A stretch of DNA of 64,000 nucleotides, taken from Phoronis australis. Its lineage: Eukaryota > Animalia > Phoronida. A model generated the notes under the pieces. That model was not told where the DNA came from. It saw only the letters and a list, made by a program, of their open reading frames with translations, and made no database searches. Each line of letters opens with the position of its first letter. Position 1 is the first letter of the stretch. The translations under genes and the position numbers were made by a program. Location of the stretch: the NCBI GenBank assembly GCA_002633005.1, contig NMRA01000258.1, forward strand, positions 186,001-250,000, in the 5' to 3' direction. This document shows, in pieces, positions 1-64,000 of the stretch.

Positions 1-841
1 TCCTCGCCCAAAAATAATCCTCTACCCCCGGCCGTGTCAGATACCACTCCATCGTGATTTTGGTCATTTTCCTTGTAATATGACGTTGGTTTCGTAAAAT
101 GTTACAATGGTACATTTCCCGCATGTGCATTGAACGTAAAATGTAACAACTACGCAAAATGTAACAATTTGTTACATTTTAGGGGAAACGTAGCAACGTA
201 AAATGTAACAATTACGTAGAATGTAAAAACTGTTACACTTTACGGCGTATCAAGGCGTTCACAGTCAGTTGCTTGAAGTCGCTTGACGTCAAAGGTCACA
301 TTTTCTATATAAGAAAGACAAGAAAGACATGCTACAGTACGTCTGTATCTTGCAATACCAAATAAAGAGATGTGCTTTGCCCTGTGGGAGAAAAATCGAA
401 GAAGTGGCGAGTAATTGGTCGACTATTTTTTTTGCTTTTGAAATCTGAAACTAAAAGAAAAATGCTTTGATATGAGCAGAAATTAAAAATCTCAAAGAAA
501 AAAACCTAAAATAGCTGGTGAGCAGGTTGAATTCTATTTCAGCAGCTGAGAACCTTTTTCAATATTGCAATTTTGAGCTCATCCATTAACATTTTCAATA
601 ATCGGTGATGCGAACGCGGATAATTGAAGCGTGGCTACTAATGGACAAGCATAATGCCGTCGGATTCATAAAAAATTTATTATACAAAACTATGTGTTGG
701 CATTTAAATTTGTATACATCCAATCAATATTGATATCGCTCGATAAGGATACGCTAAATAAAGGGAGCACCACCGCCGACTTCACTCATCAGGCACACCT
801 ACTCTACGGATTTGTTCAGGAAAGCTGTGTCACTGATAAAG

Positions 842-887
842 ATGCTTTCATTTCTAGTCTTAGTAATATCTATGCCACAGAACATAG
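842..887 (+). CDS. Gene A start exon, signal peptide ([16 protein letters not shown])
   Basis: ATG 842, hydrophobic stretch, GTAAG donor at 888 in phase 1. Upstream acceptor TGTTCAG at 819 and a short UTR resemble the start exon of gene B. Confidence 0.65.
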
Positions 888-3800
888 GTAAGTTTTCACA
901 AAGAACCAACGTCAATGAGCAAAGCTCAGATTTTTTTATTTATTATGATACAATGCAACAATATGTTTCGTCGATCTTTTTTCGAAACAAATATTGACTT
1001 GAAATCTAATTAAGCAATAGTAAGTTGACCCATATAAGGCTGCTGCTAGAGACGGGCTCCGACAATTTCTGTTCATCCTCGCCCCATGCAGTTTCTTTTT
1101 GAGAAACCATCTGACATAATCCATTCTACAAATGGATGACGTACTACAGAATATCAGGTAGTAAGATGTGGATGAACCGATAGTGAAATCTTTCTTGCTC
1201 ATCAAATATTCTAAATGGCAATACCTTTGCAATTAGTGGAAGTTATTGCCTCTAATTCATTCAGTTTCACCTTTATCGCCACCGTTTGTTTGAACTCATC
1301 TACATTTACAAGTGCGATTAGACATATTGTACTAGCCGAACACAGTTACCCAACCCTTTTGTGTAGAGTAGAAAATCCTTACAAATTATGCTGCACGTTT
1401 AGGGGGCCCTTGCGTTAGCAACTTTTGGAAGGTTTATATTCAAATACTGTAAATTCAAAGTTTTTAAAAATTTTGAAATATTAATCGAATGATTCCAAAA
1501 ATGTTATCGGTATTTTTGTTCTTGTCGACATTTATTCGTCGGTCTGAGAATAACAATTATAAAGGTAAGATATTTTAATCATGTATATTATTGTTCAAAA
1601 ATAATTCATTCTTTGCTTGAAATGTTTTAATTTTGATTGCGCAGGATCAGATAAAAAAGACTCAAATTTAGAGCGTTCTTGGACTGGTAATTGCTTACCT
1701 AATCATGGGCCAATATTTTAAAAGAAATTATTAAATTTATGAATTTTCGACATTTTATTAAATATATGATCTGTTTTGTTATGTATTCTGGCAACTCGGT
1801 AAAGTTGTTGCAATGTTTATATAAAATTGAAACAAAGTGTCAAAGTATGTCTCAGTACATATAATTTATAATAACTTAGGAGTGTTCGTGGTGCAAATGT
1901 TTTGAGAAATCAACAATGATTGATTCATATTGCGTTAACGGTTTCAGATGAAATAAAACTAATTGACCGCCGTGTGAACGCATTTTATTTTAGTGTTTGC
2001 TATCAGAAACTAGTTGTGAAACTATAACTGATTTTATATGCTATGGTCAGATGTTAGAGGAATTTTATGATCATTGTAACTGTACACCTTTTCCCTGTAG
2101 GGTTCTGTGGAAGGGGAACTTTTGCAATTTCGCGGCAAGTTCACCAAAATATTCACGTGCACATTATTTATTTGGTTCCTTAGTCCAGTCCTTTTGCGAC
2201 TGGAGCTTAGTTTTTAACTTTCGCTACAATTATTGTCATTTACGATTACAATACTAATGTATTAGAGATATTGCAAAGGCAGACCTATTGCGTATTCAAT
2301 ATCATTATTCTTGAGGTGCGTCTTGTGGGAATGACAACGACAAAAGCAATGAATGGGCCACTTCTGGAGAATGCGACAAGAACCCTGACTGGATGCACCC
2401 TAACTGTTCACTGGCTTGTGGAAAATGCACATATGAATTTCACTTGCTGTCAGCCTAATTCTGCTGCCAAATATAAATCTTTGAGTTTTCTAATACCAAT
2501 CAGTTTTCATGATTGTGAGATTGTTTGCAAGATCACAACGCAAAAATAAAGGTTCACCTACGCTGCCAAAAGTGATCGCTTTTTGTCACGACATTTGACT
2601 TCCCTACGCTTCTTTAAAGCGACGACGAAACTGTTAACTTAATGGCATCTCGTATGTTTCTCTAGTAAGCGAAGTTGACGATAGCATTTAGACCCAGCGT
2701 CATGTTTTTTACTCAACTGAAGCATATTTATTGCGCATTTTTGTCTTATCTGTTATCAAACATATAATAAAAGCACATGGACAATATCCACAACAACAAT
2801 ATGAAATCATCAGAGAGATTGCAAAGATCTTTATATGTTCTCTTACACGTGTTTAACATTTCATCTTTATTCACTAGATGCGTCTTGTGGGAATAACAAC
2901 GACAACTGCAATAAATGGGCCACCGCTGGAGAATGCGACAAGAACCCTGACTGGATGCATCCTAACTGTGCACTGGCTTGTGGAAAATGCAGTAAGCACA
3001 AAATACGATATGATGTTCCGATTTTACCCCAATTTGAACAATCCTGTAGATTACATGATGCAGGTAACTGCTAGAGCTTGCGCGTGGTCGCTGGCTTCAG
3101 TGATACTTCTGCGAAATATTTTCACTTTTACAACGAAAAAACGCCTATTAAATTTACTTGCTGTCAACCTAATTCTGCTAACAAACATAAATCTTTAGGT
3201 TTTCTAGTACCAATCAGATTTGACGATCTTGAGATCGTTTGCAAGATTGCAATGTAAAATTGAAAGTTAATGTACATCCCGTATGTTTTCGTTCTTGGAA
3301 ACGAATCATCTTCTCTTGTTTATTTGAAGCGCTTTGATACTAGATCTAGGTGTAGTCTTTATGATATGTGACAAACAATTACTGGAGCTTTCATATGGCC
3401 GCTTTTTCAAAGGTTTTCTAAATAAAGTGGCTGGTAGCCAGTATACAAAAGTCACTCCAATATCTTAGATTCTGGGAGGAGCTTCTTCAACTTAATATTA
3501 AGTGGCTGAATTGTTCCAGATTATTTCTTCAGCCAGCTTGAAAGCGTCACATGGCCTAGTTTACCTGGATGATATAATAGAATTAGTTGTCAAACGTGTG
3601 CGTGCATTGTTGACCCCTTTTCAAAGGGATTTGTAAAGCAAATGATTTCTAGCTACATTAAATCACAGCACTACGCTGAGGGTCCGTGCGGTAGAGAGAA
3701 ATTATGTTGACTGATATACAAACTAAAACAAAAATCGTTCTCAAAATCAAATCGTTGCCTACTCTGTTCTTCTTCATATCAATATCGCAGTTAGTAATCT

Positions 3801-6800
3801 AAATTATTTACTTGTAATTTTGATTTGCACACTCTTTAAAGGAGAATGCCATCCGATTTAATTAGTCTTTTTTACCGTCTTAATCGGTCTATATCCACCT
3901 GGCCGAGAGGTGTCGCGTTAACCTTTGAGGAAGGTGACAAACGACGCAGCGACGTCAGTGGTTCATTTGCAGAGTGAATGTCGCTATGTTGCGGTGCATC
4001 TTTCCCGCTTGTCCGAACTAAGCAGCTGCGAGGAAAGTGAGTTTACCGTTGTTTCGACTTCCTCGAGAGTCCGAAATGCTTAGGAAGTGGTTCGCGGTAG
4101 TGAAGAATGAAAAGTACGCTGTAAATAGCAAGTATGAGGCCTGAAACATCTAAGTGTCTGTGGCCTGCAGTCGTAGACTGTCAGTCTGACGAATGCCGGT
4201 TTATTAAATAACTATCCATACGTTCCGTTGCCTGAGCTTGCTCACGGCGCCTCTCTAGTATTTCTTCATCGCTGTATTCCGGTTCGAACTGATAGCCTGT
4301 GAAACTTAACGATCCACCTGCGAAGTCTACGTCGGATGAGCTCTCGTCTAAGTCTGGATTACGAGTTGCCATGTTGACGTTTATTACTGAGCGTTTTGCT
4401 TCAAAATGAATTATTGTCACCCTAACCAACACTTATATAAAACTGAAACAAAGTCGTCTCATTAGATGTAATTTGTAATGCCTTTGAAGTGTTCGTGAGT
4501 GCAAATGATTTGAGAAGCCAGCAATGAATACTCACTGCGTTACCGGCTTTAGGTGCAATAAAACTAATTGACCGGACACCGAGGCCATGTGAGCGCATGC
4601 TAATTTAGTCTTTGTGAAACAATAACTCTATTTTCTATCAGTCCCTTGGGAAGGTGTTACGGGAATCTTTATTTGCCTATACATTATTCAAATACTGAGT
4701 GTCAATGTACAACTTCTGCCCTGACGATTCTGTGGCCAAAGCCGGGGGAACCTGAATTCGCGGCCCCCGACGAGTAAGTATACTTGCAGTTTCGTGGCTC
4801 ATTCACCAACATAATCACGTGCACATTACAGCTTTGGCTCACTAGCATTAGTATTTTCTTGATTGGAAGTTTAGTTTCCAACTTTGGCTGGTTTATGTTC
4901 GTGATGTCTTCAGTCCGGTCGCGACATACGTGATCAGGTTCTGAGCCACTAGCCGGGATAACAAGAGTTTTGTGTATTTAAAACTCAAAAAATCACAGGC
5001 CTAAACAACACAGATCTAGGTTCTCCTATCTGTATTTCACTGAAAAATATTTCGAATTTATCTCCAAACAGGCCCAAAACTCCTGCTACTCACCTTGGTA
5101 AATTGGCCTGCCGAACTTTGTAGGCTACGGTGTCCAAATTCCAATAAATCCGTAACAGCGAAAAAAACAACACGTTTTTATAAGAACTTGTTGTATTTTT
5201 AAGGGATTTACATCGAAGTTTGATGATTTATTGGTGTTAAACGATGAATTCAAGCGATAAGCTGACACCAGTAAGCCGTGTTGTGAACTGCTGAACAGAC
5301 TGCGTGTGAAACCAATTACGTCATTGGATAATTTCAACACCTCCGTCAGTCGTCAGGTGTCAGGTAACGCAATTGAACGTGCCGTTATCGAGTAGAACAT
5401 CGCGATCTAAATTGATACAAAATAGGTTGCTTTTGGGTGGCATGCTCTTTTAAAGGAGCATGCCACCCAAAAAACAACCTAATTTGTATCAGTTTAGATC
5501 GAGTAGTTCTACTCCATGACGACACGTACGGTTGTGTTACCTGACACCTGACGGCAGACGGAAGTGTTGAAATTATCCAATGACGTCATCGGTTTCACCC
5601 GCAGTCTGTTCAGCAGTTCACAACACGGCTTACTGGTGTCAGCTTATCGCTTGAAGTCATCGTTTAACATCAATAGATCATCAAACTTCGACGAAAAACC
5701 CTTAGAAATACACTGAGTTCTTATAAAAACGTCTTTTTTATTTCGCTCTTACGGATTTATTGGTATTTGGACACACCGTAGCCTACAAAGTTCGGCAGGC
5801 CAATAACCCCGTAGCAGGAGTTTGGGGTCTGTTAGGAGACAATTTCGAAGTATTTTCCGTGAGATACAGACAGGAGAACCTAGATCTGTGTTGTTTAGAC
5901 TTGTGATTTTTTTTAGTTCTAAACACAAAACGCTTGTTATCCTGGGCAGTGGCTTGGAGCCCGATCAGGCCCGTCGCGGCCGGCCGGATTGACTCGTTAT
6001 CCCGGCCAGTGGCTCGGAAACTGATCAGACATCACGAACATAAACCAGCCAAAGTTCAGTGCAAACTAAACTTCCAGTCAAGAAAATACAATACTAGGGA
6101 GCCAAAGTAATGTGCACCTGATTATGTTGGTGGATTAGCCACTAAACTGCAAATCTACTTATTCGCCGGGGGCCGCGAATTCACTGGTTCCGCTTAATTG
6201 GCCACCCGTCAGGGCAGAAGTTGTACATTGACAATCATTATTTGAGTAATGTAAATGTAAATAAAGATTCCCCAAAAACCTGGCCGTGGGATGGAAATCG
6301 AGTTGTTTCACAACAGTTTTTGCCAGCAAACACTAAATTAGCATGAGCTCACACGGTCTCGGTGTCCCGTCAATTAATTTTATTGCACCTAAAGCCGGTA
6401 ATGCAGTGATTTATTCATTGCTGGCTTCTCCAATCATTTGCACTCAGGAACACTCCAAAGGCATTACAAATTGCATCTAATGAGATAGACTTTGTTTCAG
6501 TTTTATATAAGTATTGGTTAGGGTGAGAATAATTCATGGCAACTCGCAATTCCGACTTAGGGACGAGCTAGAGCTCATCAGTCCCGACTTCGCAGGTGGA
6601 TCGTTAAGTTTTACGGGCTATCAATTTGAACAGGAATACAGTGATGAAGAAATACTGGAGAGGCGCTGTGAACAAGCTCAGACAACGGAACGTATGGAGT
6701 TATTTGGCCGGTAAGCCGGCATTGGTGTCAGGTATTGTCGACGTCTGCAGGCCACAGACAGAGATGTTTCACGGCCTCATACTTGCTATTTACAGCGTAC

Positions 6801-9800
6801 ATTTCATTCTTTACAACCATGAGCCACTTCCTAAGCATTTCGGACTCTCGAGGAAGTAAAAAAAAACGATATACCCGCTTTCCTCGCAGCTGCTTAGTTC
6901 GAACAAGCGGGAACGACGCAACATAGCGGCATTCACTCTGCATATGAACCACTGACGTCGCTAGCGTCGTTTCTCACCTTCCTCACAGGTTAACGCGACA
7001 CCTCTTGGCAAGGTAAGGTCGACCGTATGCGAGGCGATGTGGATATAGACCGATTAAGACTGCAAAAAAGACTAACTAAATCGGGTGGCATTCTCCTTTA
7101 ACTTCAAAATCTACTTTTAGATGGTGTTTACAACTTTGGGTTCTGGGGTCAAAGCACTCTAGAAATTCTAGAAAATCCTGAGAACAAATTGTAACAGCCA
7201 ATGATATGATTTGATATGATCATGTGGTTTTTATTAACCAGTCACTAAATAAGTAGAATATTATAATATGGGCTTAAAGTCCTTGTTGCAAACTGCCCAT
7301 GTGGTTCCAGTATCCGAAAATACTTACTACATAAATTCTTATTTTCGACACCCTTTCTTTATATTCTTTTCGCCTTTCTTGCCAAAAGCGATTTTTTAAC
7401 AGTATTTGACCCTTCTCTCTGAGCGTATGATTACCGGTTGTCATCGGTTATTTCCGTACCCACATTTCCGGCTCATCAGTTCAGGAACTTGTCCTGAACG
7501 CCGCCATTTTTTCCTTGTAACTGAATGTGCTATGGCTTGCTCGAAAAGTCTTCATTATTTTGTTTTATTAGTAATATATCGTGATTCGTTTGCATATGTA
7601 GTGTATTTATAGTTTGTAGTTAGTGGTCGTTGATTTTTTTGGAATGTTACGCGTACTTAGTATGTTAAAATAGCATTGGTGTTTAGTTCCTTACGTAGGC
7701 GGGTCGAACCTAGGAACCAATATGGGTCGAACCAATTTTTTTTCGGTTTTATTTTTTTCCTCGTTTTGAAAAAGTACTTTGCTATCATCGGAAAGGTAGT
7801 ACATTCTACTCAGTAAAAATCGAAAAAGTATCAAAATCGGGGCAAGCACTGTAAAGTTATTGCAAGTTTTGTGGCGAAATTTGGGTCACTTTGTTTGGAT
7901 CGCGTCGGCCATATTGGAGGACAGCGGGATAAGTTACGAGTTTAAAACTTTGTGTAAATTGTTTTCGCCAACAAATTACGGTGAAATTTAGTTAGACATA
8001 TCTTTACTTACTATTCTGCACGATTTAACAGTGTTCACCAAATTTCAGCCTCGCAGTTGTTACTCATTAAGTGATAAATGTGCTCACAATTCCCGTTGGA
8101 CTTCGTCTCATTTCTGGCGGCACCTACAATGTCGACTTTTGCTGAACTGAAAGGCATGTTCAATCGGCTACTTTGTAATTTGTGAAGATTTAACGTTGAT
8201 ACATTTTGACAAACGTTGCTACAAAAAAGAAACTTTGTTCAATTTTCGTGTTTTTTGTGTTTGTGGCCAGCGACCAGTTAGGCCTAAGGGTAGTCTTGGC
8301 GCAAAGCTGGCGTGCGTTCACTAGACGCTAGGACCTACGCTAGGACCTTGCAAAGTCCTAGTCCACATGTTCTCATTTAAAATACACGGCAATATCTCAC
8401 GTAATCTCGCGAAGTCATGCTTCTTAGCGAGGTCCTAGCGCTACTGAACGGGAGGCTGTATAGGCCTACTAACAAGCTGTATTTTGACTATAGTCTTCAC
8501 TGGTAGCTGGTGACTGAGGCTAACTAAGGTCTGCCGCGGCAGTGTGACACAGGACTAACCAGCCCGTAATTTCATGCAAGTGTCTGAAACTACCCTTGAA
8601 TATATGCAGCATTTATCATTTGACCATTTTACTTCGACAAAACAGCTTGCAACCGCATGCATTTACCGTTCGCCAGTGTCTGGTCTCGATCCGCACCGGG
8701 TCCGATAGGCTGCGGTCCCGAGTCTGGCAAAATAATTTCTGTCAAAATTTATTCGCCACATTTCTTCAGCAAATTCCATAAAATTGTCCGTAGTTTGATT
8801 TTATCAAAATTAAGGCGCGCTGTCGATTTTTTTATCCCCGTTTGCTGGCTGGTAACAGTACAGGCACTGCTCCAGTCGCACTGACGGCGTTTTCTCGGCC
8901 TGGGTTCCTGAATGAATTGTACTTCCGGGTTCGCGGCAAGTTCAAAATGGCGGTGTTTCTTCGGGTGCGAATCGTGAGTGGCGCGTTCATTTAAACTGTT
9001 TTCGAGTACGGATCGTGTATTAGTTATGGGGTAGGTACTTCTTGGATCCTTATAACATCTTCTAACCATGTAATAAGGGTTAACAACGCGTGAGACAAGG
9101 ACTTTAAGTCAAAAAGAAATTGAGATGCGCTATAGTAGTTGAAGCATAAAGACTTGCTACAGTGTACAAAGGAAAATTATACGACAGAGCCATCTCTGGA
9201 AGATTCTAGAAAGGATCTTGGCAAGGGCAAGGGTGAACGAACAGGAAGTTAACTAAGACCTTGTCACTTACATCGTGGGTAGTAAGATACTACCTGAAGT
9301 GTTGCGTCACCAGCCAGAGACTGTGACCAGCAAGAAGAATCGCGGGTAGAAGAAATTACCTGCAAGTATTGCATCACCAGAGAAGATAACCAGCAAGTCC
9401 ACTGTCGTTATACAGTGTGTGTAGTTCAAAGATGCACCAACAGGACAGACGTCCAACAAGTGGAGAGTCCTAGCTTGGATAGCAGATAATACATTTGATT
9501 ATTTTGGTTAATTGATTGAGGTAATCTTTAAAGAGGGCTCTAGTGTAGTTACTCTTCTTTGTAGTTCATTACTTAATTAACAACAGGTATCACTTCTCTA
9601 ATTAGGGCTTATCATATAATAAATTAATTACTGGATTTGATTATTCACTTTCCATCTACGCACAATCTCAAAGCAAAAGTACCTTTTAAACAAACCCACA
9701 GTCAATCTCTGACATTCCCCCTTGTATGGAGCTAGAATATAGTTCGCAGCAGACACGACACGGACAATGATCGCCATTTGAAATGTCGTCCTTCTGTTTC

Positions 9801-12800
9801 TTCTTTGTGGCTTAGAAGCCTTCTTCTTTTAAGTCGTGGGTTTTCTATTTCTTCTTGAACTTTTCCTGGCATTTTTCCAATTTCTTTTTAAATGGAGGGT
9901 TGGTAATCACTTCTCTTGAGCTAAGGCTTGTGGCGTTTCGGGCCTTCCGAATAACTAGTATGGCAAACGTTTCATTCACGCTGAGTAGAAGAACAGCTTT
10001 GTAATAGCCTGTGTTATTTAATGGCGTGTACTTCGCCGTCATGCAACGAATACTTCTACCGTACGCTATAGACTGATAACCAATAAAGATGAGAATTGGA
10101 CGCTGAATAACCTCCGCTGTAGCTTTCACTTCCATCTCACCAATCGTGGCAACGGGCTGCCATGTAGGGAACGCGTTCTTCGAATGATTGAAACTGTATT
10201 CTTGCTGGCATATCTGTATCGAAACTGTCTTTACTGTCTCAATCCTGACGGAGGATTGCGGTAGGCGATGTGAGTGATGACCTACTTCGAAGAGAGTCAG
10301 TCTGAGCTGCAAGGTTCTTCGTATTTGACGCATACCAGTCCAACAGCAAAAGGAGCTTCTGTTGAGGAGAATGCTTTGTTCATGAAGTGCTGTAACCAAC
10401 GGATGAGTTACTCACTATCAATCCATTCAAAAATTGTTCCTTGGGGCGCGCCATACTGCATGGTGTCAGTCATCCTGTTCCTCTTAAAGATGAGCACAGG
10501 AGGAACAAATGTGCCTGTCGCCGAGTGACACTAAACACCGGTCGTGTCACTTCCCTTTACATAACTAGTGCTGGCTTAACCTTGACGTTTTCCTGTTGTT
10601 GAAATTACCTTTGACGGCACTTGTAACGTTGAATGACTTTTTTCATCAACGTTGAAGATTCGGTCAGGAGTCATTTCATACATTTCGACAAGCTCTTCAT
10701 ATTTCATGAAAATCATAATATAAACTCTCTGTTGAAACCCTGGTTCATTTCTAGAGAGGTTGGCTCCGGTGTTCTGAGTTTACGGCTCAGGCTGACGTTT
10801 CATAAATAGGTTAAACCAATTTTCCTGCGGATTTCTTGTTTGGTTGAAAACACAGGCGCTTGAGTTTATCTGTTGCTCAATCATGACTGACGACACTAAC
10901 TAAGAAAACATAAAGGTTGGACACTCACAATCTGTTTGCTCTGAATTTCCTACTCAATTGTGAACGGAACTCCGCGAAACTTGCATCGAACGAATCTTTG
11001 AATACCTTTGATCTCTTCAAATTGCTTTCAAGTGGTGATTTGACGACAAAAATGGCAAAAGAATGCCAAAATCACAATTTCAAGGATCTTATTTCGTGAT
11101 GTCATGGCAGACGGTCTTCGAACATCCGGGTTTTTAACGGACGCTCCCGAGCTAAATCCGAAAGCCTATTTTCGCGCGCCGTCAATCCCTCGACTACTTG
11201 GTCATGAGAAGCAGAGAGCACTTGAAAAATATCATTGCCTAATAAATGTAACTACTCAGAGATATTTGTGTCAAATATAAATTTTCCTGATACTGTATTG
11301 ATATGCGAAGTTTTTTTGTGTGCTGTGATTTCTTATGAAGGTTTTACTTTTGGCCAAAACCATTTAGTTAACTCGTCGGCCACGCGCATTGTAATACTTG
11401 CACGGACTGCGTTTCCTGGCCGAGTGCGGTGTGTTGTGCTTCAATCAAAAAAGTGCGTGGTGTCAAGATGAGAAACAAGATACGCCAGTTTTATACCACA
11501 ATATTAGCGTCAAATGGCAGATACAACCGTGTAACCCATAAAGTTATCTCACTAGTGAGATAACGATTTGGCGGGAAACCGAGGACGGGGTCGAACCCAC
11601 AGGCACTTGGGTTTATCTGTTCCTCGATCGCAAATGACGTCACTCAATAATATATATAAGAAAACATAAAGGTTGGACACTTAAACTTTGCCAAGCCGAG
11701 GCTCCCAACTTCAACCGTCCAAAATCCAAATAAAATCTGCGTGCACCTCCCTCAGTCTGGTGTTGCATAAACCTTCGAAGCCTTGTCTTTCCTAGATCCC
11801 ATTAACTGTCTTCGTGAGTGGTGAATTGGCGATGGAATTTCCAAAACAATCTCAAAACTCAGAATTCAAGGACCTGAAATAGTAAACATGTCGGATTTCA
11901 GTTGTGCTTCAACTTGTACGCCTGTTGTAGGTGAAACTTCGAGTTTGAGCAAGCAACCTATATTTCAAATTCAATAATTCTTATCCAAAACTCGACTAAT
12001 TGAGAATGTTAAAGTTAGTATTTTAATGATTATTTGTAACTTTATTCCACTGACGGCTCATTTTAGCCCTTAACTTAGAATTTTATTACATAAACTGGCG
12101 TATCTTGTTTCTCATCTTGACATCACGCACTTTTTTGATTGAAGCACAACACACACTCGGCCAGGAAACGCAGTCCGTGCAAGTATTACAATGCGCGTGG
12201 CCGACGAGTTAACTCAATGGTTTTGGCCAAAAGTAAAACCTTCATAAGAAATCACAGTATACAAAAAACTTCGCATATCAATACAGTATCAGGATAATAA
12301 TTTATATTTGACACAAGTATGTGAGTAATTACATTTATTTGGCAATAAAGTGCTCTCTGCTTCTCATGATCAAAGTAGTCGAGGGATTGACGATGAAAGC
12401 CGCGCGAAATTAGACTTTCGGATTTAGCTCGGGAGCGTCCGTCAAAAACCCGGATGTGCGAAGACCGTCTGCCATGACATCACGGAATCACTTCCTTGAA
12501 TTTGTGATTTTGGCATTCTTTTGGCATTTTTGTCGCCAAATCACCACTCGAAGGCAATTTGAAGAGATCGAATGAAAGAAAGTATTCTAGGAGTTGTCCG
12601 ATGCTAGTTTCGTGGAGTTCCATGCACATTTGAGTAGAAAATTCTGAGCAAACAGATTTCGAGTTCCAACCTTTATGTTTTCTTATATATATTATTGAGT
12701 GACGTCATTTGCGATCGAGGAACAGATAAACCCAAGCGCCTGTGGTCGAACCCGGGTCCCTGAAATTGCTGGTTGCCGACTTTACCACTACACCACGCAG

Positions 12801-15800
12801 CGACTGGCGTCATCAAGAGTGAAAATAGAATACTTAAATGAGCACGCGCAATAATCCCATGTTCAACAAACCGCATTGTACTGTACTTATACGCAACGAA
12901 AAATAAGACACATAATTTCCATAAAAATGATATCTTAATCCGGTGAAATTTTTCTCTCATGTCCTCTTACTTGTAAATCACTGATCTCTAGTTTGAATGC
13001 GGGTATCGTGTCGTCAGGATCTTTGACTTGAGAATTATATTCAGTTACCAGTGGTAACCTACTTTAGCAGACGACAATTTCCTGGTCGAAGCTTTGCGTG
13101 AAAAAAACGTGTTTTAAGCTAGTATAATAATTGGTAGACCTTAATTTATAAATTCAATTAATTTCTATAATACTTAAGTTTTCAATTGGTTTTGAGTAAA
13201 AGCATTATTTGGCAAAAATAGCCGGGCTTTTCTTAAAAGGTCACGACCTCCGACCCCGGGCCTCTGACATAGAAAGTAGTTACAAAGCCGTGGAGAGTCA
13301 GAAAAGTTAAATAGATTCATTGCAATGTTTCTCGTTTAGTATGTGGTATAAATAACGCCCCTCGGGCGATAATTCTCCAAAATCCACTAGGGCTCTAGAT
13401 AACGGGGGATAACGACTTCGCCATGTAATTATCTATATTTATGCAATAAAATTCTATGCTAAGGGCTAAAATGAGCTGTCAGTGGAATAAAGTTACAAAT
13501 AATCATTAAAATACTAACTTTAACATTCTCGATTAGTTGAGTTTTGGATTAGAATTATTGAATTAGAAATATAGGTTGCTTGCTCAACTCGAAGTTTCAC
13601 CTACGACAGGCGTACAAGTTGGACCACAACTGAAATCCGCCATGTTTAATATTTTAGGTCCTTGAATTCCGAGTTTTGAGATTGTTTTGGAAATTCGATC
13701 GCCAATTCACCACAAACGAGGACAGTTAATAGGATTTAGGAAAGATAAGGCTTCGAAGTTTATGCAATACCAGACTGAGGGAAGTGCACGCAGATTTTAT
13801 TTGGATTTTGGACAGTTGAAGTTGGGGGCCTCGGCTTGGCAAAGTTTTAGTTTCCAACCTTTATGTTTCTTATATATGGTTATGAGTCATCGGGAAACTC
13901 GAGCGCCTGTGATTGAAAAGTGAGCTCCATTCTAGTTATTCCAAAAACATTTCATTTGACATTTCACGTAATCACGTGTTTCGTCTTCGATTTCTCGTGA
14001 AAGCACCCTTTAGCGTTTTTATTTACTCCTAAGTGATGTAGGCCTGGAAAATCCATATAAAAGTGACGCAGCGGTTTATGGCTCTCAAGCAGTTCCTTAG
14101 ATGTTCCGTTGTCAATTTAATGCCTCTACTGAAAAAAGTGAATTTTTTAATCTTTTACGACTTTTACGTTATCGCATGTAATTTCTTCGCACTCCTGAAA
14201 CAAACTCCAATGGCCTTAAATCGTATCGTGGTACTATTTAAGGTATCTGGCAGTGGTGAGACTTAGCAGCTGTGACGTTATTATATCTGACCGTTATTTA
14301 CGCCTCGTGTGAAGGAAGAAACATTTGAAAAAATGCAAAACATAGAGAGAGTTCAATCTTTCCTAAAATAAAGCTAAGCAACGTCTGTGGACGCTTAGCA
14401 TTACAATCACTTAGTATAGAGACAAAACATTCAGCGGAAGGTATGTTTTTTAAAACCTTTCTTTCATTGAATTAAAATTTTTAAGTCACCTTGTTGTGGA
14501 TGGACTGGATTTCCGCCATTTTTCTCGGTTCGATAACCTCACCTTAATTCCTATAGTGGTCGCTTTACTGCCATGCTTTTCCTGAGTATAATAAGTATTA
14601 CGTTTCGCGGAAAATGCAAAGGCAAGATTTAGTCACTGGTACGGGTTAGGGTCAGGTTTAGTGCCTTCAAGTTATTAATCAGGTGTCTGTAAATGTACAT
14701 TACAGCGTCAAGCAGCTATGGTCAATGGGAAAACGAGTGCTCACCTTGCGCCCACAGGACACGGCCTATATTGTGCAACACTAATTCACAATCCAACGAG
14801 ACCCAGACGTGCGGCAACGATCAGCAGACGTGTTTCTGTCCCACACGTGAATACGTGATGCATTCGCAAGGTTGAAATTTCACAAGAATCATTACATGTC
14901 TTCTAGGCCAAAAACAGCATAATTGGTTATTATGGTCTGTCTGAGACCTGAGCCTTAGTGTTTAACGCACGATCTTATTTCAGCTGGTATCAGGTGATGT
15001 TAAAGTAACCCCACCCATTTCAGCTGGCATCACGTGACTTTTTATTTTTGAAAATATGGTCAAATTTGAAAATACCGTATGACCGCATCCATTTTCAAAA
15101 AAGAACCAATTATACTTATTTGTTGAACCTAACTTTTTACATTATAATCACTGTAATGGGTTTCGGTACAGAGAGGCCTGTGTGACGAAGGGGAGCGTAA
15201 ATTTTTTGAAAAGTGTGGTTGCTTCATAAATCTAGTTCCTTGCGACCAGGAAAGCTGGAGCGCACAAAATCACGAGTTCGTGTTCACTTGTAAAACAGCG
15301 GCCTTTGAAGTGTTTGGTCAGTGAAACTGGAATGGTAAATCTTGATAGAAAATTCGTCCCATGAGCGAAATTCTCTTACCGTAAGTGCCTCGCGAGTGCC
15401 TTTTTGGCGGAAACTACTTATGGTTTACGTGGTCGAGTAAAACATTGATGGCACGGCATGGTGTGTATGTTGATGCCGACGTCGGCGAAGTGATATTTTC
15501 AAGGCTCAGTTGAGTGGCTCTGGTAAGTAGAGTTATTAGTCCCTACATTTGCAGAGCTGCATTTCATCCTGTTAAGTTAGCTAAAAAACGAAAATCGAAT
15601 TACACTTTTTATCCCTCATAAAATATGTCTTACCGTGGTCGCTAACAATTACAACATTGAATCCATCAGCGACTCAAAAAATCGCCTTAGACATTATTGG
15701 TTCTGCCAAGCCCTGAAATGGCGATTTCGAAAAATGCGCAAACAGGCATTGCCTATGGCTTGAGTTGGTAACAAAAATGGAATCTTATAACGTAAGGAAT

Positions 15801-18800
15801 TTTGTGAGACCGATTTTATAAGAGTAGAACAATCAATTTGATTTTCGTTTGTACCCAGCTAAACATGGCGAATGCAGTTTTACGTATAGTTTAGGCCGCG
15901 ATACTCGCGTGTGAAACCTGATGAAATCACGTTTTTCTCTCCTTACGCATGGCGACGCAACGTCAAGACAGGATCCAGCCAAACTTGAATTCAGATTCCG
16001 TCTTTTTCTCGGACCCTGCATCCACATCATCCTGGGTCTCATTTGTAACATGCTTAAACTATTTCTTTCTAGGTGTAGAAGGTTGTGATCAGATGGAGTT
16101 CCTTCAAATATTTTCTGTTTTCAAACGTGAAATATCAGGTCACACCATCAGTATTAACTCAATGTCCAGTGGATGGCAGTGTGCAGTGCAGTGCTTCAGT
16201 GATTCTTCTTGCAAATCTGCTGATTTCACAAAACTCGATCAACACACTGGAAGTTGTCACTTTAAAAACATATCGTGGGACACTACTAAAGGTGACATCA
16301 GGAATCTACAAACTATTTCGTCCCATGCCACTCGACACATGGAGATAAGGTGTTTCAGTGAGTAGTGATAGTTATTTTCATCTTGATTTTTACGACGAAA
16401 TTTTGCTTTTAAGAGCATCCTCAAGCAAATTTGTACGTTCGAAAATTCCGGGAAGTTTCCGAAGCACCAGATTAAGACTTTTCATTTCGTTTCCCTGGTA
16501 ACATAGTTATTGTGATGTTACTTTCCATCCACGAATTTTCGTGTTTTTCCTAAACCAAGTGTACCTTTCAATTTGAAATTTTAACTACCATAAGAATCAT
16601 TAAAATGAATACAACTCCTAATAGTGATATGCTTGGTTTTGATTCTAAAGTGAGGCCGAACTATTATGTTTCCTGTTGTTATTCCGAGTGTTCTCAACTA
16701 GGGCATTTGGGCAATGAATTGCTAATTACTTGGTGTTACAATAAACATAAAATCCCATACACTTCACCAAAAACTCGCTTTTATCGCCAAACCCCGTTCT
16801 TGGATCAAAACCTTGACACATAACATCTGCCCAAGATGGCCGGTTGTTTGTATACAATCCCCCTAATTTAGGTTCTGTGAATTGAGCATTAGACTTGAAA
16901 TCCGCAGTTGACATTAAATGAAGTATGATCTTGTGTAGTAAACAGAATATCACTTCATGCAACATATTGGCGCAAAATTGATCGATAGCTATTCAAACTG
17001 AGCCACAGTGCTCAGACCAACACGGCAAGGAATTTTACTACACGTTTTGTCTATGAAACGCAGATCCATACGACTGCAAGACGAGCGAGAAGGGAGAAGA
17101 CTACAGCGGCACCATACGGTCTACACTTTCGGGTATCAGTTGTCAGCGGTGGGACTCACAAAGTCCACATACACATACAGCGACGCATCTCGGACCGGAG
17201 GAAAACTTTTGTCGAAACGTAACTCCAGATGTAGATCCGTATCCCTGGTGTTATACCGTTGACAATAGCAAACGCTTCGAGACCTGTGACGTTCCGTTTT
17301 GCCCTGGAGATAAAGGTAAAAACCATCCGTTCTGGTAATTCTTTCCAATATGGACGTCATTCGCATGTCTTCCCTATGAAATTTTTTAGAATTCTTGAGA
17401 TTTTTCTTTCAACGGAGCCCTTGTACTTCGGAAGCCTTGTCCATGTAAGTGCGACTTTCAGATGTGAGCAAAGCAGTCTGCAATAAGTTAAACTACGTAA
17501 TGTTTGGTTTTGTTGGGTTTCAGGAACGTTCCTTTGTCCTCCTGGATGGTACGGCATTACATCGAAATGTTACACGTTCTTTAACGAAGAGCATAACTTG
17601 TATCGTTATGATGACGTTGTCGACTACTGCAATCAGAGAAATGGATATGTCCTTACGATGAAGACACTCGAGAAATCGCTGGAAGTGGCGACACTTCTAA
17701 CGAGGTGATGTGGTAGCTTTTTTGAAAAGATGTTTCCACTGTACTTATTTGTCAAAACGAAAATCTTGAACTAGGCCCCACAATAAAGTACGTTTGAAAC
17801 CTTTAAGTACCATGTTAGCGACGACCTTCAGTTTATTGGTAAGTAAAAAAGTGTTATCAAGCCATCACTACTAACAGGGTTTGCCAACTCAACAAAAGAC
17901 CTAAACCAGGTGTTGATTGAAGTAAAATTAGAAAATCAAGTAATGAGATTTTCTCTTATTGCATCCGTCCCCACAGAATTTTTATGTTCACAATAGCTAT
18001 TTTCGAAATAACTGCGCCATATTCAAATTCACTATCCTGTCGGACAGTGGCCAAGTCTTTGGTGGAGAGACGTTAAGCGCCATCTGCTTATCCCATGTAA
18101 TACGTATGGGAGTTTTCAACATACTGGTATCAACTGCATTTTAACACATTTTCTCCTACCCTAAAAGAGGCGAATTTTCATGGATATGCAGTGGGATGTA
18201 TTTTAAGGTTACCGTAAAAGGCAGGCCTCTTGAAACGTCCATGGATGAAGGGCATCATATGCCCTATTCATTCATAATTGCGAAGAAGAATAGGCGGCTG
18301 CAGTCATTAGCTGCGACTCACGAAAAGGAAAAAATTCGATCCCTGTCGGTGTCAAAACTTTCAAATATTGAATTAGCGAACTTGACGTAATCAAACAACG
18401 GTAGAAGTTGACGCTGGGATTTTGACACTGATTTTCTATTAATATGGGAAGGCTTAAAACAATTTAAATTAATTCACCATTATATAGTTGTGAATTTCTG
18501 TACACGGTCGAATTTGAGTTGGGTTCAAGCTGGAGTCGCTTTCTCGCTCTCATTACTCAGGAGAGCACCACTATGATGAAAAGGCCTCTCTTGATTGTAG
18601 TTTCTATATCAGCAGCCGCGTGTGTTAAGAAAAAGGCGCCTTGGGGGTACGTTGGCCTGTGTGAACCTGTCGTGTTTCCAAATTACTTTACCGGAACATT
18701 CTATTACGCATGCGTTTGCTTGTAACTTCGTGGCTCCGTCAGCCAGGTATATTGCTCCAGGTTGACAACCCATAGCCGTGAGGAAGTTATATTGGTAAAT

Positions 18801-21800
18801 ACATAGATGCTGAGTTTTCCCAGTAGTGAAATGTATCACGAAATAAACACAGAACAATCAGGAACTCCAACTGGGAATCAAACCACAGGTCTCTAGATTG
18901 CCGGTCTAGTGCTCTTACCGCTGAAGACTAGATATCTGTGTAATTACTGTTTACAGTCAAGTGTTATATTAATGTGATATACATTTACTACAGATGCTGT
19001 TAGTTAATATTTAAAGACAAAATGTCCAAAAATGAAGTCATATGACATTTTCTAGTCAGCCGCTTTGTCATTCCCATTTATAATGTAAGAAAACATTAAA
19101 GGCGAAGGCAACCTTTTTTCTTGGTTTTACGTTGAGTTTACCGTGCAAATCTGGCTATTCTACTTTTGTTTTGTGCTGTTTTTCAACAATTGTCGCCACC
19201 ACTTTCCATCGGCGAGTATTCTGTGGCAAGATAGGTTAGTAGAGAACTCAACTACGTTGGATTTAGGGATTGTTTAGTGTGTTGTAAGCTGAAAATCATG
19301 GGCTGGAGTCGGTGACCCGTATCACAGTGACAGTAGTGTGAGTGACGGAGACCTTGTTCACAGCAGTGGTGACGAGGAATTTTTTCACGGACATTCAGTG
19401 GGTGGGTACATGTTTGAGCCCGAGTATAACGAGGCAGAGTACGCACAGGCACAGGCAGCTGTTGAGAGAAACGAGGCNNNNNNNNNNNNNNNNNNNNNNN
19501 NNNNNNNNNNNNNNNNNNNNNNNNNNNNNNNNNNNNNNNNNNNNNNNNNNNNNNNNNNNNNNNNNNNNNNNNNNNNNNNNNNNNNNNNNNNNNNNNNNNN
19601 NNNNNAGTCACTGTACTGGCCACAACTTGCGAGGCTTCTCGCTTCAAAAACGCACTTCTCGGGGGTGGCGACGGGGCACTGCCGGGAATCAACACAGACG
19701 GAATGGCATCCTTCTTCAGGCGTTGTTTCGCAGGGACCTTCATCAGTTCAGCGTTCAAATCCCTTTCGTAATCGGACGGCAGAAAGTGCTTGCCACACAC
19801 ACGGTAATTCTCGACTGCTTTTTACGTTGCGTGGACGGATAACGCTGCGTTCTTCACACGAACGAGACAAGTACGGCGAAGTGTGTCATCCATCGGAAAG
19901 CGATGCTAAGGTACTCCCAAAGCGCGCGTGAGACGATAATTAGTACATCCCGGTACGCAGCAACAGTGTGGCATGTTGACTGACTAGTAAATGAAAGCAA
20001 ACGACGACGTAACTTAACACAACCGAGGTAGAGCAATGACTGACTCGGCAGCTCTCACAGTCAGACTATATGAAAAGAAATTGGCGCGAAATGCTTGCCT
20101 CCTAAAACGTCACTTCCGGAGTAGCGGACGAGCAATTAGCAAAATTACGAAAAGCTGTAATTAAGTGGAAAATATGTCTAGGATAACCAACCAAACTTAT
20201 TTTAGCTCAAAATGACATGAAAAAAAGTTGTCTTCGCCTTTAAGTTACCCATAAAAAGTGGTCTCAAAATGCATCATCCATAACGGATCTGTTTGTCGGG
20301 ACTCAGAGTCACGTAAAACGATCCATTTCCGGTGGCAAAACTACTTCATGATAACATTTATACAGTGTTTTCTTGGTAACAAAGTAATTGTTCGTGCAGG
20401 AGTCAACCTAACAGGGTCCGTTTTGAATAATGCTTTTTTGTAGCTTGTAACGACCACGCTTTGTTTGTATGCTATATTTAGGTATGCCAGTATATTGCCA
20501 CCTCGTGACACCTTTTGGCTTGGACTGACAGATGAAGATGCATCTGATGCGAGGCAGTACACTTGGTCTGACGGCTCGTGGCTGACTAGTTTCGCGCTCT
20601 GGGATGACTTTCATCCTTCGAGCGATGAACTAAGACACGTCGTAATAAAGGTCGGCACTGATTTAAAATGGCGCCGTAATGCTGGTGAAGATCATCACGG
20701 TATCATTTGTGAAAAAGATGCTATCGGTAAGCCAAGAGATTTATATTTGAACACAGTTCATTTCGCCTCGTTTCGGCCTAAGGCACGGCATTAACTACGG
20801 TGCCATGGGTTCATTATACACCTGTGACGCAGTGTGCTTGCATGTGGTCACAAGTAGTGGAAGAGAAACTTTTAAAGCGACTATAAGGCTCCTTTTCTGA
20901 AAAAATAACATATTTTGATTTTTAAAAAGTACTTACCGATAGGAAATCGGTTTCAAAATATTCATTAGTTACAAGCTACGTGAAATCTCTGCTTTTGGAA
21001 AGTTATTGCTTGGGACTAGATTGTAAAATCGGGCTCGTTATGAAGTGTCATTTAATGCGTTGAACATGTACTCGAGCAATGGCGAAATGACATCTCTTTG
21101 TAAGGTCTAAAATCATTTAGCATCCGAGTAAGGAACAAGTTGAAACCAATTATATAAGGTACTACTTTTTGGACGCAATGAAGATTCAATGCATTTCTTG
21201 TTGTTATGATACGAATGGAGCAGGATCGCTACTAAAAGTGTTGGAACCACACATCTAGTGTAGTGTTGGATAACCACCGCTAGTATAGCGTTGGTATACA
21301 ACGGCTACTATTATAGTGTTCGAGGACCACTGCTAGTATAGTGTTGAAACACTACCGCTGGTATAATGTAAGAATACCACCGCTAGTATAGAGTTGAAAC
21401 ACTACCGCTGGTATAATGTATGAATACCACCGCTAGTATAGTGTTGAAACACTACCGCTGGTATAATGTAAGAATACCACCGCTAGTATAGAGTTGGAGC
21501 ACAACCAATAGTATTATGTGTTGAACACAACCGACAGTATTATGTATTGGAGCACAACCGATAGATTAAGTGTTAAAATAAGGAATCTTTGTAGTGGCTT
21601 TTACTGATCTTGTGTCCCCCCGTTTTTATTTTAAGTTCTCCCGGCATGTTATGGTCACTGGTCGTATGGTTCCATGGTAATCTATCAAAACGTGACGCAG
21701 CAACAGTGTCGTCGGACGTGTAAACAACGAGGCTACTTGTTTGCCGGATTTCGGGACGAAGAGAATTGCCGCTGCACAAATTACCTGGGTGTCTATAATT

Positions 21801-24800
21801 CGAGGAAAAGGTCGGAATGTAACACGTGTCAAGGACAATTCTGCTACTCTTGGATTTTGCTTGCTAAAGGTTTGGCAACGCCACTTTACCTTCCTGTGAT
21901 CAGATTTTAACATTTATTCTTCTAAGCATACATATTCATGATAATATTTCTCAAGTCATGTTTTACATGTCAATCAAGATAATGATTCAGACACTCAGGG
22001 CGCGTGAACAAGTAAATACAACAATTGCCCTCCATCTTTGTCCAACAAAGAGGGGCTGCCAGCAAAAGATGGTTTTACGATATCCTTTGATAGAGTGAAT
22101 GAAGAAAAGTACATATCATTGATAAAAACTTGTCTCAGAGCACATGATCAACTGAATATACGCCTTCATAAACAAGCTCAAAGTAAAAATCACCATTAAA
22201 ACATCCCGCAAATGTTTTAAACTAAATTGGAAAATATGCGGGTGACAGCGCACGCGACCTACGGAAACATGACGTCATTAATACAAATACACGTTCCATT
22301 GGATTACACTGTGGACACTGAAATGCATTTAAATGATAATTTTTCCACTATCAGTTGCGATATGAAATAGCTTACCGGAGCACCTAGTCTTGTTAATGAA
22401 CATAAGAGGAAAATTTGTGGTTCCTGTTGGAATTGTTTGAATGAAGCCTATCGTCCCAGTGACCTCGCTCAAAAGACTTGATATCGCAGGTATATTGCTG
22501 CTTGCAACTGCTCACGTGTTCAACCAGACCCATTTTGAGTATGGCCCCATGTGGTAACATGAAATATCGTGTAAAATCTTGCGGGGCGGTCGTAAGAGTA
22601 ATTATGATGGACGGAGCTTGAATTACCCGTTAAAAGCACGAATTCCTGGAGGAGTGTGTGTCAACATTGCGTGGAAAAGAAAAGTTTGACACATAAACTG
22701 TGGTTGACATGAAAACTCTGGCTGCTGGAAAAGTAATGACTTGATGAATACTTGGTATAGATGTCGAGCAATATGGGAAACCGCTGTAACGTGACCGTTC
22801 GATAAAGAAAAAGTGAAATTAATATTGGCACTCTATCAGTATTACGACAAAGTCTGCATAGCCCAATGGTGGTTTTACCGAGCTTCCCCTGCTATTCTTA
22901 GAAACATGGCTACGGGTAATGTGAGCAAATCATCCGAATTTGCAAAACAATTAAATTGTTTGATAATGAATTTCGTCCACACACCCTTGGTCTATTTGAT
23001 TTATTCACTGTTTTACACAGGTCCTTGGGAACGTAGAAATATAAAAAATGTGGGAAAAGACAAACTTGACTTCATTTAATTCATTCACCCAAGGTTGCAA
23101 GTTCTTCCACATACACAGCCCGCAGCAGATGCATTAAAATCTCCACTGTATAAAAATGCTATGTCTCATTAAAACTGTGAATATTTGAATTTGTAGCAAG
23201 CGCCACCTAGTGAATTCCTGTAGAGATTTGTATACAGCTATAGTCAGGAAAATTTGTAAATAAATTGCGGTTTTAAAGAAAACACCACAACTGATGAACT
23301 TAAAAGAGTGTGCCATGTAAAACACCATAGTAATTCCAAATTTTACGCAATCGTTATTTGATAGTGAAATGAACAGATAATAAAAACTATGTCTTGTTTA
23401 GTAGGGTAACGATGAATTATTACCACATTCATTTACATAAATATAGTCTCTCAAAACGAGATTTTCGCGAGATTGTAAAGGTTACTGGTTCTCGGGTGGT
23501 GTCCTGCACATCGAAGAACCCGGGGTTGTTTATAAATTAGCATTTCATTTGATATGCATCTTTAAGCCATCAGATCCCCAATAAGATATCGCCCCAGATG
23601 CTTAAAGGAGAATGCCACCCGATTTAATTAGTCTTTTTACCGTCTTAATCGGTCCATATCCTCATTGCCTCGCATACATATGACCTTACCTTGCCGAGAG
23701 GTGTCGCGTTAACCTGTGAGGAAGGTGAGAAACGACGCAGCGACGTCTGTGGTTCATTTGCAGCGTGAATGCCGCAATGTTGCGTTGCATCTTTCCCGCT
23801 TGTCCGAACTATGCAACAGAGGAGGAAAGCGGGTATATCGTTTTTTCGACTTCGAGTCCGAAATACTTAGGAAGTGGCTCGCGGTAGTGAAGAATGAAAA
23901 CTACGCTGTAAATAGCAAGTATGAGGCCGTGAGGCTGTCGTCGACAGTCGGCGTCTGACGCAAATGCCGGCTTACCAAATAAATATCCATACGTTCTGTT
24001 GCCTTCTACGGCGCTTCTCTAGTATTTCTTCATCACTGTATTACGTTTCGAACTGATAGCCTGTGAAACTTCACGATCCACCTGCGAAGTCTTCGTCGGA
24101 TGAGCTCTTGTCTAAATCAGGATTGCGAGTTGCCATGTTGACTGAGCGTTCTCTTTCAAAATGAATTATTCTCACCCTAACCAATACTCAAGTGAAACTG
24201 AAACAAAGTCTGTCTCATTAGATACAATTTGTAATGTCTTTGGAGTGTTCGTGAATGCAATGATTTGAGAAGCCAGCAATGAATAAATCACTGCGTCACG
24301 GGTTTTAGGTGCAATAAAACTAACTGACCGGACACCGAGGCCGTGTGACCGCATGTTAATTCAGTGTTTGCTGACAGAAATGCTGTGAAACAATAACTCA
24401 ATTTTCTATCCCACAGCCAAGTGTTAGGGGAATCTTTATTTACATATACGGTTCTGTGGCCAAAAAGGAACCTGAATTCGCAGCCCCCGACGAGTAAGTA
24501 GAATTGCAGTTTCGTGGCTAATTCACCAACATAATCACGTGCACATTACTTTTTTGCCTCACTAGTACAGTATTTTCTTGACTGAAAGTTTTAGTTTCCA
24601 ACTTTGGCTGGTTTATGTTCGTGATGTCTTCAGTCCGGCCGCGTCGGGACTGATCGGGTTCCGAGCCACTGGCCGGGATAACAAGCGTTTTGTTTGTTTA
24701 GAACTCAAAACATCACAATTCTAGACAACACAGATCTAGGCTCTCCTGTCTGTATTTCACGGAAGAATACTTCGAATTTATCTCCGAACAGACCCCAAAC

Positions 24801-27800
24801 TCCTGCTAAGGACCTTGGTAAATTGGCCTGCCGAACTTTGTAGGCTACGCTGTGTCCAAATACCAGTAAATCCATAACAGCGAAAAAAACAAAATGAACA
24901 CGTTTTTATAAGAACCCAGTGTATTTTTAAGGGTTTTACATCGAAGTTTGATGATTTATTGGTGTTTAATGATGAATTCAAGCGATAAGCTGTCACCAGT
25001 AAACCGTGTTGTGAACTGCTGAACAGATTGCGTGTGAAACCAATTACGTCATTGGATAATTTTAACACCTCCGTCAGCCGTCAGGTGTCAGGTAACGCAA
25101 CCGAACGTGGCGCCAGTAGAACTACTCGATCTAAATTGATACAAAATAGATGATTGTTATTTGGGTGGCATGCTCCTTTGAAGTTGGTGCAATACTTTCT
25201 CAGCCGGTCGTACCGCCTCAGTTGCGAGATGAAGTGAGGCACTTCTAGCGTGAACCACTTCGTCTACTTAGGTCTAGATTCGATATATCATTATTATTTG
25301 TTTTCAATTATAAGCACTTGTTCTTTCTTCTGAATTTGTGCCACGAAATAGTGCCAGAAGTTATCCATTTACGGCATGCTTTCACACACCATAAAATGTA
25401 ACAATTTCTTAAAATGTAACAACTGTTCCATTTTAAGTCTTTGTTACATGTTACGTTGGTAAGCCCCTCCTAAAATGCAACAAGTTTTTACATTTTCGTA
25501 ATTGTTATATTTTACGTCGAATGTACTACCAAGACATGTTCCATTGTTACATTTTAGTAAACCAACGTCACATCACAAAGTAAATAACCAAACTCATGAA
25601 CAAGTGGTATATGACACATCCGGGAATATTCAAGTATTTTTGGAAGAGGAGTACCGCTTGAAAATTTGGATATCTTCAGGTACCCATTTAGAGAGTGGGC
25701 TCCGACAAAAAGTGACCCATTTATCAAGTAATTTTAGTTAAAAATTCACATTTTCGCTCAGTTCTTTTCAAGAATTTCAGAAAAGCTACTCTTTTATATA
25801 GTACTTTATCGGAAACGGCTCCATTTCGGGGAGTATTTTTTGCTGTGATAAAAAACCTTTTGGGCGGTACTTTTCGTATACCTGTTTTATGGGAATGCCA
25901 TCCGGGTTGTCACGGCATGAATTTGGCTAACCATTATCATTTTAGTAGCAGTATTACTAAAGCGAGTGCTGTTACAAAAGGATTTAAAGGGTTGCTGAGT
26001 TCAACCTTAACGATATTGTGAAAAACGTCTTGGCAGCTGTGGATGCAGAGTAGCCCTACTTTTTGGAAACGAGGATGTTGAGATAAACAAAAATCTTTAG
26101 ATGTGCGCCAACTTCAAAAATTGATAATTTCTTAACGATCGGCAAGCTCGGCATTGTTTGTAATACAACTATATCATTCTGTAGTTTGCCGCGAAGAGCT
26201 GAATTCAGGCTGTAATATTTTACATGCGACTTACATGTAAACCTGAAGATACCTGCCGTGTTATCATTTTTGTCTCTTGTTGAAAACAAAGCTGCTTTTC
26301 AAAGAACTGAGGCTCATTCCACGATGATGTGTAAGTTCAAAAATTGCTTTGAACTCTGGGGGCAGGCCATTTTCAAGAACTGATGACTGGTCAGCTATGG
26401 CTGCTTACCTGGTAACGGACATACAAAACACGCAACAATTTTATGTGGAACTGGTCCATACATTGTTTAAAGAACAAAGTCAGGGATTTGAACTACGTTT
26501 CGTTGAAAGTGAGTTGTATGGAACAAAAACAGATAACGTCGAAGTCAGCGATAGTGTTTGATATAAGCTTATTATGCGATGTAGCAAAAGGATTTTAACC
26601 AAATTCCCTTTACAACCACTAAATAAATGTTACTGACACTGAGCTGCGACACAACAAATGGCGCCTCGTGAGACACGTGTCTTCACGTCTATTCTATCCA
26701 ATATCTGTCAAAATTTATACTAAAGACAAACGAACATTGATAAAATAACCAGTTTAATATATATAGATTATTACTTGGCGAAGTCTTCATCCCCCGTTAA
26801 CTAGAGCCCGAGTGGATTTTGGAGAATTATCACCCGAGGGGCGTTAGCCCCGAGGGTGATAATTCTACAAAATCCACGAGGGCTCTAGATAAGAGGGATA
26901 TCGACTGAGAACATGTATTAATCTATTGATACCACATACTGAACGAGAAACATTGCAATGAATCGATCTACCTTTCTCGACTCGCCTCGGCTTTGTAACT
27001 ACTTTCTATGTCAGAGTCCAGGGGTCGTAGGTTGTGACCTTTTAGGAAAAGCTGAGCTATTTTTTGTCAAATAATGGTTTTACTCAGAATCAATTGAAAA
27101 TTTAATAAAATAGAAATAAAGTGAACCTATAAATTAAGGTTTGGCAACTATTTTAGCTTGCTACACATTTTATCACGCTAAGCTTCGACCGGGAAAATAT
27201 CGTCTGCTAAAATAGGTTACCACTCGTAACTTAGTATAATGCTCAAGTCAAAGGATCTCGACCACACGATACCCGCATTCAAACTGGAGATCGGTGATTT
27301 ACAAGTTAGAGAACATGAGAGAAAAATTTCACTGAATTAAAATACTGTTCTTATGGAAATTTTGCGTCTTATTTTTCATACTGTATAAATGTCGGTACAA
27401 TGCCCTTTGCTGAACATGCGATTGCTGCGCGTTCTCGTTTAAGTATTCTATTTTCACGTTCGATGACATCAGCTGCTGAGTGGTGTAGTGGTGAAGTCGG
27501 CGACTCGAAACTTTGAGGCCTGGTTCGAAACCGGCCTCGGTTACCCGCCAAAATGTTATCTCACTAGTGAGATAACTACACGGTTTTATACCACAATATT
27601 AGCCTCGAATGGCAGATACAACCGTGTAATAACCCAAAATGTTATCTCACTAGTGAGATAACTACACGGTTTTATACCAAAATATTAGCCTCGAATGGCA
27701 GATACAACCGTGTAATAACCCATAAAGTTATCTCACTAGTAAGATAACATTTTGCCGGGAAACCGAGGCCGGTTTCGAACCCGGGTCTTAAAGTTTCGAG

Positions 27801-30800
27801 TTGCCGACTTTACCACTACACCACGCAGCGACTGACGTCATCGAACGTGAAAATAGAATACTTAAATGAGCACGCGCAACAATCGCATGTTCAACAAAGG
27901 GCATTGCACCGACATTTATACGCTATGAAAAATAATATGCATAATTTCCATAAAAACGATATTTTAATTCAGTGAAATTTTTCTCTCGTGTTCTCTCACT
28001 TGTAAATCACCGATTTCCAATTTGAATACGGGTATCGTGTCGTCGGGATCCTTTGACTTGAGCATTATACTCAGTTTCTAGTGGTGAGTGGTAACCTACT
28101 TTAGCAGACGATATTTTCCAGGTCGAAGCTTAGCGTGTTAAAATGTGTAGTAAGCTATAATAGTTGCTAAACCTTAGTTTATAGATTCACTTTATTTCTA
28201 TTTTGTTCAAATTTTCAATTGGTTCTGAGTAAAAGGATTATTTGACAAAATAGCTCGGCTTTTCTTAAAAGGTCACGACCTCCGACCCCGGCCTCTGACA
28301 GAGAAAGTAGGTACAAAGCCGAGGCGAGTCGAGAAAGGTAGATCGATTCATTGCACGTTAAGTATGTGGTATAAATACGCCCCTCGGGCGATAATTCTCC
28401 AAAATCCACTCGGGCTCTAGATAAAGACTTCGCCATGTAATAATCTATATGTATTTGCCATCCGACGCAAATATTGTGGTATAAAGATATTTTATCTTTA
28501 AAAAAATATAGAACGAGAAATTGCATGTTTTTGTAGCCCGCGGGAATGGTGCGCTTCATAAGAAACTTGTCTCATACAGCGGTGAGATGTACTTCGTGAA
28601 TAGATTTTTACAGCTACATGTAGGACTGTAGACAGAATAGAACCCGTCGGTATCAGAGACTTTGATCTTGCTCCTTTTGTGTGGAACAGGGCAATTATCG
28701 CATTACCCATGACTTTAGGGCAACGGAAAACTGGCTGGAATAAGTCAAACTATGGGGTGGTTTTTCTATCAAATTGGGTTCCAAAATGAATACTCAATGA
28801 AAAATTTTATTGTGGCTGCTTTTTCCCAAAGAAATGCGATAAATATTATCCAAAATACGATGTTATTGTTTCTGTTGTGCTTACCAAGGGAAGCCTGTAT
28901 ACTGTAATGCCGGATACACACTTGGTTTACGACCTGTGAGCGCTAAGAAAAGATTGCAAGAACGCTTCAACAATAACAAACTTGTTACCTGATACTGAAA
29001 CTCTTTTCGTCTGGAGTTAAAACTGTGGGGGTATGTTTTCGAGTATACCAAGAAACCATTCATGTTAAAAACAATAGAAAGCACGTGGGGACGCATTTAT
29101 CAATTCGAGCTGGAACATTTGACAAGATATCATTCAACAATCCAAGAAAGAAGTCGTTAAGTGTGTGAACCGTTTTCTTCCGTGTGACAAATACCATGCA
29201 AACTCATGAAATATGACGTCGCTTGCGTAAAATGTAACAATGTTACTTAACTTATAAAAATGCATAAAATGTAACAACAAGCTACTTTTTTGGAGAGGCC
29301 TAGCAACTTAAACTGTAACAATGACGTAAAATGTAACAGTTACATTTACAAAATTGTTACCTTTCACGGCGTATCAATGCTTTCGTGTAATGTCACTTTC
29401 AGACAACATGTTTGACAGCAGTAAGCCGGCTACATCAAGTTCCACAAATGCCATATTAACTACTTTTCCAGCGACTTTGGACATTGCTTCAAACGCAACG
29501 CAAGTAACAACCACCACATTTTCAACAAGCCCACTGGAAACAACAGAAAGTTTAATGGACAATCAAACGACGGTATCAGTAACTACGGAAACGCCCACCA
29601 CATTTTCGACCATTTCACTTGAAACAACAGAAAGGTCCATAAGCAATCATACGACGAGACCTCAAGCTACGCAAACAACTGTCACGTATTCGAACGGCTT
29701 ACCACAAACAACTGGAAGTGCTACCAACAGTCAATCGATAAGACCAGAGACTGTAGACACGACCACTACATTTCCGATTAGTTCACCGGAACATCCTATC
29801 ACCAACCATACGACGAACCAGGAAACTACACTAACGACCACTAAATTGTCGACTAGTTCACCGGAACTAACTGAACGCTTTACCATGAACGAAACGTCGA
29901 GAGAGGACAATCCGAGAGAGACCACATTTTCAAGTGCAAGTCCCATTAGCAATGATACGACGAGACCTCAAACTGCAGAAAAGACCACTACGTATTCGAC
30001 TGGCTTACCACAAACAACTGGAAGTGTCACCACCAGACAAGAGACCGTAGTTACGACCACTACATTTTCGACTAATTCACGTAAATATTCTATCACCAAA
30101 CATAGGACAAGCCAGGAGATTGCATCTACGACCACCACATTTTCGATTAGTTCATCTGAAGCAGCTAAACGTGCGACCATCAGTGAAACAGCCAAAACAG
30201 GCACGAGCTCCACGTTCTCGACTAATTTATGGGAAAACCCGAACGTTAGTCAACCGACGAGGTCAAAGACTAACGAAACGACCACTTCATTTTCGACAAA
30301 TTCACCTAAATCGACAGAACGTCGTAACGCCAATGAACAAACGAAAACATTCTCCACGTCAATGAGCACGGGAACAGTGGTCAGATCCGAATTGGCCACG
30401 GCTATGACAGCATCTGAGAGCAAGACACAAACGACAGAAATTCCGACATCACCACATGATCAGATGACCAAATCTGCAGGAACCGCTCTCGTGACCTCTA
30501 CAACAACTTTACCTCCTTATGAAGTTACCCATGAACCATGCACGCAACAAAGTAAGTTGAGTGCGAGGCTGGGACCTGGCGCTCATTTGTTCTATTCACA
30601 AATACCCTCATGCAGTTAATAATCTTTGTAGTTCTCATTATTTAAGTGCGAACTGCCAAATTTGAGTCGAATTTTCGGACCAATGTCACATTGAGTGTGC
30701 GATAGTTTCAAGAGAAAAGGCCAAAGGCCAAATAGTACCTTGATATCACCTTCGGAGAATATTAGTTTAATCGGATTTTACTTTTTAACCGTTACCGATA

Positions 30801-33411
30801 CACGTACGCAGAACTGCCGTCGCAGGAAGTGACGAATTGCATATAATGTAGGACATTTCTGACAGAAAATTGCGTTCATTTAAGCACTTTCGCTTACATT
30901 CACCAATTTCACCAAATGAGTTTTGTCAGTTGAAAGATCTCACTAAAATATAAACATTTCGCAACTCACAGCCCTGTTTGTATTTGCTTTATTTCATTAT
31001 TAATATTTTATCTTTTTAAAGTGAGCGAGGAATCCGGTGAAACCTCATTACATATGGCGGTAATTGAGTTTGTGCCCATACTGCATGAGGCAACTGTCAC
31101 TCACTATGGTTGCTATTTTGGTGGCGTAGCACTAGAAATAAAAAAGCATACCAATTCAGGTATTTCGAAAATATTTGGTGCTGAATTGGAATGCGCTTTA
31201 CTTCGGCTTAGGTTTCGAATGAACCAACTTGCGCCCAAATCCGTTTTGCGAAGTTTTAAATTATAATGACGCGAAAAGAATATCTAGATACTAGACACCG
31301 TTTTGGCAAATTAACAGACATTACCAACGACTTCACATCCAGGTATCTAAAACACAAGAATTTTCTATAACCCTTGTGAACCCTTAAACGCTTGGAGCAA
31401 ATATTGAGAACTCTTTACAAGGTCTGCAAGTAAGTGTGACCGCTTTAGGCGCGATTCACGAAAACTGTATCAGAAAAGAACACCCACCAAGAACCGTGAG
31501 ATCCGTTCTGCAATGTAGCTAAGTATGTGTTTTTATTTGAATCCTGGTTTTATCACTCAAGTGAGGCCCGACAACAGGGTTTAGTATTCTAAATATTTCG
31601 TATGAAAGCCTGTGCTTCTCAGTACCAACTGTTTCTTAAATTTACGTGGTCAACATATTGATCTGCTCCAGTTGAACCTCTTCACGAGCAACGCCTTACA
31701 TCTCAGTTCCTTAACAAAACTACAACGGAAGATGGCCACTACAAGACTACGCATGTGACATGTGACATGAACAGTACGACCAACGTGCATATGACTGTTG
31801 TGTTCAGTTGTTCAGTCGCTGGAACCGACAAAGGTTTCATCTGGTGGGATATTTTCTGTACTGGTAAGTATCCACCTCCGCCAAGCAGGTTGATTTGTTC
31901 CTCTAATGTTAAGTTGTATGTTGAGCACTTTTAGATTAAGGTTTGAGTTTTGAGTGACTGGTGAATTCTCAGAACAAGTTAATAGGAAGTTCCGCGCCAG
32001 CCATTCGGTCGTTGGATAAATTAAAGGGACGTTTTAGCACTGGCATATTTTGGTCGAAGTCTGCACTCTTCGAGAGGATTCTAGTTGGGAACGGATTAAA
32101 AGTCAAGTTTTTGACACTTTTTTGTAACAAACAGCTGTCACGACGTGACTTTAATGAGACAATTTATAGAAACATTAGGTTTAAAAGAAAAAAATATTTA
32201 ATGAAGCTTCAACATTCAAAACCGAACATTTACACACAATAAGTTTGGTCACTGGGTAGACCACTCTCCAAGTGGCACCCCAAACTAATAATACTGAGTC
32301 GAGAGTCCATCTTATTTCACACAGTCCATGCACAGTCTTTTGTGGTCAGCATCCGACTCCATCATCTTTGTCCGCTGAATGTCCCAAGTCTCCTGTAGAC
32401 ACAAACGTTCCACTTTCTGTGAACAGCTTCTAACAAGTCTGCACTGTGTCACGGCTGGCTCTCGACTGATGTACCCAGGTCGAACATTTGAATAAACCCG
32501 GCCAACACAGCAGCTCATTTGCATATAAATGTCCCGGCAACAATTGCTGAAAAATGACGCCGGCGAAGTAACAGATTACGTTCTCAATTATCCTTTCTTT
32601 ACAACAGCCCGATTGAGGAATTAAGGTATTTTATAAGAAGTGACGTCAATTTTCAGTGGGTGTTACATATAACTGTTTTCTTTGTCAGACAATGGCAACG
32701 TAGGTCACATTAATGCCCGATTCATATCAATCATTTGCAGCTCGTCCGAGGCGAAGGAGGCCTCCAAAAGTAACCGGACCTGTGTTCCCCCGACCAAAAC
32801 GAGCTCCATACGAAGCTCCGGCGGCTGAAGTAGTTGGCGGTTTTCAACTAGTGATAGTACTCGCCATTCTTGGATTTATCGTTTTTCTGGATCTTGTTAC
32901 CATTGGTAGGAACTTGCACTTCATGCAAAGAAATCTTCGATGGACGAAAGGACATCACTCTCGTCCAAGGAGCAACAAGCGATGGGTGAAAAATGAGAAG
33001 AATGTGCAGACCATGCGAAAGACTCTTCGACGCTTAGCAGCCATAAAAGCTGGCTCAAAGCTCGACGACTTTCAAACCAAGGAAAAGACTCTTAAGCGGT
33101 TGAAATATTTGAAAGCCCATCCACAACCTAGCGAACAACCTTTGAAATGCAATAAAAACCAAGTTAGTCATAAACGCTCAGACCCTTGGATACCTGCGGA
33201 AATATGTAGACAACACCCTTTAAAACTCAATAACTGGATGGATCTCGTTCCTTTTAATGTTAAGTTAAACATAAACAGTAGACAAGCACGAAGTCGTATT
33301 GCTGGAGCAGAAGAGAAAGCTCTAGGCAGGCGTTTAGTGACGTTGTATCCAGCCTCGAAGTTGTCTTCGATGCACAAGCACAAGAGGCAGCAGAAGATTC
33401 CTGTTGTTTAG
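842..33411 (+). CDS. Gene A: spliced mosaic type-I membrane protein (SP-ShKT-TSP1-like-PAN-kringle-CTLD-WSC-mucin-sushi-like-TM-basic tail), ~1169 aa
   Basis: Exons 842-887, 2878-2991, 14706-14846, 16073-16357, 17064-17315, 17524-17704, 20482-20726, 21636-21869, 29403-30551, 31672-31863, 32741-33411. All have AG/GT boundaries and compatible phases (all introns phase 1 except the phase-2 intron inside the CTLD). They sum to 3510 nt with no internal stop. Linkage of the first two exons across the 11.7 kb TE-filled intron is the least certain part. Confidence 0.8.
1501..1564 (+). CDS. Possible alternative start exon ([22 protein letters not shown])
   Basis: ATG 1501, short hydrophobic N-terminus, AAG|GTAAGA donor in phase 1, compatible with the ShKT exon. 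Confidence 0.35.
2316..2429 (+). pseudogene. Degenerate duplicate ShKT exon
   Basis: Near-identical to 2878-2991 ([37 protein letters not shown]), but the second Cys is Ser and CATATG replaces the GT donor. Confidence 0.75.
2878..2991 (+). CDS. ShKT (ShK toxin-like) domain exon
   Basis: TAG acceptor, 114 nt, phase 1-1, [37 protein letters not shown] with the 6-Cys ShKT pattern, GTAAG donor. Confidence 0.9.
3840..5449 (+). mobile_element. Kolobok-like non-autonomous DNA transposon, family 1, copy 1
   Basis: TTAA flanks; TIRs AGGAGAATGCCATCCGA / TTGGGTGGCATGCTCTT; decayed THAP N-terminus on + (...[13 protein letters not shown]...VCG); convergent acidic ORF stub with GYQFEPEY on - (KolX-like). 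Confidence 0.8.
5454..7097 (-). mobile_element. Kolobok-like family 1, copy 2 (inverted, shares the TTAA with copy 1)
   Basis: AGGAGCATGCCACCC...GGGTGGCATTCTCCT then TTAA at 7098; reverse-complement homology to 3840-5449 throughout. Confidence 0.85.
8310..8457. mobile_element. Short MITE-like dispersed repeat (second copy ~36661-36811)
   Basis: GCGTGCGTTCA...TGAACGG imperfect TIR; shared core TGTTCTCATTTAAAATACAC(G/A)GCAATATCTCACGTAAT. Confidence 0.55.
11489..13437. mobile_element. Palindrome-rich element with a tRNA-like segment (same family as 26761-28485), split by copy A
   Basis: TTTATACCACAATATTAG...GTTATCTCACTAGTGAGATAAC at the left end; 12745-13437 is homologous to 27775-28450. Confidence 0.7.
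11598..12744 (+). mobile_element. CACAGGC-TIR non-autonomous DNA transposon, copy A
   Basis: Long TIRs (CACAGGC.CTTGGGTTTATCTGTTCCTCGATCGCAAATGACGTCACTCAATAA) and a perfect 8 bp TSD GTCGAACC at 11590-11597 and 12745-12752. Confidence 0.88.
14706..14846 (+). CDS. Gene A exon, divergent thrombospondin type-1-like module
   Basis: CAG acceptor, 141 nt, phase 1-1, [46 protein letters not shown] (W..C..C..RTR...C......ETQTC pattern), GTGAAT donor. Confidence 0.65.
16073..16357 (+). CDS. Gene A exon, PAN/apple domain
   Basis: TTTCTAG acceptor, 285 nt, phase 1-1, [16 protein letters not shown]...SCHFK motif, GTGAGT donor; paralogous to 54629-54904. Confidence 0.88.
17064..17315 (+). CDS. Gene A exon, kringle domain
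   Basis: 252 nt, phase 1-1, [35 protein letters not shown]...[34 protein letters not shown] with six kringle Cys. Not present in the ORF track. Confidence 0.93.
17524..17704 (+). CDS. Gene A exon, C-type lectin domain N-half
   Basis: [16 protein letters not shown]...[14 protein letters not shown]; phase 1 to phase 2, matching the next exon. Confidence 0.9.
18670..18925 (-). mobile_element. tRNA-derived SINE-like fragment
   Basis: Minus strand reads CAGCGGTAAGAGCACTAGACCGGCAATCTAGAGACCTGTGGTTTGATTCCC (A-box, anticodon-like stem, B-box), followed by a non-tRNA body. Confidence 0.5.
19100..20239 (-). mobile_element. Kolobok-like element, family 2, with THAP and KolX-like remnants
   Basis: TTAA TSD on both sides; TIRs AGGCGAAGGCAACCTTTTTTC / GAAAAAAAGTTGTCTTCGCCT. 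THAP from ATG 19974 on - ([12 protein letters not shown]...HRFP...RVCGKHF...RLKKDAIPS, two stops). Convergent + stub GGYMFEPEY. Contains N-gap 19478-19605. Confidence 0.85.
20482..20726 (+). CDS. Gene A exon, C-type lectin domain C-half
   Basis: FWLGLTD...YTWSDGS...W...HPS...W...GIICEK; phase 2 to phase 1; GTAAG donor. Confidence 0.9.
21275..21560. repeat. Minisatellite, 25 bp units arranged as a 50 bp higher-order dimer
   Basis: ACCACCGCTAGTATAGAGTTGAAAC / ACTACCGCTGGTATAATGTAAGAAT alternating, with period 50 at 21371/21421/21471. Confidence 0.85.
21636..21869 (+). CDS. Gene A exon, WSC domain
   Basis: 234 nt, phase 1-1, ACY...[28 protein letters not shown]...[11 protein letters not shown]. 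Confidence 0.85.
23606..25177 (+). mobile_element. Kolobok-like family 1, copy 3
   Basis: TTAA-AGGAGAATGCCACCCG ... GGGTGGCATGCTCCT-TTGA; colinear with 3840-5449. Confidence 0.85.
25390..25620 (-). repeat. Dispersed ~220 bp element with AAAATGTAACAA subrepeats (other copies ~35-252 and ~29183-29377 on +)
   Basis: Reverse complement matches GTGTCAGATACCAC... at position 35; the + copies end in CGGCGTATCAA. Confidence 0.65.
26761..28485. mobile_element. Foldback-like element: ~700-790 bp inverted arms around an 86 bp tandem unit
   Basis: Arms 26761-27550 and ~27745-28450 are reverse complements. GTTATCTCACTAGTGAGATAAC occurs at 27555, 27641 and 27727 (last with one mismatch). Each arm has tRNA-like A/B boxes. 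Confidence 0.8.
29403..30551 (+). CDS. Gene A exon, Thr/Ser-rich mucin stalk
   Basis: TTTCAG acceptor, 1149 nt open, phase 1-1, degenerate TTTFST repeats, ends HEPCTQQ|GTAAGT. Confidence 0.9.
31672..31863 (+). CDS. Gene A exon, juxtamembrane Cys module (sushi/CCP-like)
   Basis: 192 nt, phase 1-1, ...TTHVTCDMN...[22 protein letters not shown]|GTAAG; same length as and clearly homologous to 37904-38095. Confidence 0.88.
32741..33411 (+). CDS. Gene A terminal exon: basic linker, TM helix, basic cytoplasmic tail
   Basis: TTTGCAG acceptor; [15 protein letters not shown]...[28 protein letters not shown]; TAG at 33409-33411. Confidence 0.9.
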
Positions 33412-34230
33412 ACAGTTTACAAATTCCAACTTTGTCGCTTAAGAAGCTATCATGGTGCACATATACAAATGGTCAAAAAGGTTTGTGGGGCAGCCAGCCC
33501 TGCGTTTCGCGGAGAAGAGAACCCTGTGAAAACACAAGATTTCGCGAGATATCGCCATATATTATAAGCGAAGCACACTAGCTTCAATAGCGAGGTGCTA
33601 GCGTCTATGATAAACAGATCACCACCCATGACTGAAACAATACGTGATTTGCACTCGCACGTGCTCCCCATAGCTCAGGTTCGTAAGATAAAAGCCCTTC
33701 TAATCCAGAACCTGGAAAGTGTTTGACCCTCCAAAGAGCGCTGCTCGGGATGACCATTATCCTACAATCCATTGTGAATTTGATGTCTCTCGCTCTCGTG
33801 AAAATGTGAATTGGCAAACTCGAAATTCACTAGGGGCACTTAGCGAAACAAGGATTCTTCTCGCAGCAAATTTAAAATGCACTCATTCAGGTAGTCATGA
33901 GGCACTCAGTGTACACTTGCAAAGTGGCCGACTAAGCTACTGTGGTTCGTCGAAGCTGATGAATTAATGGAGAAAAATGTACGTAAACACAGTGTTCAGT
34001 TCACCATTCAATCCATAAGACATTGCTATCACACTTCTGCTCGTGAATTTCAAAGAACACCACGTACATTCCATTGTCTCTTTACACAAAAGCTATATTT
34101 AGTCTGTTACCCAGTCACGCCAACACATGTATTGCAATGATATTGAGTACTCAATGAACATTTCTATGATGGGTTAGTGTAAATATGGCGTGATAGTAGA
34201 TGCAAGGAAGCAAATTAGCGATAATAAGGA

Positions 34231-34358
34231 TACGTAGGTCCTTACATACGTAGGTCCTTACATACGTAGGTCCTTACATACGTAGGTCCTTACATACGTA
34301 GGTCCTTACATACGTAGGTCCTTATATACGTAGGTCCTTACATACGTAGGTCCTTACA
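34231..34358. repeat. Tandem repeat (TACGTAGGTCCTTACA) x8
   Basis: Eight near-perfect 16 bp units with no spacers. Confidence 0.95.
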
Positions 34359-35383
34359 GACAAGTCTGTACATTTAACCAAATATCTACATAACTATATT
34401 TTGAAATAAAATCTCCGTAGAATTATATATTTTTGACTGTAGGCCACGTGTCCTTGATTTTTAGGAAAATTTTGCAAAAAAGAAAGGTACCTTGACAGCA
34501 AAACGAAAGGATCGATAACATGGCCAATTTTGAAATGAATGATGTACACGTTCAGCATAAAACCTCAAAAACGCTGTTACAGTTTTCGTTTCATCAAATT
34601 GTTTCATAGAAATAAGACAAGTCCTATTTTTGTTAGTGTCTCATGCAAAGTGGAACACTTCAGAAACAATGTCCAACATCCTTTTGGATAATAGTATATA
34701 AAGCATAGTTTATGAAAGTGTCGTGTGAATCCGGTCACACATTTCTGAGGTACGATTTTTCGAAGTTGGCCAAAAGTGGATACTTTTCTAGGGTCCTACA
34801 TGTCTCTAAGGTAGGTAACTGGCCACTGATGGTACGTATATGTGTGTCTTGTTCCCCAACTTGCAATGGACATCGGACCACCCCAAACATTTTAGCGTAA
34901 TTCAGTTTACGAGTACTTCAATTAGTACCTACAAGTGTAATGTTGTCTCGGTTTCTACGGTGAACTAACAGCAACTTTGAGCAATGTACACCAACATGCC
35001 ACTTTTCAGTTTTTAAAGCTGTTCTAAACCGAGCTTTGAGTCCATCTACCGTTATAAAGCTGTTCTGAACTTGGGAGAACAAACATCTCTTTTAATGTTC
35101 AAGGCCAGGCCCAGTAATTGGATTGACCCCGCGGTTCATTTTTTTTGCGCTGAGCATGGCTTCTCGCGTTAACAAGCTGACGGCTCTTTCAAAGATCAGA
35201 AAAAAAATCATTACTACTTTGAATTAGGACAAGCTGAGTCTAGTTTATGTGACGATAAGTGGCCGAAACATAAGTTACTTTTGAATCAAAATTTAATTTT
35301 TTTGTAAAATGCGATTGATAATACCTTTAAATAAAAATAATATCGTATAAGTTTTTCACGTCATTTTTCATCGAATGTGAATC

Positions 35384-35543
35384 CAGTGGCGGATTTAGAG
35401 GGGGCCAAGGGGGCCATGTCCCCACCCCCTTAAATTCTACCGGATTCCATTTGGCTGTTTGGGGGTGCGAATGTCTGACGGGCAAAATCCTGGAAAATAT
35501 TCTGCCCTGCCCTCCCTTAACTCAAAATCCTGGATCCGCTCTG
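35384..35543. mobile_element. hAT-like MITE with a 5 bp TSD (related partial copy ends near 51074)
   Basis: CAGTGGCGGATTTAG...CTGGATCCGCTCTG, flanked by GAATC on both sides. Confidence 0.65.
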
Positions 35544-36853
35544 GAATCCGTTACCTGGAGTACTCCACTGCCACAGCATGCAGGTTTTTGCATTTTATAT
35601 CATGCCAAGTATCAAATATTAAATTTCATATGCTGGGGACCTGTAGAGCGATTGTATTTTGTTAATTCAATTTTATTTTCATCAATTTGAATATGCTTTG
35701 AAGACTCGTTGCTTCTAAATGATCGACTCACGTGGTCTTAAAGATCCTTGCCATAACATGAATTCAGTTGAAGTAAATCTTGTACAAGCACTGAATCTCC
35801 AAAAAAGATTGCATTTAAAAAATAACATTGAATTAACAAGATATTTTTAACTTTTATTAAGACAAGTTTTACGCACCAATAACTTGATGTTTTTATCGTA
35901 TAAAGTTTGCATTGATTTTTCAAATGTCCAATTTTTATAAGTTATCCAATGTCTTATTGAGTTGTATGTAAAAAATCGAATACGACTGATGGCTGTAAGT
36001 CAATTTTTCAATATAGTACCACATGTACAGGAAATATATTTTATGTTATTTTAAATGTCATCTGTCAGCAAGTGCACTCAAGAGTACTATGAGATTTGCA
36101 TGTACATGGACTTTATATTCCAAGTGGTTGTTTAGTCTTTGAATAAACATGCATGGTTTTACTCAAGGTCTGTTGAATGGTTATAGTGTTCACTCGTAAT
36201 CTTCCAGGAAATGTCACTGAAAGGTTGACTTTACTGCAGTTGATTATTTTGTAATCGTGTAAAATGCGTTGCGTGTTTGGATGGCCAGCCGGTAGGGGAT
36301 TACGGATCTCATAACAAAACATTTATGTAATTGCCAAATATTGGTTAAGCAGCAGAAACTAATGATAGACAACAAAATAACATTATGAATGTAACACAGT
36401 GGTGATACAAATTTCAAATTCTCTGAGGAAGAAAAGAGTCCCTCTTCCAGGACAGGCAAAGTTTTAACGCTAACCACATGTGTTGCGGACGTTTTATAAC
36501 AAAAATTTTCCGCAAATGAGTTAAACCTAGGTCTATTAATTTTTCCCACGTCTCCACAAAATGCACCAAGTAAGACTGTCCCCTAACAAGAACATTCAGT
36601 CTTAAACGTATACACATTTCCATGACAATGCTACACGTATACTCTTACATAAACACAACAGGCGTGCGTTCAGTAATGCTAGGAGCTAAGCTAGAACCTA
36701 GCTAAAATCTATCCAAAATCACGTGTTCTCATTTAAAATACACAGCAATATCTCACGTAATTTCTTGAAGTCTTGCTTTTAGCGAGGTCCTAGTGTTACT
36801 GAACGGCAGACAGTATTATTATTGTCCATTGTGCGTCTCCATTACAATATTAA

Positions 36854-37215
36854 TTATACTTCTGTGTTTTCACGACAGAAAGGACTGTCCGACCATGCAG
36901 TTATAGTTAATTGTGTTCTTGTGGGATTCGACAATGATGAAACCTTTTTCGTCAGTTTAAACTTGAGCTGCCGTTTGTTCTTGTTAGATTTTCGGTTGAG
37001 TTTTCTCTTGCCTGCACGGACATTTTTTCTCATAGTTTGCAAATGTTTACCGAGAGTGCCAAGATCCGAGAATACAATGAATCCAATGATGGAGACGAAT
37101 ATCATAACGGGAACAAAGCTGACAACTGCCGCTGCAGGAGCCTCAAGTGGCTCCCGTTGTGGCTTCTTAAAAACGGGCCCATACACCTTGGGTGGGCGTC
37201 TCCTTCTTGGACTCG
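36854..37215 (-). CDS. Gene B terminal exon: PRRRRPPK linker, TM, basic tail
   Basis: TTTTCAG acceptor; [15 protein letters not shown]...EAPAAAVVSFVPVMIFVSIIGFIVFSDL...RENTEV stop. Confidence 0.9.
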
Positions 37216-40200
37216 CTGAAAAAGTTAAAATCTCATCAAGGAAAGAATAATAGTAACTTGTTCTCATCGCTTGTTGGAATTCGTCACTGAAGGGACCGCA
37301 AGTGTTGGCTTTAGTGGTCTCCACTTACTCACATCCACCCACACCCACATACACACGTACCCCAGTTATTGACGTTTTAGTGACATCCCACATACCAAAC
37401 ACGTTCTTATATATATTTTTCGTACTCAACTTACCTAACTCGATGTTTAATTATTTTAGTATATTTGGTAAATTGATATACTAATTCTTGTATACATGCT
37501 TTTCATCTAAGTAAAACATGCTTTTCAACGAAGTGGAAATGTGCTCACGCTTTCAAACATTCATCTGGCGTCCGATTTATGAAGTGACTTCAGACTTAAA
37601 TAAATTTGACATTTAGTCTGACGCTCTACAGAACTATTTCTGTAAAATAATTAAATCGCCTTTGAGCAAAGTGTAAAGTCTCTGATAACATACACATAAC
37701 TGCTAAATACCGAAATGGTTTCTAAGAATTATTTCTAAATTGTGGTGCACTTATGATTACTTGACCTTTTTCAGTAACTTTAAGTGGGAACCTAAGACCA
37801 AATTCCTGTTTTTTCTGGTTAGCAGCTGAACAAAATAATCACGAATTCAGTTCATGGGAAACATTTAGCCTTCGTCGAGCAAACTTAAACAACATGCACT
37901 TACGTATACAGAAATAATTCCACCAAATGAATCCTTTGTCTGCACGAGTGTGTGAACACCCGAATACAACTCTTAGGCGCAAGTCAGCTGTACCGTTACC
38001 AACACAAGAAACATAAGTGGTCGTGACATCTGCAGCTTCAGTGGTAACAACGTTTACATTCTTGATCAGCCAACGTGTTCCGCTAATGGGTTTAACTAGA
38101 ACAGATATTCCCTTGCACTGAAGCATTACAATGAAGCAATAACGAAACACTGTTTACAGTCTTGATTTCGTTTCCCTGTTTTGTCTTGATTTCGTTAGGT
38201 GCATGTACCATCTACCTTCCAGTTGATCATTGTATTTGATATGAAACCGAAAAATTGAAGCAGCGACTTTCGTATTTCCTTGGTGTTGTCAATTGTGTCA
38301 ATTGAAAATGAGGAGTGACTAAACTCTGGTGAGATCACCCAAAATTGATTCTGTTAGTACCACTGTGGGAGTGAGATACAAGTAGTAAGCCAATTGATTA
38401 CGCCCTCATTATGTTAGAAAGTAGACTGTGTGGTTTGAGATCGACGGTCTTCCACAAAGCGGCTGGTTTACTGTTTTAAGCCGTTAGTCACGCTTGTCAA
38501 ATTAGTAGAATTTCCTTTAAAATATGCAACGAACTATTGAAAGTTAACGTCGGTTACGAAAGAGCATATTAGTACTCTTACGGTACTAAAAATACTGAAA
38601 CAGTGTGTTAACCCTAGTACCACAAAGTAACACTAGATAAGTAAAATGCTATTTAAAGAATATTTCTGAGTTTTCACAATGTTTTATTATACATCAAATG
38701 CGTTGAAAACATTGCTTCAGACTTTTCTAGGAACATCGATTAAATTCTCCGCGATTATTGTTGGAGAATACATGTACAAAGACACGGGGATCATTTGGTA
38801 GGTCTACCTGGATCAAAAATCGGAGAGTCCCTTCCCCTTAACCACAAAATTCATCCTCCCTGTTACTGATAATTTCGCTAGAACCCACCCCCTTGCCACC
38901 AGCGATCGCCATCATTGGTCACCACCACTGAGCAGTCGCTAGTAGAGGTCGCCACCAATCTAACCACTGATTTCACCCCTTTACTGTTGCTTTTCCCGAA
39001 TTGATTTTTCCCCGAAATCGGGGGACCAATTACCCCCTCCGCTGCTTAATACATGCCTATAGCTGACCATCGAATCATAAATTGCCGCGAAGGTCATACG
39101 CAAATAGTTCTGGTGACTTAGTTTTTGGGGATGTGTGGTTCTGCTTTAGTGCCCCATGAAAATGATTATCTGCCGGAGGTGGAAATATTGAAGACGATGA
39201 TGGAACCAAGAGTACATGGCTGGGATGACTTCTATATAAATACATGTAGGTGAGGACATGCGGTGTAACACGTTGACACCGCATTGTCGCGATTGAGGCA
39301 CTGGCGTGTGTCAATGATGCGGTTGGTAGATAGGGAGCGCATTTACACATACATCTTAAAATCGTCGTTTTCGATTTAACGTTATCGTTACAATCATGTT
39401 GTTCTCGAAAGTTCTGCAGATTGCCAGTACAGAAATATCCCAGTAGAAGGTTACGACCACAAATTCTTGCAAAACAATTTCCACTGTGTGTGCTTTTGAA
39501 TGTCTGCTCAAATTCGGTTTCAACCCGAGGATTGCGACAGCTTATTGTCTAACAACAGGTTCTACTTTCAGAAGTTATAGCCTAGTTTTGTACATATGTG
39601 GCTCAATATAAACTGCACTCTTGCTAAGCAGGTTACACGTATCCTTAAATGGTGTGAAGGCGTACCACATGGTGAACGTCTATTGGTCACACCTACAGCT
39701 GCATATGAGATTGATAATGTTAACGAGAGGCAAGACATTTGTTGACTTCAAATCAGTCAGAAATCATGAACTTACCGTCCTTGGTGCATGGCTCTTCAGA
39801 TTTTTCGTAGGTCGGCAAGGTTGATGGCTTTGCTGTTTGTCTTCCTCTTGTGATTGTCACTGGTTTTGTGGTTATCACTGCGTAGATAGTTGACGTTGAC
39901 AATGTTCCTTTCTTTTCATGATTAGCACTAATTGACAACGCGGTTGTTTCCACTGAATGAGGGTTCGATGTTGGATGTGTGGTTTTATTTGACTCTGTCG
40001 ATGTCGAAGGATATGTCATTGTTTCCGCTAGCGTTGTGGAAGAAGTTTGCTTTGTCGTTAGCATTGGTTGCGAAGTTGATAGTGTGACTGGTGTTAACAG
40101 GCTGGTTAGTGTCGACTGTTTAAATGTTGTAGGTTTTATGACTGGTGTTGAATGACTAGTTGTCTTCGATATGTGATCGACTGTCACTGATTGTGAGGTT

Positions 40201-43200
40201 ATATTCAAATGTTTTGCCATTTGTTGACTAGTTTTCACCGTGATGGGAGTTGTTCGTGAAGAACTCGTGTGTTGTCTGATTGACGTTTGTTTAATACTTG
40301 ATGGTGGTGTTTGTGTTGCTGTTGTTGGTGGTATTGTTGTTGGTGGTGTTGTTGTCGGTGGTGGTGTTGTTGGGTATGGTGTTGTTGTCGGTGTTGTTGT
40401 TGGTGGTGGTCTTGTTGTTGTTGGTGGTGGGGGTGTTGTTGTTGGTGTTGTTGTTGTTGGTGGTGGTGGTGGTGGNNNNNNNNNNNNNNNNNNNNNNNNN
40501 NNNNNNNNNNNNNNNNNNNNNNNNNNNNNNNNNNNNNNNNNNNNNNNNNNNNNNNNNNNNNNNNNNNNNNNNNNNNNNNNNNNNNNNNNNNNNNNNNNNN
40601 NNNNNNNNNNNNNNNNNNNNNNNNNNNNNNNNNNNNNNNNNNNNNNNNNNNNNNNNNNNNNNNNNNNNNNNNNNNNNNNNNNNNNNNNNNNNNNNNNNNN
40701 NNNNNNNNNNNNNNNNNNNNNNNNNNNNNNNNNNNNNNNNNNNNNNNNNNNNNNNNNNNNNNNNNNNNNNNNNNNNNNNNNNNNNNNNNNNNNNNNNNNN
40801 NNNNNNNNNNNNNNNNNNNNNNNNNNNNNNNNNNNNNNNNNNNNNNNNNNNNNNNNNNNNNNNNNNNNNNNNNNNNNNNNNNNNNNNNNNNNNNNNNNNN
40901 NNNNNNNNNNNNNNNNNNNNNNNNNNNNNNNNNNNNNNNNNNNNNNNNNNNNNNNNNNNNNNNNNNNNNNNNNNNNNNNNNNNNNNNNNNNNNNNNNNNN
41001 NNNNNNNNNNNNNNNNNNNNNNNNNNNNNNNNNNNNNNNNNNNNNNNNNNNNNNNNNNNNNNNNNNNNNNNNNNNNNNNNNNNNNNNNNNNNNNNNNNNN
41101 NNNNNNNNNNNNNNNNNNNNNNNNNNNNNNNNNNNNNNNNNNNNNNNNNNNNNNNNNNNNNNNNNNNNNNNNNNNNNNNNNNNNNNNNNNNNNNNNNNNN
41201 NNNNNNNNNNNNNNNNNNNNNNNNNNNNNNNNNNNNNNNNNNNNNNNNNNNNNNNNNNNNNNNNNNNNNNNNNNNNNNNNNNNNNNNNNNNNNNNNNNNN
41301 NNNNNNNNNNNNNNNNNNNNNNNNNNNNNNNNNNNNNNNNNNNNNNNNNNNNNNNNNNNNNNNNNNNNNNNNNNNNNNNNNNNGGTGTTGTTGGTGGTGT
41401 TGTTGGTGGTGGTGTTGTTGTTGGTGGTGGTGTTGTTGGTGTTGTTGTTGGTGGTGGTGTTGTTGTTGGTGGTGCTCCTGTCGTTGTTATTGGTGGTGGT
41501 GTTGATGATTGTGGTGGTGGTGTTGTCGATGGGTCAGGTTCTCCCGCCGTAGGAATGCATTTACTCCCTCCTTTTCTTATTTTTTTCACATCTTGAAATT
41601 CAGAAAAACTTCATGACATCGTACACACGTTTGATTTAAAGTACAAAAGCAAATGGCAGTTACAGATACAAACAATGAATTATCATGAAACATTCAACAT
41701 GCAGGGTTTTAATGACCACCGCAGTTTAAACTGTTTACGAGTCCAGTGAATGCAAGCACCTTATTTAGTGGCCTCCATTCTAACTCGTATGTCAAATATC
41801 AGGCTCTGTCGAATAGTAAAATCATATTGACGATGATGGTTTTGGGCCAAATTAGTAATAAGAAACGCTGCACAATTTTTGTCAGCATTGAGTATTTACA
41901 TTATAACCTTTCGATGAAAATCACCTTACCATTCTCAAAGAAAATATCCAGCCACCACAAGTATGGTCACAACACGCTGAATGGCAGTCTGGGGTCGGTT
42001 GAGCTCAACCTTTGGGGATAGCTTTGACTGTTTTACAAGTGAGATTTGGTTTAACTGTTCGTGTCACTTGTGACCATGCTTGTTGTGGTAGGATATTTTC
42101 CTTGAGAATGGTAAAGTGATTTTCATCGAAACGTTGGAATTCATAAATATGTAAATGCACAATGATGACAATAAATGTGCTGAGTTTCTTGTTAAAAGTT
42201 TACATTTTTTGAAAAAAAATCAGGAATTATAAAATGTGTTTTATAGACCTATTGATGTGTTCTCATTATTTTTATGCATTAACACTTTCTTAAGTCAAAA
42301 TGTCATTTTTAAGAAAGGTACATTCATACAGTCCCCTGCGTCGATTTTAATGAAACCTTTTCAAATGAAAACTTCAACAGTTACCTCAAAAAATGGTGTT
42401 AGGAATTTTCGATTCGTCTTATAGTTAGCCTGAGGCGAATTAATTAATCACAAGAGCATGGTGTCTATGATGTAAAGCGGCAGATTCTGTGGTGCGCAAA
42501 CAGATCAAGTTGCCCAATCTCGATTGGGTACGATGTCAACGTAAGATTCTTCTCCACATCCAACAACGAGATAGGACGGAAGTAACCAATCTTCACTGAG
42601 CCTTTGTCTTTTGGAATGTACAGCCCTTCCGCCTTTCCCCATCTCCAAGGCAACTCCTTAGAGCGCCAAATCACTCTCATCAGTCTCCAAAGGCGGTGTA
42701 ATAACCTTGGGCACTTCTTATACACGATTTACGGTTGCACGGATGGGCCTGGAGCTGATTTCGACTTGGTGTTCATGACCACCTCCTTGCTATCAAAGAA
42801 CTTAAAATCACCAACCTCCAAAGGTACCTTGGAAATTCCTCTTCATTAATCCACTCAAAATCTCCCAAAGGTTCCTCGCATCGAGTGGCAATGTGAACCT
42901 CCTCCAGATGTCTCTCCTTAGAGCAGCTCAGCTACCCACTTGCCCGTTTCCCAAAAAGCTCCTTCGTGAACTTGTTTGGATTGGACAAAAATTTCTTCCT
43001 CTTCCGGATCTTTTCGAACTTCCTCTTTCTCAGCTGCTCTGCCTTGCTCAAAGATAAAAGTTTACACCTGATCTCCTGTCTTAAATGGGCCAAGCCTCTC
43101 CTCTCATGACCCTCAGCTGTCTTACACTGCCTCTTAAGGTCTCTCAGCTCCACCCATATCTCCGTAATTTCCCTCTCTGTCTTCTGCTAGGCCCTTGCAC

Positions 43201-46200
43201 GGTTGGATTCTTCCTCTGCGCCGCCACACCAAATCGATCTTTGCAAATTGTGTATACCAACTCAGTCAGGGTGATCAGTTCCTTGTGCAGTACCCTTTAA
43301 ACTTGCCTCTAGAACACCATCAAAATCCTTATCCAGAAGACTCCAGGACTTCGAGTAATTGCCTCTTGGCCAAGTAATCGACTCCTTCGTGGCCACGTCA
43401 AATAGTGCTTCAGTTCTTTGCCTCGGAATGCTGTCTGGATCCCGATCGTTACCAGTTTCTGTAAGCCACTGTGACATGGAAAGTAACACAAGCTCAGAAT
43501 CCTGCTCCTCCCTGCCAGATATAAATGCTTCAACACTGTCCCTTCTTGACTTGTCTGAATTTGGTGCCGTGCCGTCGTGTTCAACCTCTGATGTAGCAGA
43601 CGCACTTTCTCCCTCCATCGCTCCATGGGCTTTGAAGATCGACGCTCTGTGGGTTTTACCCTGGCTATCATTTTCAGTCGTCTCACTAGAAGTACTAGTA
43701 TTACCACCTACTAAGCGTTGCCGCTGGAGACACTTCGTCTTTCCCTAATGGATTCTTACCGCTTGAAATTCTTAAGTGTCCTCTCACATCCCGTGAATTC
43801 TCGGTCATCGTTTATCAATGTCGTAGTCCTTGTACTTTGCCGTGTCGTCTTCGTAATAGTCTTGTTGTTCAATGCTGTAGTTCCTGTAACTTACTGAGTT
43901 GATTCCGTAGTATTCTGATCGTTGAGTTCTTCATCCTNATTTTCATCGAAACGTTGGAATTCATATGTAAAGGCACAATGATGACAATAAATATGCTGAG
44001 TTTCTTGTTAAAAGTTTACATTTTCTGAAAAAAATCAGAAATTATAAAATGTGTTTTATAGGCCTATTGATGTGTTCTTATTATTTTTATGCCCTAACAC
44101 TTTCTTAAGTCAAAATGTCATTTTTAAGAAAGGTACATTCATACAGTCCCCTGCGTCGATTTTAATGAAACCTTTTCAAATGAAAACTTCAACAGTAACC
44201 TCAAAAATGCTGTTAGGAATTTTAGATTTGTCTTATAGTTAGTCTGAGGCGATGTAATTAATCACAAGAGCATGGTGTCTATGATGTAAAGCGGCAGATT
44301 CTGTGGTGCGCAAACAGATCAAGTTGCCCAATCTCGACTGGGTACGATGTCAACGTAAGATTCTTTTGATGCTCAGCTGACTGCATGTCATTGGCAGACA
44401 CAATGAGACATATATAGCTCATTAGGCAGATATGTCGGAAAAATCAGAAACTACGAATGAGAACAGATGAGCATGTGCGCGGTATGTGAATGAAACAACT
44501 TTGTTATCGGATTATTCCGACGACGAGGATAAAATGACGGTGACCCACCCGATCGAAGGTGAACCAAGGAATGCATTTCAACTAGTGTTTTGAATTCAAA
44601 GATTTTAGTGCCGTTTCATGAAATGCCACAGCAAGTACAGCTCTTTTATCTGACACCTGACGGAAGGCGGAGGTGTTGAAATTAACCAATGATGTCAGAG
44701 GTTCAATTGCAGCCTGTTCAACAGTTCACAACACGCTTACTTGTATCAGCTTATCGCTTGAATTCATCATTTGATAATGATACGTTAATTAGAGTTAAAC
44801 AATACATACACATCGCATTCTCTGTAAGCTTGTGTGGCATCGACTCATATGCATTAGCCATGTCAAGCCATATCTCTGTAATTTCTTTGCATCTTTGATT
44901 AACTCCGTGATCACACTGTTGTGTTCTAAGCAGCCCGAGTAGCTGGGAATGCTTTCCTTCTGCACTGAGGGGTTGATGTAACTGTTCTCCAACAATTATG
45001 TCGTTAGCCTGTCTGCCAGAACAGCGAAAAGGACTTTCCCCTCCACATCCAACAACGAGATAGGACGGAAGTCACCAATCTTCACTGAGCCTTTGTCTTT
45101 TGGAATGTACAGCCCTTCCGCCTTTCCCCATCTCCAAGGCAACTCCTTAGAGCGCCAAATCACTCTCAACAGTCTCCAAAGGCGGTGTAATAACCTTGGG
45201 CACTTCTTATACACGATTTACGGTTGCACGGATGGGCCTGGAGCTGATTTCGACTTGGTGTTCATGACCACCTCCCTGCTATCAAAGAACTTAAAATCAC
45301 CAACCTCCAAAGGTACACTTGGAAATTCCTCTTCATCAATCCAATCAAAATCTCCCAAAGGTTTCTCGCACCGAGTGGCAATGTGAACCTCCTCCAGATG
45401 TCTCTCTAGCTCCTCCTAAGAGCATCTCAGCTACCCACTTGCCTGTTTCCCAAAAATCTCCTTCGTGAACTTGTATGGATTGGACAAAAATTTCTTCCTC
45501 TTCCGGATCTTTTCGGACTTCCTCTTTCTCAGCTGCTCTGCCTTGCTCAAAGATAAGAGTTTACACCTGATCTCCTGTCTTAAATGGGCCAAGCCTCTCC
45601 TCTCATGACCCTCAGCTCTCTTACACTGCCTCTTAAGGTCTCTCACCTCCACCCATATCTCCGTAGTTTCCCTCTCTGTCTTCTGCTAGGCCCTTGCACG
45701 GTTGGATTCTTCCTCTGCGCCGCCACACCAAATCGATCTTTGCAAATTGTGTATACCAACTCAGTCAGGGTGATCAGTTCCTTGTGCAGTACCCTTTAAA
45801 CTTGCCTCTAGAACACCATCAAAATCCTTATCCAGAAGACTCCAGGACTTCGAGTAATTGCCTCTTGGCCAAGTAATCGACTCCTTCGTGGCCACGTCAA
45901 ATAGTGCTTCAGTTCTTTGCCTCGGAATGCTGTCTGGATCCCGATCGTTACCAGTTTCTGTAAGCCACTGTGACATGGAAAGTAACACAAGCTCAGAATC
46001 CTGCTCCTCCCTGCCAGATATAAATGCTTCAACACTGTCCCTTCTTGACTTGTCTGAATTTGGTGCCGTGCCGTCGTGTTCAACCTCTGATGTAGCAGAC
46101 GCACTTTCTCCCTCCATCGCTCCATGGGCTTTGAAGATCGACGCTCTGTGGGTTTTACCCTGGCTATCATTTTCAGTCGTCTCACTAGAAGTACTAGTAT

Positions 46201-47156
46201 TACCACCTACTAAGCGTTGCCGCTGGAGACACTTCGTCTTTCCCTGATGGATTCTTACCGCTTGAAATTCTTAAGTGTCCTCTCACATCCCCTGAATTCT
46301 CGGTCATCGTTTATCAATGTCGTAGTCCTTGTACTTTGCCGTGTCGTCTTCGTAATAGTCTTGTTGTTTAATGCTGTAGTTCCTGTAACTTACTGAGTTG
46401 ATTCCGTAGTATTCTGATCGTTGAGTTCTTCATCCTAGCCCTCTCGGAGAACTCTGGTTACTTGTAGCAATATAAATGTCAACTGGATGGGCTGCTAACC
46501 CAACCAATCCACTGTCTCTCCAGATTGTCACCCGTCTCTCCAGGTCGCCACTCGTCTCTCCAGGTCGTCACTTGCCTTTCCAGGTTGTCTTCCAGCCTTT
46601 TCCTGGATGTCATTGGACCTTTTTCAGACGTTGAATTACCTTAAATACAGTTGTTGTGTGCTGAATCTCCAAGTGTTTTCATTAGCTAGAATGCATCCTT
46701 ATCGATATTTCGACCCCTAATCTAGAATCATCGATAACTTTAGTCACACTTTCACTACCGCTTCCGGCTTTTTGTTCGCTTCGGCAAATTGACTTAATTT
46801 GAACAAGGAACACGAGTTCTTAAAAACGGTTCAGTAAGATTTCACCGAAACTTTACAATTTTAATATTTATGCGCCAATCTTAAAAACGGTATTAGGATT
46901 TTCGTTTAAACTCCTAGTCTTTGCGTACCATGAAACAGACGAAAACGACTGCAAATTTTTACAAAAATGCCTTACGTTTTGCGAGTTAATTTGGCATATA
47001 AACTTAATTAAAGTAAATAATCAAAAATTCCTAACAGAATTTTTGAAGTAAATTGCGAAGCTTTCCTTTAAAAACGTTTCATTAAAATCGACCGAAGCTT
47101 TATTTTGCTTTGAATGTACCTTTCCAACAATGAAATTATGACTTAAAAGTGATAAC

Positions 47157-47195
<39 letters not shown>

Positions 47196-50100
47196 TTTCT
47201 TTCAGAAAATATATACTATTACTGGTTGATATATCCTGTTTCTTTTTGATATATGAGTAAGAATGGAGGTCACTAACTAAGCTTTACGACAACTTTAAGG
47301 TACAAGGAGCTACTACGCCTTACCTTTTCTAGTTCTTTCACAAACAATACCATATGACCCGTTAGAAGAAATTAAGCTCCGTGTCAGATTACCTGACTGG
47401 CTAAAGACAACATGTGACCGCTTGACATTGTCGCCACCGCGTTCTTCCTGTACTAACTCCAGCCAAAACTCGTCTACCATGTTACCTGTATTATACCTAT
47501 CAATTTAAAGAAAGACCCTAGTGTTAACATTAGCTAATGAAGGCACCACGTACGTACAAAACAGATGAATATTACAAGAGTCCTTAAAGCATGAGAAAAA
47601 AGTGTATAACGCACTTTATGACACCCGCTGCAGTCTTCCAAGGGTACAGTCCTTCCGTAACTGCACGTTTCATATAGCGGTTTCATTCTTCCTGAGAAAG
47701 GGATCATATTGAACAGCCATCTCACGACGATCCTCGGCACTTGCTCTTGTAACCAACCAATGTACAGCACAGTCGTTAACCGGTTGGTACCCGTGTGGTT
47801 GAGGCAACATGAATGAATTGAAACCTCGCTACATCGGTTAGAAGTCGAAACTAAACTAAATATATGAATCCATTGGTGAGTCTATTCGATGGTCAGCTTA
47901 CTGATTTGTACAAAACTGGCCGATAGTTTGCGTCCATGATCCACACTCTGACTTGCCCTAGAACAACTTGCACAACTGCAGCTTGCCCCACCTTAAGGGG
48001 AGCACCCCCACACACATATATCAGATATTAATTAGCGCAAGGGGAAAGTTGTCACTCTCTACATGTCAATGGAACCGCTAATGCGAATCCCACTTGAAAA
48101 AAGAAGACCCATACGATAATGTATGTAACCGCAGTTGATAAAATACTTTCGCCTTGCGTCAGGTTTGCAGCCACGAAGCGAATAGGGGTAGCGCAAGTTT
48201 TCCTTGCAAGTTACCCTACCTCGACAAGGTGGAGTGTGTATACTCGGTTCGGAAAGTTTGATGGGTCTCTGTGGCTTGTTTTTATTTAGTCGTTGCAGTC
48301 CAGAGTAGATAACTAACGAATGAAGGAACCTCTTCTGTGATACCAATCAGGAATGCACCCTAGCTCACTCGCTTTACGTACAAAAGATGTCCTGCACTTT
48401 TAAAATATTTTGAAGCTATAAGCTTGCCTTGAATCATAAGAAGCAACTGTGGGCTTAGACCATCAGTCTCAAATTGTTCCTTAGTCAAAATTGAAGTGTC
48501 TTTTGTACTTGGTAAGAGCTTACAATCGACGATACTTGCAACCAGGCGCTAACATTTTACTTGAGTCAGGGCGTGTCATTATATTATCCGAGCAATAACG
48601 AACTGGCAGTTCCTTGCAAGAACACAAATCACTTCTCATTTGAATAAACTAGACCAACCTACAGCGGCAAAGGGTCTTAATTAAAAGTTTCTTCGACGCA
48701 ACGTGGGTTTATAACCGTTCTTTAAAGTGTTGTGGGCAAGTTATCTGCTCAATCCAATGGGGATTCACGTGACTGATTCAAAAAATTACCGAGCCAGAAG
48801 GAACTTGAAACTGATTTACCTTTCCAATAGATGTTGAAATTCAACACATTCTTGGGGTTCTTTCAGTGTAAGAACGCGCCCTTTTCTCTGATTGCAGAAG
48901 TTACTGACTTGTGTGTAATTATATGTTTCCACTGTCAGTGAATTAGTGTTGTACAACCAATAACACTTCGAAAACGATGTGTGTGTGTACCAGCCCGGTG
49001 GGCAAGGGCCGTCATCACTGGAATCTGCAAAAGTTCAATGCCTCGGTGAAGTTTGAGTTGAAAAGTTTCGGCAAATATGTTCGCTAATGTTATGGTACCG
49101 AATGCTACATTAGGGTAAGTCGTCTTGCTACTATTGTAAGGGCACACATACATCCTGGATCTCGACCGGTCATTATTGATGTTAACAAACGTCTAGTAGT
49201 TCAAACCTTATTTAGGGGCCTCCATTTTTACTCTTATATCAAAAAGCAGATTCTGTCAACAAGTAAAAGAAAAAGGATCAGAGATTTTAAAATGTTTTTA
49301 TATTTATATTTATATGGCATTATAATGATGACATTAATACCTTTTTTAAGTCAAAATTTTATTTTAAGGAAACTTCATACCAAAATAACCCCTCCGTCTA
49401 TTTCAATGAAACCTTTTTAATGAAAACTTCACCAGTTACCTAAAAGAGGTGTAAGGAATTTTCGATCATTCTTTTAATTTGGTTACTATGACAAATCAAA
49501 TCGCAAAACGTAAGGTATTTTCTTGTAAAAAATAACAGTCGTTTTTGTCTTTGTTACCTTATGCAAAAAGTAGGCCTTCGTATCAAAAATCCTAATAGTG
49601 TCTATGCGATTGATGAATAAATATTAATTTTGGAAAGTTTCAGTGAAATCCACAGAACAGTTTTTGAGAATTTCTGTTCCTAAGTTCAAATTAACACGAT
49701 TTCACGAAGCCGAAAAAAGATATTTCGGGACATATTCCGAACATAAAAGATGATAAAAGTTGTGACACATGAATCTCAAGTCTGCGGTAAATTATTCGGT
49801 GAAAACTTGTTTTCGGTTAATATAACCTATACATGTTCGCTATTTCAATATTCACTCGGAATGTCAACTGAATTTTAAGTACATAATTCACTTAATCATC
49901 GCCAAAACGTTTAATTTTGTCACCATCAACAGTCCGTCAGGAAGAGTCAGCTGTTGACTTACGCGCCGGGTGCTTGATATGACAAACCATGGAAGTACGA
50001 AATGGACAAAGGAAATCGAGTTGGTGGCTAAATGGCGTCGTGAGCATGAGATAGAAACAGCGAAATGTCAAGCTAATGTATTTGGGTGAGGATTTTTCTC

Positions 50101-53100
50101 TTTTAACAACTTGCTGTGTTCAAGGACACAAACTCACAGAAGAGTGCAGGGACTCGAAGCAAATTTCGTTCTCAACGGTCGTTTGCATGCAGACACACAA
50201 CTCCTTAAGGATCAAAACGTCGTTTTGTCTTCGTTTTCCCCGTCATTTTTAATTCCATGGTATGTACACCTCGTGGACTCAATATTGTGGCGATTCGGTG
50301 AATGAAGGACTGAGGGTACATACAGAGCTGCTTTATGACAGGCAGGAGATTAGATTTGAGTGACAGCCCTGTAACCATTGACGTTGGATAAGTAGTACAA
50401 ATATTTCTACTCGGTTGTGCGGTTCCAAAGTGGTTCTGCTAAATCAATTTTTCTCGCTACACGGTATATATATTTCGTATCTGAAGTATTCCGAGAATGG
50501 AGATAAGGAAAGGTATTATGCTGAACATATATGTGAAATATTGTGGCCACTAATCTTAAGACATCCTGCATTCATGCTACCTAAGAACGCGCACAGGCTT
50601 ACAGCCATTAAAACACCGATCTCTGATCGAGGTCATACATACTCTTCAAAACGTCCCAAGATTGGCTTTCAGCTTCAAAGCATTTGAACAGCAGGCATTA
50701 AAGGTGTTCAAAACAAATTGTCATTACTTGAAAACGCAACCATGGTAACAGATTTTTTGAATTACAGTCGTTGTATTACAATAGAAATAACAGACTTGTC
50801 GCAAACTTTGTGACCACTATAAGATTTTACATATAATTTTTCCAAATTTTCTTCGTTGGGGAGAATTTCGTCTATATTTAACACCAGAATGTTAACTGAA
50901 AGTTTTCGTTGAAGGAAAATTTCAACGTCTGAGCGTCGTGAGAGTTCGCATGTTTTAAAGCGTCTCTCGACCAGATTCCATCTGGCAGTTTGGGGATGCG
51001 AATGTCTGACGGGCAAAATCCTGGCTAATACTCTGCCCTAGCCCCCCTAACTCAAAACTTTAGATCCGCCCCTGGTTGCACCCGCAAAGGTGAATATCCG
51101 TGAAAAAATCTCTTGGACAGCTTCCCATGGTCTCCTTCGTCACTGATATAGCAACACGAATGATATTTGTTTGTTTGGCATCTTGCTCGATAAATAATTG
51201 CACAACCAAGTAGCGTTACTTAGAGTCTTTCAATCTAACTGACAGTTATTGATTGACACAAAACTGTGTAAGGGGAATAAGTAAAAAACTGACAACACAA
51301 AAACTATAAAAGGGACCAGAATTTTTTATTGTTGCGTTGTGTTCAACAAACACAGCAGTAAAAGGAGGTTGCGATATAGATTTGTTAGAGCGATAAAACT
51401 GAGGAAAGATGGCCCAAAAATAAGTAGTGAAAATGATATTTTTGTATACTAAAATGCATAAGATAAAAAATCAATGACTCCATCCAAACTAGACTTTTGT
51501 ATTTTATTCTTTCTTCTTGCTATGTCGTTATTTTTGCTGGAGTGTGAAGCGATGATGTTTTGATGCTGAAGAACAGTCACCTAGTTTCCAATACTTTTGT
51601 GGTCGTAAAAAGGGTTAAAAAACCTCAAAAACTCATAAAAAACAGACTCGGGTTTCTATTGTCAAGGCCAACTGGTGTTAAGTTTCAAAAAGATCGGTGA
51701 TTTTGCATATATAGTCCACCATCTTGTTTTTATCTGAAATTGCTCTGAAAGAGTTTCAAGTGCATTGAGCGTGGCAGGAGCAGCTTAACTGATGAGCTCG
51801 ATGACTGAGTGGATCGCTGTCGACTGAACAAATACATAACATGATTTTCAGCGCTGCATTATAATCATTTCAGAAGAGAATTAAAACGCTGCATGGCGAT
51901 ACTGTCTACGACAAACGTTTGACTATGACCATAGGAGCTATATGAGGGGTGCCCTGTTTCATTGAAAAGTCGATTACTTGAACTTGTTTGTTTTTGATCA
52001 CAATTAGGATTATTCGCTAAAATAAACAAACTCAAGTCTCATGCAAATGATTACAATTTACATTGCTCAGATCGTAAATTACTGAGCAGTTGTTTTGTCT
52101 TTTATAAAGTCACACATGGAACATGCCGATTGGTTGAAAACTGTATTAATTAGTAGTTTGATTATTTCCTGGTATGCCTCACTGAAGCGACTCATGGGAA
52201 GACAATAAAGTAATCTACAACCGCTCTTCCTCTATGACTTATTGAGATGAAGTTATCTTTACTTATCTCTTTCCTACCATTGACTGTGCAAGTTTTAGAG
52301 CCGAACAAAAAGTCAATCAAACTTCTACCATGACTATTTACAACTTTATCAATTACGACTCGTTTATTTACCTGACAATCGACATCTGGAATGTAATCAT
52401 TCAAGTTACCCACTCTCAAGTTAAAATCTCCACATATAACAATGTCATCTGCTATATCTGCATGTAAATATAACTGGCATAATAGATGACTATAGAAACT
52501 ATCCGCATCACAACCCCTTGAAGAATTCTCAGGTGGTAAGTAGCAACAAAATACAATTATACAATAGTCTGAGCGTATATGAGTTAGTCTTAAAGCTAAT
52601 ATACCATCTCACGACTTGTCAACAATATCAATTTTAAATGTTTTAAACAAATCATTTTTAACAAATATTTCCAACCCACCCGAACCTCTTGGGACCCGCT
52701 TGTTTATAAGCTGCCTATTGTGTCCGTACCAACAATAACCGGGCAAAGTAATCGTGGGGTAAAGGCTGCATAATGCTTTTTCAGACTTTCAGTCAGACCT
52801 GATCGGAAGATCTTCCTATAATTGGGCAAGTTTTGTAAGGAAACTTCTGTCTGTGTATGGTTTTCAGGTGTATGGATTAATCAGGGTATGGTAAACCAAG
52901 CGTATTTCCTGACAGTTTTTTCTCAACGTGTCAACGATTGTTATTTGCAAGGCTGGCAATCTGATATCGAATGTAATGCAAAACTGCCTTACTATGTGAG
53001 GTATAAAACAATGTATTGTCTTGAGAATTATCTAGCAATAGTTAGTATCCCACGTGTTTTATCCAGTCTCTGACTCGATTACGATGTTCAAATCATTCGT

Positions 53101-56100
53101 TACTAGTGGAAAGAGGTCGCCACACAACTATTCCCTATGAAAACAGGTTGTGTGAGTTATGTAATTAATTATTTGGGATGTGTAGAGGACCAATACCATC
53201 TTGTGTTAGATTGTAGTGCGTACTAAGACCTTCGGGTTAAGTACTTAAGTGGTCGTTTTTGTCATTCCCCTACTACATCTAAATGTGAATGCATGAGAAC
53301 TCCGGATATATTAATTCTAAAATTTCTTCCATCGTGCTCTCAAGCGTCACAGTTTATTATCCAGTTTTTAACGCACCTGCCAATGTTTTGTCTTGGCTTT
53401 GGGCCTATGGCCATATGTATATATTTCAATAAAAATCGCTAAATCCTCACCCAAATTCCTTAATCTTAATTCGATAGGTACATGTACTTTGACATTTCGC
53501 TGTTTCTATCTCATGCTAAGGACGTGCTTTAACCACAGGCTCGATTTCTCTTATCCATTTCAAGGTACCTAAACTACACAGTCAATGGACTCCTAAACAC
53601 GGCCAAAAACGGACGCAAACGCATTTCTTACTTCGTGTCTTATCAGTCTCTCGGCGCGTGGTGTGCATATAGCTCATTGGTATAATAATGAACTTAAAAG
53701 TAGGTCATACGTCTTGGCTGGGGATGGCAAAAAGAAGTAAAGTTTGAACCATGATTAAGTTAATTACCCACTGCAAATTCAGTTGAAATTGCGAGTGAAT
53801 ATTGAAATAGCTAACATGGTTAAGGCATGTATAGGAAATATTGACCGAAAACAAATTTTCAAAGGATAATTAACCGGGCTTTGAGATTTTCACTCGCCCC
53901 AGTTTAATCGGCTCTTTTCCGGCTTCGGCAAATCGACTTTTTTAGAATTTAGGAACACGAGTTCTCGTAAACAGCTTGGTGAATTTTGCTGAAACTTTCC
54001 AACTTTTAAAATATTTATTCATCAATCTCAAAAACATCTAATTTTTGCGTAATGTAACAAAAACGAATATGACTTCTATTTTTAACAAAAATACATAACG
54101 TTTTTCCAGTTGATTTGTCATAGAAACCAAAAGAAAAGACCAATCGAAAATTCCCAACGGAGTTTTTGAGGCAACAGGTGAAGTTTTTTGGTGAATACTA
54201 TATCTAACTCAAATGCAAAATACGAGTAAACATATTCCGTTTACAGCACCTTAATAAATTTACATCAAAATTAAATACAATATTTGCCCAAACTTGGAGC
54301 GTAAGTTTTATCATTTTTAATGAAAAAGACATCGGTTAAGATAAAAAATTAGGAGGGTTTTTGATTTTAAAATGCACTCTAGCAGTTAAGCTTCCAATCA
54401 ACGGTTTGTGTCAGATGCAGGTGACATGGGCTGTCTTCACATGTCCAACATCATACATGTCCAACATCATACATGTCCAACATCATACATGTCCGACATC
54501 ATTCTCATTTGCCTCGTCTGATTCAATAAAAAGTTACAAAAGAAATGGGAACTCAAAACGTCAAAACTAGCGAAATGGTTTATCTGTGTTTAAGTCGAAA
54601 TAAGCGTTAGAATTTCTGTTGAACTCACTTAAACATTGTATTTCCAAATGTTGCATTGACTGGTTTTGCCGTAGATCATCGATTCCAATCCCATCACTGT
54701 CCCACTTCTTGCTTTTCATCCAGCATCTCTTCGTCTGCCTGTGATAATCGGCAGACGAACATGGCTTGCTCTGGTGACACAACTGGGCGCAGTGTACAGG
54801 ACAGTTCGCACTAGATACATGTTCATCTACATTGTGGCCGCGTAGCTCGTGTTCAAAAAGTTTGTAGACTTGAAAGTTATAGGGATGTTCACAAACCTGT
54901 GTTCCTGAAAAAACAAAGCATGCCTGGTGACCATGCGCTGTTTCAATCTTGAAGACTCAGAAGCAGTGGTCATGAATAAGCCCTTTTCATATGATAAAGG
55001 ATAGGGTTTCGTAATACTAGTTTTACAACGGCAAGTAGACTTAATCAAAAGATTTTTTGGCAGAAGACATGTTTATACAACTTTTATCCACCTGAAGCTG
55101 GGTATCAAAGTTATGGGGTTTGAGTACAGTACCAGAGCTGCTTTTCGAGAAAAGCTGTATCACACAAGTCCTCGCGAGATGTAGCCATGCCTTAAAAGGG
55201 AAGCACGTGATCACGGTAGTTTCACTGGTGAATTTCTCGCTTCTATGGAACGTACATGTAACTCGTATAATTTGTGTAATGACATGAAAGGAAAGGAGTA
55301 TTATTTTTTTCTTTTTCTCCGAAATGCATTGAGCATTAGACACATGTTGTCGTTCTATAATAACTAAGAATCGGCACCGAAGTGGTAAAACCCTACTTTA
55401 AAAACTGAAACGTGTATGAAACGAAAAACACAATGGAATGAGGCAAAAATAAGATAAAATATGCTGGTGAGTTATTGGAACATATGGAACCAAAAACAAA
55501 CATTTGTCTAGATCAACCAGTTACCAAAAAAACCATTGACATTTCTGGATCCGGCGCGACTGTGCACCGCAGTAGCTCGGAGGCCATTTAACTTGGTTGC
55601 CGTAAGCTTAGCGAGTACAGAGGGGTCAACGTTCTGACAATTAATATATTAGATGCATCGAACTGAGTGATTTTAAAATTGCAGCTGACAACGAGTGCAC
55701 ACCAGAAATCAACCCTTGCAATCTGTTGAGTTTAGGCAGTATTTGTTGAAAAGATCATTGACACGTATTCATGAACTTCTTGGATTTGTCCGGATAACTT
55801 TCATCAGCCGGACCAGGAGATGGGGATAGATTGTTATTAAGAAAGCATTGTTGATGAAGGGGGACTTATTTGTAGGAAACTCAATCAGACTGTCGGAGGT
55901 ATGAATTTTTGATGACCGTGCACACTGAACCTGTGTAATAGGTTAAAGTGCTCATCGTGTTCTGGCCATCGTTAACAAAGATATAAATTTGTGATCTTCG
56001 GGATGCACGCTTAACTTAGGCCACTGCGGGAACGAACAAGAATTCATGAATAACTAGTTTCTGAAAATTTCTTGGAGGAAGCCCCTGACACCCGACCCCC

Positions 56101-56743
56101 GCATAATGCCCCGCTTCAATTATTGCTCTCCAGGATGCCTCATGTCATGTTCCTGCGTCCATGGTTCAGTTCAAGAATATATTGCCTACAGATTCCATAC
56201 CGTGTTTTACGGATATCAAAAGTGTTGTAACAAGAGTGATAATGGTATTGGGTTCATCGTTTTGAGTTTAGATGCTTAATATACATCTACGAGAATCGAC
56301 TGTTACCTAATCTAGTAAGAAATCGTTTTAATGAGCTTAGACGCAAGCTGAACTTTTGGGTGGTTCTATCATCCGAATCCTAAATTGCAACAACTAATTT
56401 TTAATACGTAACGTGCTCAGGTCGAAAAGGTATCATTCTCGTGGAATTTTATTGAAATACCGGTACTCACGTTTCTGATGGCTTTCTCCCCAAACAAGAA
56501 ACTCCGCATGCCTATGATGGTTATGGGGGTTGCGTGGTGCAGGGTAAGAAATTGATTAGGGGTCAACTTGATTAGTTGGTACTCCCCGCCCCGCTTTCCT
56601 ACGAGCCTGTTCAGTACAAAGTACTTGATACGTATAAATCCTCCAAAAACACCACTGCCCCCGAAGTTACCTGGTAACCGATACTCTTCGTCCTTTGAAA
56701 CAACGGTAAGTGGTAAGATGGCGAAGAAATACGGAACCAACAT
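36854..56743 (-). CDS. Gene B: paralogous mosaic type-I membrane protein (SP-PAN-short CTLD-mucin-sushi-like-TM-tail ending TEV), roughly 1000 aa
   Basis: Exons 56743-56671, 54904-54629, 49024-48820, 47496-47324, 41591-39776 (contains a gap), 38095-37904, 37215-36854. Canonical splice sites, the same intron phases as gene A, and exon-by-exon homology. Confidence 0.85.
37904..38095 (-). CDS. Gene B exon, juxtamembrane Cys module (sushi/CCP-like)
   Basis: 192 nt, phase 1-1, TTYVSCVGN...VVFGCSHTRADKGFIWWNYFCI|GTAAG. Confidence 0.88.
39776..41591 (-). CDS. Gene B exon, Pro/Thr mucin stalk spanning assembly gap 40476-41383
   Basis: TTTCAAG acceptor; TTTPPP repeats on both sides of the gap; ends EEPCTKD-G|GTAAG like gene A's HEPCTQQ. 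Confidence 0.8.
41860..42190. mobile_element. MITE-like inverted repeat
   Basis: TTTCGATGAAAATCAC.TTACCATTCTCAA.GAAAATATCC and its reverse complement at ~42090-42131. Confidence 0.6.
42551..43937 (-). mobile_element. Near-identical duplicate of the HERO-like retrotransposon fragment
   Basis: Matches 45041-46436 almost base for base; ends at a single N (43938). Confidence 0.8.
44790..46640 (-). mobile_element. Non-LTR retrotransposon 5' part (RT of restriction-endonuclease type, HERO-like), decayed and lacking the 3' end
   Basis: SAPGPS, YKKCPRLLHRLWRLLRVIW, WGKAEGLYIPK, FRPISLLDVEGKVLFAVLADRLT, YINPSVQK, GCLEH motifs; upstream ~20 bp CTCTCCAGGT repeats; frameshifts. Confidence 0.8.
47160..47195. 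repeat. (TAA)n microsatellite
   Basis: Direct observation. Confidence 0.95.
47324..47496 (-). CDS. Gene B exon, shortened CTLD C-half
   Basis: TAG acceptor, phase 2 to 1, RYNTGNMVDEFWLELVQEERGGDNVKRSHVVFSQSGNLTRSLISSNGSYGIVCERTRK-G|GTAAG. Confidence 0.82.
48820..49024 (-). CDS. Gene B exon, CTLD N-half
   Basis: TTTTGCAG acceptor; PCPPGWYTHTSFSKCYWLY...FCNQRKGRVLTLKE...LLER; phase 1 to 2. Confidence 0.9.
52192..52755 (-). mobile_element. LINE apurinic-type endonuclease fragment
   Basis: GYCWYGHNR...RGSGG...CCYLPPENS...ICGDFNLRVG...NSHGRSLIDF...VNGR...GRAVVDY. Confidence 0.85.
52760..53433 (+). mobile_element. LINE ORF2 C-terminus and 3' end (L2/CR1/Daphne-like)
   Basis: QRVNDCYLQGW...LENYL...RLRCSNHSLLVERGRH...RLCELC...VEDQYHLVLDC; ends at AATAAAAA. 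Confidence 0.8.
54438..54500. repeat. Tandem repeat (ACATGTCCAACATCAT) x~4
   Basis: Direct observation. Confidence 0.9.
54629..54904 (-). CDS. Gene B exon, PAN/apple domain
   Basis: TTTTCAG acceptor, 276 nt, phase 1-1, CEHPYNFQVYKLFEHELRGHNV...CAQLCHQSKPCSSADY...RCWMKSKKWD...HLEIQCL|GTGAGT. Confidence 0.9.
56671..56743 (-). CDS. Gene B start exon, signal peptide (MLVPYFFAILPLTVVSKDEEYRLP-G)
   Basis: ATG 56743, hydrophobic h-region, CAG|GTAACT donor in phase 1; upstream TGTTCAG acceptor at ~56781. Confidence 0.75.
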
Positions 56744-59105
56744 GTCTACCTTGATGCCAGTAGACACATATCTGTGCCAACTGAACAGTGATACTACGTT
56801 ATGAGATAAACAATATCACACATAATCGATATCACAACAATCATCATGTGATATGTGTACACGTTTGCGTTGTTCTGTTTTTGCCTATTCATTTTTTTGA
56901 AGTTTTAGACAGACCCTTATATACAATTGTCAAATATGTCCCAATGAATACACGGCTTGAAATTTCCTGTTTAATCGATAGTTTTTCGTATTGTCCCACT
57001 TTCTATCTGTCGTCAGTGTCAAGTGTCACAACACATTATGACCAGGAAATCAACAATCGCGAAGATATATAGTTATTTCACAGGAACGTATTTGCCCGGT
57101 ACTGCAGTCATCATAGACCATGAGTAAAATTGCCGCCTCATTTCAACAATAGAAAAAATGAAACACGCGCAAGCGCAACATGAATCTCAAAACTCAAATG
57201 CCAGCACGACGTAGACACTATTTAAAAATCAACAACTGTGGAGCTAACGTACGACTGTGAAATTGGCGATTAAACTGTAAAAATCAAGGTTATGCCTGCG
57301 TTCAACATGACTAGTTTGGAACAATGGTTGCTATTAAATAATTCTAATAATTAACGAATGTATTTCTTTCGCCCTCAAAAGTGTCAGTACACACAGAAAC
57401 GCTGTTGTCTACTTGTACCCAAGCACGCTAGTTTCGATCATCAAACTAATTATGATTTGAACACATATTATGAAACCTACATTACAGGGAAAACAGAAAT
57501 CGAATCGTGTGGTACTGACGTGAATGTGACCCTACTTCATATTAACCACTTTATTTGTAGGAAGTGGGGGGACAGGGGGTGCTTGTTCACCCCCATACGC
57601 ATAAAATTGGGGGGCAGCATACCCCACTAAACAAGGACACAGGAAACAAGGGGCGAGCCGAGAGGGTAATTGCCGCTATAATTTGCTGACGTGATGGTAA
57701 CACATTCGTGGCCACTAACAAAAGCGAAGAGCAAAGTCAGGGACAGTCGATAAGAAAAAGCGAAAATGTGATTTTTGAGGTGCAAGTTTAACTCATAAAC
57801 CGCGAAAGGTTCCTACTAGAACGAAGCAGAATTCACGTACTTAACTGTAATAATTTCCAGGCCTATCCCTTCCTCGCCCATCCCGGTTGCTCCGTCACTA
57901 TACAGGTATCTGCACGCCTTACTTCAGGAATTGCCAAAAAATCCACACTGTGTGTTTGCAAATAAAATCTTGCAACGTAATAAATTCTGTACATACTTCT
58001 CAAAAAAGCCAAAATGATCATTTTCTTTCCATTTTTATTGGCTAATTACCTATGTGCACATGTTGTTGACACCAACATATACACATTGTAAAGCATGCTT
58101 GTAATAGTCTAAAATTTCTTCATTTTCACTTCTGTGTAGAAAACATAGTTTAACTTGTCGGCCATGTTGTGTTCTAAATAAGTGAAGAGCTAAGGAGGCA
58201 CGGAACAGTTCTCACTGGGCAAAACTCACATCACTTGATTTGTCACCTTTTCTTCACTCTGTCAAAAACAGGATGCAAAGAATGACATGTTTTCAGTTAT
58301 TTCACATAAAAAGCCATGCAGATGAGCGCAGAAACTTTATTGTCTCTTGTATTTTTGACCCTTTTAATCCCACTGAAAACCAAGCTAGACTAAGAAAAAC
58401 AGAGGCAAAAAGTGCAAAATCGGCACTTTTCACCCCAAAAACACCACTTCCCTGCCGATGCACGACTAAACCAACAATAGATTCTGAAAGCAAATTTCCT
58501 ACAGATTCCGAAAATGTGGTCCAAAAGTACTGTCAACCAACTAGTTTTTTGGCAATTCTGGGTGCTTTGAGGGCTACCTAAAATCGCAGCCAATTTCTTA
58601 GCCGCTACACAACAATCCACAATTGCAACCCGCGGGGGCCGCCATCTTGAAGAAGAGTGCAGCTACAGCCGAAACGAACATGTGTTCTGTCTCGTTACGA
58701 GAAAAACTGGCGAACGATGGTGCTCTCATCTCATAGTCTATTATTAAAAGCGAAAATAAATAATTAAGTATTACTTTATTAAGCTGAATCACGTTGACAA
58801 CAATTGAAAAACGTCAAATATATCAGGAAACAAATCATCTGAAAACAGGTTCACGAAACCAAACCATCCTGTGCACAGTGGTGAAAAGATATACTGGACC
58901 AGTTTGAAGAGGAACCAGATGTACACTGAGAGTACACAAAAAGGCTGGCCTGGTCCGTCACTTGACCAAGAGTACATCTGTGCCTATTATCCCTATAAAA
59001 ATAGTCGATCTGTCGCGGGACCAAACAGTTACTGGCTGAGATAAATAGTTTTACAAAGCACACTTTGGTAAAAAAAATCATAAGACTAGTTCGCCGAGGG
59101 ACCAG

Positions 59106-59333
59106 GGACCCGTTCCAACAAAACTGACTTAGCTAAGACAAATCCTAAATTTTAGTTAAATTTGTCTCAAAAAATTCAAGAAAGAGATCTTAAGTTTGAA
59201 TTAATAGTGTGACGTTAGTTTTGTCTTAAATTTCACTAACTAACAGAATGTGGAAGTTTCAAAGTTCGGAATTTAAGACAAATCTTTAACTTAAGTCAAA
59301 AATGAACTTAAGTCAGTTTCTTGGAACAGGCCC
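59106..59333. mobile_element. PIF/Harbinger-type (Tourist-like) MITE
   Basis: TIR GGACCCGTTCCAACAAAACTGACTTA / TAAGTCAGTTTCTTGGAACAGGCCC; 3 bp TSD CAG. Confidence 0.75.
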
Positions 59334-60357
59334 CAGAACTGAAACCCAATATCTACACAAATCAAGCTGACGTGGTCCGTCGCGAGACCTAAAGTGTACT
59401 ATGCAAAAAATCTTTAATTGAAAACTTCTCTCTAGACACTTTTCAATCCCCAGTGGTTACTCTATACGTTAGTCCTATACTTTTGTTGTCTAGACTGCCG
59501 AGGAATCAATATATCGGATCCAATGGTTTGCTCGTCTTGGAACCATTCTACCCAGATATCTTCGATGTTTGTTCCCAACGCTTGCACTTCGTCAACTGCT
59601 GCGTCAATGAGCTTGTAAGCCTCTACAATGCCAGCATCTCATTTCGCAGCTCAGTTTGCACTAAGACCCTTGAGGTTGCCAAGTCCATTCCAAAGATTTA
59701 CATGCGCAACTAAATTTGATCCGTTCATCATGGACTTCTTCAAACCTTGACGATGTATCCCAGGACCTATTTGCATCTCTTGCAATTTTCGAAATAAACG
59801 TCCCGTTTCATAGAGTGTGCCTTTCTGCGGAAATTCCCAGTATAGAAGACGGCAGGTAGAAAGACGGTAGCTGTTGAGGTCGGAACTTGGGCTCCTTAGG
59901 AGGCCTATTGAACATTGCACGAGTACCGCAAGACTTTATTGTGAAAGAACAGCATCCCCGCAATTTCTGGTACTGTACACTGTTCGCGGGCTTTGTCAAT
60001 GTGAGTGCCCCCTTGGTTATTAATTCCTTGTATAGACATAACTTGTTAGAGTGTATCTTCAAACGGTCTCGCAACCAGACCACGGCAACCGCCACAATAG
60101 CATTTCTTGGGAAAAAGAATTTTTTTCAAATATATTACATGTACATGTACACTGTATGATATTGCGCAAGACAATTTTACTATATATCAGTCAAATTCGA
60201 GTTACAAACTTGTGGAGTGTAATAGAATGATACGGTAAAAACGTTGCCCGTCAATTCGCCTGAATATTAGGGTTGCGGCACCACAGTATTTCCCCTAATC
60301 AAATTAAAGCATATCTTAGAGTAAAGAAGGTAGTTACCTAAAGAAATCAGCTATAGT

Positions 60358-60734
60358 CAGCGGTGGATCCATCTAAAATGCTTGACCCCTACTTCAGAAG
60401 TGACGACGGAAGCGCGCGCACAATTGATCTCCGAGCGTTTTGCCGATGAGCCACGAAGACTCAGCAATTCACAATGCAAAAAAATATATTTTCAGAGTGA
60501 ACCCCCCCCTCATTTTTTCCAAGTTGGTTTACTNNNNNNNNNNNNNNNNNNNNNNNNNNNNNNNNNNNNNNNNNNNNNNNNNNNNNNNNNNNNNNNNNNN
60601 NNNNNNNNNNNNNNNNNNNNNNNNNNNNNNNNNNNNNNNNNNNNNNNNNNNNNNNNNNNNNNNNNNNNNNNNNNNNNNNNNNNNNNNNNNNNNNNNNNNN
60701 NNNNNNNNNNNNCCCTCCCGTAGATCCGCCACTG
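60358..60734. mobile_element. hAT-like MITE spanning N-gap 60534-60712
   Basis: CAGCGGTGGATC ... GATCCGCCACTG termini; no clear TSD. Confidence 0.5.
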
Positions 60735-61419
60735 ACTAAAACATTACCATTTCTTGCTAATTTTTATTGAGGCATGTCACTCAGGTTTCCGGTGACTCTA
60801 AGGGGTGTGCCCCAGCAGTAAAGTCTGCAACACTACAACTAGGGGGTGCTAACTTGAAGTGGTGGCGATAGTGTTGGATACTACTTTGAGACCACGGGCA
60901 TAAAAGTTTGGCGCAGTCGAATTAGCTTATGCTCCCCTTCTCACATTACAGGGCAGCTTACTAACGACCAAAGGGAAGGTAAAAACGTTGTACATTCGGT
61001 GTCTGAGTAGTACTGTTGTCTGAATTATTTATCAATACTCGTGAAAAGTAATTCAAAAATAAAAAGATTACCTGTAAAAGACTCCAAACCAATACTTGGT
61101 GTTGCCGAAAACGCCAAAATTGACATATCATCATGTTATTGAAGCCATGTTTTTCCCGTGCGACTAAAAAGAAAAACGGGTCGTTTCATGTTTTTGCGGC
61201 ACCCGAAATTTCCCATTCGACTAAATAAAACAAAAACGACTTCGAGCACTTTTGGGTGGTACGTCTTCCGTTCAACAAAAACGCTTTCGAGGCGTGTTTG
61301 TGTGTTGCATTGAACGTTTTAGCCTTACGTTTTGTCGTAGACCCAGTTGTTCCGCTTTTTATTCGGAAGTCCCGCTTTTAAAACCAGTTGTCCCGCTTTC
61401 TCCTTCTCGAATGTTGACA

Positions 61420-61900
61420 GTGACAACTTTTATTTTCCAGAGTCCACTTTCTTTAGTAACACAACAACCGTAAAAATATGTTCCAATGTCTCTTGTTTAC
61501 GGTAACATACACAACATGTGTCAGGATCCCTAATTTTTACTGAAGAAATGCGTATACTACGGAAAGTCCTACAGTGCACCCAATGCAATGAACTATCCAC
61601 AGAACACAGAAAGCTACACAATAAATGTTAGCTCAGTTTTTTTATTTATCTGGGAAAACATTTGTCTGCAACTTCAGTATAGAAAGTTGGAATAATTAGT
61701 TTATCACACACTTTGTAAATGTCACTGCACCCTGCTGGAATTTACTGAAGGGAATGAAACTGAACCAAAGGTTCAATTCATATACAGAGATGTACAATTT
61801 GGAATGAATGCCTGACTTGATTCTTCAGATCAACTGAGAGGTATTCATATTCAAAAATTGCTGTCACTATAGGATAGAAATCGTTATAAGAATCATTGAC
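61420..61900 (-). mobile_element. Decayed L1/Tx1-like ORF2 C-terminal fragment
   Basis: KIRDPDTCCVCYRKQETLEHIF resembles the C-terminal CxxC...ETxxH zinc motif; boundaries approximate. Confidence 0.45.
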
Positions 61901-64000
61901 ATTGTTTCTCTGTTGGTTTAACTAGTCATCTATATAACCTTTCTAGTTCAGTTTCGTTTTGTTACCATTACACTCAGTTATTTTGAAACACATAGCTGCA
62001 ACACGAAGATATTGTCACCACTTCTGTTGGAATGTCACAATGCAGAGAAAACAGTCATAAACAGGACAAAAAATAGTTTTGTTTCGTATTGATGACGAGG
62101 CGCGATCGAGTAACTTAACTGCCATTTGTCTGAAAATTTGTCTGTATGCAATTTTTTCAGCATTCCATAAATGGCACTCCAGTACAGGGCTGTGTTATAC
62201 AGTAAGTGGTAAGCTACATTAAAACCTGCATTTTTTCCGAAGCAAATTAAGATATCAACCCCGAGATCACTCATATTGACAATACGTCCCCCCCCCCATT
62301 TGTGAAAATACGCCCGGACATACATTCGGTTTCAAATGACGTTTTTGAAAGTTAGTTTTCCAAATATCCGCCCATGGGCTTATTTTTGGGAATTCACCTC
62401 TCACGGTCTGATGAGGTTAGTAAACCAGAGCCCTCGAGCAGACTGCATCCCAACTGGCTGAGTTCAATGATGGCAGCCGACTGCTCGAAGCCGGTATTAT
62501 TTATGGCCATGCTGCCAAGTCACAAGAAGAGCCGTGCCCGAGTGCTGTCAAATCAAATGCTTACAGGCAACGTCAGCCCTGGAGTTCTGCGCCTTCTGCT
62601 GTCACGGGGATGGTCTGGGAGGGGAATAATGCACCAGCATATCCCCAATGATCCTGTCCGTGACAGGTATTACAGGTATTACCAGAGCCCGGGGACCAAT
62701 CTTTATACAGCAACTCGAACTCGATATTACTTTTAATTTTCTGTTCTAACCAGATAAGTGTATTTTGCGCTCGAGTACATTATGCGTTACGCGAATGACT
62801 GTGTAATCCTATATTGTACTCGATGACCCTAGTATTGGGGCTACAATTTTTAGTTTGGACTCGAAATCTTGTGTTGTACTAGAAATGTCGATCTTCTATC
62901 TCAGTGCCATCAAGCAGGCATTTTGCCAACCAGGGAATTTTAGCTACGCGAACATGTCGTGTGTATGCGATAACGATAATCTACACAGAAAGTGCGCATT
63001 ATGATTAATATTATTTTTCAGGCATGAAGCCTACCAAAAACTACCCTTAGTAGCTTTGCTACCGTTTGCGATGCACCGATTATGTGTCAATTTCCCTAGG
63101 TATACAATTGCATTGACCACTCCATTCTGGTATCAAAATACACGGTGACAACTACTAGTAAAATATCACAAAACTTGTATTAATTTAAAATCAAATGCAG
63201 TATTTGCTAATGCAAAACATTAATACGGAAAATTGACATAGGTTTTGTTCCGTATAGAATGTTATTAGGTATCTTTTCTCATAATATTACAAAATTTGGG
63301 TTTACAGCGCCACCTGTGGTAGACTTTGTTAACCTTGTGCTAACAGTGATTAGCGTTAGCGCGGGCCTACGTCCCAACACAATGCTACTAACGGTAGGCC
63401 TATTCTTCAGTTGGCGAGGTCTTCTCAGTGGTTTTATGTTTTGAATTTACTCCATCAGTTTCAGAATCGTTTGTTGTTCTGCCGAAAACTAGTAGATATA
63501 TAAAAATTTGGCCTACATCTTAATGTAGTAATAATTATAACAAGTATATATGTTAAAGGATAGCCCGGGGTCACTCAGAATGAGCAATCAGTGCACTGGC
63601 ACTGGCCGGAAGTGTGCCATCCGCCGGGCTAGTCGATGCAGGTCCCGTACCTCCAAATTACTTTGACATTTTCTGCTCTACCGTAGTATAAACATAAAAA
63701 TCAAACATTAGGGGATTACATGCACTTCAGGATTGATTGTTCGGCGACCTGATATTGTATTTCTTGCCGTTTTTGAACGAAAGCTGCAGTTCTGCATATG
63801 ACGGCGGTCGCGCTGTACGCCTAGTAGGGCATGGTTCAGTAATAGAGCATACAACCGAGGACGGCACACTTTAACCCTGGAAACCTTTTATTGCGGCATA
63901 TAGTGACGATGAAAGTGATACGCCCGAAGCGTCGGAAGGCTCGGCTAGCACCCGATGGTATTTTCACAATTAAGAATTCAGTATTTCCTGATCTTGTGAG

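What the first reader, a model, noticed from the sequence alone, without database searches (positions are those of the whole stretch)
842..56743. Convergent paralog pair of mosaic surface receptors with a shared membrane-proximal core and different ectodomain modules
Seen in sequence: two genes lie tail-to-tail, 3.4 kb apart, and share exon-by-exon homology. Both have PAN, a split CTLD with the same phase-2 intron, a mucin ending EPCT, a 192-nt Cys exon with DKGFIWW..FC, and [13 protein letters not shown]...EAPAA.VV...GFIVF.DL. Gene A also carries ShKT, TSP1-like, kringle and WSC exons, all phase 1-1 and so gainable or losable in frame. Established: PAN+kringle occurs in plasminogen/HGF, kringle+WSC in Kremen, and WSC+CTLD in polycystin-1, but I recognise no named protein with this whole architecture. 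Inference: an undescribed invertebrate family of mucin-stalked recognition or adhesion receptors (immune, mucosal or gamete surface), diversified by exon shuffling.
Basis: partly seen in the sequence, partly recalled or inferred. Interest (0 to 1): 0.85.

Follow-up and report, generated by a model that had tools for sequence, protein, structure and literature searches.

The report
Paired mosaic mucin-stalk surface proteins
Two neighbouring, anciently duplicated genes of an invertebrate animal share a membrane anchor and a predicted sugar-coated stalk but differ in their plug-in binding modules, and they likely act as cell-coat adhesion or tethering proteins, an unnamed combination of ordinary parts.

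Summary
The gene pair is real. Two convergent genes (stops 3,442 bp apart) share PAN, a phase-2-split C-type-lectin-like domain, a mucin stalk, a 192-nt Cys exon and a transmembrane exon. All six shared ectodomain/TM pieces beat shuffles (z 3.6-33) and synonymous sites are at or near saturation, so the duplication is old. Gene A adds kringle and WSC exons (both pass Pfam, phase 1-1); its PAN-kringle junction has 5 RNA reads. Corrections: the TSP1-like exon has no Pfam, PDB or read support; ShK and TSP are not shown to join PAN; a second ShK copy is a probable pseudo-exon; B's lectin domain is shortened. Neither lectin-like domain keeps the sugar/calcium motifs, and the tails have no tyrosine signalling motif but are basic, B ending in a PDZ-type TEV. 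Best reading: non-enzymatic type I glycocalyx adhesion/tethering proteins, working like CD93/CD248 or LET-653 without belonging to either family. No relative of the anchor was found, but the sensitive profile search never ran and no genome was held, so 'family' rests on two genes. Module shuffling of this kind is well known in marine invertebrates: a new variant of modest interest.

The parts
842..887 (+). Gene A exon 1, predicted signal peptide (phase 0->1)
   Evidence: Strong GTAAGT donor; 11-residue hydropathy 2.66; link to the PAN exon not tested by reads
2316..2429 (+). Duplicate ShK-like copy, probable pseudo-exon: no GT donor at the homologous place, 5 of 6 Cys
   Evidence: 89.9% identical to 2863-2991; donors; Pfam ShK 24.6 bits
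2878..2991 (+). Gene A ShK-like (six-Cys) exon, phase 1-1
   Evidence: Pfam PF01549 34.1 bits, cut-off 20.9; best PDB hit 2mcr, E 6e-4; not tested by reads
14706..14846 (+). Candidate TSP1-like exon, phase 1-1, unconfirmed
   Evidence: Pattern in 0 of 300 resampled introns (post hoc); no Pfam, PDB or profile hit; zero depth in 4 of 4 runs
15949..16072 (+). Open frame from an ATG running into the PAN exon; possible alternative 5' end or unspliced intron
   Evidence: 49 open codons upstream, chance about 11% for 42; X2 depth 1.65 and 1.1 over 15810-16059; weak hydropathy 1.65
16073..16357 (+). Gene A PAN/apple exon, phase 1-1
   Evidence: Pfam PAN_1 22.2 bits, cut-off 21.4; donor confirmed by 5 junction reads
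17064..17315 (+). Gene A kringle exon, phase 1-1, six Cys
   Evidence: Pfam 73.8 bits; aligns to plasminogen kringles; acceptor confirmed by 5 junction reads
17524..17704 (+). Gene A CTLD first half, phase 1->2
   Evidence: Pfam UL45 lectin-like 21 bits, below cut-off 27; 46% identical to B; low read depth
20482..20726 (+). Gene A CTLD second half, phase 2->1; no EPN/QPD/WND
   Evidence: Pfam Lectin_C 21.0 bits, cut-off 22.6; PDB mannose receptor 2 E 7e-6; motifs
21636..21869 (+). Gene A WSC exon, phase 1-1
   Evidence: Pfam WSC 32.6 bits, cut-off 27.8
29403..30551 (+). Gene A mucin stalk exon (375 aa measured, 43% Ser/Thr), ends EPCT
   Evidence: X1 depth 2.28 in bin 29884-30524
31672..31863 (+). 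Gene A 192-nt three-Cys juxtamembrane exon, predicted all-beta, no family assigned
   Evidence: 41% identical to B, z 23.4; model pLDDT 61.7; fold searches inconclusive
32741..33411 (+). Gene A last exon: polybasic R-X-R/K-R sites, single TM helix ending in Asp, amphipathic helix, 173-aa basic tail ending PVV
36854..37215 (-). Gene B last exon: RRRR site, TM helix ending in Asp, amphipathic helix, 70-aa basic tail ending TEV
   Evidence: 56% identical to A over 68 aa, z 33
37904..38095 (-). Gene B 192-nt three-Cys exon, phase 1-1
39776..41591 (-). Gene B mucin exon (Thr/Pro repeats) with a 908-N gap at 40476-41383, ends EPCT
47324..47496 (-). Gene B CTLD second half, phase 2->1, shortened to 57 aa (long-loop region missing)
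   Evidence: z 4.0; no Pfam family
48820..49024 (-). Gene B CTLD first half, phase 1->2
   Evidence: tblastn E 9e-12 to A
54629..54904 (-). Gene B PAN/apple exon, phase 1-1
   Evidence: Pfam PAN_1 30.0 bits; 28% identical to A, z 17.6
56671..56743 (-). Gene B exon 1, predicted signal peptide (phase 0->1)
   Evidence: 11-residue hydropathy 2.25

Best explanation
Two old paralogous genes encode predicted single-pass, non-enzymatic membrane glycoproteins that likely work as glycocalyx adhesion or tethering proteins: a mucin stalk would hold protein- or matrix-binding modules away from the cell, a basic tail would tie them to the cortex, and a polybasic site would allow shedding. Shown: exon structure, domain identities, paralogy, purifying selection on the anchor, and splicing of PAN to kringle in A. 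Inferred: type I topology; O-glycosylated extended stalk; PAN, kringle, WSC and the sugar-motif-less CTLD bind proteins or matrix rather than acting as a classical calcium lectin; the basic amphipathic juxtamembrane segment binds ERM-type adaptors or acidic lipid and B's terminal TEV binds a PDZ scaffold; a proprotein convertase may cut at R-X-R/K-R next to the membrane. The paralogs diverged by in-frame gain or loss of phase 1-1 exons; the direction is unknown.
For: Open models with a signal peptide and one TM helix. Pfam passes for ShK, PAN, kringle, WSC and no catalytic family among the 17 exon pieces scanned. pS 0.67-0.83 against pN 0.27-0.49 in the six shared pieces, lowest pN in the TM exon. 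CTLDs have 4 and 5 Cys and no EPN, QPD or WND. Tails: 40 K/R of 173 and 18 of about 70 residues, 0 ITIM and 0 YxxPhi motifs, B has no Tyr and ends TEV. R-X-R/K-R occurs 3 times in A and once in B before the TM helix. Analogues: CD93 binds moesin through a basic juxtamembrane region and also GIPC (PMC6852297, passages); LET-653 PAN domains anchor it to luminal matrix and it is cut at a furin-type site (PMC4970718, PMC7665627, passages). PAN-kringle junction: 5 reads.
Against: No binding, localisation or tissue data. Expression is very low in X1 and X2 and absent from the exon bins in X3. Only 1 of A's 10 junctions is listed with reads, and B was not tested. The conserved RRRR is followed by Pro, which is recalled to disfavour furin cleavage. 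PDZ and ERM motifs are short and common. WSC, kringle and ShK can also serve in defence (PMC7333891, PMC10140915, passages). The ShK-TSP head may not belong to the main transcript.
Confidence: 0.5

Rival explanations
1. Pattern-recognition receptors of innate immunity: the variable modules would bind microbes or parasites, and clustering with module exchange would diversify recognition.
For: WSC plus CTLD architectures in bivalves are proposed as immune (PMC10140915, passages). Clusters of single-pass genes map to parasite resistance in a snail (PMC13712769, sections 20, 29 and part 1 of 30 read). A has four or five binding modules.
Against: No EPN/QPD/WND and no tyrosine motif. Duplication is old and the ectodomains are conserved (PAN z 17.6, CTLD1 46% identity), unlike a young hypervariable array. 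Only two copies lie in the window.
Confidence: 0.22
2. The usual gene A transcript starts just upstream of the PAN exon, so A and B both begin with PAN; the ShK and TSP-like exons belong to a rarer long isoform, a separate gene, or (TSP) to nothing. This is a rival to the gene model, compatible with any function.
For: Zero depth on the TSP exon in 4 of 4 runs, while X2 has depth 1.65 and 1.1 over 15810-16059 and the other intron bins 16435-17059 and 17685-18300 are empty. An ATG opens a frame into PAN. TSP has weak splice scores.
Against: The upstream depth is one or two fragments in one run and partly overlaps a repeat. The extension is a poor signal peptide (1.65 against 2.66) and such an open frame arises about 11% of the time. 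The intact ShK exon has a phase-1 donor, and my phase 1-1 scan listed no other strong exon between it and PAN (that scan also missed most of the modelled exons).
Confidence: 0.3
3. Signalling co-receptor or membrane-tethered ligand: PAN plus kringle would act like the NK1 head of HGF or the lysine-binding kringles of plasminogen, or kringle plus WSC like Kremen, capturing a protease or morphogen at the surface.
For: PAN directly precedes kringle and the junction is spliced. The kringle keeps all six Cys and the two Asp, Trp, Arg and aromatic residues seen in plasminogen kringle 1 (alignment; their role in lysine binding is recalled).
Against: B has no kringle or WSC, so this cannot be the shared function. 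No CUB or protease family among the exons scanned. A CTLD separates kringle from WSC.
Confidence: 0.13
4. Gamete-surface or egg-coat recognition proteins.
For: CTLD, mucin and furin-type sites occur in gamete-coat proteins (recalled). Low expression in the three runs would fit a restricted tissue.
Against: No ZP, REJ or PKD family among the exons. Conserved rather than fast-evolving modules. Tissue of the runs is not given.
Confidence: 0.1
5. Artefact: unrelated exon-like fragments strung together, or pseudogenes.
For: Introns are filled with transposons; most junctions are untested.
Against: Collinear exons with matching phases and equal 192-nt length in both genes, no stop in 1,169 codons, saturated pS with low pN, and a spliced junction.
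Confidence: 0.03

Closest known systems
CTLD group 14 proteins (thrombomodulin, CD93, CD248, CLEC14A)
   Same: Signal peptide, CTLD, mucin-like stalk, one TM helix, basic juxtamembrane tail, shedding (PMC6852297, passages)
   Different: Group 14 has an N-terminal eight-Cys CTLD, then sushi and EGF repeats. Here PAN comes first, the CTLD has 4 or 5 Cys, no EGF was found, and a three-Cys exon lies between stalk and membrane.
C. elegans LET-653 and other PAN-mucin-ZP apical matrix proteins
   Same: PAN, Pro/Thr/Ser-rich region and a furin-type R-X-R/K-R site near the C-terminus (PMC4970718, PMC7665627, passages)
   Different: No ZP family hit; the Cys exon is 63 aa. These genes have a CTLD and a TM helix, which LET-653 lacks.
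Kremen 1/2
   Same: Type I membrane protein with kringle and WSC (PMC3927609, passages)
   Different: No CUB; a CTLD separates kringle and WSC; PAN and mucin are added; gene B has neither module.
Plasminogen / HGF / MSP
   Same: PAN followed directly by a six-Cys kringle in gene A
   Different: One kringle, no serine-protease domain, membrane-anchored.
Mosaic invertebrate proteins with kringle, CTLD, ShK or WSC (limpet P-vulgata_14; amphioxus kringle-CTLD proteins such as P0003 and P0090; SRCR families with kringle and WSC partners)
   Same: Same pool of shuffled extracellular modules (PMC7333891, PMC10855680, passages; 11 of 119 kringle relatives list a CTLD)
   Different: None of the 119 shares the Cys exon or TM cassette (best local E 0.16 and 0.66) or lists WSC.

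Membership tests
CTLD group 14 | N-terminal CTLD with eight conserved Cys | tested here: not met
   CTLD follows PAN (and kringle); 4 Cys in A, 5 in B
CTLD group 14 | EGF repeats after the CTLD | tested here: not met
   No EGF family in the 17 exon pieces or 19 further ORFs; introns were not scanned exhaustively
CTLD group 14 | Mucin-like stalk, single TM helix, cytoplasmic tail | tested here: met
Kremen | Kringle and WSC present | tested here: met
   Gene A only, not adjacent; absent from B
Kremen | CUB domain before the TM helix | tested here: not met
   No CUB in the exon pieces
Plasminogen/HGF family | PAN followed by kringle | tested here: met
   Gene A; spliced junction
Plasminogen/HGF family | C-terminal trypsin-like domain, secreted | tested here: not met
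   No protease family; TM helix present
PAN-mucin-ZP proteins (LET-653 type) | PAN, mucin region and R-X-R/K-R cleavage site | tested here: met
PAN-mucin-ZP proteins (LET-653 type) | ZP domain | tested here: not met
   No ZP family in the exon pieces; only a 63-aa exon lies between stalk and cleavage site
Calcium-dependent sugar-binding C-type lectins | EPN or QPD plus WND motifs and the inner disulfide (features recalled) | tested here: not met
   None of the motifs in either gene; Cys of the inner pair replaced in the alignment to mannose receptor 2; B lacks the long loop
TSP1 repeat (exon 14706-14846) | W/C/R pattern with six Cys recognised by profile or fold | tested here: inconclusive
   Pattern by eye, 0 of 300 resamples; no profile hit; model pLDDT 57, best Z 2.4
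ShK / SXC domain | Six-Cys ShK profile match | tested here: met
   34.1 bits against cut-off 20.9
ShK channel toxins | Free peptide carrying the Lys-Tyr functional dyad | tested here: not met
   The exon has no Tyr and is a phase 1-1 module; dyad-less ShK domains in mucins are described in PMC7333891 (passages)
Sushi/CCP module (EPC plus the three-Cys exon) | Four Cys in C1-C3, C2-C4 pairing with Trp before the last Cys (recalled) | tested here: inconclusive
   Four Cys and a Trp are present across two exons; no Pfam or PDB hit for the exon alone; best fold Z 3.7, rmsd 2.2, 50 aligned
Polycystin-1 / REJ | PKD, REJ, GPS and multi-pass membrane region (recalled) | tested here: not met
   No such family; one TM helix
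A wider family defined by the Cys exon plus TM cassette | Further members in this genome or other species | tested here: inconclusive
   Word-seeded searches scored 0 of 143 and 0 of 2,274 candidates (weak by the tool's own statement); no genome; profile and Atlas searches did not run

The most novel reading that the evidence does not exclude
The most conserved part (Cys module, polybasic site, V.GPVF strand, EAPAA, TM helix ending in Asp, amphipathic helix) is an unrecognised, portable membrane-anchoring and processing cassette. It would define a large invertebrate superfamily of mucin-stalked proteins onto which PAN, lectin-like, kringle, WSC and ShK heads are shuffled, cut at the basic site and held or released much as ZP proteins are by their cleavage site and hydrophobic patch.
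Probability: 0.25. Interest if true: 0.62.

Novelty: new variant of a known kind. Interest (0 to 1): 0.36.

Why it matters
The pair is a clean two-gene example of an ectodomain changing by whole phase 1-1 exons on a fixed stalk and anchor. The anchor, not the binding heads, is the most conserved part and has no Pfam model, so it gives a handle for collecting unnamed 'mucin-like' invertebrate proteins into a family. If the cassette is a processing or sorting signal it would explain how such coats are shed. As it stands the parts and the shuffling mechanism are known, and function is untested.

Tried and rejected
Family search: word-seeded searches with the TM exon and the A+B alignment scored no candidate; weak evidence only. 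The metagenome scan gave 2 loci of 258 pattern matches; both are the antisense frame of a bacterial transporter-like gene beside a regulator-like gene (names from my reading of the ORFs) and were rejected. Profiles of the TM and Cys exons found nothing in the 119 stored kringle proteins or in PDB sequences beyond weak hydrophobic matches. The 1.84-billion-protein profile search and the ESM Atlas gave no answer, so breadth of the family stays open. Fold searches of the Cys-exon model: no Foldseek match at E 0.001, best Z 3.7 among generic beta-sandwiches; no sushi or ZP chain was listed, which excludes neither. TSP-exon model: best Z 2.4. Co-folding the Cys exon with the first 32 residues of the last exon gave 'no answer'. 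WSC and B's PAN had no PDB sequence hit. RNA: no indexed RNA holder listed; the 19-kb lay was swamped by intronic transposon reads, 15 joints shown, all in repeats, 111 hidden. ORF 15157-15321 was considered as an extra exon and dropped: no Pfam family, zero depth in bin 15185-15309. The single N at 43938 was considered as hiding a WSC exon of B and rejected as unlikely: both sides repeat the same 1,396-bp and 433-bp sequences (97.9% and 94.9%), as expected of two haplotypes set in tandem. Ten paper searches listed no description of this architecture; the library lacks most subscription journals and no supplements were opened, where domain tables of lectin surveys could hold such proteins. Earlier-findings look-ups by sequence, place and words found no look-alike.


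Full report
Setting. The window is animal DNA of about 40% GC with transposon-filled introns and four N runs. The phylum was not resolved: the kringle's relatives come from amphioxus, bivalves, an annelid and vertebrates, the top rows at about 43-55% identity. A marine invertebrate is my inference.

Gene models. Gene A (+) has 11 modelled exons from 842 to 33411 and reads 1,169 codons without a stop; all introns are GT-AG. The order is signal peptide, ShK, TSP-like, PAN, kringle, CTLD in two exons split in phase 2, WSC, mucin, a 192-nt three-Cys exon, and the TM/tail exon. Every module outside the CTLD split is phase 1-1. Gene B (-) runs from 56743 to 36854: signal peptide, PAN, CTLD in two exons with the same phase-2 split, mucin with a 908-N gap, the 192-nt exon and the TM/tail exon. 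B's second CTLD exon (47496-47324) is 57 aa against 81 aa in A and has lost the long-loop region. The stop codons are 3,442 bp apart.

Domains. Of 17 exon pieces scanned, 6 pass a Pfam cut-off: two ShK copies, both PAN exons, kringle and WSC. A's CTLD halves fall below cut-off (Lectin_C 21.0 against 22.6; UL45 21 against 27), but the second half matches mannose-receptor CTLDs in the PDB at E 7e-6. B's CTLD halves have no Pfam hit and rest on homology to A. The TSP-like exon, the Cys exons and the TM exons have no credible family.

Paralogy. All six shared pieces beat 1,000 shuffles: PAN z 17.6, CTLD1 21.6, CTLD2 4.0, mucin end 3.6, Cys exon 23.4, first 68 residues of the TM exon 33.0. Signal peptides and distal tails do not. 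Identity is highest at the membrane (56%), then CTLD1 (46%), Cys exon (41%), PAN (28%). pS is 0.67-0.83, at or near saturation, and pN 0.27-0.49. The duplication is therefore old and the anchor is under purifying selection. B holds no kringle, WSC or ShK remnant in six frames read through stops, and the scaffold join at 43938 looks like two overlapping haplotypes rather than missing sequence. With two genes, gain in A cannot be told from loss in B.

RNA. No indexed RNA holder was listed; three raw-read runs and one contig set with the same species label were offered. About 18-19% of each raw run was read. On 14500-33700 the tables were filled by transposon reads; exon bins had low depth on first-mate-minus (for X1: CTLD2 0.48, WSC 0.49, mucin 2.28) and the PAN-kringle intron bin had none. 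On 14560-18300 the junction 16357->17064 (GT..AG) was read 2 times in X1 and 3 times in X2, all first-mate-minus, as expected for a + strand RNA in most stranded libraries. The five intron bins between PAN and kringle and the five bins from 17685 on were empty in 4 of 4 runs. The kringle-CTLD1 joint was not listed (the tool needs 3 reads). The TSP exon had zero depth in 4 of 4 runs, and X2 had depth 1.65 and 1.1 over 15810-16059, upstream of the PAN acceptor, about one or two fragments.

The 5' head of gene A. The intact ShK exon (2878-2991) follows a good signal-peptide exon and has a phase-1 donor. A second copy (2316-2429) lacks the donor and one Cys and is probably a pseudo-exon. The ShK module has no Tyr and so no toxin dyad; such domains occur in mucins and mucus proteins (PMC7333891, passages). 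The TSP-like exon has a suggestive residue order (0 of 300 resampled introns, pattern fitted after the fact), but six Cys in 46 residues is expected 1.18 times per resampled intron, and no profile, fold or read supports it. An ATG at 15949 opens a frame into PAN with a weak hydrophobic stretch. I put about 30% on a PAN-first main transcript.

How it likely works. Shown: no catalytic family among the exons scanned; CTLDs without EPN, QPD or WND and with 4 and 5 Cys; 375 stalk residues with 43% Ser/Thr in A; R-X-R/K-R motifs before the TM helix (three in A, one in B); a conserved Asp closing the helix; an amphipathic helix after it (hydrophobic moment 1.07 and 1.19); very basic tails without ITIM or YxxPhi; C-termini PVV and TEV. 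Inferred: type I glycoproteins whose stalk lifts protein- or matrix-binding heads through the glycocalyx and whose tails bind cortical adaptors. CD93 binds moesin through a basic juxtamembrane region and also GIPC (PMC6852297, passages). LET-653 uses PAN domains to hold on to luminal matrix and is cut at a furin-type site (PMC4970718, PMC7665627, passages). That TEV is a class I PDZ ligand, and that Pro after RRRR disfavours furin, are recalled. A's kringle keeps the residues seen at the lysine-binding site of plasminogen kringle 1 (alignment; role recalled), so A may add a protease- or ligand-capturing function that B lacks.

The juxtamembrane module. The Cys exon folds as four beta-strands at low confidence (pLDDT 61.7) and matches nothing clearly. 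With the Cys of EPC in the previous exon it has four Cys and a late Trp, like a divergent sushi module (pattern recalled, untested). The order basic site, short V.GPVF strand, TM helix recalls the cleavage site and hydrophobic patch of ZP proteins (layout from PMC7665627; the likeness of the strand is recalled), but there is no ZP domain. I also recall similar TM cassettes in uncharacterised proteins of molluscs, annelids and hemichordates; no call here supports that, and the two word-seeded searches found none.

Comparison with known systems. It works like CTLD group 14 proteins or PAN-mucin matrix proteins but fails defining features of group 14, Kremen (PMC3927609, passages), plasminogen/HGF, ZP proteins and polycystin-1. 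Among 119 kringle relatives, 18 list PAN, 11 list a CTLD, none lists both, none lists WSC, and none shares the anchor; that search examined only 124 candidates. Ten paper searches listed no description of the architecture. Of the papers, I saw passages of PMC7333891, PMC13619432, bioRxiv 2022.04.26.489627, PMC3927609, PMC10855680, PMC6852297, PMC10140915, PMC4970718 and PMC7665627, and the abstract and sections 20, 29 and the first part of 30 of PMC13712769; no supplement was opened. These show that kringle, WSC, CTLD and ShK are commonly recombined in marine invertebrates.

Verdict. Observation largely right, with corrections at the 5' head of A and in B's CTLD. The architecture seems unnamed, but it is a new arrangement of common modules by a known mechanism. 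The part worth following is the conserved anchor cassette, whose spread could not be measured here. Interest 0.36.

Noticed in passing
window 3836-7101: A 3.3-kb palindrome-like element in gene A's second intron; both arms match a single copy at 23602-25183 (79-82%), and that family is abundant in the RNA runs.
   Followed up: partly
window 19155-20082: THAP-domain transposon fragment with an N gap inside gene A's CTLD intron (Pfam THAP 23.5 bits, just under cut-off 23.9); depth 50-190 in the raw RNA runs, mostly from other copies.
   Followed up: partly
window 10842-13877 and 26756-28455: Nested inverted-repeat elements shared between two introns of gene A.
   Followed up: no
window 42119-46436: Tandem repeat of 1,396 bp and 433 bp around a single N at 43938, probably two haplotypes of a decayed retroelement placed in tandem by the assembly (retroelement label from my reading).
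   Followed up: yes
window 52195-52608: Endonuclease fragment of a LINE-type element in gene B's PAN-CTLD intron (Exo_endo_phos_2, 22.2 bits, below cut-off).
   Followed up: partly
window 40476-41383: The 908-N gap in B's Thr/Pro repeat shifts the frame, so its size is only an estimate and B's stalk length is unknown.
   Followed up: yes
window 15157-15321: Cys-rich open frame between the TSP-like and PAN exons; no Pfam family, no reads, acceptor in phase 0.
   Followed up: yes
window 34230-34358: Eight copies of a 16-bp unit between the two stop codons, just before the first AATAAA downstream of gene A at 34405.
   Followed up: no
window 21237-21564: 25/50-bp tandem array directly upstream of the WSC exon.
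   Followed up: no
L001 6391-7848 and L002 1007-1576: The PRRRRPPKV motif occurs by chance in the antisense frame of a bacterial transporter-like gene; not relatives.
   Followed up: yes
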